Part shown: in pieces, positions 1 through 64,000 of the stretch | Position numbering within the stretch: position 1 is the stretch's first letter | Layout: every line of letters begins with the position of its first letter | From: Somniosus microcephalus | Lineage: Eukaryota | Reading direction: 5' to 3' | Length of the DNA: 64,000 nt | Assembly: GCA_052327205.1 (NCBI GenBank) | Contig: CM126233.1 | Location: 10,540,001 to 10,604,000 of the forward strand | The notes under the pieces: model-generated | The model's database searches: none | What the model was told of the DNA's origin: nothing | Seen by the model: the letters and a program-made list of their open reading frames with translations, nothing else | Made by a program: the position numbers and the translations under genes

Positions 1-3000
1 TTCTAAGACTATGCCCCCTAGTTCTAGTTTCACCCATCATTGGGAACATCCTCCCCGCATCCACCCGATCCAACCCCTTCACAATCTTATATGTTTCAAT
101 AAGATCGCCTCTCATTCTTCTGAACTCCAATGAGTAGAGTCCCAATCTACTCAACCTCTCCTCATATGTCCATCCCCTCATCCCCGGGATTAACCGAGTG
201 AACCTTCTTTGTACTGACTCGAGAGCAAGTATGTCTTTTCTTAAGTATGGACACCAAAACTGTATGCAGTATTCCAGGTGCGGTCTCACCAATACCTTGT
301 ACAACTGAAGCAATACCTCCCTATTTTTATATTCTATCCCCCTAGCAATGAAAGCCAACATTCCATTGGCCTTCTTAATCACTTGCTGCACCTGCATACT
401 AACCTTTTGAGTTTCGTGCACCAGGACCCCCAGATCCCTTTGTACTTCAGTACTTTCCAGTTTCTTGCCATTAAGATAATAACTTGCTCTATGATTTTTC
501 CTGCCAAAGTGCATAACCTCACACTTTCCAGTATTGTATTCCATCTGCCAAATCTCTGCCCACTTACTTAGCCTGTCTATGTCCCCTTGCAGGTTTTTTA
601 TGTCCTCCTCACTCACTACTTTCCCCCCCATCTTAGTATCATCTGCAAACTTTGATATGTTACACTCGGTCCCCTCCTCCAAATCGTTAATATAGATTGT
701 AAAGAGTTGGGGACCCAGCACCGACCCCTGCGGAACACCACTAGTTACTGATTGCCAGTCTGAGAATGAACCATTTATCCCAACTCTCTGCCTTCTGTTA
801 GATAGCCAATCCTCTATCCATGCCAGAATATTACCCCCAATCCTGTGATTTTTTATCTTAAGCAATAATCTTTTGTGTGGCACCTTGTCAAATGCCTTTT
901 GGAAGTCTAAATACACTACGTCCACTGGTTCCCCTTTATCCACCCTATATGTTACTTCCTCAAAGAACTCCAGCAAATTTGTCAAACATGACTTCCACTT
1001 CATAAAACCATGCTGACTTTGTCCTATTAAATTATGATTATTTAAATGTCCTGTTACTGTCTCCTTAATAATGGACTCCAAAATTTTACCTACCACAGAT
1101 GTTAGGCTAACCGGTCTATAGTTTCCAGCCTTCTGTCTACTGCCCTTTTTAAATAAGGGTGTTACATTAGCAGTTTTCCAGTCTGCCGGGACCTTTGCCG
1201 AGTCCAGGGAGTTTTGGAAAATTATTACCAATGCATCCACAATCCCTACCGCCACTTCCCTCAAGACCCTAGGATGTAAGCCATCCGGTCCAGGTGATTT
1301 TTCCGCCTTGAGTCCCATTATTTTACCGAGTACCACTTCCTTAGTGATTTTGATCGTGTTTAGCTCCTCCCCCCTATAGCCCTCTGTTTGTCCAGTGTTG
1401 GGATATTCTTAGTGTCCTCTACTGTAAAGACTGATACAAAATATTCATTCAGTGTTTTTGCCATCTCCATATTTCCCACCATTAATTTCCCGGTCTCATC
1501 CTCTAAGGGACCAACATTTGCTTTAGCCACCCTTTTTCTTTTTATATAACTATAAAAACTCTTACTATCTGTTTTTATATTTTTTGCTAATTTACTTTCA
1601 TAATCTATCTTCCCTTTCTTAATTAATCTTTTTGTTATCTTTTGCTGTCTTTTAAAGTTTTCCCAATCCTCTATCCTCCCACTAGATTTGGCTACCTTAT
1701 ATGCCCTTGTTTTTAGTTGAATGCTATCCTTAATTTCTTTACTTAGCCACGGATGGCTGTCTTTTCTTTTACACCCTTTTCTTCTCAGTGGAATATATAT
1801 TTTTTGGAAGTTGTAAAATAACTCCTTAAATGTACACCACTGATCATGTATCGTCTTACCCATTAATCTATTTTCCCAATCCACTCTACTCAATTCTGCT
1901 CTCATACCTTCATAGTCTCCTTTATTCAAGCTTAGCACGCTTGTTTGAGATCCAACCTTCTCACCTTCGAATTGAATATGGAATTCAACCATGTTATGGT
2001 CACTCATTCCAAGGGGATCCTTTACTAGGACATTTTTAATTAATCCTGTCTCGTTACACAGGACCAGATCTAAGGTTGCTTGCCCCCTGGTCGGTTCAGT
2101 TACATACTGCTCAAGAAACCCATCCCTAATACACTCAATGAACTCATCCTCAAGGCAGCCCTGCCCAATTTGATTTGTCCAATTAATATGATAGTTAAAA
2201 TCCCCCATAATTATAGATGTTCCCTTATTACAAGCCTCAACTATTTCCTGATTGATAATCCGTCCAACCGAGTTGCGACTGTTCGGAGGCCTATAGACTA
2301 CGCCCACTAGTGTTTTTTTCCCCTTATTATTCCTATCTCCACCCTAACTGTTTCATTATACTGATCTTTTGACCCAATATCATTTCTCTGTATTACAGTG
2401 ATTCCTTCCTTTATTAACATAGCCACCCCACCTCCCCTTCCTTCCTGCCTGTCCTTCCTGATCGTTAAATAACCTGGTATGTTTAATTCCCAGGCATTGT
2501 CACCCTGCAGCCATGTTTCTGTAATGGCCACAAGATCATACCCATATGTAGTTATTTGTGCCATTAACTCGTCTATTTTGTTACGAATGCTACGTGCATT
2601 CAGATAGAGAACTTTCAAATATGTTTTGTGACACTTAGTCCCTGCTTTTGCCCTTTTTATTACTTTACCTTTTACTCCATACCTTCTGCCCCTTCCTGAC
2701 ACGCTCTGGTTTTTAATTTCCCCACTGCTACCTAAGTCTATGACCTTCTCTGTTGTCATTTTTATTATTTGCTCTCTAGGAACCTCCCCCCCACTAGTTA
2801 GTTTAAAGCCCTCTCTACAGCCCTAGTTATATGATCCGCCAGGACTCTAGCCCCAGCACTGGCCAAGTGAAGCCCGTCCCAACGGAACAGCTCCCTCCTG
2901 CCCCAGTACTGGTGCCAGTGTCCCAGGAAGCAAAACCCATTTCTCCCACACCAGTCTTTGAGCCACGCATTTAACTCTCTAATTTTATTTGTCCTAGCCA

Positions 3001-3420
3001 AATTCGCTCGTGGCTCAGGTAATAATCCAGAGATTATTACCCTTGAGGTTCTGTCTTTTAATTTGACCCCTAGCTGCTCATACTCCTTTAACAGAACCGG
3101 CTTCCTAGTCCTATGTCATTTGTACCAACATGGACCACGACAACTGGATCCACCCCCTCCCACTGCAAGTTTCTTTCCAGCCCAGAGGAGATGTCCTTAA
3201 CCCTGGCACCGGGTAGGCAACACAGCCTACGGGACTCTCGCTCTCGGCTGCAGAGAACTCTATCTATCCCCCTAATAATACTATCCCCTACCACTACAAC
3301 ATTTCTATTTACTCCCCCCTCTTGAATGGCCCCCCATTCCACGGTGCTGTGGCCAGGTTGCTCATCCTCCCTGCAGTCCCTGCTCCTGTCCCCACAGGGA
3401 GTAAGAACCTCGAACCTCCT
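1..3420 (-). mobile_element. CR1-clade LINE, frameshifted; ORF1 esterase region plus ORF2 endonuclease/RT, runs off the left edge
   Basis: ORF1 pieces 3088-3483 (VVVVGDSIIRG...CLPGARVKD...VHVGTND) and 2798-3001 (DGLHL) match the SGNH/GDSL esterase of CR1 ORF1. ORF2 pieces 2307-2759 (YLNARSIRNK...ITETWL) and 1360-2307 (MGDFN...SDHN) are an APE endonuclease, and RT-type sequence continues to base 1. Confidence 0.93.
1360..2759 (-). pseudogene. CR1 ORF2 apurinic endonuclease domain, split by frameshifts
   Basis: Two adjacent ORFs carry consecutive APE motifs, with frame breaks near 2320 and 1370. Confidence 0.88.
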
Positions 3421-5717
3421 TCCCGTCGCACTCATCCCTCCCAATGCTGACTCAGTGGACTCTGCCAGCGCATCAGCTATCACCGCCCCTCTCTACATCT
3501 CCCTCCAGAATTTCCGTTCACTTGTCCTTGCCACCCATGACTATAGTGTGAATGATTGCATCAATGTCATGCCCTTGATGGAAACATGGCTGAGGGTGTT
3601 GACACCTTCCCCCTTAATAAAGCCTCCCCATCTGACTATACCTTCTACCACTTGCCCTGTCCAGACCGCCATGGTGGTGATGTGGCTCCTATCATCAAAT
3701 TACACCTTGGTTTGTCTTCCTACTTCTCTGGCACATTCACCTCCTTTGAGCATTTCACCTTGATCCACCCCTCTCCTCTTTTTTTAAAATCCTCATTCTC
3801 TGCTGCCCACCCAAGTACCACATCAAGTTTCTCTCCGAGATATCTTCACTGTTTTCCTCCGTCAGCCTCTGCACTAAGCCACTTCTCATCCTCGGTGATT
3901 TCAACCTCCATTTTACTCATCATAGAATCATAGATCATGCCCTCTCTCCTCTGAGTTCATTGCTGTCCTATCCTCCCTTAATCTCTCCCTCCATATAAAC
4001 TTGTCTGCCCATATTCATGGCCACCTCTTTGACCTTGCCATCTCGTGTGGCCTCTCTACTTCCATCATGTCAATCACAGATAAGGCTATCTCTGATCAGT
4101 TCCTTGTATCCCTCTCCACTTCCAGCCCCCTACCCCCTCAATCCTACTTCTTTCTGTGTCTGCCCTTGGAAAAAACTCTCCCAAGTTGCTTACAACGACA
4201 ATTTCAAATTCCCAAACATCTAGTCTTTGGCCCTCCATTCACTGACATTTCTGCAGCTACCAATCTGCTCAATCACACCCTCCCCTCGACCTCTGATGCC
4301 CTTCTTCCCATTAAAACCATTACTCCCTCTCACCCTGGTATGGCCCCCATCTCCACTCCCTTAAGTCCAAGGGATGCAGACTTGAACGTTTGTGGCGGAT
4401 AACTGGTTTAACCATTCATCACCAGATCTGGCTGGACCACATAAAGCACCTTTGGGTCCTGCTCTCCTCTGCCAGAATTGCTCACTATTCCAGAATCATC
4501 CTGGAATGGCTTATTTTCTCCACTGCAACCCATCTTCTTAAACCTCTTGCCCCTGCTCTTAAACCCCTCTCCCCTGCCTCCACCACCCTCACCTCCAACA
4601 GCAAGTGCAAGGAGCTCATGGACTTCTTTGTCTCTTAAGATTGAGACCATCCTTTCAGCTGCCTCTGCCACTTCCCTCCCTTTGCCTAGCACGGCATGTT
4701 AAACTTCCTCTAAGGCTCCCCCTTGCCCTAGCCCTGAACTCGCATCATTCTCTAGTTTCTCACCCATCTCCTCTCATGCCCTCTCTGAGCTCATCTTGTC
4801 CACGAGACCCACCTCCTGCTCCCTCAGCCCTGTTTCCACCAAACTGCTGACCACCCAACTTCTTTTCCTGGCCCCCATGTTAGCGGATGTTGTTAACGGT
4901 TCCCTCTCCTCAGGTACTGTCCCCCTCCCCTTTAATTCTGTCGTTATTGACATGAATCAGTCATTCATGAAAGAAAGACTTACGAAATAATACTGAGCGG
5001 CCTACGGGTGGCGCTGTCCAGGGAGAGTATAAATAGTCGGGCACGGGCCCAGCTTGCGCAGGACATTCTTAACAGGAACTAGTGAAGGACACAACTAGAC
5101 CTCCATGTTGTAAAACAGTTGATTAAAGCTTTGTTTAATGCTTAGACCAAGTGCCTGTAGTTTTCTTACGTCAGTTATCATCTCCCTCCTCAAAAAACCC
5201 TTGATCCTTGCAAACAACTTTTCCATCTCCAACCTCACTTTCCTTTCCAAAGTCCTTGAACGTGTTGTGGCCTCTCAAATCTGTGCCCATCTTCCTGGAA
5301 CTCCATGTTTGAACCCCTCCAATCAGGTTTCCGCCCCTGCCACAGCACTGAAACTGCCCTTATCAAAGTCACAAATGACATCCTATGTGACTGTGACCAT
5401 GGTAAACTATCCCTCCTCATCCTTCTCGATCTGTCTGCAGCCTTTGACACGGTTGACCACACTATCCTCTTCCATTATCCAGCGGGGTGAGACCGCCCTC
5501 GCCTGGTTCCATGCCTATCTATCCAGTCATAGCCAGAGAATTACTTATTTTCCCGCTCCCACACCATTACCTCCACAGTCCCCCAAGGATCTATCCTTGG
5601 CCCCCTCCTATTTCTCATCTACATGCTGCCCCTCAGCGACATCATCCAAAAACTCGTCCGGTTCCACATGTACAGTGGCGACAACCAGCTCTACTTCACC
5701 ACCACCTCTCTCAACCC
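3421..5717 (+). mobile_element. Degenerate L2-like LINE, 5' part (endonuclease to RT), interrupted by a solo LTR and by Gypsy-A1
   Basis: Fragmentary translations [51 protein letters not shown], and MYSGDNQLY (a YADDTQLY remnant) just before the Gypsy insertion. Confidence 0.88.
4948..5173 (+). mobile_element. Solo LTR (226 bp) with 5-bp TSD GTTAT
   Basis: Termini TGAC...GTCA; GTTAT at 4943-4947 and 5174-5178; internal TATAAATA and ATTAAA. The L2 sequence is colinear once it is removed. Confidence 0.85.
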
Positions 5718-5978
5718 TGTATTGATTTCTATTTGGGTTCAATGACGACACATTCATGAAAGAGAATGACTTTTTATCTAAAGTATGTTCAACTCAGTTA
5801 ACAGCATTTACAGGAGACACCATCTTAGAGATCCATCTAAAACGAAAACTAAAACTAAACTGCTTGTCTCTCACATGCCCTCTGCTGGTCAGGCATAAAT
5901 AATCAAACAGGCAAATATGCTGGTAAGGCATCATAATCAAACAGGCAAATACCATCACTATTTGCTGATATCATTACA
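5718..5978 (-). repeat. 3' LTR of Gypsy-A1
   Basis: Direct repeat of 10244-10503; preceded on the minus strand by the polypurine tract AAGAAAGGGAGA (5979-5990). Confidence 0.95.
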
Positions 5979-6226
5979 TCTCCCTTTCTTAAAACAAAAG
6001 TATTTTACTTTTATCTAACAACATGTTTTCTTTGTATTACTCTGCATTTTAACTGTAACACTTAATGAACTTACATTATCATTATCATGATCAAGGTTTT
6101 TTAACCTTGTTTTGTGTGTTCACATGAAATATGTAAATACCTAGAACTTGAAGAAAGAATAAGATAACATTACTTCCTTCTATAACAAGAGTCCTTAAAT
6201 TTGCTCAATGAGTCTCTCAGGAGGCT

Positions 6227-9200
6227 TCACGTGTCTTGAGGATTTTCTGATTGAATCTGAGTTGTTGCCTCAGATGATGGTTTCTCAGCTGTGTGATCAG
6301 GTTGTTCAACAGTATCAGTCTTTTGACCTGCTGTGCGATCAGGTTGTTCAACAGTATCAGTCTTTTGACCTGCTGTGGCTGGTCCCATGAGAAGATCCTG
6401 ACGATTTCTTCTCAGAACAGCACCCTCATCTGTCTGAATGGTGTATGATCTTGGTTGTACTTCACTCAGGACAGTTCCCTTCTGAGTCCATATGTTTGTT
6501 TTGTCTTTGAACCTTACTTGGTCACCAGTGTGGAGTTCAGGTAGGTTTTGTGTTCCTCTATCATAGTAGTACTTTTGCTTTTCTTTCTGTTGTTCTTTGA
6601 ACTTCCTCACTTTCTCCCCCTCTTTTGTTTTCAGGAGGTTCTCCGGGATGGGTAGGTTTGACCTTAGCAGACATCCCATAAGGAGTTGGGCTGGTGACAT
6701 ACCACACTCGAGCGGCATTGTGCGGTATACAAGCATGCTCTGGTAGAAGTCAGTTCCACTGTCTTTTGCCTTGTACATCAGTCTTTTCACTGTCTGGACC
6801 GATTTTTCCACTAGACCATTGGACTGTGGAAAGTGAGGACTTGACGTTGTGTGGACAAAGTCCCACTCTTTGGCAAAGTGTCGGAAACTTGCATTGTAAA
6901 ACTGGGGTCCGTTGTCTGTGAAGACCTCGTTTGCCACGCCATGTCTGGAGAATAAGGCTTTCATGCATGTTATCACAGCATCTGCAGTGGTGGTGTACAG
7001 TCTACAAACCTCTGGATACAGGGAGTAATAGTCTGTGACTACAAGATAGTCCTTCCCTTGACATACGAATAGGTCAGCGCCTACCTTCTGGTAAGGTCTG
7101 TCTGGTGCTGGGTGTGGCTTTAGTGGTTTTACCGGATTGCTTGCTCGATATTTCAGGCATATTGTGCAGTTTGACACCTCATTTGTCACATCTTGGTTGA
7201 TTCGTGGCCAGTACATCACCTCTCGTGCTCTTTTCTTACACTTTTCGATTCCCAGATGTCCTCCATGGATCCTTTTTAGCATCTCTTTTCTCAGACTCTT
7301 TGGGATAACTATTTTACTTCCTTTGTAGATGATGTCTTCGACCACTGATAGTTCCGCCCTGCAGTTCCAGTACTCTGCCATGTCAGGTGAGCAGTCTTGC
7401 TTCATGTTGGGCCATCCATCCAAGGTGCTTTTCCTCAGTCGTCTCATTGTTTCATCTTTGTTTGTCTCAGTCTTTATGAGCTCCATTTTTGCATCTGCTA
7501 TGGGCAGTGCACTTGTGATCATGTCCACGTAGGCGTTCACTTTTTCATCCATTTTGGTGTTTGCGGGCTCACTTGCGTCAACAGCTCTGGACAACGTGTC
7601 TGCTGTATACATCAGCTTACCCGGTGTGTACGCAACATTCAGTGTATACCGTTGCAGCCTGATCATCATTCTTTGTATTCTAAGCGGACAGCTATTTAGT
7701 GGCTTTTGGAACAATGCAATCAAGGGCTTATGGTCAGTCTCTACACTGATTGCTTGTCCTGCCACAAACTGGTGAAATCTTTCACAGGCGTATGTGATGC
7801 TGAGCAGCTCCTTTTCTATTTGAGCATATCGCGTCTCCGCGTCTGTCATTGAGCGCGATGCATATGCAATAGGTTGCCAGTAGTCATATTTTTGCAGAAG
7901 AACGGCACCGAGCCCACTCTGTGATGCATCTGATGATATCTTGATGGGTCTCGCTGGGTCATAAAACCTCAGAACTGGTTCCTCTGTGAGCAGTTTCTTT
8001 AGATCGCTCCATGATTTCTCATGCTCATGATTCCATTCCCATTCTATGTTCTTTTCAGTTAGTCTTCTCAGTGGCGCCATCTTTTCTGAGAGGTTGGATA
8101 TGAATTTACCCATGTAGTTGGTCATTCCATTAAACCTCTGCACGTCCTTTTTGCATTGTGGCTTTGGCATATTCTCAATGGCGGACACCTTTCTGGGATC
8201 TGGTCTGATGCCCTCACTGCTAAGGATATCTCCCACGAATATCAGTTCTGTCACCCCGAGCTGGCATTTCTCTCTATTCAGCTTCAGGTTTGTTTTCCTT
8301 GTTGCTTCCAGCACTTTTTTCAGTCTCTCGTCATGCTCAGTTCTCGTGGTTCCCCATACTATGATGTCATCCATTGATGTATCAACTCCCTCCAGATGCT
8401 CATAGATCATATGAATAGTTTTGTGATACACTTCAGGAGCTGAGGCAATGCCAAATGGTAACCTTAGGAATCTGTATCTGCCAAATGGACTGTTGAACGT
8501 GCACAGTCTTGAACTTGCCTCGTCCAGTTTCATCTGCCAAAATCCTGATGATGCATCTAACTTGCTGAAATACTTTGCATTTGCAAACTGTGACATGATT
8601 TCCTCACGTGTAGGAAGCTTGAAGTGCTCTCTCTTTATTGCTCTGTTTAGATCTCTTGGATCCAGGCAAATTCTGAGCTTTCCATTCTTTTTGTCCACAA
8701 CGACGAGGGAACTCACCCGCTCTGTTGGCTCATCTATCTTCTGAATCACGTTCAGGCTTTCCATCCTGTCCAACTCTGCCTTCAGTTGCTTTTGAAGAGC
8801 AAACGGAACTTTTCTGCATGGATGTATGACCGTTGTCATACTTTTATCTACTCTGATCGTGTGTTCTCCTGGAAGGCAGCCTAGACCCTTAAATAGGTCG
8901 TTGTACTCTTTCATGAGTTCATCATAGACTGTCTCTCCTTCGCTTTCCACAACGAGGACTCTCTTTACCAGGTTCAGTCTCTCACAGGCTTTTAAACCTA
9001 GTATGGCCTGCACATCCTTTGGCACCATGATTAATGCTAGCGTGTGCTCTCTGTCCTTGTGTGTCACTTTGACAATGCATCCTCCTTTCACTGGTATATT
9101 AGTACCTGAGTATCCTGTCACTTTTACTTTTATTCCATGTATCTTTGGTCTGGGTCTAATTTTCTTAAAATCAGTCTCTGATATCACATTAACTTGTGCT

Positions 9201-9841
9201 CCAGTATCCAATTTAAATGGAATATGTATGTCATTCACTTTTAGTGTCAACATCCAGTCTCTTTTTTCTTTTTTGTTTTCAGACACAACATCTACATAGA
9301 ACTCCTCTATCTCGCTTTCATCTACTGCATGGACCTTGCTTTGTTGCGCTTGGTTCTTACAGCAACGGGCATAATGGTTGTTTTTGTTGCAACTATTGCA
9401 TGTTTTACCATATGCTGGACACTTTTTTGGTGTATGCTGTGTACCGCATTGACTACATGACTTTCGATTGCCCCTTTCATTTTTGTTCGCTGGCCACGCC
9501 TCTTTTTTCACATTGGCGCTCTTTTTGTTAAACGGTTTGTGTCCGTTCTTTCTCACTGCATCCACGTTGCAGCTACTGTCACTGAACAGCTCCTTTGCCT
9601 GCGACTTCACAGTCTCTGTAGCCCTACACAGTGCTATGGCTTTTCCCAGGTCTAGATTTTGCTCTCTTAGCAGTCTTTCCCTTAGACCATTATCTGGAAT
9701 ACCACACACCAGTCTGTCTTTTATCAGCGAGTCTGTCAGTCCCCCAAATTCACATGTTTTGCTTCGGTTTCTCAGTTCAGTCACATACTGATCAATAGTC
9801 TCTCCCGTTTTGTGTACACGTGAAAAATCTGTGCCTCTCAA
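6227..9841 (-). CDS. Gypsy gag(C-terminal part)-pol polyprotein: zinc knuckles, protease, RT, RNase H, integrase
   Basis: 1204-aa ORF with CxxC...H...C knuckles, protease LDTGA, RT LDASSGFWQ / LPFG / SMDD, RNase H DAS...EKELL...TDHKPL, integrase HHCC and FTDNGPQF...SNGLVE. Confidence 0.95.
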   Translation of the reverse strand: MRGTDFSRVHKTGETIDQYVTELRNRSKTCEFGGLTDSLIKDRLVCGIPDNGLRERLLREQNLDLGKAIALCRATETVKSQAKELFSDSSCNVDAVRKNGHKPFNKKSANVKKEAWPANKNERGNRKSCSQCGTQHTPKKCPAYGKTCNSCNKNNHYARCCKNQAQQSKVHAVDESEIEEFYVDVVSENKKEKRDWMLTLKVNDIHIPFKLDTGAQVNVISETDFKKIRPRPKIHGIKVKVTGYSGTNIPVKGGCIVKVTHKDREHTLALIMVPKDVQAILGLKACERLNLVKRVLVVESEGETVYDELMKEYNDLFKGLGCLPGEHTIRVDKSMTTVIHPCRKVPFALQKQLKAELDRMESLNVIQKIDEPTERVSSLVVVDKKNGKLRICLDPRDLNRAIKREHFKLPTREEIMSQFANAKYFSKLDASSGFWQMKLDEASSRLCTFNSPFGRYRFLRLPFGIASAPEVYHKTIHMIYEHLEGVDTSMDDIIVWGTTRTEHDERLKKVLEATRKTNLKLNREKCQLGVTELIFVGDILSSEGIRPDPRKVSAIENMPKPQCKKDVQRFNGMTNYMGKFISNLSEKMAPLRRLTEKNIEWEWNHEHEKSWSDLKKLLTEEPVLRFYDPARPIKISSDASQSGLGAVLLQKYDYWQPIAYASRSMTDAETRYAQIEKELLSITYACERFHQFVAGQAISVETDHKPLIALFQKPLNSCPLRIQRMMIRLQRYTLNVAYTPGKLMYTADTLSRAVDASEPANTKMDEKVNAYVDMITSALPIADAKMELIKTETNKDETMRRLRKSTLDGWPNMKQDCSPDMAEYWNCRAELSVVEDIIYKGSKIVIPKSLRKEMLKRIHGGHLGIEKCKKRAREVMYWPRINQDVTNEVSNCTICLKYRASNPVKPLKPHPAPDRPYQKVGADLFVCQGKDYLVVTDYYSLYPEVCRLYTTTADAVITCMKALFSRHGVANEVFTDNGPQFYNASFRHFAKEWDFVHTTSSPHFPQSNGLVEKSVQTVKRLMYKAKDSGTDFYQSMLVYRTMPLECGMSPAQLLMGCLLRSNLPIPENLLKTKEGEKVRKFKEQQKEKQKYYYDRGTQNLPELHTGDQVRFKDKTNIWTQKGTVLSEVQPRSYTIQTDEGAVLRRNRQDLLMGPATAGQKTDTVEQPDRTAGQKTDTVEQPDHTAEKPSSEATTQIQSENPQDT

Positions 9842-10118
9842 ACGTCACGTTATGTTTAGGTATGCAGTAGGCCTCAAACTGTTCCATTATTTTATCCAGC
9901 TTCATTTTGTCTCCATCAGCAGCGAATGTGAAGTTATTATACACCTCCAGCGCTTCATCACCCACGACATGTAAGAACACTGACGCTTTCATTTTATCAC
10001 TTTTCTCATCAGCTCCGATTGCCGCTAAATACAACTCCAAACGTTGTTTGAATCTCCTCCAATTTTCAGCCACATTACCTGTCAACTGAAGCTTCGCCGG
10101 TGGGTGTAAACCTTCCAT
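9792..10118 (-). CDS. Gypsy gag N-terminus, separated from the main ORF by a 2-nt deletion
   Basis: MEGLHPPAKLQLTGNVAENWRRFKQ...; the copy at 47530-48330 reads straight through this point (FFTCVQKTGETIDQY). Confidence 0.9.
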   Translation of the reverse strand: MEGLHPPAKLQLTGNVAENWRRFKQRLELYLAAIGADEKSDKMKASVFLHVVGDEALEVYNNFTFAADGDKMKLDKIMEQFEAYCIPKHNVTFERHRFFTCTQNGRDY

Positions 10119-10225
10119 TTTTCACTTCGTTAGCTATTCTCCAAAGGTAAGTAACGATGTTCTCTTTTGGCTTGCTAATATGAAGAGAGCTGATTTAACT
10201 TCAGATTTTTCCTCTTCATCTCTTT

Positions 10226-10243
10226 CAATCACTTCTGACACCA
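10226..10243 (-). promoter_or_regulatory. Primer-binding site, tRNA-Leu type
   Basis: TGGTGTCAGAAGT immediately inside the 5' LTR, complementary to a tRNA-Leu(CAA)-like 3' end; two nucleotides shorter than the PBS in copy A2. Confidence 0.8.
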
Positions 10244-10503
10244 TGTATCGATTTCTATTTGGGTTCAATGACGACACATTCATGAAAGAGAATGACTTTT
10301 TATCTAAAGTATGTTCAACTCAGTTAACAGCATTTACAGGAGACACCATCTTAGAGACCATCTAAAATGAAAACTAAAACTAAACTGCTTGTCTCTCACA
10401 TGCCCTCTGCTGGTCAGGCATAAATAATCAAACAGGCAAATATGCTGGTAAGGCATCATAATCAAACAGGCAAATACCATCACTATTTGCTGATATCATT
10501 ACA
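10244..10503 (-). repeat. 5' LTR of Gypsy-A1
   Basis: Direct repeat of 5718-5978; adjacent to the PBS. Confidence 0.95.
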
Positions 10504-11166
10504 AACCCCTCCACTGTCTGATTTGTCAAACTGCTTGTCCAACATCTGTTTCCTAGCCACCGACTCCATCCCTCTCCCTGGCAACTGTCTGAGGCTTATC
10601 CAGACCGTTCAGAACCTTGGTATCATATTTGACCCCGAGATGAGCTTCCGACCACACATCCATGCCATCACCAAGACCAGCTATTGCCACTCTGTAACAT
10701 CGCTCGACTCCGCCCTTGCCTCGGCTCATCTGCTGCTGAAACTCTCATCCATGCCTTTGTTACCTCTAGACTTGACTGTTCCAACGCACACCTGACTGGT
10801 CTCCCACGTTCTACCCTCCCTGAACTTGAGGTCATCCAAAACTCTGCTGCCCGTAACCTAACTCGCACCAAGTCCTGTTCACCCATCACCCCTGTGCTCG
10901 CTGACCTACATTGGTACCCGGTCCGGTGATGCCTCAGATTCCAAATTTTCATCCTTGTTTTCAAATCGCTCCATGGCCTCTCTACCTCTCTCTCCTCCTT
11001 TTAAGATGCTATATAAAATCTACCTCTTTGACCAAGCTTTTGGTCGCCTGTCCTAACTTCTTTTCGTCTGGCTCGGTGTCAAATTATGTTTGTGAATGCT
11101 CCTGTGAATCGCCTTGGAGCGTTTTACTGCATTAAAGGTACTATATGAATACAAGTTGTTGCTGTT
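10504..11166 (+). mobile_element. 3' continuation of the L2-like LINE split by Gypsy-A1
   Basis: NLGIIFDPEMSF and [17 protein letters not shown]...IQNSAAR motifs, then the typical tail ending TACAAGTTGTTGCTG. Confidence 0.88.
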
Positions 11167-11174
11167 TTTGTTGA

Positions 11175-11380
11175 TGCACACTGGGTAACACACACTCCAG
11201 ACAGTGACACACACTAGGTCACACTCCAGACAGTGATGCACACTGGGTCACACTCCAGACAGTGACACACACTGGGTCACATTCCAGACAGTGACACACA
11301 CTGGGTCACACAGTCTAGACAGTGATGCACGCTGGCTCATAGTCTAGACAGTGAGACACACTGGGTAACAGCCTAGAGAG
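11175..11380. repeat. About 28-30-bp minisatellite (ACACACTGGGTCACACTCCAGACAGTG)
   Basis: Roughly seven tandem units; the same unit resumes at 13885-14010. Confidence 0.85.
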
Positions 11381-11384
11381 CAAC

Positions 11385-13878
11385 TGCAAGATGGTCAGGA
11401 CTGGGAACTGAACATACCAGCTTATAAGGTCTACAGGTAGGATATGGAAACTGGTAGAGTGGGAGGAGTAGCCTTGGTCATTAGGGATGAAATTACTTCA
11501 ATGATGAGAGGATATAATGAGAAGTAAGCAGGCAGTGGAGACTCTTTTTTGGTTGAATTAAGAAATGGGGAAGAATTTAAGACTGTAGTGGGAGTTGTGT
11601 CTTGGCCCCCTGATAGCAGCTGTAAAATGGCAGAATGTATAAATGCAGAGATTAGGCAAACATATAGTAAAGGCAGAGTGGTTTTAATGGAAAATTTAAA
11701 TTTTATATAGATTGGGATAAGCAGGCAAACTTGTGTCAGAAAGGTAGTGAATTTCTTGAGTGTTTTCAGGATAGTTTTCTGCAACAATATTTCCTAGAAC
11801 CAACAAGGGGGGTAGACAATATTAGATTTAATAATGTGCAATGAGCCAGGTTTAGTTAACAGCCTAATGGTGCGTGAACATTTATCTAATAACGATCATA
11901 ATATGATCGAGTTCAACGTAGTTTTTGAAAGGGAGAAACACGAAACAGCTACTATGATTCTAGATTTAGGTGAGGCTGACTTCAATGTGATGAGACAGAG
12001 ACTGTCCACAGTAAACTGGGAAAATCTGTTAATGGGTAAAATGACAGAAGATCAGTGGGAGGTGTTCAAAAAGAATTTAATGTGATACAGAACCAGTTTA
12101 TGACCCTAAAAGGCAAGAGCTCTACTTGCTAAAAAACAGTCATGGACAACAAAAGAGGTAAAACTAAAAGAGAAAGCATACAAAAATGACAAAAATAGCA
12201 CATATCCTGGTGACTGGGAGAGATGCAAAGAACAAAAAAAGGTGACAAAACAGATAGTAAGAGCTACAAAAAGGGAATATGAAAAGAAACTTGCAAGAGA
12301 TATCAATTTTTTTACAATTATATTAGGAAAAAGAGGGTGATCAGGAGCAATGTGGGCCCCTTGAAAACTGAAAACAGTGATATTGTAAATGAAAATATAA
12401 AAATGGTGGACATGTTGAATAATTATACTGCGTCGGTATTTACAGAAGAAGAAGAGGATAGCAGGCTGGATATCCCAAGGAAACTAATATTGACAAATCC
12501 TCCGGCTGCCCGGGAGAAGGGCCTCTGTGGGTGGAGAGTTCCTTACAATTCTTGTAAGGCCTGCTTTTACCAGGATAAGAGTTGAAAAAAGTAAAAAAAA
12601 AAATATTTTCCCACTGATTTATCATTTAAAAATACTTTAAAAAAAGGTAAGTTTATTTTTAGCCGTGTAAAAAACTCTAATTATTTAAAAAAAAATTAAA
12701 GTTATGTTTAAAATAGTTAATTTATTTGTACTTTCAAGTCATTTTAAAAATGTGATGTTTTTAAAAATTTATTTAAAGTTTTACTATGTTTTGGGGATGA
12801 TCTTCATTCATATATTTGATAGATCTTCCTGTCAAATGTATGAAGGGAGATTCCCTTCTTTGATTGGCTCCCCATGGCCCACATGATCCCAGGGGCGCTG
12901 CGAACTACCTGCGCCTCTGGGATACGTGGGCCCTGCGTACCGGCAGTTTGGAGAGGCCCAGCATCGGAACTGTGCGCCTTCTGGGAGCCCTCGGGTAAGG
13001 GCACAGATTTTTTCAGATCGCAGTCCTCCGCCCGCGGGAGGCCTGTGATCGGAATATGTGGGCCATTAATAGATTAAATGAATGAGCAAAACTGTGGCAA
13101 ATGGATTTCAATATAGGCAAGTGTGAGGTCATCCACTTTGGACCTAAAAAGGATAGATCAGAGTACTTTCTAAATGGTGAAAAGCTAGAAACAGTGGAGA
13201 TCCAAAGAGACTTGGCGGTACATGTGCATAGATCGTTAAAATGTTATAGATGGTATAGAAAATAATCAAATAGGCTAACTGAATGCTGGCATTTATAGCT
13301 AGAGGACTAGAATACAAGGGAGTGGAAGTTATGCTACAGCTATACAAAGCCCTAGTTAGACCACACCTGGAATACTGTGTTCAGCTCTGGGCACCATAGC
13401 TTAGGAAGGATATATTGGCCTTGGAGGGAGTGCACTGTAAATTTACCAGAAAACTACCTGGACTCCAAGTGTTAAATTGAGGACTAATTACACAAATTAG
13501 AATTGTATTCCCTGGAATTTAGAAGGTTAAGGGATGATATGATCGAAGTTTTCAATATATTAAGGGGAACTGATAGGGTAGATAGAGAGAAACTATTTCC
13601 GCTGGTTTGAGCCTAGGACTAGGGGACATAGCCTAAAAGTTAGAGCCAGGCCTTTCAGGAGTGAAGTTCGGAAATACTTCTACACGCAAAGGATGGACGA
13701 AGCTTGGAACTCTTCCGCAAATGGCAATTGATGCTAGGTCTATTTTTAACTTAATATCTGAGATTGATAGATTTTTGTTAACCAAAGGTATTGAGGGATA
13801 TGGGGCAAAGATCAGCCACAATCTCATTGAATGGCGGAACAGGTTCGAGGGGCTAAGTGGCCTACTCCTGTTCCTATA
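11385..13878 (+). mobile_element. Degenerate CR1 LINE (endonuclease and 3' end, most of RT deleted) inserted into the minisatellite
   Basis: EHLSNNDHNMIEF and NVGPLK motifs, CR1 C-terminal region and 3' UTR ending TCCTGTTCCTATATG. Confidence 0.85.
12494..13064. mobile_element. Truncated Harbinger-type MITE inside the CR1 copy
   Basis: GC-rich arms around an AT-rich core; right end GGAATATGTGGGCC resembles the GGCC-type TIRs seen elsewhere here. The left TIR is missing together with the CR1 RT region. Confidence 0.5.
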
Positions 13879-13884
13879 TGATAA

Positions 13885-14010
13885 ACACTGGATAACACTC
13901 AGTCTGAAGAGTGAGACACTAAGTAACAGTCAGTCTAGAGAGTAATGCACACTGGGTAACAGTCTAGACAGTGATACACACTGGGTAACATTCAGTGTAG
14001 ACAGTGATAC
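13885..14010. repeat. Right half of the ACACTGGGTAACAGTCTAGACAGTG minisatellite
   Basis: Same unit as 11175-11380. Confidence 0.75.
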
Positions 14011-15162
14011 AACAGCAACAACAACTTGCATTTATATAACGCATTTAACGTAGCAAAACATCTCAAGGTGCTTCACAAGATTAGAAATCAAAATTTGACA
14101 CCGAGCCACATAAGGAGATATCAGGACAGATGACCAAAAGCTTGGTTAAAGAGTTCGGTTTTAAGGAGCGTCTTAAAAGAGGAGAGAGAGCTAGAGAGGA
14201 GAGCGAGCTAGAGAGAAGGAGATGTTAGTGAGGGATTTCCAGAGCTTAGGAACTAGGGAGCTGAAGGCACAGCCGCCAATGGTGGAGAGATTAAAATACG
14301 AGATGCACAAGATGCCAGAATTGGAGGAGTGCAGAGATCTCCAAGGCTTGTCGGGGCTTGGAGGAGGTTACAGAGATAGAGAGGGGCGAGGCCATGGAGG
14401 GATTTGAAAAACAAGGATGAATTTTTTAAAATTGAGGTGTTGCTGGACCGGGAGCTAATGTTGGTCAGCGAGCATATGGGTAATGGGTGAACGGGACTTG
14501 GTGCAAGTTAGGATATGGGCAGCAGAGTTTTGGATGAGCTCAAGTTTATGTAGTGTAGAAGATGGGAGGCTAGCCCGGAGAGCATTGGAATAGTCAAGTC
14601 TGCAGATGACAAAGGCATGGATAAAGGTTTCAGCAGCAGATGAGCCAGGCAGGGGTGTGGAGTCGAGCGACGTCATGCAGGTGGAAGTAGGCAGTCTTGG
14701 TGATGAAATGGATATGTGGTCGGAAGCTCATCTCATGGTCAAACACAACACCAAGGTTGTGAACGGTTTGGCTCAGCTTCAGACAGTTGCCAGTTAAAGG
14801 GATGGAGTCGGTGACTAGGGAACAGAGTTTATGGCGGGAACCGAAGACGATGGCTCCAGTCTTCCCAATATTTAGTTGGAGGAACTTTCTGCTCATCCGA
14901 TACTGGATGTCGAATAAGTAGACAAATCAGAGACAGTGGAGGGGTCAAGAGTGGTGGTGGTGAGATACAGCTGAGTGTTGTCAGCGTGCATGTGGAACCT
15001 AACGTGTTTTTGGATAATGTCGCTGAGGGGCAGCATGTAGATGAGAAATAGGAGGGACCCATGGATAGTTCTTTGGGGGACTCTGGAGGTAACAGTGTGG
15101 GAGCAGGAAGATAAGCCATTACAGGTGATTCTCTGGCTACGATTAGATAGATAAGAATGGAA

Positions 15163-15270
15163 ATAACAACAGATGACGCTGGAAAAACTCAGCAGGCCAG
15201 GCAACATCCGTGGAGAGAGAAATAGAGTCAACATTTCAGGTCGAAACCCTTCTTCAGAACTCTATCGTAG
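15163..15270 (-). mobile_element. 108-bp Penelope-derived insert carrying a hammerhead motif, 15-bp TSD
   Basis: TAGATAAGAATGGAA at 15148-15162 and 15271-15285; the insert is homologous to the Penelope terminal repeat at 22458-22560. Confidence 0.82.
15224..15263 (-). ncRNA. Minimal type I hammerhead ribozyme motif
   Basis: Minus strand AGAGTT-CTGAAGA-AGGGTTTCGACCT-GAAA-TGTT-GACTCT: CUGANGA and GAAA cores with stems I and II. Confidence 0.65.
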
Positions 15271-16569
15271 TAGATAAGAATGGAATCGGGCGAGTGCAGT
15301 CCCACCCAGCTGGACGATGGAGGAGAGGTTTTGGCGGAGGATAATGTGGTTAACCGTGTTGAAGGTTACAGACAGGTCGAGAAGGATGATGAGGGATAAT
15401 TTACCACGGTCACAGTCACATTGGATGTCATTTGTGACTTTGATCAGAGTTGTTTCAGTACTGTGGCAGGGGCGGAAACCTGATTTGAGGGATTCAAACA
15501 TGGAGTTCCGGGAAAGATGGGCACGGATTTGGGAAATGACAACACGTTCAAGAACTTTGGAGATGAAAGGGAGGTTGGAGATGGGCAGTAATTTGCAAGG
15601 ACAGAGGGATGAAGGGTGTTTTTTTTGAGGATGGGGATGATGGACGGCAGATATGAAGGGGAGGGGGACAGTACCTGAGGAGAGGGAACCATTAACAACA
15701 TCAGCTAACATGGGGGCCAGGAAGGGAAGTTGCGTGGTCAGTAGAAATAGGGCCAAGGGGGCAGGAGATGGCTCTTATGGACAAGATAAGCTGAGAGAGG
15801 GTATGATGGGAGATAGGAAAGAAACTAGAGAAAGATGCGAGATTAGGGCAGGGGGAACCTTACAGAATGTTTGGCCCCGTGAACTAGGGGAAGAGAGGGA
15901 AGTGACAGAGGCAGCTGAACGGATGGTCTCAATCTTTGTGACAAAGTCCATGACCTCCTCACACTTGTTGTTGGAGGTGAGGGTGGAGGAGGGTAGTTTA
16001 AGAAGATGGTTTGTAGTGGAGAAGAGAAGCCAAGGGTTATCTTTGCATTCTGGGATGATCCTGGAATATTGAGCAGTTTTGGCAGAGGAGAGCAAATGGC
16101 AGTGCTTGACGTGCTCCAACCAGATCTAGCGGTGAATAGTTAAGCCAGTTGTCTGCTATTGACATACCCATGATGGACACTGTCTAGCGTGCAATACACA
16201 CTACATACCTCAGTCCTAGAGAGCGATAGACACTGGATAGCACACTGGCGAGAGAGTGATTCACCATGCTTGGGATGATTTTTGTGTGCCATTGGCTGTT
16301 GTGACACCCAGTGACTGCTGTCCAGTGAGGTGATAATTCTTGGGTTTTATATGATAGTGAATTGGACCCTTACTTTATTGCATGTCACGAACCCTGTGTA
16401 TATTATTTAACATTGTCTTAACCAAAGGTACAGGCTCACCTTATAGCACCACCACTTTCTGTTGGCGAGTCACTCAAATTAAAAGCAAAATTGAATATTA
16501 GATCTTATTTGTTAAAAGATGTCAGTTTAGGACACAAGCAAAAGTTATTTTCTTGTTTTAAGGGGCACA

Positions 16570-17000
16570 GGACTCTTATGAAAAGATTAATGCGTAAAGG
16601 GGCACCTGACCGACAGGAGAGGCTGAAGAACCTTTGATCATTTACTGTGGAGAAGCTGAAACCTCATGGGGTGAGAGTATAGAAATAGTCAAGATCCTTA
16701 AGGAAATTGATCAACTGAACCCTGATAATGTGTTTGAGATTTCCACAAGCTCAAGAACAAGGTGACACAGGCTGAAACTTAGAAGAGTGAAGAGGTACAG
16801 AGAGTTTAGATTTAACTCTTTACACAGAGGGTGGTGAACGAGTGGAATCGAGTGTACAGGGGGCGTGTGGAGCAGAGGGTGTGGGAACATTTAAGGGAGG
16901 ATTGGGTTGATATTTGCAGGTGATGGAGGGGTGTTAATTTTGGGACTAGGCTGATGGACTGCAGAGTCTTTTCCAGTTTTGTACTGTCCTATGTTCTTAA
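16570..17000 (+). mobile_element. Old CR1 3' fragment
   Basis: Degenerate CR1 3' features (AGAACAAGGTGACAC, ACACAGAGGGTGGTGAAC...TGGAA, TCCTATGTTCT tail). Confidence 0.6.
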
Positions 17001-17114
17001 TAAAAGATTACACTATTTAAATGGGCGTTGGACTTGGTTATTAAAAGAAATCTGGATAAAGGGGCATGGGCTCAGTTAACAGATGATTATTTTACATTCC
17101 CGTAGGAAATCTGA

Positions 17115-17907
17115 GGGGGAAAAATTGGGTATCGCCCATTTTGGGACGCTAATATCGGCCAGGCGCAAAGTTTAGCGCCTGGCGCTAATTACCACCTCCA
17201 ACTGCAAAATTTGCCTCTTTCACCCCTGGAGGTGTTTTGAGCGCTAAATCAGGTGCTCTCTTAAGGCGCTAATGTCAAGGAGCGAGGCGCTACCTCAGCT
17301 CAGGTGATGTCAAGTTACCATGGAAGCCAGACAGTTCTTAAAGGGGAGGGGCCATCTTGCTGGCCAACCACACACTGCTCATTGCAGCCTTGAATCTCGG
17401 CCTGGAGAGACCTCTAAAGCAATTGTGTTGGAAACACTAATGGATAGGTCCAGGGAAAGAGCTCAGTGCTTAGGAACCTCAAAAGTGGTGCTGAGGGCCA
17501 AAACTCCTTAGGTCAGCATCGAATCTCTCCAGACATCGCTCTCCCTCTCAACCTGTGTGTACCAAAAATTTTGCCGACAAGAAAAGGCAGGAAGCGCCCG
17601 CCTTTAAATAGCGCTCCCCCAGCCCCTTCCCGACTTGAAAACGTTCCCCTCTACCTGCCATTCCTAGCGGCAGGCGCTAAGGCAGGGGGTACGACTCAAT
17701 ACCCGGTCCGGGGTGCTACCAGGGCGTTGCACGCTCGACTGACGTCAAGATCTGCAGACGTAGGAGATCGTGGTGGTTGTGTTCAGCGCCGCCGCAAAAC
17801 GACTGGTCAATTTCACAAGCAGCGCTAAAATCGCTGCGCTTGGGCACTAAGTTCCTAATGCCTCATTAGCGCCCCCCGGAGGCGCTAACCAACCAAATTA
17901 TTCCTCC
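17115..17907. mobile_element. PIF/Harbinger-type MITE with 3-bp TSD TGA
   Basis: Imperfect TIRs GGGGGAAAAATTGG / CCAAATTATTCCTCC; TGA on both sides; many GGCGCTA/TAGCGCC motifs. Confidence 0.72.
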
Positions 17908-18895
17908 TGAGAGTCTTATGGTTAGAAGTGTGCCCATAATATTCAATACCTACTTATTATAATAGTGTAACCCAGGGGATACAGTTTGTGATCTGAATTG
18001 GATGTCATGCAACATTTTAGTGAGACATATGAATTGTTAAGCTGCTCACCTCGATTGAACTAACTACAGAATCCTCCCCGAAAACAAGAAAAATAATAAA
18101 AATATGCCACACTATCTTTATTAGCTTAACATTTCCTGATCTATTTTCTGATTCTAACTGATTCTAGGCTTGAGATGAATGACTCTCCCCTTGCTAGGCT
18201 AGGCTTCCTCCGCAGACCTGGCTGGTTGTCACTCATCTAATTTCTTCTATACTTTGAGTATTCATTGGAAGTGGAATGGCAGAGCCTCCAATTCCTTCCC
18301 CATTCAAGGGTTTGCCAGTAGGTTAGTTAACCAAACTAACCAACTCCTCTCCCAAGAGTGTATTTTCGGCAGACATCTCATGCTGTGCTCACATGAATAG
18401 AAACATCAGTAGGTTTCTAGAGTCACTTGAATCTCTAAATGAACTCTCATTGTCTAAAATGCTCTGGTTCAAACTCCTCCTCTGAATCTCAATCTACATT
18501 TCCCATTGTGTGTAGTTAACCCCTCGAGAGCTACATTTAACTTAATAGCAGCATTTTTAACATAAATTATACCATGATCCTCCAATGAAGATATAGTCAG
18601 CAATCCCAAAATGTGACAAGGGAGCTCAGGACTCTGATAATAACAAACTACTATGTTTAAAGGGCAACGTGACTTTGTTATTTAAAAAAGCATCCTGTTT
18701 AAAGAGACACACAAATATGTCAATAGAAGTGCCCCAGTTAAATAGATGCTGAACTCTGTCAATAAAAGATTACTCTCATTAAAATTGACTCAAGATTCTG
18801 TTAAATGATCACCCTAATTAAAGGGAAACCAGACTGTTAATAAATGATTGTCCTCTTTAAAGTAGCACAAGATGCTGTTAATAAAACATTACACC

Positions 18896-19292
18896 GGCCA
18901 TTATGGGAAACAGCAGCCAATATTCATGCAGCTGGTATTGACCCACTCTCCAGATGGACAGAATCGGGGGACCCATGCAACATAACGAACCAACACCTCA
19001 TCACTGACCCAACAGCAGAGGTCCCTGGCTTCGACCTCCCTCGAAGACAGTGGACAGCGCTCAACCGAATCCGCACAAGGCATGATGCGGCCACCTGCTC
19101 CACAAGTGGAAGATGACGACCCAAAGTGCGTCTGTGGCCATGAGTCCCAGACCATGGAACACATCACATTAACCTGCCCGCTAAGATCTGTTGCGGGAGA
19201 CACCTCATTTCTCCACTTGGCATCTCAGGCGGCCATCGAATGGATAGCCAAACTAGACAACCCATTATAAGCTTTTCCTGTCATACGAAACA
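18896..19292 (+). mobile_element. Vingi/Ingi-like non-LTR retrotransposon 3' fragment
   Basis: VPGFDLPRRQWTALNRIRT and DDPKCVCGHESQTMEHITLTCP...AIEWIAKLD (C-terminal CCHC region); CATACGAAA tail; possible ACACC duplication at both ends. Confidence 0.75.
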
Positions 19293-19439
19293 ACACCTTT
19301 TAAAGGGAGACCGAGCTCTGTTAATAAAATATTGCCCTGTTTAAAGGGCACTGCATTCTTATTTTATTATTGAAATCCTGCACAGAATCATAGAACATTG
19401 CTGTACAAAAGCAAACGATTTGGCTCTTAAAATCTGCGG

Positions 19440-19740
19440 TCTAACTAAAGCCTTATACAAGTTTAACATTTCCCTTCATACCCTGTGCCATTACTTTTTT
19501 TACCATAAAACCCTTATGCAGTACCTTATCAAATGCTTTTTGAAGCTCCATATAAACCACATGCACTGTATTTCCTGTAACTATCCTGTTGTTTCTTCAA
19601 TGAATTCTATAAGGTTGGTCGAGCATGACCTGCCTTTCAGAAATGTTGCCAAATAATTCTGATTAATTCATGTTTCTCCAAGTGTTTAATCATTTCATCC
19701 TGTCTTGTAATCTCTAGTAATTCACCAGCAACTGACACCA
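19440..19740 (-). mobile_element. CR1 RT fragment
   Basis: Antisense of the DFQKAFDK region (TACCTTATCAAATGCTTTTTGAAG). Confidence 0.6.
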
Positions 19741-20065
19741 TTACTAAATGATTATGCTGTTTAAATGGCACCAGACGGCATTTATAAAAGATTATTGGTT
19801 AAAGGAGTTCTGCACTTGGTTACTAAAAGATTGCCCTGTTTAATGGGTGCCAGATTCTGTTAATAAATTATTAGTGTTTAAAGGGAAACATGGTTCGGTT
19901 TAATAAAAGAATGCACCTTTTAAAAGTCAGGAAATCCTGTTTATAAAAGATGACCCTGTTTAAAGGGGCATTAGGCACTAATAAAAAGATTATACTGTTT
20001 AGTAGACTGTGTTAACAAACGATTATCTTGTTTAAAGAGGCATTATCTGTTATAAAAGATTACCG

Positions 20066-21733
20066 TACTTTGCATTGGTGTTTACCAAGGACTTTGCCAA
20101 AGCTATGATAAACGAGGAGGTTGCTGAGATACTGGACGAGATAATAAAAGTAGATAAAGAAGAGCTACTAGAAAGTTTGGGAGTACTTAAAATGGGTAAG
20201 TCACCCGCCCGGATAGGGTGCATCCTAGGTTACTGAGGGAAGTAAAGGTAGAAATTGCAGAAGTGCTGGCCACACTCTTCCAATCCTCCTTAGATGCAGG
20301 GGTGGTGCCAAAGGACTGGAGGATTGCAAATGTTACACCCTTGTTCAAAAAAGGGGAGAAGGATAAACCTGGCAATTACAGGCCAGTCAGTTTAACGTCT
20401 GTGGTGGCGAAGCTTTTAGAAACAATAACCCAGGAGAACATTAACAGCCACTTCGACAAGTATGGTCTACTAAAGGAGAGCCAGCACGGATTTATTAAGG
20501 GTAAATCATGTTTGACTAACTTGATTGAATTTTTTGATGAGGTAACAGAGAGGGTGGATGAGGGCAGTGCAGTTGCTGTTGTGTATATGGACTTTCAAAA
20601 GGAGTTTGATAAAGTATCACATAATAGGCTTGTAAGCAAAATTGAAGCCCGTGGGTTGAGAGGCAGCAGCAGCATAGATACAAAATTGGCTAAGGGATAG
20701 AAAACAGAGAGTTGTGGTGAATGGCTGTTTTTCGGACTGGAGGGAGGTATACTGTTCCCCAGAGTTCAGTACCAGGACCGCTGCTGTTTTTGATATACAT
20801 TAATGACTTGGACTTGCCGGTACAGGGTACAATGTCGAAATTTGCAGATGACACGAAGCTTGGAAGTCTCGTAAACAGTGAGGAAGATAGTGATCGACTT
20901 CAAGAGGACATAGACAGGCTGGTGGAATGGGTGGACACATGGCAGATGAAACTTAATGCAGTAAAGTGTGAGGTGTTACATTTTAGTAAGAAGAATGAGG
21001 AAAGCCAATACAAGCTAAATGGTACAATTTTAAAGATGCAACAACAGAGAGACCTAGGGATGTTTGTGCACAAATCTTTGAAGGTGGCAGGACAAGGTGA
21101 GTTGGCTGTGAAAAAAAATATGGGATCCTGGCTTTATAAATAGAGGGATAGAATACAAAAGCCAGGACGTTATGCTAAACCTTTATAAAACACTAGTTCG
21201 GCCCCAGCTGGAGTATTGTGTCCAATTCTGGACACCACACTTTAGGAAGGACATGAAGGCTTTAGAGAGGGTACAGAGGAGATTTACTAGACTGATTCCA
21301 GGGTTACAGTTATATGGATAGACTGTAGAAGCTGGGGTTATTTTCCTTAGAGCAGAGAAGGCTAAGAGGAAATTTGATAGAGGTGTTTAAAATCATGAAA
21401 TTGTTTATATAGAGAAACTGTGTCCAATGGCTGAAGGGTCGCTAACCAGAGCGCACAGATTTAAGGTGATTGGCAAAAGAACCAGAGGCAACATGAGGAA
21501 AAACTTTTTTACGCAACGAGTGGTTAAGATTTGGAATGCACTGCCTGATAGGGTGGTGGATACAGATTCAATAGTAGCCTTCAAAAGGGGCTTGGATAAA
21601 TACTCGAAGGGAAAAAAATTGCAGGGATATGGGAAAGAGTGGGGGGAGTGAGACTGACTGGATTGCTCTTCGAAAGAGCTAGCACTGACTCGATGGGCTG
21701 AATGGCCTCCTTCTGTGCTGTACTATTCTATGA
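20066..21733 (+). mobile_element. CR1 LINE, 5'-truncated, RT plus 3' UTR
   Basis: ORFs 20218-20700 (PGNYRPVSLTSV...YMDFQKEFDKV), 20721-21143 (SKFADDTKL) and 21427-21651 (FFTQRVVKIWNALP); TTCTATGAT tail. Confidence 0.92.
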
Positions 21734-21794
21734 TTTAAAATGGTGCAGGACTCTGATAATGTAAAGTTGCTCTTTAAAGGGGCACTAGACTTGA

Positions 21795-22125
21795 CAACAA
21801 CAACAGCAACAACTTGTATTTATCACCTATAATGTAGTAAAACGTCCCAAAGCGCTTCCCAGGAGTGTAATGAGAGAAAATGTGACCCCGAGCCAAAGAA
21901 GCAGATATTAGGACGGGTGAAAGAGGTAGGTCTGAAGGTAGAGAGGCGGAGTGATTTAGGGAGGGAATTCCAGAGCTTACGATCTGGACAGCTGAAGGTA
22001 CGGCCGCCAATGGTGGGGCGAAGGAAGTGGGAGATGGATAAGAGGCCTAAATTGGAGGAGTGCGGAGATTTCAGAGGGTTGGAGGACTGGAGGAGGTTAC
22101 AGAGATAGGGAGGGGTGAGGCCATG
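21795..22125 (-). mobile_element. L2-like LINE 3' tail fragment
   Basis: ACAACAACAGCAACAACTTGTATTTAT tail and homology to the other L2 3' ends. Confidence 0.75.
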
Positions 22126-22519
22126 ACGAATAAAATGTTACCATATTTAAAGGGGCTGAATACCCTGCTAATAAAAGGTACCTCTATTTAGAGGATCATG
22201 TTTGGGCTCCTGTTTATAACTTTTATAAATGACATAGTGGATGAAATATTATCAAAAGTTGCCAATTGGATGAAGCAGCTAATGGTGCTAACCAATGTGC
22301 CATCACCTAAAAATACTGAATGCAGCTAAATAACTAATTATTGCCATAAAGGTTGTGCACTTTTATCTGTAACCCAGTGTAAAGGCCCTGCTATATTTTT
22401 CTCTGAGATTCCCAATGTTTGATGTTATTCTGCCCTGCCAGGATGGTAATTCTGTAGTAAAAACAGAAAATGCTGGAAATACTCAGCAGGTCAGGCAGCA
22501 TCTGTGGAGAGAGAAACAG

Positions 22520-22556
22520 AGTTAACGTTTCAGGTCGATGACCCTTCGTCAGAACT
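22520..22556 (-). ncRNA. Minimal type I hammerhead ribozyme motif
   Basis: Minus strand AGTT-CTGACGA-AGGGTCATCGACCT-GAAA-CGTT-AACT, with a palindromic stem III as in Penelope hammerheads. Confidence 0.8.
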
Positions 22557-22821
22557 GGAAAAAGCTGGAGATGAAACAGGTGCAGGGGCAGAGAATGGGG
22601 GAGGGGAGGAAAAAACAAAAGGGAAGGTCTGTGATAGGATGGAAGGCAGGAGAGATTAAGAGACAAAAGTGATGATGGTGCAAGGCAGAAGGAGATGGTA
22701 ATGGGACAAGTTAAGAAACAAAGGATGGCTCTAGATGAAGTGTAAATGGCACTGGCAGAATGAAAGACAGCTGCCATGTGAGAAAGAGAAAAAAAATGGA
22801 AAAAAAAGATAGGGGCAGAGG

Positions 22822-23151
22822 TTATGGTCTGAAATTGTTGAACTCTATGTTGAGTCCAGAAGGCTGTGAAGTGCCTAATCGAAAGATGAGGTGCTGTTCC
22901 TCGAACTTGCGTTGAGCTTCATTGGAACAGTGCAAGAGGCCGAGGACGGAGAGGTCAGAGTGGGAGTGGAGCGGAGAATTAAAGTGACAGACGACCGGAA
23001 GCTCGGGATCACTCTTACAGACTGAACGGAGCTGTTCCGCAAAGTGGTCACCCAATCTGCATTTGGTCTCCCCAGTGTAGAGGAGACCACATTGTGAACA
23101 GCGAATACAGTATACTAAATTGCAATAAGTACAAGTAAATCGCTGTTTCAC
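22822..23151 (-). pseudogene. Penelope GIY-YIG endonuclease domain
   Basis: FTCTYCNLVYCIRCSQCGLLYTGETKCRLGDHF...HFN...EEQHLIFRLGTSQPSGLN, preceded in another frame by PGTFPCKRRRCNTCP. Confidence 0.9.
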
Positions 23152-24084
23152 CTGGAAGGAGTGTTTGGGGCCCTGGACAGTGGGAAGGGTGGAGGTAAAA
23201 GGGGCATGTGTTGCATCTCCTGCGCTTGCACGGGAAGGTGCCGGGCGAAGGGGAATTGGGGGTGATAGAGGAGTGGACCAGGGTGTCGCGGAGGGAGCGG
23301 TCCCTTCGGAATGCTGAAGGGGAGGTGAGGGGTAATTCTGTAGCCTGTGCTGTTACACGGTACGTCACACTGAACAAATTAGAGTAATGGCAAGCTGAAC
23401 TGTTTATTTCCTGCAGCAGTCCAATATTTATCCATGTGAGTCCCAAGGTAAATGCTGTCAATAGTAATTGTTAGATGTACTTGTTGTTTTATGGGTTGTT
23501 ACACTATATATTTTCCTCAGTTTCAGTATCACATACCACTTCCATCAGCAAGTCCTTGTTCTCTAGGTAATGATAGCGAACCCGGGGGTCACAATGAGAA
23601 CTACTGTCACTGTGTTTAACTTACCTGATGCATCACAGGCTGCCAGTTTGTTCCTTCACCGTTAGAACTGCAGAAGAATAAACGCTGTCAGACCAATGGC
23701 TAGGCTACAAATTACAAGTCAGATTTATTGAACAGTAAACAGATAAATGAACGGTAGTAAAAAAGAGTAAGTTTAGAGTAACTCTAGATTTAACTATACC
23801 CCCTCGGGACTTAGAAAAACAACACATTCGCTTTTCCACTGCTAATGCTCAATGTTAAACTAAACCGAGAAACACGCTCCCTCGTTAGTCGTATGCATCA
23901 CTACCGTGGAGACTTTGAACTGTGCCCAGCTCAGATGGCTTCAAAACGACTGCTGACTTAGAATAGGTACAAGTTACAACATGGAAACAGGCCATTCGGC
24001 CCAACCAGTCCGTGTCGATGTTTTCCCTCCATGCAAGCAAATGATCACATTTACCTGCCCTGTTCCCATATCCCTTCAACCCCA

Positions 24085-24583
24085 ATACAAAAGCAAAATA
24101 CTGCGGATGCTGAAAATCTGAAATAAAAACAGAAAATGTTGGAAATACTCAGCGGGTCAGGCAGCATCTGTGGAGAGAGAAACAGAGTTAACGTTTCAGG
24201 TCGATGACCCTTCATCAGAACTGGAAAAAGTTGGAGATGGAACAGGTTTTTAAGCAAGTGTAGGGGCAGGGAAAGGGGGGAGGGGATGAAAGAACAAAAG
24301 GGAAGGTCTGTGATAGGATGGAAGGTAGGAGAGATTAAGAGACAAAAGGGATGATGGTGCAAGGCAAAAGGAGATGGTAATGGGACAAGTTAAGAAACAA
24401 AAGATGACTCTAGATGAAGTGTAAATGGCACTGGCAGAATGAAAGACAGCTGTCATGTGAGAGAGAGAAAAAAAATGAAAAAAAGGATAAGGGCTGAGGT
24501 TATGGTCTGAAATTGTTGAACTCGATGTTGAGTCCAGAAGGTTGTAAAGTGCCTAATCGAAAGATGAGGTGCTGTTCCTCGAG
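24085..24583 (-). mobile_element. Second Penelope 3' fragment, 13-bp TSD CCCTTCAACCCCA
   Basis: Highly similar to 22458-22905; TSD at 24072-24084 and 24584-24596. Confidence 0.9.
24186..24222 (-). ncRNA. Minimal type I hammerhead ribozyme motif
   Basis: Minus strand AGTT-CTGATGA-AGGGTCATCGACCT-GAAA-CGTT-AACT. Confidence 0.8.
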
Positions 24584-24675
24584 CCCTTCAACCCCATTTC
24601 CTTTATCCACCCAACTAACTGGTACTTGCAATGGAAGAGTCAGTTATAAATTATTTAGTCCTATTTCGTACTAAA

Positions 24676-25192
24676 ATAAAATTAAATAACCACGGCGAGC
24701 TTCCGCTAATTGTGCCCGTTTGGGGGCCTTCGACGAGGCTCTTAAAATCAAGCTGTTTCTTTTAGGCACAAGGGCACTAATAGGCACCTTTTAAACATTA
24801 AAAAATATTTAATTTACTAAGAAACTGACTACTGTACACCAATGAAACTAGCAAATGGTTCAGTATAGTTTTAAAGTCATTTTCAGTTATTTAAAGTTGG
24901 GTTACTCACAGGTGGAGAATTGACACTCTATAATGTTTATTTTTGTGATAAACCCATTTTCAGCTGTATTAATCGAACTGCACCAAGTTACCACTCTTAA
25001 ATATTTTAAGGAATATTCTTTATTTCAAAAAAATTACATTTTAAAATGCTGCCCGATTGTGATGGATCATGGACAATTTTACGTTTGTGATTGTGCAAAC
25101 TTGAACTGTAACTTAATTTCAGAAAACGAGCGCAATTTTGAGCGCAATTTGCACCCGGATTGCCGATTGTGCCAAAGTGGAAACTTTACCCC
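24676..25192. mobile_element. Non-autonomous DNA element (MITE-like); inverted homolog at 59040-59558
   Basis: Shares TTACTCACAGGTGGAGAA and TTTTTGTGATAAACCCATTTTCAGCTGTATTAAT with the reverse strand of 59080-59260; ends in GGAAACTTTACCCC. Confidence 0.65.
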
Positions 25193-25889
25193 AACATGTT
25201 TGTTTCAAATCCCTCTCGCTGTTTCTTTAGCGAAGGTTTTAGCTCATTTAAAACAAGTAGGTTAACCGCTCGCTTTAAATAGCTGAGGGATTTGACACAA
25301 GTGCAATAAATATTCATACAATAACAGCACTGACAAAAATAAAATGCAAATGCTATTAATCAATTTAAAAAAAAGCTCTGAATGAAATGTAAATGACACT
25401 TTATAGTTAAAGGGCCTGGAATTTCAGGGGTTTAGTGCTGGTCGTTAAGGCCCGTTTTGATGAAGAAAATGGCGGCCGACCCACTTCCCGCCCACTTCCG
25501 GCAGGTCCCACTGCGGCCGCCATTTTGGGGAGGTCGGTTCGCTCCAGATATTTAGATTACGCAGATTGTGATGTCAACGAGTGTATAACGCTGATTTGAC
25601 GCACGATCTGCCATTTTGGACATCGCCGCTCCATTTAATGCCCTCTCCTAATTACGACCAGCTGGCCAAGCATTCAACAGCAGGAAAGAGCCCCCAGCAG
25701 CACTATTTAAAGGGATCATCAACAACTGACTTGCTTTTTCAGTTCTGCAGTCTCTGTCTAAGTTTGTGCAACTGTTTGGAGCTTTCTGAAGTTGTTTAAA
25801 GTTGGTGAGGTCACAGGGAGTGTTGCTGCAAGTGGAGAATGCCTTGCTTCTCATCTAAAGGCTTCTGCTCACATCACTTGCTCCTAGTC

Positions 25890-26994
25890 ATGGGGACTCT
25901 CCTTGCAGTCCCCCTCGTGATAGGGAGATGGAGAGGAGGCAGCGAAGAACAGGACAAGATGCTCACAGAGGGAGGGGCAGGAGGGCTCTCAGCAGGAGGC
26001 CTTACCCACCTAGGGTCTTCTGAGAATACTTCTCCTACCTGCACTTAAGCCAGAAGCAGTGTATTAGGAGGCTTCGCTTCACCAAGGAGGTGGTTTACAG
26101 AACTCTGCCACCTCCTGCACCCAGACCTGCAGCCTCAGAGCAGGGCGACCATGGCTCTTCCAGTGGCCCTTAAGGTCACCGTTGCCCTCAATTTTTTCAC
26201 CACCAGATTCTTCCAGCCTGCAGCAGATGACATAGCTAAAATCTCCCAGTTCGCTGTCCATTGCTGCATCACAGAGGCCCTGTACTCCAGGGGAAGGGAC
26301 TTAATTTTCTTCTCTTTGAACAGAGAGAAGCAAGACGAATGCGCATGTGTCTTTGCCAGGATAGCAGGCTTCCCCATGGTGTAGGGCGCCATCGACTGCA
26401 TACACGTGGCTTTGCGGGCACTGTATACTAATCCTGATAAGTTCTGTAACCGCAAAAGCTACCACTCACTTAATGTACAGTTTTTGTGCGACCACACCCA
26501 GCGCATCATGATGGTGAATACCCACTATCTTGGCAGCAGTCATGATGCCTTCATCCTGCGCCAGTCCACTGTGCCAGCAATCTTCCAGCCAGCACGTCAA
26601 ACCCCAAGGGTGGCTGCTCGAAGACCAGGGCTATCCACTCTGCACCTGGCTAATGACTCCCCTCAGCAACCCCACCACTCGTGGCCAGCACTCATATAAC
26701 GACAGCTATGCTGCCACCACGAACATCATCAAGCAGACCATCGGGGTGCTAAAGCAATGGTTCCACTGCCTTGACCGCTCGGAGGGAGCCCTCTAGTACT
26801 CGCTGGAGTGGGTGTCCCATTTCGTGGTGGTCTGCTGCATGCTCCACAACTTGGCCTTCCTGAATGTGCAGCCCTTGCCACCAGGAGTTCCGGGAGGAGG
26901 AGGAGGAAGAGGAAGAGGAAAGAGGAGGCAGGCAGCAGATCCCTGTTCCGGACGGGCTGTCTGTGAGCGCTGCTTCAGACTCCGATTCCACTGA
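25890..26994 (+). pseudogene. Harbinger DDE transposase (HARBI1-like), disrupted
   Basis: ALPVALKVTVALNFF, GFPMV*GAIDCIHV, NRKSYHSLNVQ, GSSHDAFIL, WLLEDQGYP, IKQTIGVLK and CCMLHN across several frames with stops. Confidence 0.93.
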
Positions 26995-27211
26995 ATGAAA
27001 CCCAGACCCCTGTTGCTCACCACCGCCCCCTCATACCATATTCCTCTGTCACAGGACATCATAGCGTCCTCCTGGGCAAAAAGCTGAAATGAGTGCCACA
27101 ACAAAACACACATTCCAAGCAAAATTCATAACTTTATCAAATTCATATCAAAAGAACAAAGTCAACTAATCACCCATGTGCATTCCTTGTGTTTTTCTTT
27201 CATATGCCTTT

Positions 27212-28934
27212 TTATACTCCAGTGCTCCTACGAAGTGCTCCCCCAGTGTCTGCAGCATGGCTGGTCGAAGGCTGCTGACTTTCAGTGTGGGAGATTACAG
27301 ATAGCCTTGCAGGATGGACTCGAGCAGGCCCGGCTGTAGACTGCACCACCTCAGCATGGGCGGCAGCAGTCTGGATGACAGGCAGCAGCAAGGGCACTGG
27401 CGGAGCGACAGTGGTGGGAGTAGGAATGCTGTCATCCTGAGAGAGGACAGCAGGTTCTTGCTCCACGGAGCCACTGCCACTCCCCGGGGCGGTGCTTCAG
27501 CAATCCTAGTAATCTGTTGAAGGACAGATTGCTGGCCTGCTGCGACAACCTGCAAGCCCCATTCGAGACTCGTAAACCCAGCGACGATGGCAGCAGTCTG
27601 AGCTTCCACTGCGGCAGTGAGACGTTGGGTCGCTTCCACCTGTCCTGCAATAGAAGCTGCGAGATCGCCCATCACACCCACCAGCATATTTGGGTCCACA
27701 TGGTCTTTCCTGGAGTTGCCCATCATTTCCATCTTGGAAGCTCTGTGTAAAACCCCCGTGTAATGTTGGAGCCGAACTCCTCAATGCTCCTTTCACTGTC
27801 AAGAGGCTTGCTATTACACCAAGGTTTTCTGTGTGCATGCCCATCACCCTTCTGAAAGCCGCCCATCAGGTCATCATCTGAATCCTGTGGAGCAGAATTC
27901 GTGTGCAAACTCGTCCTCCGGGGAGCTGGCTCCTGAGCTACTCTTTCCCCCTGGCCTGGCTGCAGCCCACTCGTGCCCAGTGACTCATCATGTGCAGATC
28001 CCGCCTCTAACCTACCCTCTAAAGTACGTGCAGTGCCATTTTCTGAGCTGGTATCTGCGAGTGTCAAATGCAGTGCCAGTGTCTCCTCCTCCTCCTCCTC
28101 CTCCATGTCTTCCCCATGTTCAGGTACAGGCTGGGCTGCTGGCAGTTCTTGAGTATCTGAAAGCAGAAATGCACAAAGGTCAGGTTGTGGTGAGAAGAGA
28201 TTGTGGGATGAGGGGGAAGTGGGATGTGAGAAGAAGGATTAGGTATGAGCATACCATCATCATTGGCACTGCTTTCAACTTCTCAGCTCGCCACGGACTC
28301 TTAACACAGCCCCTCCAACTCTTTGCAACACTGATTCCTCCAGGTTGGTTCATTTCTCAATCCTCGCTTGGCTGCCTCCCGTCTGCTGCTGTGCACGGCG
28401 TTTGTGTGCCACCTTGACCTGCAAAGGAAGGGAAGTGTGTCAGTGAGTGTAGTGCAATGTGTTTGGGTGATGTGCCTGCTATGGTTGAATAGCTGGCAGT
28501 GTGTGCAAGGTGTGAGTTGTGGATGTGAGTGTTGCAGCAGTGGTAAGTGTATGAGGGTGAAGTGAAGCTATGATTGTGAGGTATGAGTGGTGATAGCTAG
28601 AGATTGCTGGTAGGTGAGTGATGGGGGTGTGGTACATTGAGCAGTGTGTGAGGCTTGTGGTGCAGATGGTGGGATATAGCATTTGCTGAAGCCTTCACTC
28701 ACCTTGACCAGCTGTGTGAGGTCATTAAACTTTTTGCGGCACTGGATCCAGGTCCTGGGGACAACACTCGTCACTGTGATGGATTGCACTAGCTCCTCCC
28801 AAATCCTTCGACTGATTACCTTTGACGGTCTCTTGCCCCCATAGGACATCCCATCGATGTTGGACCCCCAGGACCAAGGCCTCCCGTGCAGTATCTGAGA
28901 AATGTCTCGCCCTTTCTCTGGGGTGTTGAGCCAT
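27212..28934 (-). pseudogene. Harbinger Myb/SANT-like DNA-binding protein, three exons (28934-28703, 28418-28255, 28156-27212)
   Basis: RERARHFSDTAREALV and WEELVQSITVTSVVPRTWIQCRKKFNDL (trihelix/Myb). GT-AG sites AAG|GTGAGT, TTTGCAG|, ATG|GTATGC and TTTCAG|. Confidence 0.82.
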
Positions 28935-29324
28935 GGCTTCTTTTCACCTGACAATGAGGTGTTTCTGCAACAAAGCACCTCCTCTTTATGAAGTGGAGAG
29001 AGCCTAGGCCAAACTTTATTGGCCAGTAGACTGCACCTGATATTTTGCATGCTACCTGCACCACCTAGAATGGGGGCACAGGCAGGGCGGTCCCCCCGCC
29101 CCGCCTGTGCCCCTGCCGCCTGGCTTCAGGCCATATCCAATTTCTAGGCCCTGGTCTTCATGAAAACGTTTCCACTTTTTCTTTAATTGGGGAGTGAAAA
29201 GAAGTGTGTGTTAAATAATGCAGTGACAATTTGTGACGCGATTCATGTCACTGAATTTGATGTTTGTAAACAACCCAGTAAGTACTGGCTGAATAGTTTG
29301 TCATTCTGCCCGTGTAACTTGTTC

Positions 29325-29640
29325 TTTTTAATTCATCCCCGGGGTGTGGGTGTCGCTGGCAAGGCCAGCATTTATTGCCCATCCCTAGTTGCCCTTGAAA
29401 AGGTGGTGGTGAGCCGCCGCCTTCTTGAACCGCTGCAGTCCGCGTGTGGTGAAGGTACTCCCACAGTGCTGTTAGGTAGGGAGTTCCAGGATTTTGACTC
29501 AGCAACAATGAAGAACAGCCATGTATGTCCAAATTGGGATGGTATGGAACTTGGGGGTGATGGTGTTCCCATGCACCTGCTGCCCTTGCTCTTCAAGGTG
29601 GTGGAGGCCACAGGTTTAGGAGGTGCTGTCGACTAGGTTG
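29325..29640 (-). mobile_element. CR1-superfamily LINE 3' end; same family as 44005-44310
   Basis: Antisense KSWNSLPNSTVGVPS and the 3' UTR GGGCAACTAGGGATGGGCAATAAATGCTGGCCTTGCC. Confidence 0.8.
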
Positions 29641-30674
29641 TTACCAAACATAGACAGGGCAGCAGTGTAGGCGGGGGCATGGGTTAGTAAAGAACGTTTG
29701 GTGTTTGGATAGGGCTGGAGAGCACAGGGACAGAGGTCTGAAAATGATGGCAGAAAATATATGCAAGTTGTTGCTGTTGTTGTACGTGTTAATGTTGCTA
29801 GAGCCAGGTAGAGCTGGAGTGAAGGAGAGGTAACCAGCCTCTGGTTGCTCGGTGTGAAGAACTCTGGAGGAGGGGGCAGGGGATGAAGGTCTTATTTGAC
29901 CAAAAAGCTAATTTAGGACTCAAAGAAGAAAAAAAAAATCAACCTTACTGCATCTGTAGCAGATTGCTTTGAAGTAATTGCCTCTTCCTGTGGAAGCTGG
30001 ATTCCAGCCCTGTCCCCGCCCATTGGGGTTCGGAGCAGGTAGGACTGCTCGTGTGTGGAGCTGCGACAGCTGTTCCAGCTTGCTTGGGGACGTTTCGAGC
30101 CGATGGATTAATCAATGTTATGAACTGAGTCTGTGGGGTTTTTATATTGTAATTGGTTTCAGATGACACTTTGCTAGTCAATCTGTGAAGTATTTGAATG
30201 TTGACACAGCTGAAGAGTCACAGCTGTTTACTTTCACCCTATCCCTGCTCCCTTCCTGCTTTTCCACTCAGTACATTTTCACTTTCTTTGTACAGTTTTT
30301 TAATCCCCATTCTGTGGATTCCTTTCTCTCAGCCATTAGTGCAGATTGCTGAGGATTCGCTATTCTTAATACACTCCAGAATGGTGACTTTCCTCTTCCC
30401 AAATGTTTTTCAGTATTTTTCCCCTGGATCAATCCTCACTTCCACATTGTCCTCCTCAGTTGGGCAAAGACTTGCTGCCTGAATTTCTTGGGCATTCTTA
30501 ATTCCTTTCCTCCCTCCCTCCCTCCCTCTTTGCACATTAAATTGTCAAGTAATGAAGTGACTGGAGTAATATTTTACAAGTCACTTGACTGAACTTGACT
30601 AAGGTTGAAAGTCAATTAAGGGAGGAAGCTATTGTGACATCATTGATTGATTGATAAGCCAATTATAATTACAA

Positions 30675-31070
30675 AGTATTACATAGTATTTACAGCACAG
30701 AAATAGGCCAGTCAGCCCAACTGGTCTATGCCAGTGTTTATGCTCCACACGAGCCTCCTTCCCACCCCTCTTCATCTAACCCTATCAACATATCCTTTTA
30801 TTCCTTTCTCCCTCATGTGTTAATCTAGCTTCCCCTTAAATAAATCTATGATATTCACCTCAACCATTCCATGAGGTAGCGAGTTCCACATTCTCACCAC
30901 TCTCTGAGTAAAGAGGTTTCTCCTGAATTCCCTATTGAATTTATTAGTGACTATCTTATATTTATGGCCCCTCGTTTTGGAATCCCCCACAAGTGGAAAC
31001 ATTTTCTCTACATCTACCCTATTGAACCCCCTTCATCATTTTAAAGACCTCTATCAGGTCAGCCTTCACC
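30675..31070 (-). mobile_element. CR1 3' end
   Basis: ORF 30820-31002: FPLVGDSKTRGHKYKI...FTQRVVRMWNSLP. Confidence 0.85.
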
Positions 31071-31299
31071 TTACTGTATTTGGCCAGTGGAATGACCGGA
31101 TTAACAACAGGGAGCCTACATGTCGTGTGACTATACAAACCACATTTATACCTATCGTAAGGTCCAGTTGTCATCAATACAACAGGCAGGTGGCCCTAGG
31201 TTACACATAAACCTGTCATGAATCAGCTGAGTGTCTTGCCTCAGTCAGCAACAATGGAATTTTATCCTATTGTGGCTTCCAGCAGGAATGTAATGAACA

Positions 31300-31496
31300 G
31301 GAGGTCTGGGAGGTTCTGGTTGCCACATATTTCAATCTTCATCCCTCACACCCATTCCATGGCCGAGACTGCTTTTGTTCCACCTCTGGAGCAATGCTGG
31401 CTTCACTCCTCACTGGCCCCCCACCACCACATTGCTGCCAAAAGCTACTCCATGCTTTTATCAACTCGAGACTCGACTTCTCTAACACTTTCCTTC
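31300..31496 (+). mobile_element. Old L2-like fragment hosting Gypsy-B; continues at about 35940-36330
   Basis: CTCCATGCTTTTATCAACTCGAGACTCGACTTCTCTAAC (LHAFINSRLDFSN) before the insertion and a degenerate L2 tail after it. Confidence 0.6.
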
Positions 31497-31825
31497 TGTG
31501 ATGAAATATTCCATTCATCACTGCCTGTGACTGTGGTCGGTTTCAGGTTTCTCCTCACCATTGTATTGTATATCACTGCCTGTGACTGTGGTTGGTTTCA
31601 GGTTTCTCCTCACCATTGTATTGTATATTGGAATGTATGGAATGCATTGTGTGTAGGGCTCCGCCCATACCTGGCCCCTATGTAAGCAAGCAGTCTGGCC
31701 TCATATCCAGTACTGCAGATCTCCAGATGGAAGATACCTCTCTCCACTGCGTGTTATCTTCTAAGTTAATAAAAGCCTTGTTTTGTTTCGCTAACATCGA
31801 GTCTCGGAATTATTGAGGCACATCA
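31497..31825 (+). repeat. 5' LTR of Gypsy-B, with an internal 55-bp tandem duplication (31517-31626)
   Basis: Direct repeat of 35611-35939; AATAAA at 31768-31773. Confidence 0.95.
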
Positions 31826-31851
31826 ATTTTATTAACTTATTCTTCAACACA

Positions 31852-32004
31852 ATGGACCGACTCCTGAAACCCGAACGTTTGGATTTGGATCAGCATGCTC
31901 CGGACGCATCAGCACGCTTCGGACACTGGTTTATGTGTATGGAATTCTTCCTGGACAATTCCGCAGCCGTCAAAGACGCTACGGAATTCTGCGGAATTGG
32001 GTAA
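31852..32004 (+). CDS. Gypsy-B gag N-terminus, out of frame with the main ORF from about 31975
   Basis: MDRLLKPERLDLD...FGHWFMCME starts 26 nt after the LTR and resembles a gag start. Confidence 0.7.
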   Translation: MDRLLKPERLDLDQHAPDASARFGHWFMCMEFFLDNSAAVKDATEFCGIG

Positions 32005-35000
32005 GCCACCGGGTTTACCCCCTCATCCAAGACGCCGACACGTACCTGGCCGCCTGCGACATCTTAAAGGCGCATTACCAGCAGCCTACGAATGAGGTGT
32101 ATGCTAGGCATCTGCTCGCCACTCGCGCACAGCGACCTGGGGAATCGGTGGAGGAGTTCCTAGGCACCCTGAAAATGCTTGGCAAAGACTGCAAGTGCCG
32201 AGATGTAAAAGCCGCAGTGTACACCGACGAGCTTGTTCGCGATGCCTTTATCACAGGCCTCAGCTCCACTTACATCCGGCAAAGACTGCTGGAAAAAACG
32301 GGATTGGACCTGAAACAGGCTGCGGACACCGCACGATCCCTGGAAGTGGCCCAGAGAAACTCGGACGCCTACTCTTCAGCCCGCGCCGTCCACGCCGCCA
32401 CGTGTGCACCAAGGGCGCCGCCATCTTGGAAGGCATCTTCCCCGCCCGGCAGCCCGACACCGTCGGGGCCCCGCTCTCCCCCCAGAAGCCCGACAGCCGC
32501 GACGCGTCGGGGACCCAACTGCTACTTCTGCGGGCAGCCAAAGCATACCAGAAACCTGTGCCCGGCGAAAGGCACCACCTGCTTTAAGTGCGGTAAGAAG
32601 GGGCACTTCGGGAAGGTGTGCAGAGGGAACCCCGCCGGAAAACCAACCGCCGGAAAACCCGCCACCGCCGCGTGCGCGCCGTGGGAGCGGCCATCTTGGA
32701 CGCCATCTTGCCCGACCTCGTGGGGTCCGCCATCTTATGAGCAGACAGCGTGGACGCCATCTTGTCTTGATCAGGGCCCTACAGTGGCATCGGTCACAGT
32801 GGACCAGACCAGGCCGCACCCGCTATCCAAATCAATGGTGGACATCGAGGTAAACGGGTGCAGGGTTAAATGTTTAATTGACAGTGGAAGCACAGAGAGT
32901 TTTATCCACCCTGAACTGGCACAACAACTCTCCCTAAAGGTGGTCCCTACTCAGGGTACCATCTCTATGGCTGATAAAACCCAAACATCGACCATTCTGG
33001 GTTACTGCACGGTACAATTGTCCGTTAACGGAACTGTTTATGATAATTTTAAAGTATTAATCATGAAGAATCTATGTGCGAGCGTGATCTTGGGCCTGGA
33101 TTTCCAGTGCAACCACCAAAGCATCACGCTCAAGTACGGTGGGTCCCAGCCGCCCCTCACAGTGTGCGGTCTGTCTACCCTGAAGGTAAAGCCGCCTTCG
33201 CTATTCGCGAACCTTACCCCTAACTGCCGGCCAATAGCGACCAAAAGCAGGAGGTACAGCTGGGAGGACAGGCGGTTTATCGCGACCGAGGTAGACAGGC
33301 TCCTGAAAGAGCGCATTATTGAACGCAGCAACAGCCCGTGGCGTGCCCAAGTGGTAGTGGTAAGGGGTAGCAAGAAGAAACGGATGGTGATCGACTATAG
33401 CCAAACGATCAACAGGTACACCCGACTAGACGCCTACCCGCTACCCCGCATATCAGAAATGGTGAACCAAATCGCCCAATACCGGGTGTTCTCCACCATC
33501 GACCTTAAGTCAGCGTACCACCAGCTCCCTATCAGACCAGAGGACCGCCCGTACACCGCCTTCGAGGTGAACGGACGCCTCTACCAATTCCTCAGAGTCC
33601 CCTTTGGGGTGACGAATGGGGTCTCGGTCTTCCAGAGGGAGATGGACCGCATGGTCGATGACCACCACTTGCAGGCAACCTTCCCCTACCTCGACAACGT
33701 CACCATCTGTGGTCACAACCAGCAGGATCACGACTCGAACCTCGAGAGGTTCCTGGAAACCGCACAAAAACTCAACCTCACCTACAACGAGGACAAGTGC
33801 GTTTTCAACACCACGCGCCTCTGCATACTAGGCAGCGTGGTGGAGAATGGGGAAATCGGACCAGACCCCGACCGATTGCGCCCCCTACGGGAGCTGCCCC
33901 TGCCCAACACTCCCAAAGCCCTGAAAAGGTGCCTGGGGTTATTTTCTTATTATTCCCAATGGGTCCCCAACTACTCCGACAAAGCCCGCCCCCTCTTGAA
34001 AGCATCCTCTTTTCCGCTCTCTGCTGAGGCCCACGCCGCCTTCAAAAGCATTAAGCAGGATATTGAGTGGGCCACGCTACAGGCAGTGGACGAGAACACT
34101 CCATTTCAAGTGGAAAGTGATGCGTCTGACTTCGCCTTGGCGGCCACCCTCAACCAGGCGGGGCGGCCCGTAGCTTTCTTCTCGAGGACCCTCCAAGGGC
34201 CCGAGATCAGACACTCCTCCGTGGAAAAGGAGGCCCAAGCCATCGTGGAGGCAGTGCGCCACTGGCGCCACTACCTAGCCGGCAAACGCTTCACCCTACT
34301 TACCGACCAGCGGTCGGTAGCGTTTATGTTCAATAATAAACAGAGGGGGAAAATTAAAAATGATGAGATTCTTAGGTGGCGGATCGAGCTCTCCACCTTC
34401 GAGTATGACATAATTTACCGGCCAGGGGCCCTTAACGAATCCCCTGACGCCCTCTCACAAGGGATGTGTGCCAGCGCCACCGGGGATCGGCTACAGACCC
34501 TCCACAACGACCTCTGCCACCCAGGGGTCACGCGGCTGTTCCACTTCATAAAGTCCCGTAACTTACCCTACTCGATTGAGGAAGTTCGGTCTCTGACCAG
34601 GAACTGCCGCACTTGCGCTGAGTGCAAGCCTCGGTTCTACCGCCCAGATAGAGCCCACTTAATCAAAGCTACACGGCCCTTCGAGCGGCTCAGCTTAGAT
34701 TTCAAGGGCCCCCTCCCGTCCGTCGACCGCAATGTTTACTTCCTGAACATTGTGGACGAATACTCCCGGTTCCCATTCGCCTTCCCCTGCCCAGACATGA
34801 CCAGCGCCACGGTCATTAAATGCCTCAACAGCCTGTTCTGCCTGTTCGGTATGCCGAGCTACATCCATACGGATAGGGGGGCGTCCTTCATGAGTGAAGA
34901 GCTACGCCAGTACATGCTGTCCAGGGGGATCGCCACGAGCCGTACCACGAGCTACAACCCCCGGGGTAACGGCCAAGTGGAGCGAGAGAACGGGACAGTA

Positions 35001-35600
35001 TGGAAAGCAGTCACTCTAGCTCTAAGAACCAAGGGCCTCCCTATCTCCCGCTGGCAGGAAGTCCTCTCGGATGTGCTCCATTCGATACGGTCGCTATTGT
35101 GTACTGCCACTAATGCCACGCCTCATGAACGAATGTTTGTCTTTCCCCGGAAATCCACCTCAGGCGTATCCATGCCGTCATGGCTCTCCACCCCAGGTCC
35201 GGTATTCGTGCCAAGGCATGTGAGGGGCCACAAGACGGACCCTCTCGTGGAGCCAGTGTACCTACTCCACGCCAACCCCCAATACGCATATGTCCGGCAC
35301 GCCGACGGAAGGGAGGACACCGTGTCCATAAAAGACGTCGCCCCAGCCGGTAACGACAACAACCACGGCGATAGCAGCGACAACGATCGCAGCAACCCTT
35401 ACCCACCCACTACTCTTTCATCACCCCCGGAAGAACATCGACCAATGGCACCCCCACCAACTACCCTTTCAACAACCCTGGCGGCACCCCCGGCAGAGAC
35501 TCAGGAGGCCCCCGGGGACACCCAGCCGACACCCGCGACACCACATCAGCCACGTCGGTCGCAGAGGACTACCAAACCCCCAGACAGACTAAATCTATAG
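31935..35600 (+). CDS. Gypsy gag-pol polyprotein
   Basis: 1221 aa with two zinc knuckles (CYFCG...H...C; CFKCGKKGHFGKVC), protease LIDSGS, RT IDLKSAYHQ / VPFG / YLDN, RNase H ESDAS...EKEA...TDQ, integrase HHCC and IHTDRG...GNGQVE. Confidence 0.96.
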   Translation: MYGILPGQFRSRQRRYGILRNWVSHRVYPLIQDADTYLAACDILKAHYQQPTNEVYARHLLATRAQRPGESVEEFLGTLKMLGKDCKCRDVKAAVYTDELVRDAFITGLSSTYIRQRLLEKTGLDLKQAADTARSLEVAQRNSDAYSSARAVHAATCAPRAPPSWKASSPPGSPTPSGPRSPPRSPTAATRRGPNCYFCGQPKHTRNLCPAKGTTCFKCGKKGHFGKVCRGNPAGKPTAGKPATAACAPWERPSWTPSCPTSWGPPSYEQTAWTPSCLDQGPTVASVTVDQTRPHPLSKSMVDIEVNGCRVKCLIDSGSTESFIHPELAQQLSLKVVPTQGTISMADKTQTSTILGYCTVQLSVNGTVYDNFKVLIMKNLCASVILGLDFQCNHQSITLKYGGSQPPLTVCGLSTLKVKPPSLFANLTPNCRPIATKSRRYSWEDRRFIATEVDRLLKERIIERSNSPWRAQVVVVRGSKKKRMVIDYSQTINRYTRLDAYPLPRISEMVNQIAQYRVFSTIDLKSAYHQLPIRPEDRPYTAFEVNGRLYQFLRVPFGVTNGVSVFQREMDRMVDDHHLQATFPYLDNVTICGHNQQDHDSNLERFLETAQKLNLTYNEDKCVFNTTRLCILGSVVENGEIGPDPDRLRPLRELPLPNTPKALKRCLGLFSYYSQWVPNYSDKARPLLKASSFPLSAEAHAAFKSIKQDIEWATLQAVDENTPFQVESDASDFALAATLNQAGRPVAFFSRTLQGPEIRHSSVEKEAQAIVEAVRHWRHYLAGKRFTLLTDQRSVAFMFNNKQRGKIKNDEILRWRIELSTFEYDIIYRPGALNESPDALSQGMCASATGDRLQTLHNDLCHPGVTRLFHFIKSRNLPYSIEEVRSLTRNCRTCAECKPRFYRPDRAHLIKATRPFERLSLDFKGPLPSVDRNVYFLNIVDEYSRFPFAFPCPDMTSATVIKCLNSLFCLFGMPSYIHTDRGASFMSEELRQYMLSRGIATSRTTSYNPRGNGQVERENGTVWKAVTLALRTKGLPISRWQEVLSDVLHSIRSLLCTATNATPHERMFVFPRKSTSGVSMPSWLSTPGPVFVPRHVRGHKTDPLVEPVYLLHANPQYAYVRHADGREDTVSIKDVAPAGNDNNHGDSSDNDRSNPYPPTTLSSPPEEHRPMAPPPTTLSTTLAAPPAETQEAPGDTQPTPATPHQPRRSQRTTKPPDRLNL

Positions 35601-35610
35601 AAAGGGTGAA

Positions 35611-35939
35611 TGTGATGAAATATTCCATTCATCACTGCCTGTGACTGTGGTCGGTTTCAGGTTTCTCCTCACCATTGTATTGTATATCACTGCCTGTGAC
35701 TGTGGTTGGTTTCAGGTTTCTCCTCACCATTGTATTGTATATTGGAATGTATGGAATGCATTGTGTGTAGGGCTCCGCCCATACCTGGCCCCTATGTAAG
35801 CAAGCAGTCTGGCCTCATATCCAGTACTGCAGATCTCCAGATGGAAGATACCTCTCTCCACTGCGTGTTATCTTCTAAGTTAATAAAAGCCTTGTTTTGT
35901 TTCGCTAACATCGAGTCTCGGAATTATTGAGGCACATCA
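35611..35939 (+). repeat. 3' LTR of Gypsy-B
   Basis: Direct repeat of 31497-31825; both LTRs yield the same 74-aa ORF in the track. Confidence 0.95.
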
Positions 35940-36404
35940 CCTTCAATCAGAATTAACCCTCACAAGGTCCCATATTCCCATCACACCCCACCCTTTCCAT
36001 ATTCCCATCACACCCCACCCTTTCCAAACCCTCTCCAAGATCACTGTCCTTGCTTTCTTGGCCTCACTCCAGCCATACAGCCCTGAAAATCTTTCAGCGA
36101 CTATGGCCTTACTCCACTATGGAACCTCCTCCCTAAGTCTATCTTACCAATCTCCCTCCTATGTTCAAAAGCCTCCTTAAAGCCCTTCTCTTTGGCAGTG
36201 CCATTGACCTATCCACCTCTGCTTTCCTGACTTTCTCCTTCTCTGTGTCAATGATTTTTTCCATCTTTGTGCAGCACTTTGAGACATCACTCTGGATGTG
36301 AGGATCTGTATAGGAGCGCACGTTGTTGTTGTAGTATCCAGGGAATCTCCAGCATTGAGGTGCGAAACATCATGGATCATCGGTCAGTGCACCTGATACC
36401 ACTT

Positions 36405-37140
36405 TCCCTCCTGTCTCACATACACTCAGTCTCTCACTGTCTCACATTCTGTGTCTCACTGTCTCATACTCAGTCTCTCACTGTCTCACTCTCTCAGTCT
36501 CTCCTGTCGCATACACACTCACTGTCTCACTCTCAGTGTCTCACCCAATCTTACAGTCTCACACTCTGTCTCTCCTGTTGACACACTCTCTTGTCTCTCA
36601 CACTCTACCGTCTCTCACACTCTCACTGTCTCACTCTCTGTTTCTCCTGTCGCATACACACTCACTGTCTCACTCTCAGTGTCTCACCCAATCGCACACT
36701 CTCAGTCTCTCCTGTCGACACACTCTCTTGTCTCTCACACTGTGTCTCACACACTCTACCGTCTCTCACACTCTCACTCTCTCCTGTCGCATACACTCTC
36801 ACTGTCTCACTCTCAGTGTCTCACCCAATCTCACAGTCTCACACTCTCAGTCTCTCCTGTTGACACACACTCTGTGTCTCACACACTCTACCGCCTCTCA
36901 CACTCTACCGTCTCTCCTGTTTTTCACACTCTCAGTGTTTCTCACACACTCTCAGTCCCCTTCCATTCTCTGTCTTGGACTTTTTCACACTACTTCCATC
37001 TTCTGCTTTTCTCATACTCTCAATTTCTTTCTCAAAATATATTTTTTCTCCTACTCTCTTGTGATCTCTCTCACCCTCATGTTTTCTCTTCCCGATTCTC
37101 TTATGCTTGCACTCTCTCTCTCTATCTCTCTTGTACTCTT
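36405..37140. repeat. Low-complexity (TC/CA) composite minisatellite
   Basis: Recurring CTCCTGTCGCATACAC and CTCAGTGTCTCACCCAATC blocks. Confidence 0.85.
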
Positions 37141-37141
37141 A

Positions 37142-38090
37142 GGCCAGGATTTTCATTGGGCCGTGTCTAATGGTCCCGACTCCGTCCCGCCTCCAACAGG
37201 CGGGATAGGTTGTTAAGGCCCTTAACAAGCACTAAATAGCCTCTATAATCCTATTTTGAAAGGCCCTTGCGAATTTAACCCTTTTCCCACGTGAAACACG
37301 CCTGGTGGGAAACACGACGTTGAAACTTGGCAGGAGCACTATTTGATTGCTGACTATCAGCTGCAGGTCAACCATTAAAGAGGAGATTTGATCAGCCATC
37401 ATTTGCAGGTGGCTGGACGTTGTTGTTTCAGGTCTGGGGGAACTTTTAGAAGGCATAACCACAGCTGTGGAAGTTTGGAGCCTGACACCCATCTCCAGTG
37501 TGACCTCCTGGGAAACCCCTCTCGCCACCTTCACTCAGCGCTTCCTCAACTGAGGCATATACCAGAAGCATGGGAGCCATTTATTTCCTTCCCTTCTGAG
37601 CATTAGATGAGCTCGAGCACCAGCCGCGGCACCAGCAGAACCAGGAACAACAGCAGCATCAGCAGCAGCAGCAGGAGCGCCAAGCTGCTGCTCACTCACC
37701 TGAAGCTGCACAGGCCAGAAGGCGCCAGCCCATGGAAGCCTGTTGGCGCAGGTTGTTGCTGTTGGGGTAATCCTTCTTTCAGGTTAACCTGCCGTTGAGA
37801 TCCTATTGCCGTTAAAGGATCCTGCGTTGCCTCAATCTATGAGGGCCTCGCCTGACTCCTGGGGGCACCTAATATGGCTGAAAAATAAGATATGTAAAAA
37901 TCACAGCCGAGTGGGAACGAAATTTGATTTTGCGCGATAGTGTAAAATGTGTAATAACGAATCGGCAGCCTGGTTTACATCTCTCCCAGTTTTTATTGAA
38001 GTCAATGGAAATAAAGTTGGGAGAAATATAAAATGGGCTGACAATTTGCTAGCGTCCATTTTACACGGTCATACAAAGACAAAATTACCT
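37142..38090. mobile_element. Harbinger-derived non-autonomous element(s), composite
   Basis: Begins TTA|GGCCAGGATTTTC; contains an ATGGGAGCC...(CAG)n segment resembling the transposase start at 25890; ends in a TIR-like AAAATTACCTCC. Confidence 0.45.
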
Positions 38091-38244
38091 CCACTCCATT
38101 TTAACTGCCCCTTTTGCCCTGTTTCCACCTATGTTTTCTCAAATGATTTCAAGTTACATCCCTGTTCAAAAAAGGGGAGAGAGATAAACCAGGCAACTGC
38201 AGCCCGGTCATCCTAATGTTGTTGGTGGGGAAACTTTAATCTTT

Positions 38245-38307
38245 CTTCTTAGGATTTGTAAGCAGCTCACATAATCGCTGGATAGTGAAGGGAATACCTG
38301 TAAGCCC
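38245..38307 (-). pseudogene. PPP4R2: Short fragment of protein phosphatase 4 regulatory subunit 2 coding sequence
   Basis: Translates GLTGIPFTIQRLCELLTNPKK, matching the conserved PPP4R2 motif GIPFTIQRLCELLTDP; flanked by CR1 and L2 pieces. Confidence 0.75.
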
Positions 38308-38320
38308 ATGGAGGGATATG

Positions 38321-38685
38321 TCCCTCCCTTTCTCTGTAACCTTCTCCAGCCCTATAAGACTTCGAGATCTCTGCGTTCCTCCAATTCTGGCCTCTTGCGC
38401 ATCCCCGATTTTAATCGCTTCACCATTGGCAGCCGTACTTTCAGCTGCCTTGGCCCTAAGCTCTGGAATTCCCTCCCTAAACCTTTCCGCCTCTCTACCT
38501 CTCTCTCCTACTTTAAGATGCTCCTTAAAACCTACCTCTTTGTCCAAGCTTCTGGTCACCTGTCCTGATATATCCTTCTGTGGCTTGGTGTCAATAAATG
38601 TTTTTATTGATATCGCTCTTATTAAGCGCCTTGCGACATTTTGCTACATTAAATGTGCTATATAAATGTATGTTGCTGTCATTGT
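38321..38685 (+). mobile_element. L2-like 3' fragment
   Basis: LCNLLQPY...RSLRSSNSGLL...KLWNSLP...LKTYLF and the L2 tail. Confidence 0.82.
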
Positions 38686-38694
38686 GGTTCTGCT

Positions 38695-41600
38695 TGATGG
38701 GACAGTGTAGAGGGAGCTTTACTCTGTATCTAACCCATGCTGTACCTGCCCTGGGAGTGTTTGATGGGACAATGTAGAGGGAGCTTTACTCGGTATCTAA
38801 CCCGTGCTGTACCTGCCCTGAGAATGTTTGATGGGACAGTGTAGAGGGAGCGTTACTCTGTACCTAACCCGTGCAGTGCCTGTCCTGGTAGTGGTTGAAC
38901 AGGCAGTGTTGAGGGAGTTTTACTCTGTATCTAACCTATGCTGTACCTGCCCTGGGAGTGTTTGATGGGACAATGTAGAGGGAGCTTTACTCGGTATCTA
39001 ACCCGTGCTGTACCTGCCCTGGGAGTGTTTGATGGGACAATGTAGAGGGAGCTTTACTCGGTATCTAACCCGTGCTTTACCTGCCCTGAGAATGTTTGAT
39101 GGGACAGTATAGAGGGAGCGTTACTCTGTACCTAACCCATGCAGTGCCTGTCCTGGTAGTGGTTGAACAGGCAGTGTTGAGGGAGTTTTACTCTGTATCT
39201 AACCTATGCTGTACCTGCCCTGGGAGTGTTTGATGGGATAGAGTAGAGGGAGCTTTACTCTGTATCTAACCTATGCTGTACCTGCCCTGGGAGTGTTTGA
39301 TGGGACCGTGTAGAGGGAGCTTTTCTCTGTATCTAACCCGTGCTGTACCTGCCCTGGGAGTGTTTGATGGGACCGTGTAGAGGGAGCTTTTCTCTGTATC
39401 TAACCCGTGCTGTACCTGTGCTGAGAGTGTTTGATGGGTCAATGTACACAAGGCCCTAAAACTCTCTGCCTCTCTTTCCTCCTTTAAGATTCTCCTTAAA
39501 ACCTACCTCTTTGACCTTTTGGTCATGTGCCCTAATATCTCCCTATGTGGCTCGGTGTCAAATTTTGTTTTATAATGCTCCTGTGAAGCACCTTGGGACG
39601 TTGTACTAAGTTAAAGGCACTATATAAATACAAGTATCTAACCCGTGCTGTACCTGCCCTGGAGTGTTTGATGGGACAGTGTAAAAGGAGCTTTATAAGA
39701 ACATAAAAATTAGGAGCATGAGTTGGCCATATGGCCCTTTGGGCCTGCTCCGCCATTCAATAAGATCACGGCTGATCTTCAACCTCAACTCCACGTTCCC
39801 ACCTGATCCCCATATCCTTTCATGCCCCTAGATTCCAAAATCTATCTATCTCAGCTTTGAATATACTCAACGACTCAGCATCCACAGCCCTTTGAGGTAG
39901 AGAATTCCAGAGATTCACAACCCTCTGAGTGAAGAAATTCCTCCTCATCTGAGTCTTAAATGACCGACCCCTTAACCTGAGACTATGCCCCTAGTTCTAG
40001 ACTCTCCAGCCAGTGGAAACAACCTCGCAGCATCTACCCTGTCAATCCCTCTCAGAATCTTATATGTTTCAATGAGATCACCTCTCATTCTTCTAAACTC
40101 CAGAGTATAGGCCCAATCTATTCAATATCTCATAGGACAACCATCTCATCCCAGAGATCAATCTAGTGAACCTTTGTTGCACTGCCTCTAAGGCATGTAT
40201 GTCCTTTCTCAGATAAGGAGACCAAAACTGCACAGTTCTCCAGGTGTGGTCTCAAAAAGCCCTGTACAATTGTAGAAAGACTTCCTTACTCTTATACTCC
40301 AACCCCCTTGCAATAAAGGCCAACATGCCATTTACCTTCCTAATTGCTTGCTGTACCTGCATGCTAACTTTCTGTGTTTCCTGTACGAGGACACCTAAAT
40401 CTGTGAACACCAACATTTAATAGTTTCTCACCATTTAAAAATATTGTTTTTCTATTCTTCCTACTAAAGTAAATAACCTTACATTTCCCCACATTAGACT
40501 CCATCTGCCACCCCATTGCCCACTCACTTAACCTGTCTATACCCCTTTGCAGGCTCTTTGTGTCCTCCTCACAACTTACTTTCCTACCTAGCTTTGTATC
40601 GTCTGCAAACTTGGATACATTGCTCTCGGTCCCTTCATCTAAGTCATTAATATAGATGTAAATAGCTGAGGCCCAAGCACTGATCCTTGTGGCACCCCAC
40701 TAGTTACAGCCTGCCAACCTGCGTGTAGAGGGAGCTTTACTCTGTATCTAACCTGTGTTGTACCTGCCCTAGGAGTGTTTGATGGGATAGAGTAGAGGGA
40801 GCTTTACTCTGTATCTAACCCATGCTGTACCTGCCCTAGGAGTGTTTGATGGGATAGAGTAGAGGGAGCTTTACTCTGTATCTAACCTGTGCTGTACATC
40901 CCTGGGAGTACTTGATGGGACAATGTAGAGGGAGCTTTACTCTGTATCTAACCCGTGCTGTACCTGCCCTAGAAGTGTTTGATGGGACAATGTAGAGGGA
41001 GTTTTACTCTGTATCTAACCCATGCTGTACCTGCCCTGGGAGTGTTTGATGGTACAGTGTAGAGGGAGCTTTACTCTGTATCTAACCCATGCTGTACCTG
41101 CCCTGGGAGTGTTTGACGGGACAGTGCAGAGGGAGCTTTACTCTGTATCTAACCCATGCTGTACCTGCCCTAGGAGTGTTTGACGGGACAGTGTAGAGGG
41201 AGCTTTACTCTGTATCTAACCCATGCTGTACCTACCCTGGGAGTGTTTGATGGGACAGTGTAGAGGGAGCTTTACTCGGTATCTAACCCGTGCTGTACCT
41301 GCCCTAGAAGTGTTTGATGGGACAATGTAGAGGGAGTTTTACTCTGTATCTAACCCATGCTGTACCTGCCCTGGGAGTGTTTGATGGTACAGTGTAGAGG
41401 GAGCTATACTCTGTATCTAACCTGTGTTGTACCTGCCGTAGGAGTGTTTGATGTGACAGTATAGAGGGAGCTTTACTCTGTATCTAACCTGTGCTGTACG
41501 TGACCTGGGAGTGTTTGATGGGGACAGTGTAGGGGGAGCCTTACTCTGTATCTAACCCCTGCTGTACCTGCCCTGGGAGTGTTTGATGGGACAGTGTAGA

Positions 41601-41765
41601 GTGAGCTTTACTCTGTATCTAACCCGTGCTGTACCTGCCCTGGGAACGTTTGGTGGGACAGTGTAGAGGGAGCTTTACTCTGTATCTAACCAGTGCTGTA
41701 CCTGCCCTGGGAGTGTTTGATGGGACAGTGTAGTGGGAGCTTTACTATGTAACCAATGCTGTATA
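38695..41765. repeat. 67-bp tandem repeat array, interrupted by L2 (39452-39634) and CR1 (39696-40720) fragments
   Basis: Unit GGGACAGTGTAGAGGGAGCTTTACTCTGTATCTAACCCGTGCTGTACCTGCCCTGGGAGTGTTTGAT with period 67 (38699 to 38766); blocks at 38695-39450, 39635-39695 and 40725-41765. Confidence 0.95.
39696..40720 (-). mobile_element. CR1 3' portion (RT end plus 3' UTR)
   Basis: ATAAGAACATAA tail; antisense of SKFADDTK (GTATCGTCTGCAAACTTGG) and SGVPQGSVLG. Confidence 0.88.
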
Positions 41766-42009
41766 TGAAAGGCCATTGATGAGGTCCCTCTGACACCATC
41801 CAGCCTCACTTTTAATATGATTAATGCTTTGCCTCTACTTCCCCAGCCAGTGATTGATACAAATAGCATCTGTTCCCCAAAATCTGTTTAAAACTATATC
41901 AACTGATGTCATTCTTGTTGCACTCTCTCCACCATGTTTGCTGTCTGAAAACTGGTATTAAACACGATGCTCCAAAAACAATCAGAGCTGGGAGTGCCTG
42001 ATGCTCACA

Positions 42010-42295
42010 TCGGGTTAAGAGGAGATCTGACAGAGGAGTTCAAAATAATGAATACCTTTTTTAATAAGATAAATAGAGCAAAAACTATTTGCACTGGTCG
42101 GTGAGTTAGTAACTAGATCATCACTAGCAGAACAAAGACAGAGGTTAGAATATTATTTTCATATGCAGAGGGTTGTTTCAACACGGAAAAAGGGAAGTAG
42201 CTAAACGGGATGTGACTAAATGGCTAGCTCATTCAGAGAGCTAGCACAGGTGTGATGGGCTGAATGGGCCCATTCTGTGCTGTAAATTTATAAGA
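42010..42295 (+). mobile_element. Old CR1 3' fragment
   Basis: TTAAGAGGAGATCTGACAGAG...GATGGGCTGAATGG...TTCTGTGCTGTA. Confidence 0.65.
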
Positions 42296-42379
42296 TTTAG
42301 ATTGAAGCCAATATAGAAGCTGCCTATGCCATGCATAGCTATTTATTGTTTTTATTTACTTATTTCTAGCTTAAATATA

Positions 42380-43007
42380 GGGTGCTAAATTTGGTTGATT
42401 TGTGCCTCCCATTAGGTGCTAACGGGGCGCAAATCAACTAGCGCCTGGGCGCGGCGCCGCTAACGCCGCCCGTGAAATTCAGCGGGAGGTTAGCGGCGGC
42501 GCTAACCGTTAGCGCTGCCGGCGATGACGTCATCGCCGTGCGCAGCGCCCCGGATGTAATATTGGGTGCCGCCCCCCGACTTACCACCGGATGTTATGTC
42601 CGCCGGGATCAGGGGGGCCTACCTGCGACCGGGGCGGCGCTAGTTAAAGGGGAGATGGCGGGTGGCCATTTTTGTTGCTAGCCGCCTGCCAGCACCTGCC
42701 CCCGTTGCTGTCCCCGGCCCCCGTGAAGCCCCCCGCGGGATGCCGTCTGCTCTCCGTGAGCCCGGCACTCCCGATCCCTGGTGGCCCAGCTGGGCGCCGG
42801 GACGTGCTGCGCCAGGCCCCTTCCCTTTAATAAGGGGAGGAAGGCCTGCAGTACCATGGCACGTAGCACCCCGATATTGGCTCGCAGCGCCCTAAGAGGG
42901 ACTCGGGGTGCTTCCAGTAGCGCCCCTCCTCCCTCTCAGGGCGCTACCTGGGAAAATCGGCCACGGGAACGCTAACTTTTTCGGGGCGCTAAAATTATTG
43001 TTACCCC
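42380..43007. mobile_element. GC-rich Harbinger-type MITE related to 17115-17907, in the opposite orientation
   Basis: Imperfect TIRs GGGTGCTAAATTT / AATTATTGTTACCCC; dense GGCGCTA/TAGCGCC motifs. Confidence 0.62.
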
Positions 43008-44004
43008 TAAGACGTTTAAATACTGTTGCATGGAGGTCCTTGCCATTGTATGGTGGCCAGAATTGTGCTCAGTAATCTGGCTGTGACCGTATCATCCTCA
43101 TTGGCTCCAAGTTTCTTTCCCCCCTTCCTTCAGACTGAACACAAGTCAAGCAGACTGCGCTGTGCCTAACCTGCCCTGATCCACTTGTATTTGTGAGTTC
43201 AGGGTATCTGCAGAGAGTCAACACACCCCAGGTGCAGACCTGAAGCACTGTCAATGGCACTGGCTTTCTCCAAGAACAGAAGTGCGCAGGCCCCCAGCCT
43301 GAGGATGTGATGGGTCCCTGGAGGGGGAAAGACCACTTAACTTTTTGACCTTCACAGCCTTGTTGCCTGCTCTCCCTCAGATTCTCCGACCTCAGTGGCT
43401 CAGGTTCAGGGGCAACTTGTTCTAGGTGGCACTCCCACCTCTATAACTGGAGGAAACAAGGCAGGAGAGCATTCTGGGCACTGACTGGGTCACAGGTACA
43501 CCTGCTCCCTCCTGCCCTCGATCCCCAGTATATCACTGGACATCATAAATGTGGGAGGGGATATCTGTCCTTTTTACTTCTGCCTTTCACCCAGGAACTG
43601 AGCATTCCCCGGACGCAAAAATGAGGGTAATTATCGCCTCCTGGGATTTGTGTTCTCCCCCTGCCCCCCAGCTCTACGTCCGAAGATCCGGGTAGCTGCT
43701 GCACACTGCACTGTTCGTTTCTATCCAGCAGTACCCCCAAGATCCCTCTCCTTAAACCAGGCCTCAGTGTTCCTGCCAGAGTTCTAAAGAAGCCCTCTAT
43801 GTGAAGACACTTGTAATCCCATCACTGTAAGCTGCTCGATGTGAGAGCACAGCTGGTAGTCATTGTGCTCATTTTGGAGCCTCTAACAACAACCAGGCCT
43901 TGTGTCCATCATTAAAACTTATTATGTTCCTATAACTTATGAGCAGTGACAGTTTGAAGAGCCCTGCACAAGTGAGCAGTGACAGCTTAAAAAGCACTGC
44001 ACAA

Positions 44005-44310
44005 GAGACCTCCCAAACCCGTGACCTCTACCACCTAGAAGGACAAGGGCAGCAGGCGCATGGGAACACCTCGAAGATCCCCTTGAAGTCACACTTCATG
44101 CTAACGTGGAAATATATCGCCGTTCCTTCATTGTCACTGGGTCAAAATCCTGGAACTCCCTCCCTAACAGCACTGTGGGAGTACCTTCACCACACGGACT
44201 GCAGCGGTTCAAGAAGGCGGCCCACCACCACCTTCTCAAGAGGCAACTAGGGATGGGCAATAAATGTTGGCCTTGCTTGCGACATCCACATCCCAAGAAT
44301 GAATTAAAAA
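44005..44310 (+). mobile_element. CR1-superfamily LINE 3' end
   Basis: SFIVTGSKSWNSLPNSTVGVPSPHGLQRFKKAAHHHLLK plus 3' UTR and A-rich tail. Confidence 0.82.
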
Positions 44311-44371
44311 AAACTGTCTGCCTGTTGTACTATCTTGGAGCTGTGGGGGGAGTGGAAGTATTCATTTGCTA

Positions 44372-45301
44372 ATAATAACAACTTGTATTTATATAGCGCC
44401 TTTAATGTAGTAAAACATCCCAAGGTGCTTGACAGGAGTGTGATAAGACAAAAATTAACACCGAGCCACATAAGAAATTAGGGCAGATGACCAAAAGCTT
44501 GGTCAAGGAGGTAGGTTTTAAGGAGCGTCTTAAAGGAGGAAAGCGAGAGAGGCGGAGAGGTTTAGGGAGGGAGTTTCAGAGCTTAGGGCCTAGGCAGCTG
44601 AAGGCACGACCACCAATGGTTGAGCGATTATATTCAGGGATGCTCAAGAGGGCAGAATTTGAGGAGCGCAGATATCTCGCGTGGTTGTGGGGCTGAAGGA
44701 GATTACAGAGATGGGGAGGGGCGAGGCCATGGAGGGATTTGAAAACAAGGATGAGAATTTTGAAATCAAGGCGTTGCTTAACTGGGAGCCAATGTAGGTC
44801 AGCGAACACAGGGGTGATGGGTGAATGGGACTTGGTGCGAGTTAGGACACGGGCAGCCGAGTTTTGGATGACCTCAAGTTTACGTAGGGTAGAACGTGGA
44901 GGTCAGCCAGGAGTGCGTTGGAATAGTCAAGTCTAGAGGTAACAAAGGCATGGATGAGGGTTTCAGCAGCAGATGAGCTGAGGCAGGGGCGGAGACGAGC
45001 AATGTTACGGAGGTGGAATTAGGCAGTCTTAGTTATGCCATGGATATGTGGTCGGAAGCTCATTTCAGGGTCAAATATGACACCAAGGTTGCGAACAGTC
45101 TGGTTCAGCCTCAGACAGATGTTAGGGAGAGGGATGGAGTTGGTGGCTAGGGAACGGAGTTTGTGGCGGGGCTCAAAGACAATGGCTTCGGTCTTCCCAA
45201 TATTTAATTGGAGAAAATTTCTGCTCAGTCGGACAAGCAGTGTGTCAATTTAGAGACTGTGGAGGGGTCGAGAGAGGTGTTGGTGAGTTAGAGCTGGGTG
45301 T
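44372..45301 (-). mobile_element. L2-like LINE, 3' part, split by Gypsy-A2
   Basis: ADLHWLPVKQRLDFKILILVFKSLHGLAP; tail AATAATAACAACTTGTATTTATATAG. Confidence 0.9.
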
Positions 45302-45351
45302 TGTATTGATTTCTTTGTGGGTTCAATGACGAGACATTTATGAAAGAGAAT

Positions 45352-46036
45352 GGCCTAGAAATTGGGTTTTGGCGCAGCAACGGCTTTAGCGCCGGAAGTT
45401 AGTGCCGGAGCTAAGTCGCGCTGGTCGGGCCAAAAATTCACTACTTCTGCGCCCAAACGGCTGCCGGCGCTGCTAAAAGCTGTTAGCGCCAGAAAACTGG
45501 CGCTATGCGCTGAATTTCGGCGCTATTCCGGCGCTGCGGCGCCCGCTGCGGTGCGGCAGGTTCGGGAAGTGCAGGCCTCCTCCTTCCCTTAAGGAGGACC
45601 TGCCTGCACCCGGCCGCGGCCCGCGATAATCTTATTAAAAATGAGCCCGGCACCTCGGACAAGTGCCGGGCTTGCTTCTGTTCCGGGGGGGGGGGGGGGA
45701 AGTCCGGGGAGGGAGCTGCGGCCAGGCGGGCGGCGGGAAAGCGGCCGGCCGCCGCGGGGCCTTTAATGCGCCGGCGCAAACTTGTGTAAGGCACCTCTGC
45801 CAGAACGTTGCTTGCGGCTGCAACGGGCGAGGCGGCCGCAAGTCAATTTCCCAGTTCGGGCGGGTTACCGTGGCAACCGGGACACTGCGCACACCGATGA
45901 CGTCATCGGTGCCGGCGCAGCGCTACCGGTCTACCGCGGCGGAAGGGCCCCAGGCAATTTAGGCGCCGGCGCCAATTGCAGCGCTAGGCCCTCTAGCGCC
46001 GCAAAATCGGCGCTAAGGGCACTGAATTTCTAGGCC
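45352..46036. mobile_element. Harbinger-type MITE (685 bp), perfect 12-bp TIR GGCCTAGAAATT, 3-bp TSD AAT
   Basis: The sister LTR shows the empty site (AGAGAATGTCTTTT); AAT at 45349-45351 and 46037-46039. Confidence 0.93.
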
Positions 46037-46478
46037 AATGTCTTTTAATCTAAAGTCTGTTCAACTCTTTATCAGCATTTACAGGAGACATCATGCTAGT
46101 GATGCATCTAGAACGAAACTGAAACGAAACTAAACTGCCTTGCTTGTCTCGGTCACATGCCCTCTGCTGGTCAGGCACAAGCAATCAATACATGCAAACA
46201 TGCTGGTAAGGCATCATAATCAAACAGGCAAATACCATCTCTATTTGCTGATATCATTACATCTCCTTTTCTTAAAACAAAAGTATTTTACATTTAACTA
46301 ACAACATGTTTTCTTTGTATTAATCTGCATTTTAACTGTAACACTTAATGAACTTACATTATCATTATCATGATCAAGGTTTTTTAACCTTGCTTTGTGT
46401 GTTCACATGAAATATGTCAATACACTAGAACTTGAAGAAAGAATAAGATAACATTACTTCCTTCTATAACAATAGTCC

Positions 46479-47690
46479 TTAAATTTGCTCAATGAGTCTC
46501 TCAGGAGGCTTCACGTGTCTTGAGGATTTTCTGATTGATTGTCCTTGAATCTGAGTTGTTGCCTCAGATGATTGGTTCTCAGCTGTGTGATCAGGTTGTT
46601 CAACAGTATCAGTCTTCTGACTTGCTGTGGCTGGTCCCATGAGACGATCTCGACGATTTCTTCTCAGAACAGCACCCTCATCTGTCTGAATGGTGTATGA
46701 TCTTGGTTGAACTTCACTCAGGACAGTTCCCTTCTGAGTCCATATGTTTGTTTTGTCTTTCAACCTTACTTGGTCACCAGTGTGGAGTTCAGGTAGGTTT
46801 TGTGTTCCTCTGTCATAGTAGTACTTTTGCTTTTCCTTCTGTTGTTCTTTGAACTTCCTCACTTTCTCCCCCTCTTTTGTTTTCAGGAGGTTCTCCGGGA
46901 TGGGTAGGTTTGACCTTAGCCGACGTCCCATAAGGAGTTGGGCTGGTGACATACCACACTTGAGCGGCGTTGTGCGGTATACAAGCATGCTCTGGTAGAA
47001 GTCAGTTCCACTGTCTTTTGCCTTGTACATCAGTCTTTTCACTGTGTTTGCGGGCTCTCCTGGGTCAACAGCTCTGGACAACGTGTCTGCTGTATACATC
47101 AGCTTACCCGGTGTGTACGCAACATTCAGTTCATCATAGACTGTCTCTCCTTCGCTTTCCACAACGAGGACTCTCTTTACCAGGTTCAGTCTCTCACAGG
47201 CTTTTAAACCTAGTATGGCTTGCACATCCTTTGGCACCACGATTAATGCTAGCGTGTGCTCTCTGTCCTTGTGTGTTACTTTGACAATGCATCTTCCTTT
47301 CACTGGTATATCAGTACCTGAGTATCCTGTCACTTTCACTTTTATTCCATGTATCTTTGGTCTGGGTCTAATTTTCTTAAAATCAGTCTCTGATATCACA
47401 TTAACTTGTGCTTCAGTATCCAATTTAAATGGAATGCGTATGTCATTCACTTTTAGTGTCAACATCCAGTCTCTTTTTTCTTTTTTGTTTTCAGACACAA
47501 CATCTACATAGAACTCCTCTATCTCGCTTTCATCTACTGTATGGACCTTGCTTTGTTGCGCTTGGTTCTTGCAGCAACGGCATAATGTTGTTTTTGTTGC
47601 AACTATTGCATGTTTTACCATATGCTGGACACTTTCTTGGTGGATGCTGTGTACCGCATCGACTACATGACTTTCGATTGCCCCTTTCAT
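46479..47690 (-). pseudogene. Gypsy-A2 protease fused in frame to a linker and the integrase C-terminus
   Basis: FKLDTEAQVN protease followed by junctions YDEL|NVAYTPGK and EPANT|VKRLMYK relative to A1. Confidence 0.9.
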
Positions 47691-48330
47691 TTTTGTTCGC
47701 TGGCCATGCCTCTTTTTTCACATTGGCGCTCTTTTTGTTAAACGGTTTGTATCCGTTCTTTCTCACTGCATCCACGTTGCAGCTATTGTCACTGAACAGC
47801 TCCTTTGCCTGCAACTTCACAGTTTTTGTAGCCCTACACAGTGCTATGGCTTTTCCCAGGTCTAGATCTTGCTCTCTTAGCAGTCTTTCCCTTAGACCAT
47901 TATCTGGAATACCACACACCAGTCTGTCTTTTATCAGCGAGTCTGTCAGTCCCCCAAATTCACACGATTTGCTTCTGTTTCTCAGTTCAGTCACATACTG
48001 ATCAATAGTCTCACCCGTTTTCTGTACACATGTGAAAAATCTGTGCCTCTCAAACGCCACGTTACGTTTAGGTATGCAGTAGGCCTCAAACTGTTCCATT
48101 ATTTTATCTAGCTTCATTTTGTCTCCAACAGCAGCGAATGTGAAGTTATTATACACCTCCAGCGCTTCATCACCCACGACATGTAAGAACACTGACGATT
48201 TCTTTTTATTACTTTTCTCGTCAGCTCCAATTGCCGCTAAATACAACCCCACACGTTGTTTGAATCTCCTCCAATTTTCAGCCACATTACCTGTCAACTG
48301 AAGCGTCGCCGGTGGGCGTAAACCTTCCAT
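47530..48330 (-). CDS. Gypsy-A2 gag (266 aa; frameshift after the second knuckle)
   Basis: Nearly identical to the A1 gag pieces; a 1-nt deletion near 47587 versus A1 shifts the frame. Confidence 0.88.
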   Translation of the reverse strand: MEGLRPPATLQLTGNVAENWRRFKQRVGLYLAAIGADEKSNKKKSSVFLHVVGDEALEVYNNFTFAAVGDKMKLDKIMEQFEAYCIPKRNVAFERHRFFTCVQKTGETIDQYVTELRNRSKSCEFGGLTDSLIKDRLVCGIPDNGLRERLLREQDLDLGKAIALCRATKTVKLQAKELFSDNSCNVDAVRKNGYKPFNKKSANVKKEAWPANKNERGNRKSCSRCGTQHPPRKCPAYGKTCNSCNKNNIMPLLQEPSATKQGPYSR

Positions 48331-48438
48331 TTTTCACTTCGTTAGCTATTCTCCAATGGTAAGCAACGATGTTCTCTTTTGGCTTGCTAATTTGTGGAGA
48401 GCTGATTTAACTTCAGATTTTTTCTCTTCATCTCTTTC

Positions 48439-48457
48439 AATCCCACTTCTGACACCA
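48439..48457 (-). promoter_or_regulatory. Primer-binding site, tRNA-Leu type
   Basis: TGGTGTCAGAAGTGGGATT adjacent to the 5' LTR. Confidence 0.85.
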
Positions 48458-48729
48458 TGTATTGATTTCTTTGTGGGTTCAATGACGAGACATTTATGAA
48501 AGAGAATGTCTTTTAATCTAAAGTCTGTTCAACTCTTTATCAGCATTTACAGGAGACATCATGCTAGTGATGCATCTAGAATGAAACTGAAACTAAACTA
48601 AACTGCCTTGCTTGTCTCGGTCACATGCCCTCTGCTGGTCAGGCACAAGCAATCAATACATGCAAACATGCTGGTAAGGCATCATAATCAAACAGGCAAA
48701 TACCATCTGTATTTGCTGATATCATTACA

Positions 48730-49405
48730 GGTGTCATTAGCATACATGTGGAAACTGAAGCCGTGTTTTCAGATGATGTCACCAAGGGGCAGCATATAGA
48801 TGAGAAATAGGAGGGGCCCAAGGATAGATCCCTGGGGGACCCCAGAGGTAATGATGCGGAGTGGGAAGAGAAGCCATTGCAGGTGATTTTCTGGCTACGA
48901 TTAGATAGATAAGAATGAACCAGGCGAGTGCAGTCCCACCCAGCTGAACGATGGTGGAGAGGCGTTGGAGGAGGATGGAGTGGTCAACCATGTCAAAGGC
49001 TGCAGACAGGTCAAGAAGGACGAGGAGGGATAGTTTACCATGGTCACAGTCACACAGGATGTCATTTGTGACTTTGATGAGAGCTGATTCGGTACTGTGG
49101 CGGGGCGGAAACCGGATTGGAGGGATTCAAACATGGAGTTCCGGGAAAGATGGGCATGGATTTGGGAGGTGACAACATGTTCAAGGACTTTGGAGAGGAA
49201 AGGGAGGTTGGAGATGGGGCGGTAGTTTGCAAGGACGGAGGGGGTCAAGGGTTGGTTTTTTAGGAGAGGGGTGATGATGGCAGATTTGAAGGAGAGTGAA
49301 CCGTTAACAATGTCAGCTAACATGGGAGCCAGAAAAGGAAGTTGGGTGGTCAGCAGTTAATGTGGGAGTAGGGTCGCGGGAGCAGGAAGTGGGTCTCATG
49401 GACAG
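48730..49405 (-). mobile_element. L2-like LINE, 5' part (RT), split by Gypsy-A2
   Basis: LANYRPISNLPFLSKVLE...ESLQSGFRP; resumes exactly at HMYANDT. Confidence 0.9.
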
Positions 49406-49729
49406 ACGCATAGCCTGTGACTACTATAAGCCAGGGTACTGAGCCTTTCGGCCAACCTGTTGGATATTTTTCATGATCATGGGGTCTCGGCTGAGCATTT
49501 GTGGGTGATTGCTGGTATGAGGAAGTGTGGTGTGATGCTACACCTGATTCTAATATGGCTGCCGTCCGCCAAAGGCATCACAATTCCAGTGTACAAAAAC
49601 TGAGAATCTGAACTGGATTCAGATTCAGCAACATCTGTCTGGACTAGACAATCTGTTCTTTGCTGAACGTGTAGCAAGGCTTCAACCGTGTAGCAAGGCT
49701 GTCTGTTAGACATTATGCAAGTGACTCAC

Positions 49730-49778
49730 TTTTTTCCATTTTCTTAAAAGCTGTGTATTTTTTAACCATTTTTTGTGT
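49730..49778 (-). other. Candidate host exon (49 nt, TQKMVKKYTAFKKMEK)
   Basis: Strong acceptor TTTTGTTTTTCTCACGTTTCAG and donor GTGAGT around an open frame in non-repetitive DNA; gene not identified. Confidence 0.4.
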
Positions 49779-50267
49779 CTGAAACGTGAGAAAAACAAAA
49801 TTCCTCAGCACTTTTGAGAAAAAAATGGATCAAATGCCTGGTCGTGTGCGTCTGACTCCTTTAGTCCGAGAGGTCTTAGATCTCTCTGAATACCCTAAAA
49901 TATGACTTGGCAGTCTCTCAGTTACCCAGTTTAGTCAAAGCAAATCAATCCCCTGCTGAGGTCGGCTTTGATGTTTCTCCCACACAAATGTCATTTTGCA
50001 GAATGAGTCATTGTTCCTTGTTAGATGTAAAGACCAGGAAAGGTTACTTATAGTCACATCTCATTTTAACCTTTCAGGCACAGAATCTGCACTTTTACAA
50101 AACATCTCTCAGCAACAGCAGCTGGACTGTTAATAACCCTGCCGTAAATATTTCTACTTTCAAATACTTCCCCATTCTCCTCCACTAGATCTTCAGCCTC
50201 CATCTTGAAATTTCCCACAGGATGGTTTTGGATCAACTCACCTGCAGCCCCAAATTATGTTGGCTTT

Positions 50268-50480
50268 TAGAACATAAGAACATAAGACGTAGGAGCAGGA
50301 GTCGGTCATTTGGCCTCTCGAGCCTGCTCCGCCATTCAATAAGATCATGGCTGATCTGATCTTGGCCTCAACTCCACTTCCCTGCCCGCTCCCCATAACC
50401 CTTGACTCCCTTATCGTTCAAAAATCTGTCTATCTCCACCTTAAATATATTCAATGACCCAGCCTCCACAGCTCTCTGTA
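50268..50480 (-). mobile_element. CR1 3' UTR fragment
   Basis: AGAACATAAGAACATAAG tail and CCTGCTCCGCCATTCAATAAGATCATGGCTGATC. Confidence 0.8.
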
Positions 50481-53400
50481 TTTTCTCCCTCTTCCTGTTG
50501 CTTCTCCTGAATCGTGTGGGACATCTGGAGCCCTTCAGTACTCAACCCCAGTAATTACTGTAATCTTAAACAGTGAGGAGCCATGACTCAGGCAGAAGCC
50601 CCTGTAAAAACAAGCGGAGTCTCGGTTGCCTCCACCTGACTGTCTTGTAAGGGGTGGAATGTCCGTCCATCCCTTGCAAGGTTGTTCCCGCTCCTGGACC
50701 TGGAAGGGAACCCAGTGCAGTAGTGGGGGCCTGTATGCCGAGTGGAGATGTACTGGCCTCCACAAGGGTGGGCCTAGACCCTTGAAGAATTTAAATTATT
50801 TTTTAAAATGCAGCTACTTTCTCAGGAGGTCGTTAGGACCATGGCCGGGATCGGGATGAGCTGCCATTACTATTCCAGGTCTCCTTCCATCCTGAGAAGT
50901 GGGAATTCCTGGCCTAGGGAATCCCCACCCCTGCTCCACCACCGTCCTTCATTTGCCTTGTAAAAGTGGACGAAAGTATTACTCCATACCAGGGAAAAAG
51001 GAAATTCCCGGAAATAGTGGGGTTCCACTGGTCTCCCAGCACAGTGACATCAGGAGACCATTGGAACCGCTCGTGGAATCTGACCTCCCAATGTCTTCTA
51101 ACTTTCTTCAATTATTCCTAATCTCTTCTCTGCAGGAAGATTCTCACAAAACATTAACAAATCTGACTGTCCAGACAGTCTTCTTGTGTCGAACTACCCC
51201 TGTAAAAATGCCGGGTTTGGGTATCCCGACAACTATTTGCCAAAGAATGAGATGAATCCTTAACCTCCTCGCTCTAACTCCTCACTTTGGAATTGTCCGG
51301 GTTTACTGCCCAATTTTATGTCTAGGAGTGAATGATGCCTAAGTTGGCTCATCAAACCATCTCATATCACCCAGTTCGGATTGAATTGAGTCCCGTACCA
51401 GCCAACCCTCACTTGGGATACTCACAAACTACCGAGCAAATGAATTAACTCTTTCTTGCTGAATCATTGAGGAAGAAGTTAAACAAGTCAATACACTAAC
51501 AACTATTTATTGATTACAAATTCACAACTTAAAAGTTACACAACTGTATGAGGAATTATTAATAGATATAAATAGATGTAGTCAGGGTCATCAGGCAGTT
51601 TGTATAACAAACAATTAATAGACACGAGTTACTTAACAAAATAAGTAACAGAGGTTGACAGCTGTGCCACCGAAATCCAGTATTAAAGAAGTCACTGATT
51701 ATTAGATTATTGTTGAGATCAGTGTCTGAGACTACTGCAAATTGGTGAGATTAATTTATGGCAACCTTCCGTCTCGAAAGACGATGGTGTTCAGTCAGTT
51801 CAGTCACTTTGTCGCGCTGTAACATTGTGAGTATCTGAAGAGTCCAGTTCTCAAGTGACGGTCCTCGCCACAGATCGTGCAGGTGTAAATCACAGATTAA
51901 ACCCTAGATAGCTAACAAGTTAACAGCATGAGCCCAACAGTCCATTGGATAGATTTAACATCTTGGTACTGGTGGTTATCAATGTTTCCAGAGCTTATAT
52001 GACCTCGTCCTCATGAGCAACATGGTTGAATCGACCTTCTTCCTTCTCTGGGATGCAGGTGTCAGCTTCTGGAGTATTGTATGGATGAGCGCTTTCTGCT
52101 GCGGGGTTACCTGTTCCACTTGGATCTTCTGTTCCAGCTGAGCTCACCTTCACACGTGATGGCATCTGAGCTAGCTGGCTTTTCTCTCACTTTCCTTGAT
52201 CTTCAACACTTGTACAATTAAGTGACAATCTATCTCTTCCTGTTGGCTGGTATAGCCATTCAATTTGACTTCTACAACCTCTTACACTCTGTCCTGAATA
52301 TACTTTTTACTTGTGAAAGCACCTTTTACATCTGATAGGTAAGGTTACTACAGAAGAAGACAAAGAAAATCTTCTAACTACAAAGAGAAACTACATCTAA
52401 GGAAGACAAAGAGAATCTTCTTCTACCTCCTCTACTACTGACTAGAGGTGTGCCAAAACTCTTTTTTTACACCTTGATTTCAAAGAGAAGCTTCTTATAT
52501 TCAAATGATCAATCTGAGTGACTTGTGTGTTAGAAAGGTTTGCCCCTTTTGGTGTCAATCACTTCTAATAAAATGGAGGGTCCTGGGAATGCCTTTGAGT
52601 CACTGGAACATGGACTTTACAAGACTGCATGTCTCCATTCTTGACTCATCAATCTTCCACCCATCAAGGTGTCCAAGAGAAATATGAGGGTATGGGGCAT
52701 TTTTATGTCCCACTAAGTGCCATTTGTGGGTCTGTGCCTCTAACACATAAGGCTTGACATGTTCATGCCACCTCTAGGAGTTATTTCCTGGGCCTTTCAA
52801 ATGGCTTTCTAACACTAGTAAGGAACGTCTTGTTTATCTACACTAACCTTTATGATGTAATTAGCCTAGGCGTCTTTATGGTTCAACCATGTACATAGAA
52901 TAAAAGCTGAACTCCTTATTTTTGATGCACTTAAATCCTTTTATTTGCACTCCTCCCTCCTCATCTCCACCATCTCCCCAGGCCATGTACTGACTGTGGC
53001 CAAGGATGAATAGGGAAGTTGACCACCTGCTCACGGGCCTCTGCCAATACTGCTCAGAGACACCCACTAGGTGTGAGAGAGTGGTCTGTCATGAATTCCG
53101 GCCAATCCTTCTCCTCAGCCAAGCGGAGCTGTCAGGGCTTCGCTCAACACCTCGACCCAGCAGTAGTCCTCAGGTTGAGAGAACAGCAGGATGGGGGAAT
53201 CAGAGCTCCCCATTACTATCCTGAGTTCCATGTCCTGGTTGCAGTATTATATCATCAGCATCAACACTTCTTGTGTAAGATGGTTAAAAGAGGGTCGGCC
53301 AGTGAAATGTTTGTTTTATTTATGATGTGTTGCAGAGAAAGTATCTGCAGGCCTCCAGGGAGTAAGCGTTTTATCAACGGGAGCCTGTAGAGTAAAGCTG

Positions 53401-54684
53401 CCTGCGCGAGTGCCCGAGGGACTGTCAGCAAGTGCTCCTGTACAGACAGACAGTCCCTATGGAGGGCTTTCATTTCCCTTCCCTCAGTGCTCCATGGGCT
53501 GAGGTACAGTGACACACAGGAGTGATCTCAGGTGACCTGCACTGCGGTCCATCAAGTGCAGCCTGGAAAGAGGGACTTTGTTAAATCATCAGATTGCCCT
53601 CCTCATCTCCACCATGAGCTCTCTTACCCGGTGACCATGCCTGGTGTTGATCCCTCTGTGTGAGGATTGCTTTCTAACAACAGTCCTGAATTTGCCTTTT
53701 ACCTGTGCGTACCTCTGTTCCCTTGTCCTGCAGTTGTGCTTTAACCTGAATTAGTGCTCAGGATTAACCTTTTCGATTCTATTGACTATCTTATATACCT
53801 CTCTAAGGTTCTCTCTAATTTGCCTCTTTTCAAGACTGAAGAATCCCAAGACCTAGACTTCCCTTGGGGCTGTTCCCTCTCCGCTACCGTAACAACACTG
53901 AAAGTGCAGCGGAATTATCGTTTACATGCATAAACGGGATGTCGGCCGTACTTTTGACAGTTACGGCAGGGGAATGGGAGCAGCTCTGAGGGAATTCCGG
54001 GCCTAAATTTTTTTTAAACCGTTCCTCATTAACTCAATCCCTCTGACACTGGGCATCAGCCTCATGGACCTTCTTTGCACCTCTTCCAAGGTTTGTATGT
54101 TCCCCTTGTGCCTCAGTGACCAGACTGATCACAAAGTACTGCCGACCACAACACTATGCAACCTCAGTGTGACGGCCTCAGCTTTAGTCAGTATTGAGTC
54201 CACTATCATTCCTCGATCTCTTTCAGCCTCTCCCCTAGCTGCTTCAACATAGTTCATTGAGTAAGATTTTGTCCCCACCTGAAGTACTGGGTACAATACT
54301 GGTCACCCTATTGTGAGAAAGACTTGCAGGCATTGGAGAAGGTGCACTGAAGGACAACTAAACTGATAATTGGGGTTAGGTACCTGAGCATTGTGGAGGC
54401 TGGGAATGATTACACTGCAGAAGAGAAGGCTCAGGGGTGACCTTACACACGGATTCAGGATCCTAAAGGGCAAAGACAAGATAGGTGGCAATGCAGCAAA
54501 ATGACAGACTCAAAGAGAGAGGGTGAAAGGACAGTTTAGATTTAACGACTTTAAGCAGAGGGTGGTGAATGTATTGAATGGGCTGCCCCAAGAGGCAGTG
54601 GGGGCTGACTGTATCAGCACATTCAGCAGAGAGTTGGATAAGTACCAGGAGAAAAAGCTGATAGAGGCGGTGAGAGGTGTTGTT

Positions 54685-55036
54685 CAAATCCCTCCATGGC
54701 CTCACCCTTCCCTATCTCTGCGACCTCCTCCAGCCCTACAACCCTCCCAGATTTCTGCTATTCTCCAATTCTGGCCTCTTGTGCATCCTCAATTTCTAGC
54801 GCCCTACCATTGGCGGCTGTGCTTTCAGCTGCCTGGACCCCAAGCTCTGGAATTCCTTTCCTAAACCTCTCTGCTTCTCTCTCCTCCTTTAAGTTGCTTC
54901 TTATAACCTTTGCCCAAGCTTTTGGTAACCTGTCCTAATATCGCTTTCTGTGGCTCAGTGTCAAATGTTGTCTGATAACGCTCCTGTGAAGTGCCTAAGG
55001 ACTTTTTACAGTGCTGTATAAATGCAGGTTGTTGTA
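54685..55036 (+). mobile_element. L2-like 3' fragment amid old CR1 fragments (about 53690-55490)
   Basis: TTCAAATCCCTCCATGGCCTC...TATAAATGCAGGTTGTTG. Confidence 0.75.
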
Positions 55037-55909
55037 GGATCTGATGCTTCATAGACACTAGGACTGGACTGAAGGCCTGCAGTGACCTTTTCCAGTCTTG
55101 TACTTGTCTATGCAACACCTTAAACTTATCTGTCTTAAGTTTTATCTGCCATGTCATTCTGACCCTTTGCAAATTTTGCCTGGGCACTTCAAATTAGTAT
55201 CAGCTCTGAATCTGACCAACTTGCATTGTGTTTCTGGTGCAGCTCATTTGTATAGATTAGAAAGAGCAGGGCCCCCAGCACTGGTCCCTGGTGTAGTACT
55301 CAGTATATCTCCCCAGCCTGGCATCACTCCCCTCACTGGGACTTGCTGTTTCCTCTCTATCGGCCAACTCCTTATCCAAAGCCAAGATTTACCTGGGACA
55401 GCCAAGGCCTAAAACATGTGTAGTAGCCTTTTCTGCAGAATGTTCTGGCAGTCTAGGTACTCTACATCACAGGGCTTCCTAACTTCCTCTTGAAAAATCC
55501 TTAAATCTAACATACAGGATACTTAAAATGTCTGTTCTTTACCAAGCGTTTTTAACGTGATGGTAGTTTATCTCAATTAAATCACTTCTCGTCTGAATGT
55601 ATAAGTTATCCCTCTTTGCATAGATGGCACAGATAATGCAACACTTTCAATCAGATATTAATTATACTGTAAAATACTGATTGTAAACTGGAAAATTGGT
55701 CATACTGGTCTCTAATTTTGTTAAACTATGAAAAAAAACTTGTACCAGCTATAATGAAGCTGTTCTCCCTTGACCGTATCCTCATTCTCTCAATTTCTCA
55801 CTTTCTCCCTCCGTCTGTGCCTTTCTCACTTGCACTCTGACTCTCCTTCACTTTCACTCCCTCTGCCTCTCTCACACACTCACATCCTCTATCTCTCTCA
55901 TTTTCTCTC

Positions 55910-58598
55910 AATTCAATTCAATTCAATTCAAATCGTTTTTTTGGCATGACAAGTTACATCTTATGTTGCCAAAGCATCGAAAAACATTCATGTTTGTTCA
56001 CAAAAATACAGATCTATCCATACAGTGTATAAACAGATATATCCCTGAGTGTATAAATATACTTTCATATAATTTATATATACTCTTTTCTTATATTTAG
56101 TGGTTGTCCCTCTGTTTATGGCAAGCTGTAACATAGTGTGCCGCTAGTGTTACACAATTTCTCTCTTCCCCTAGTAGGTATGGGAGTTTTTGGTCGTCAT
56201 TCAAATTTCTGAATTCCGGGCATATTTTTGTGAATTTTGGGTAGAAATTCTCCCTTATGCCCTGATATTTTCTACAAGCTGTGAGGAAGTGCATCTCTGT
56301 CTCCACCACTCCCTGACTGCAGTGAGAGCATATCCTGTCCTCTCTTGGTAGCCGGGTCTGCCTGTGTCTACCTTTTTCGATCGCCAGGCTATGTTCACTA
56401 AGTCTGTATATTGTCAAGGTTTTTCTCAGTTTGCTATCCTTTACCATGGTCAGGTAATCAGCCATGTTGTATTGTCTGTTTAGGGCCAAGTAGCAATTGA
56501 GTTTGCTTTGGGTTTTTGTTGTTTCTGCCCAATATGACAGATATTTTTCCTTTTGCTTAGCGATGATTGTGTTGGGTCGAATTCTTTGTGTTACGCTGTC
56601 ACTGTCCTGGGGCTGGTTATTGTTAGTAGTGTTAGTAATTACTTCACTGAGTCCCAGGACTAGTTGACTGAGGGTACTCTTCTTTATGGTCCTCTCTTGG
56701 CATTTCAGGGCTTGGTAATGATAGCATTGGGGGTTGCTCATTTCTAGGTGTTTCCAAAATTTGGTGGCTCTTTTTTGGATAGTGATTATTAATGGATATT
56801 GGCCTAGTTCTGCCCTGCATGCATTGTTTACGGTTTTCCTTTGAGTCCGGAGGATACTTTTACAGAATTCTGCATGCAGGATCTCAATTGGGTGTTTGTC
56901 CCATTTTGCAAATTCTTGTTGTGTTAGCGGTCCCCACACCTCACTGCCATAGAGTGCAATTGGTTCAATTACTGATTTGAAAATTTTGAGCCAAATGCTA
57001 ATTGGGATTTCTATTTGGATTGATTTTTTAATGGCATAGAAAGCCCTTCTTGCTTTCTCTTTCAGTTCATTCACAGCCAGTTTGAAATTTCCCGTAGAAC
57101 TGATTTTTAAGCCCAAGTATGTGTAGTTAGTGGTTTGTTCAATTTTGGTTGTTCCTAGTGTGAAATTTATTTTGGGTCCCTGATGTCTGGATCTTTGCTG
57201 GAACACAAGGACTTTGGTTTTTTGGGGATTTATTGTCAGGGCCCAAGTCTGGCAGTACGACTCCAGCAGATCCAGGTTCTGCTGTAGACCCTCCTTAGTT
57301 GGTGACAGCAGAACCAGGTCGTCTGCATAGAGGAGGAATTTAACCTTGGATTCATATAGGGTGAGGCCGGGTGCTGTAGATTGTTCAAGTAGTTTTGCCA
57401 ATTCATTTATGTAAATATTAAAGAGTGTCGGTGAGATTGGCGAGCCCTGCGTCACCCCCCGCCCCCGTGGGAAATATTTTGTTTGTTTGTCTCCAATTTT
57501 AACTGCACATTTGTTGTTTGTATACATTGATTTAATTACATCATATGTTTTTCCCCCTACCCCGTTTTCAATAAGTTTCAGGAATAAACCGTCGTGCCAG
57601 ATGGAATGGAAAGCCTTCTGGAAATCTATAAAACATTCGTAGATTTTGCTTTTGTTTTGATGAACGTGTTTGTCAATTAGGGTCTGTAGGGTGAAGATAT
57701 GATCTGATGTTCTATAGTTTGGCAGGAATCCAATTTGGCTTTTACTCAAGACATTGTGCTCCTCAAGGAAGTTTATAAGTCTTTTGTTTATGATACTACA
57801 GAATACCTTCCCCAGATTACTGTTTAAACAGATGCCTCGATAGTTATTTGGGTTGACTTTGTCCCCACTTTTGTATATGGGCGTTATGAGTCCTTTGTTC
57901 CAGATATCAGGGAAGTAACCGACACTCAGAACCAAGTTGAAGAGTTTTAGGATAGCCAGTTTCATTTTATCGTCTGTGTGTTTAATCATCTCGCTTAGTA
58001 TGCCGTCTGCCCCGCAAGCTTTTCCTGGTCGCAGGTCCTTGAGTTTTTCAAAAAGTTCTTTTTCTGTTATTATGGAGTCTAGCGGGTTTTGGTTATCTTT
58101 TATGGCCATTTCGAGCTTTTCCAGTTTTTTGCATATTTGGTGTTGCTCTGGCCTTAGTGTGTTTTTATGGTATAATTTTTCAAAGTGGTTTTCCCATGTG
58201 TCTCCATTTTGAATGGCCAATTCGTTGTGTTGTTTTTTGTGTAATGTATTCCAGTTGTCCCAGAAACAATTGGAATCAATGGATTCCTCAATGGAGCTGA
58301 GTGTATTCTTAATATATTGCTCTTTTTTGGTTCTGAGTGTGTTTCTGTATTGTGTTAGTGTCTGACAATAAGTAAGGCGTAATTCCTCGTTTTCTGGATG
58401 TTTGTGTTTTTGGTTTGATATTTTTCTAAGTTTTTTCCTTATGTTATGGCAATCTGGGTCAAACCATTTTTCATAGTTTTTTGTTTTGGGTTTGTTCTTG
58501 CGAGCTTTCAAGTTTGACCTCGTTGCCAAATTATCAAAAATATTGTTTAGGTTATTCACTGCCTGGTTTACGCCTTCTTTATTGTGAGTGTATATGTT
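55910..58598 (-). mobile_element. Young 5'-truncated non-LTR retrotransposon, RTEX-like, (TTGAA)n tail, within TC-rich simple sequence
   Basis: Uninterrupted RT ORF, short 3' UTR, and (ATTCA)n at 55911-55930 on the plus strand. Clade assignment is by recalled motif similarity. Confidence 0.85.
56097..58559 (-). CDS. Non-LTR reverse transcriptase with C-terminal CCHC (820 aa, no endonuclease part)
   Basis: PGKACGADGI, PNNYRGI, FIDFQKAFHS, QGSPISPTLFNIYIN, LLYADDLVLLS, YTYLG and ICSHC...ETEMHFLTAC. Confidence 0.93.
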   Translation of the reverse strand: MNNLNNIFDNLATRSNLKARKNKPKTKNYEKWFDPDCHNIRKKLRKISNQKHKHPENEELRLTYCQTLTQYRNTLRTKKEQYIKNTLSSIEESIDSNCFWDNWNTLHKKQHNELAIQNGDTWENHFEKLYHKNTLRPEQHQICKKLEKLEMAIKDNQNPLDSIITEKELFEKLKDLRPGKACGADGILSEMIKHTDDKMKLAILKLFNLVLSVGYFPDIWNKGLITPIYKSGDKVNPNNYRGICLNSNLGKVFCSIINKRLINFLEEHNVLSKSQIGFLPNYRTSDHIFTLQTLIDKHVHQNKSKIYECFIDFQKAFHSIWHDGLFLKLIENGVGGKTYDVIKSMYTNNKCAVKIGDKQTKYFPRGRGVTQGSPISPTLFNIYINELAKLLEQSTAPGLTLYESKVKFLLYADDLVLLSPTKEGLQQNLDLLESYCQTWALTINPQKTKVLVFQQRSRHQGPKINFTLGTTKIEQTTNYTYLGLKISSTGNFKLAVNELKEKARRAFYAIKKSIQIEIPISIWLKIFKSVIEPIALYGSEVWGPLTQQEFAKWDKHPIEILHAEFCKSILRTQRKTVNNACRAELGQYPLIITIQKRATKFWKHLEMSNPQCYHYQALKCQERTIKKSTLSQLVLGLSEVITNTTNNNQPQDSDSVTQRIRPNTIIAKQKEKYLSYWAETTKTQSKLNCYLALNRQYNMADYLTMVKDSKLRKTLTIYRLSEHSLAIEKGRHRQTRLPREDRICSHCSQGVVETEMHFLTACRKYQGIRENFYPKFTKICPEFRNLNDDQKLPYLLGEERNCVTLAAHYVTACHKQRDNH

Positions 58599-59039
58599 AT
58601 CTCTCTCTCTTTAACTATCCATCTCTCTATCATACTCTGTTTCTCAGTTTCTCTCTCTCACGCACTGTGTGTATGTGTGTGTCTCTCTCCGTTTCCATGT
58701 GATCACAGTTCTGTGTTTTTACTTCCTTGATCCTGGTACTTAAGTTGCATCCTATTCCTATTTTCCTGCTATTTGGCAAAAGCAACCCTCCATGTTGCAC
58801 ATTATCAGCCCTGCTGAGAGTACCAGCTCTGTTGCTGTCACATGCACAGCCTTTGCTGCTCGAGCTGGCCATTTACAGGGAGTGTAAATGGTCCCCTTTT
58901 AATGTTATTGTGCAGCAGTGACTGAGAACTGCCAAGTTTTTCTATTGCCTCCATCACATGGGCAGGGCAGGTCTGGGCATTTAGGCCTCACTAGCATTGT
59001 TTTAGTTTAAATACTAAAAAACAAGGAGCAGAGGTTCCG

Positions 59040-59558
59040 CTTTGGACTCAGTTGGGAAACTGAGCACAACCTGGTGCAGTTTTATTAATACAGCTGAAAA
59101 TGGGTTTATCACAAAAAATAAGCATTGCTAATAAGTGTCTAGTTCTCCACCTGTGAGTAACCTGATTTTAAATCACTGAAAATGACAGAAAAAAACTATA
59201 CAGAACCTTTACTAGTTTCATTGGTGTACACTAGTCAGTTTCTTGGTAAATTAAATATTTTATGTGTAAAAACTTTTAAAACATGCCGACTAGTGTCTGT
59301 GCGCCTAAAAAAAACTCAATTTGAAGAACCTCCTTGAACGTCCGCAATTGGTGGAAACTCATTACTTCAATCTCTAGGCGTGGCCAGTTTTGTGGGCGGG
59401 GCCGGCTTCCATCGCAATGTTTTTCAAACTAGCATTAAAGATCGCGGAAATTCGATTTACACTTGATGTAACTTATGCTTAAAATTCATTAATCTTTTGC
59501 GCTAGTTTGGCCGATTTCACCTATTTTGCGCTGATGATACTAGCGCAAACTCTATCCC
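59040..59558. mobile_element. Non-autonomous DNA element, inverted homolog of 24676-25192
   Basis: Shared AT-rich core; ends GCAAACTCTATCCC. Confidence 0.62.
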
Positions 59559-60349
59559 AAGCTGTTTATACTGTTTAATATTCTGGTACATTTTTTAATG
59601 GCATTCTCTTAAAGTAGTTTATTTATGTTTGATGTGGGTCATTCGAACAATGAGGGTGGGCACCCACACTTGTAGTGGTACAAACCGACCCAAAGGAGGA
59701 GGTGGACCGCAGAGGGGCACCCTGCCACGCTGAGAGGAGGAGCAAGAGGTGAAACTAGCCTAAAGACAGAGCCACCTAATTTTATTTTACAGTTTCCCAC
59801 TGGAATGGCAGGGCCAATCCGCAACAGTGAGCGATTACCATTGGACTGCTGGCTCGAGGCTGGGGAGTGTTCTTATCTATATCACTCAACTAGTCACTGA
59901 TAAATTCGCTGAGTCTTTGGCAGAGTTCAGGTTGTCTCTTGAACCTATTTCTATTATTTGTCATTGACCTTCCCTGGTAATTTATTCCATTTTGTGTAGA
60001 GTAGTTCTGTCAACATAGCTTATTTCCTTCTATTTTTTAAGTTATGATTCCAGATTCTAGTGAACAATTTGGTTTTATCAATTTCCTCCATAATACTCTG
60101 CATTCCTGAAGGGTTACCTTGAGACCTACTTCTCTAAAGATGACAATCACAACTTCATTAATCTTTATTGGTAACTTCAATTCGCGAGCTGGGTAGCATA
60201 CTGATTACTCGATATGGCATCTCGCTCAAGGGCACCATATCTTTCCTATGGTGTACTGACCAGTGCGGTACACAATACTCACATCAGATCAGGCTTAACC
60301 AGGGTCTAATATAATAATAAGTCACCTCTTTTGATTTTTGTTCTATTGG

Positions 60350-60665
60350 TGTCAGCCTTGGCTCAGTGGGTACCACTCTCAGCTCTGCATTAGAAGGTTG
60401 TGGGGTCAAGCCCCACTCCAGAGACTTGAACATATAATCTAGGTTGACAGTTCAGTGCAGTACTTAGGGAGAACAGCGAGTTCTCCCTGGTATCCTGACC
60501 AATATTTATGCCTCAATCAACATCTCTAAAACAGGTGATTTGGTCATTTATCTAACTGCTGTTTGTGGGCCCTTGCTGTGTGTAAATTGGCTACACTTCA
60601 ATTGGCTGTAAAGCACTTTGTGACATCCTGAGGTCGTGAAAGATGCTATATAAATGCAAGTTATA
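60350..60665 (+). mobile_element. tRNA-derived SINE with partial Deu domain and L2-type tail
   Basis: A box TGGCTCAGTGG, B-box-like GGTCAAGCCC, tail TATATAAATGCAAG. Confidence 0.75.
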
Positions 60666-60754
60666 TATTTTAATCCCCTTATTAATGCAACCCAGTGCCA
60701 TATGCTATGTGAATTATTTCAAGAATTTTGTCACAATAATCCCCTAATCTCTTA

Positions 60755-61200
60755 CTCTGTGTCTTGTCTCTGAGTCAGAAGATTGTAGGTTCAAGTCCCA
60801 CTCCAGAGACTTGAGCACAAAAATCTAGACTGACACTCCAGTGCAGTGCTGAGGGAGTGCTGCACTGTCGGAGGTACCATCTTTCAGATGAGATGTTAAA
60901 CCGAGGCCCTGTCTGCCCTTTCGGATGGATGTAAAAGATCCCACGGCACTATGTGAAGAAGAGCAGGGGAGTTCTCCCCGGTGTCCTGGCCAATATTTAT
61001 CCCTCGATCAACATCACTAAAACAGATTATCTGGTCATTATCACATAGCTGTTTGTGGGAGCTTGCTGTGCGCAAATTGGCTGCCGCGTTTCCTACTTTA
61101 CAACAGTGATTACGCTTCAAAAAATACTTCATTGGCTGTAAAGCACTTTGGGACATCTGGTGGTCATGAAAGGTGCTACATAAATGCAAATCTTTCCTTT
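60755..61200 (+). mobile_element. DeuSINE (SacSINE1-like)
   Basis: GGTTCAAGTCCC B box, Deu core GGATGTAAAAGATCCC...GAAGAGCAGGGGAGTTCTCCCCGGTGTCCTGGCCAATATTTATCCCTC, L2-like tail. Confidence 0.8.
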
Positions 61201-61718
61201 TTTGTGTTATGCATGACTGCTCCACTCGACATGTATTCAATATATTGGTTCCTTGCTTCCATACTAATTATTTTACACTTGCCTATGTGGAACTGCATTT
61301 GCCATATAGCGGCCCTTTCCCAAAAGATCCAAGTCCTTCCAAATCCCATTGTATTTTTTTCATTATTTGCTCTGTCTTCAAGAATAGTATTATCTGCAAA
61401 TCTGGGAAGTTGCTTTTGACAGCCTCATTTCTGGAACAGCCAATATATAATAACTGAACTAATTGCACTCTTCAGTCTTCTTCAGCATCTTGCATGTCAT
61501 CACTTAAGATTCTACCTGTCACAAATATGTAGATCTGCTCGGGTAATTTCTGATTAAAAGTTCAGGTTGAAGCTTCTGATCAAGAGATCAAAAAGAACAT
61601 TTAAAGAGCTTTGTTTCCGTGACTGATTGATGAAAAACCGTTAAGGGAGTTTGGCACCTCTGTAGACAAGGTTGTGTAATATGTTGATTAGATCATTGAG
61701 CTCTATTTACATATACAG

Positions 61719-62135
61719 TAGAATCATACAGCACAGAAGGAGGCCATTTGGCCCAACGTGCCTGTGCCGGCTCTTTGAAACAGCTCTCCAATTAGTCCCA
61801 CTCCGCTGCTCTTTCCCCATAGCCCTGCAATTTTCTCCCCTTCAAGTATTTATCCCACTCTCTTTTGAAAGTTACTATTGAATCTGCTTCCACCACCCTT
61901 TCATGTAGTTCATTCCAGATCATAAAAACTCGCTGCATAAAAAAAATTCTTCCCAGCTCACCTTGGCTATTTTGCCAATTACCTTAAATCTGTGTCCTCT
62001 GGTTTCCCGACCTGCCTGCCAGTGGAAAGAGTTTCTCCCTATCTACTTTATTAAAACCCAGATAATTTTGAACACCTTTATTAAATCTCCTCTTAACCTT
62101 CTCTGCTCTAAGTAGAACAATCCCAGCTTCTCTAT
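61719..62135 (-). mobile_element. CR1 3' end
   Basis: TAGAATCATACAGCACAGAAGGAGGCCATT tail; KVDREKLFPLAG. Confidence 0.8.
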
Positions 62136-62710
62136 ATGCTAAATGTATATGAATATGTATCTGGAGTTTGTTGTTGAGCATTGTTAATTGCACTTCTGGA
62201 TGTGATCTCATCAAACTTTGTCTGACTACCCAATTTCAAAGAGATTGAATAGTTAAAACAGGCCCATGAAAAAAATAAAGGGGTCTTTCGAAAGCCGGTG
62301 TTCATTGGTGGGAAGTTCTTAATTGCAGAAAGTGTGTGCAGGAGAGGATTCTGTGGCTGTGATGTATCATTACAGGATTTATTGGACAGAACAGAAGTGA
62401 TTGAACAGGGTAATTAACCCATTGCCAACTTTGCACATCAGATTTCTGTGTTGCAATGTATCAGCAGAATTTCTAAAATGATTTTATGCTTCAGGATTCC
62501 ATTTAATCTGTTACTAAATGTCATAAAGATTTTAATTGTTTTAACCTGGAAGAAATTCTGGTTTGTCTTTAATATTCTGCTATTTCCAAAGTGAGTGATA
62601 TTGTAGCACAATATTCCTGTGGACCCAGTTCACACTTTACTGTGCACAGGGTACTTGTTAATTGTACAGGTTACACAATTCTGCAAGAGCGTGCAATTAA
62701 TAAAAGATAC

Positions 62711-62939
62711 ATGTTCCAATCATGGGGAGTGGGTAGCGCCTTATGGAGACTGTTGGGAAATTTTTGAGAGAGAGAGGGCTCTGTGAAAAGCTGCCATTGT
62801 CAGGCTGTCCTTCATCATAGAGCCCAAACTGTATTTGGGTCAGTTTTGCAGGAACTGGAATGAAGGGCAGACAATACTGCTGTAAGTATGGCATTGGATG
62901 CAGTCGAGTATATGTAAGGTCAGCAGGTGGCATTTCTGC
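62711..62939 (-). other. Candidate host coding exon (QKMPPADLTYTRLHPMPY...YPLPMIGT)
   Basis: 76-codon open frame in unique sequence between TAACAG| and |GTATCT; phase-compatible with a possible terminal exon at 61515-61472. Confidence 0.3.
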
Positions 62940-63276
62940 TGTTATTTAAGCTGTTAAATAAACCCTAGCCAGCAGCCCTGCCTAGAAACATCATTATATG
63001 TAAAGACAGAAAGAACCTTCATTTATGTAACGCCTTTAACATAGTAAAACATCCCAAGGCGCATATATAGTGCCTGATCATGTCCTCAAAACACACAACA
63101 TTTCACAACCACTAAATTAGTTTTAAAGTGAAGTCATTGTTATTATGTAGGCACATGGAGCATTCAATTGCACAAAAGGTCCCACAAACAGTGACTGAGA
63201 TGAATGAGTACTGATCCTGTTTTGCTAGTGGTGTGAGTTAAGGAAGGTATGCTTGCCAGGAGCCTTTTGCTCATCA

Positions 63277-63725
63277 TCAGCCAGTGGCTCAGTGGGTAGC
63301 GCTCTTGCCTCTGAGTCAGAAGGTTGTGGGTTCAGAGTCCCACTCCAGGGTCTTGAGCACATAAAGCTAGGTTAACACTCCAGTGCAGTGCTGAGGGAGT
63401 GCTGCACTGTCGGAGATGCCGTCTTTCGGATGAGACGTTAAACTGAGGCCCCATCTGCTCTCTCAGGTGGACGTAAAAGATCCCATGGCACTATTTTCGA
63501 AGAAGAGCAGGGGAGTTATCCCCGGTATCCTGCCCAATATTTATCCCTCAATCAACATAACAAAAACAGATTATCTGGTCATTATCACGTTGCTGTTTGT
63601 GGGAGCTTGCTGTGTGCCAATTGGCTGCCACGTTACTACACGCCAAAAAAGTACTTCATTGGCTGTAAAGCACTTTGAGACGTCTGGTGGTCGTGAATGG
63701 CGCTATATAAATGCAAGTCTTTATT
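63277..63725 (+). mobile_element. DeuSINE (SacSINE1-like), near full length
   Basis: A box TGGCTCAGTGG, B-box region, Deu core and L2-type tail; antisense fragments of the family lie at about 63005-63250 and 63790-63950. Confidence 0.82.
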
Positions 63726-64000
63726 TCTTTCTTTTCTTCTTTCAAAAAGCACAATGGGATCACTCACCCCCCCACGAACAGGCAGATAATGATCGAATGT
63801 ATCATGTGAAAGGTGACACCTACAATAACGTAGCACTCCTTTAGTACTACACTGAAGTGTCAACCCAGACTATGTGCTCAAGTCCTAAAGCGGGGCTTGA
63901 ACCCACAGCCTTCAGACTCAGAGGTGACAGGAGCAGTAGCTGAGCCACTTCTGCTATGTATAACACTCTGGAAACAGCCTGTCGTTTGCAACACTCGAGA

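Follow-up and report, generated by a model that had tools for sequence, protein, structure and literature searches.

Independent insertion of two Gypsy elements of one family at sites 32 nt apart in an L2-type LINE of Somniosus microcephalus, a probable case of ordinary nesting

The window analyzed here is a 64,000-nt stretch of the Somniosus microcephalus genome, and all coordinates are counted from its first nucleotide. It contains two members of one Gypsy family, A1 and A2, which were inserted separately into two copies of an L2-type LINE, L2#1 and L2#2. A1 occupies positions 5718 to 10503 on the minus strand (4786 bp, ends TG...CA), antisense to its host L2#1. Its 3' LTR (5718 to 5978, minus strand, 261 bp) has an adjoining polypurine tract, and its 5' LTR (10244 to 10503, minus strand, 260 bp) is followed in the element sense by a primer-binding site that we take to resemble the tRNA-Leu type. 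The target site duplication (TSD) AACCC is found on the plus strand at 5713 to 5717 on the left and 10504 to 10508 on the right. A2 (45302 to 48729, minus strand, 3428 bp) is an internal double-deletion derivative that lies in the sense orientation of its host L2#2, with a 5' LTR of 272 bp at 48458 to 48729 (minus strand) and a 3' LTR at 45302 to 46261 (minus strand). Its TSD, GGTGT, or ACACC in L2 sense, is present at 45297 to 45301 on the left and at 48730 to 48734 (plus strand) on the right. The two LTRs match with 258 matches and 2 mismatches in A1 and with 272 matches and 3 mismatches in A2, where the two parts of the interrupted LTR match at 50/50 and 222/225. When the two elements are compared, their LTRs have 235 matches and 23 mismatches with several gaps (about 9% apart), and the shared inner parts are approximately 97% identical at aligned columns. 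The insert that interrupts the A2 3' LTR (45352 to 46036) is GC-rich and 685 bp long, its inverted ends are perfect over 12 bp, and it has a duplication of 3 bp (AAT); it looks like a young non-autonomous DNA transposon, presumably PIF/Harbinger-like.

The 5' part of L2#1 (4395 to 5717, plus strand) is truncated and decayed and carries the reverse transcriptase (RT) motif MYSGDNQL at 5668 to 5691, and the 3' part resumes behind A1 at 10509 to 11171 on the plus strand. L2#2 lies on the minus strand, with a 3' part at 44374 to 45301 that ends in the TSD GGTGT and a 5' part at 48735 to 49404 that reads MYANDT up to the insertion. A third copy, L2#3 (14009 to 16156, minus strand), has the motif MHADNTQL and is empty at both sites. 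We take these LINEs to be L2 from their motifs; no match carried that name. The host RT matched endonuclease-RT LINEs of fishes and chondrichthyans, with Callorhinchus milii as the best match (52%), and a YADDxQLY-type motif was present in 88 of the 120 LINE matches listed. An excerpt of PMC5381603 gives L2 and CR1 as the elements that prevail in the elephant shark. Host DNA in the window amounts to 51.3 kb, of which 13% is L2. L2#1 and L2#3 face tail to tail, and related minisatellites with units of 29 to 33 bp (11191 to 11370 and 13879 to 14011) lie directly at their 3' ends. Arrays of a 67-bp unit were also observed at 38694 to 39446 (11 copies), between two L2 3' fragments, and at 40723 to 41751 (15 copies), as was an unbroken and possibly young 837-aa RT frame from a LINE of a different clade at 56097 to 58610.

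All three L2 copies are 5' truncated, without the endonuclease part, and are mutually 74 to 86% identical. Alignment with the LINE protein P0132 revealed 3 stops in L2#1, 7 in L2#2 and 4 in L2#3, plus frame switches, and YADD is mutated in every copy (YSGD, YAND and HADN, respectively). As the LTR pairs are about 99% identical, compared with 74 to 86% for the hosts, we infer that the insertions took place long after host decay. The preliminary description had proposed that insertion at this site inactivates the LINE. This is not supported: truncated, stop-laden and mutated at YADD, the hosts left nothing to inactivate, and inactivation as a benefit was rejected.

Both elements lie on the minus strand, L2#1 on the plus strand and L2#2 on the minus strand, and A1 is therefore antisense and A2 sense to its host. 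A1 follows directly after MYSGDNQLYFTTTSL, and A2 interrupts MYANDT|QL. With the ATG of MYSGDNQL at 5668, the position in L2#1 homologous to the A2 target site is 5681 to 5685 (plus strand), which is empty in L2#1, and the TSDs thus start 32 nt apart on L2#1 (5681 versus 5713). In L2#3 the two sites fall at positions 1178 and 1211 of that copy, 33 nt apart, and neither is occupied (about 14942 to 14981). In L2 sense, each of the two TSDs has the form AxxCC and is followed by C. The two members of the family in the window lie within one 37-nt L2 zone, and two of the three L2 copies that cover the zone carry the family, at different nucleotides and in opposite orientations. The preliminary description was exact in each of these particulars, namely the TSDs, the 32-nt spacing, the opposite relative orientation, the LTR variants and the empty third copy. 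It had also regarded the insertions as separate events, which the differences in TSD, orientation to the host and LTR variant bear out. A single ancestral insertion that was multiplied, either through segmental duplication or through the copying of an L2 with the Gypsy element inside it, and that later shifted would account for the same family in the same host family at nearly the same place. However, opposite orientations to the host, two different perfect TSDs, a site that is empty in the other host in each case, LTRs about 9% apart between the elements and hosts only about 80% identical make such an origin next to impossible, and the differing junctions refute copying.

In the A1 gag-pol frame (6227 to 9844, minus strand, 1205 aa), the domains follow the Ty3/Gypsy order of protease, RT, RNase H and integrase; the gag start lies in another frame, with a single break near 9810 to 9826, and the frame stops short of the last residues of its homologues. 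The structural marks of Ty3/Gypsy elements are likewise present (TG...CA LTRs, primer-binding site, polypurine tract and a TSD within 4 to 6 bp). A protein search identified 618 relatives among 3,445 candidates. Of the 120 listed, those with a name were for the most part called "K02A2.6-like" or "Gypsy integrase-like" and came from fishes and marine invertebrates, and the best named matches among those listed came from Erpetoichthys (62%) and Nothobranchius (52 to 57%). In size, LTR length and 5-bp TSD the family fits the table of lineages in PMC3286476, seen in excerpt, under Mag, whose traits there are short LTRs, one or two frames and a mostly 5-bp TSD; this is a fit of features, and no relative listed bore the name of a Mag reference. 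A primer of the tRNA-Leu or tRNA-Ser type is a further mark of the Mag lineage.

A2 has no RT and lacks the greater part of both RNase H and the integrase; besides gag and protease, it retains the integrase C terminus and 29 codons from the end of RNase H. Neither these losses nor the insert in its LTR figured in the preliminary description. If it already had its present form at insertion, it was presumably not mobile by its own enzymes. Both deletion joints show short shared sequence and are in frame through to the natural stop, with one frame switch near 47583, and two in-frame joints would arise by chance 1 time in 9; A2 may be a member of a translatable non-autonomous variant. Its right flank, GGTGTCA (48730 to 48736), equals bases 2 to 8 of the element's own primer-binding site. 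As A1 shows no such match, the 7 nt shared at A2 are probably due to chance, and homology to the primer-binding site was rejected as an insertion guide.

The preliminary description had suggested that a targeting module be sought in the integrase C terminus. The A1 integrase (6230 to 7327, minus strand) comprises an HHCC domain, a D-D-E core, a beta-barrel C-terminal domain and a disordered tail and has no chromodomain. A structural model built from 60 sequences (mean pLDDT 86.7) predicts a zinc domain, a core with the acidic triad, a long helix and one beta-barrel ending at residue 314, beyond which the tail has a pLDDT below 50. Its closest structural matches were the foamy-virus and Ty3 intasomes (Ty3 7q5b, E 1e-16). 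No Pfam family was detected at an E value of 1 or less in the last 207 aa, and neither Pfam nor the model indicated an extra folded module besides the single barrel. The chromodomain was absent from all 4 close homologues scanned (Pfam, E value of 1 or less), and the GPY/F motif was found in 0 of 120 homologues. Because an RRNR-type motif is conserved in 111 of 120 homologues, with a median tail of 73 aa, the disordered tail of A1 is ordinary for its family. In Ty3 integrase, a chromodomain follows the SH3 domain, according to the part of 10.1101/2021.07.27.453949 available; such a chromodomain after the C-terminal domain, which marks chromovirus or Ty3-type targeted integrases, is absent from A1. 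No targeting module was thus recognizable by Pfam or in the model, two tests that would miss a short Ty1-like targeting peptide.

These data bear on the proposal that a vertebrate Gypsy element without a chromodomain is steered to the zone at the LINE catalytic codons in both orientations, through a short stretch of the integrase able to bind a host protein on the L2 RT segment, with the dead L2 as a harmless landing site. Tethering would give a spread of tens of bases and both orientations, the pattern seen here, and both family members of the window lie in the zone. In Ty1 a small targeting domain suffices (PMC7459421, in excerpt), and the disordered A1 tail could hide one; targeting of one element by another exists in Tx1 LINEs, as the excerpted text of PMC4494074 describes. 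However, there is no folded targeting module, unlike in Ty3, the third L2 copy is empty, and the family would gain nothing from inactivating dead hosts. Moreover, the part of PMC3286476 available describes Mag-type elements with varied 5-bp TSDs. Taken with the contig data below, these points make dedicated targeting improbable.

The segment of L2 encoding the catalytic motif had been described as C/A-rich, which was true to a mild degree: the 60-nt zone, as measured in the empty copy, has a C content of 0.43 and a C+A content of 0.67, equalled or surpassed by 7 to 8% of the 60-nt windows of that copy, but the zone is not special in composition or structure. A hairpin or G-run feature was rejected, as both hairpin energy and G-run score were ordinary. 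The integrase might nevertheless prefer a local sequence or DNA shape near YADD, for example AxxCC in the C-rich strand, and the zone would then be a weak intrinsic hot spot, with insertion there raised several-fold. The shared AxxCC and following C of the two TSDs and the position of the zone in the top 7 to 8% for C and C+A are consistent with this, and a precedent is given by the Alu motif at which about 1 in 175 HIV sites lies, by the portion of 10.1101/2022.10.26.513837 available. That portion also describes the Alu hot spots as exact, with nearby positions unenriched, whereas the A1 and A2 sites differ and no common palindrome was seen. Together with the likelihoods given below, this leaves a weak hot spot unlikely, though less so than dedicated targeting.

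Three other insertions in the window lie outside the zone. A 226-bp solo LTR of another family (4948 to 5173, TGAC...GTCA, TSD GTTAT) is located in L2#1 about 760 nt upstream; contigs cover it no less deeply than the A LTR, indicating that this family is also very abundant. A short insert in L2#3 (15160 to 15270), about 190 nt upstream and with a probable 15-nt duplication, is related to 22458 to 22556 and 24120 to 24222 and is SINE-like. Gypsy B (31497 to 35939) lies outside L2, with the TSD CCTTC, and belongs to a distant family, being 22% identical to P0002; with LTRs identical over 329/329 bp and an unbroken 1254-aa frame, it is a very recent insertion.

We then estimated how often such a pair would arise by chance. 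Two uniform insertions would fall into different L2 copies within 32 nt of each other on the L2 map with a probability of 4.8e-4, or 6.8e-4 if any dispersed repeat seen in the window is allowed; given that both are in L2, the value is 0.027. Counting same-copy pairs as well, the first and last of these values become 6.5e-4 and 0.035. Such low values lend real support to the preference suspected in the preliminary description. In public contigs the depth over the A LTR was 0.5 to 2.1 million, compared with 13 to 65 for single long contigs, which suggests roughly 10^4 to 10^5 LTR copies of the family, although such depths are no copy number. Assuming a genome of 3.5 Gb, chance alone would yield approximately 0.1, 2 and 11 same-window pairs genome-wide for 5,000, 20,000 and 50,000 copies, respectively, of the A family alone. 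A single pair chosen beforehand is unlikely to line up in this way; when a whole genome is searched in hindsight, finding one is not unlikely. The preliminary description had allowed for chance with only two events; a few such pairs per genome are expected at about 10^4 to 10^5 copies.

The same calculation separates the alternatives by strength. The low per-pair chance (4.8e-4 to 6.8e-4) speaks for a hot spot of some kind, but with a 5-fold enrichment the likelihood of the pair does not exceed that under chance overall (ratio 0.8), and with a 10-fold enrichment it is only 3 times as high, which argues against a weak one. With a 50-fold enrichment the pair becomes 75 times likelier than by chance, which favors dedicated targeting. 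Over the priors tried, the posterior for targeting ranged from 0.01 to 0.94, so the conclusion that the pair is a coincidence depends on a low prior for targeting. By chance, about 0.4% of insertions would fall into the 65-nt zone.

Of 20 listed runs, 4 supplied the public contigs that we compared with positions 4395 to 5978, which include the L2#1 5' part, both sites and one A1 LTR. The runs provided 57,228, 60,093, 5,975 and 9 contig records, the last being near uninformative. An LTR end joined to L2 was found in none of the best 15 of 1,501 joints and in none of 12 spaced joints listed from 199. The joints listed were all within L2 or across the solo LTR, none at either A-family LTR end, and rested on 1 to 6 contigs per run, the depth of a few loci. 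If 20% of 10,000 to 50,000 copies were in the zone, about 15 to 77 loci would be expected per position and orientation, compared with 0.3 to 1.5 by chance, and joints produced by strong targeting should have ranked unless detection was below roughly a tenth. The comparison is weakened by the divergence of L2#1 at 5654 to 5717, where depth is down about 6- to 10-fold and many loose ends occur at 5653; it had no positive control junction, one LTR end lies at the last base of the compared stretch, and the ranking rule is unstated. Target-specific retroelements are recognized by a single target sequence in over 20% of their flanks, as given in PMC4494074; here the count was 2 of 2 in the window and none in the best 15 of 1,501 public-contig joints, a weak test. 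Independent copies of such elements would also share the nucleotide and the orientation, which A1 and A2, 32 nt apart and oppositely oriented, do not. In a second organism, a single LTR-end contig (1 of 9 records) had a 66-nt flank that is not on this part of L2, a further point against dedicated targeting. These observations argue against a strong hot spot; an enrichment of 5- to 10-fold would have escaped them, which leaves room for a weak one.

Other public data added little. The 20-nt LTR end matched metagenome contigs at 3 loci over 20 to 22 nt only, which we attribute to chance, and a scan of viral contigs for pol gave 7 pattern matches, 0 of them confirmed. Proteins reading from the LTR into the flank numbered 0 among 7 candidates and 0 in a representative library; the best pol match is only 80% identical, and the host is therefore probably absent from these libraries, which makes this result uninformative.

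We consider it most likely, at a probability of about 70%, that the 32-nt closeness is a coincidence of the kind expected somewhere at high copy number and reflects ordinary nesting. An integrase that makes a 5-bp staggered cut, as the TSDs show, and that probably has low sequence specificity would often hit L2 because L2 is abundant, at about 13% of local DNA, and this pair would have been noticed through happening to line up. Read as ordinary nesting, the pair has little significance. If targeting were true, an LTR integrase with no known targeting domain would be aiming at a LINE in a vertebrate, which would point to a new tethering route. A literature search that missed most subscription journals and Repbase retrieved neither a Gypsy family targeting L2 nor any other case of this kind.

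The A family shares with K02A2.6-like or Mag-type Gypsy elements a single gag-pol frame (PR-RT-RH-IN), a length of about 4.8 kb, short LTRs and a 5-bp TSD, and neither has env or a chromodomain; for Mag, however, the excerpt of PMC3286476 records no target specificity. Its integrase has the same overall fold as those of Ty3 and Ty1 (Ty3 intasome 7q5b), but where Ty3 has a chromodomain behind the barrel, A1 is predicted to have only a disordered tail. As with HIV-1 in Alu, repeated integrase insertions are seen at corresponding places in an abundant repeat; in that system, as far as 10.1101/2022.10.26.513837 was available, there are thousands of sites at exact palindromic positions, compared with two sites 32 nt apart that have no palindrome in common. 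Tx1L, Tx1-Mar and other element-targeting Tx1 LINEs similarly prefer another mobile element as a target, but they are non-LTR elements in which the endonuclease sets the site (PMC4494074, in excerpt), whereas the A family uses an integrase and occupies two positions in two orientations. Nested plant LTR retrotransposons also show independent insertions at similar positions in both orientations, such as Phygy into Tcn1; according to the excerpted PMC6911290, their hosts are LTR elements rather than LINEs, the similar sites are at least 50 bp apart, and coding domains are among the less-targeted regions.
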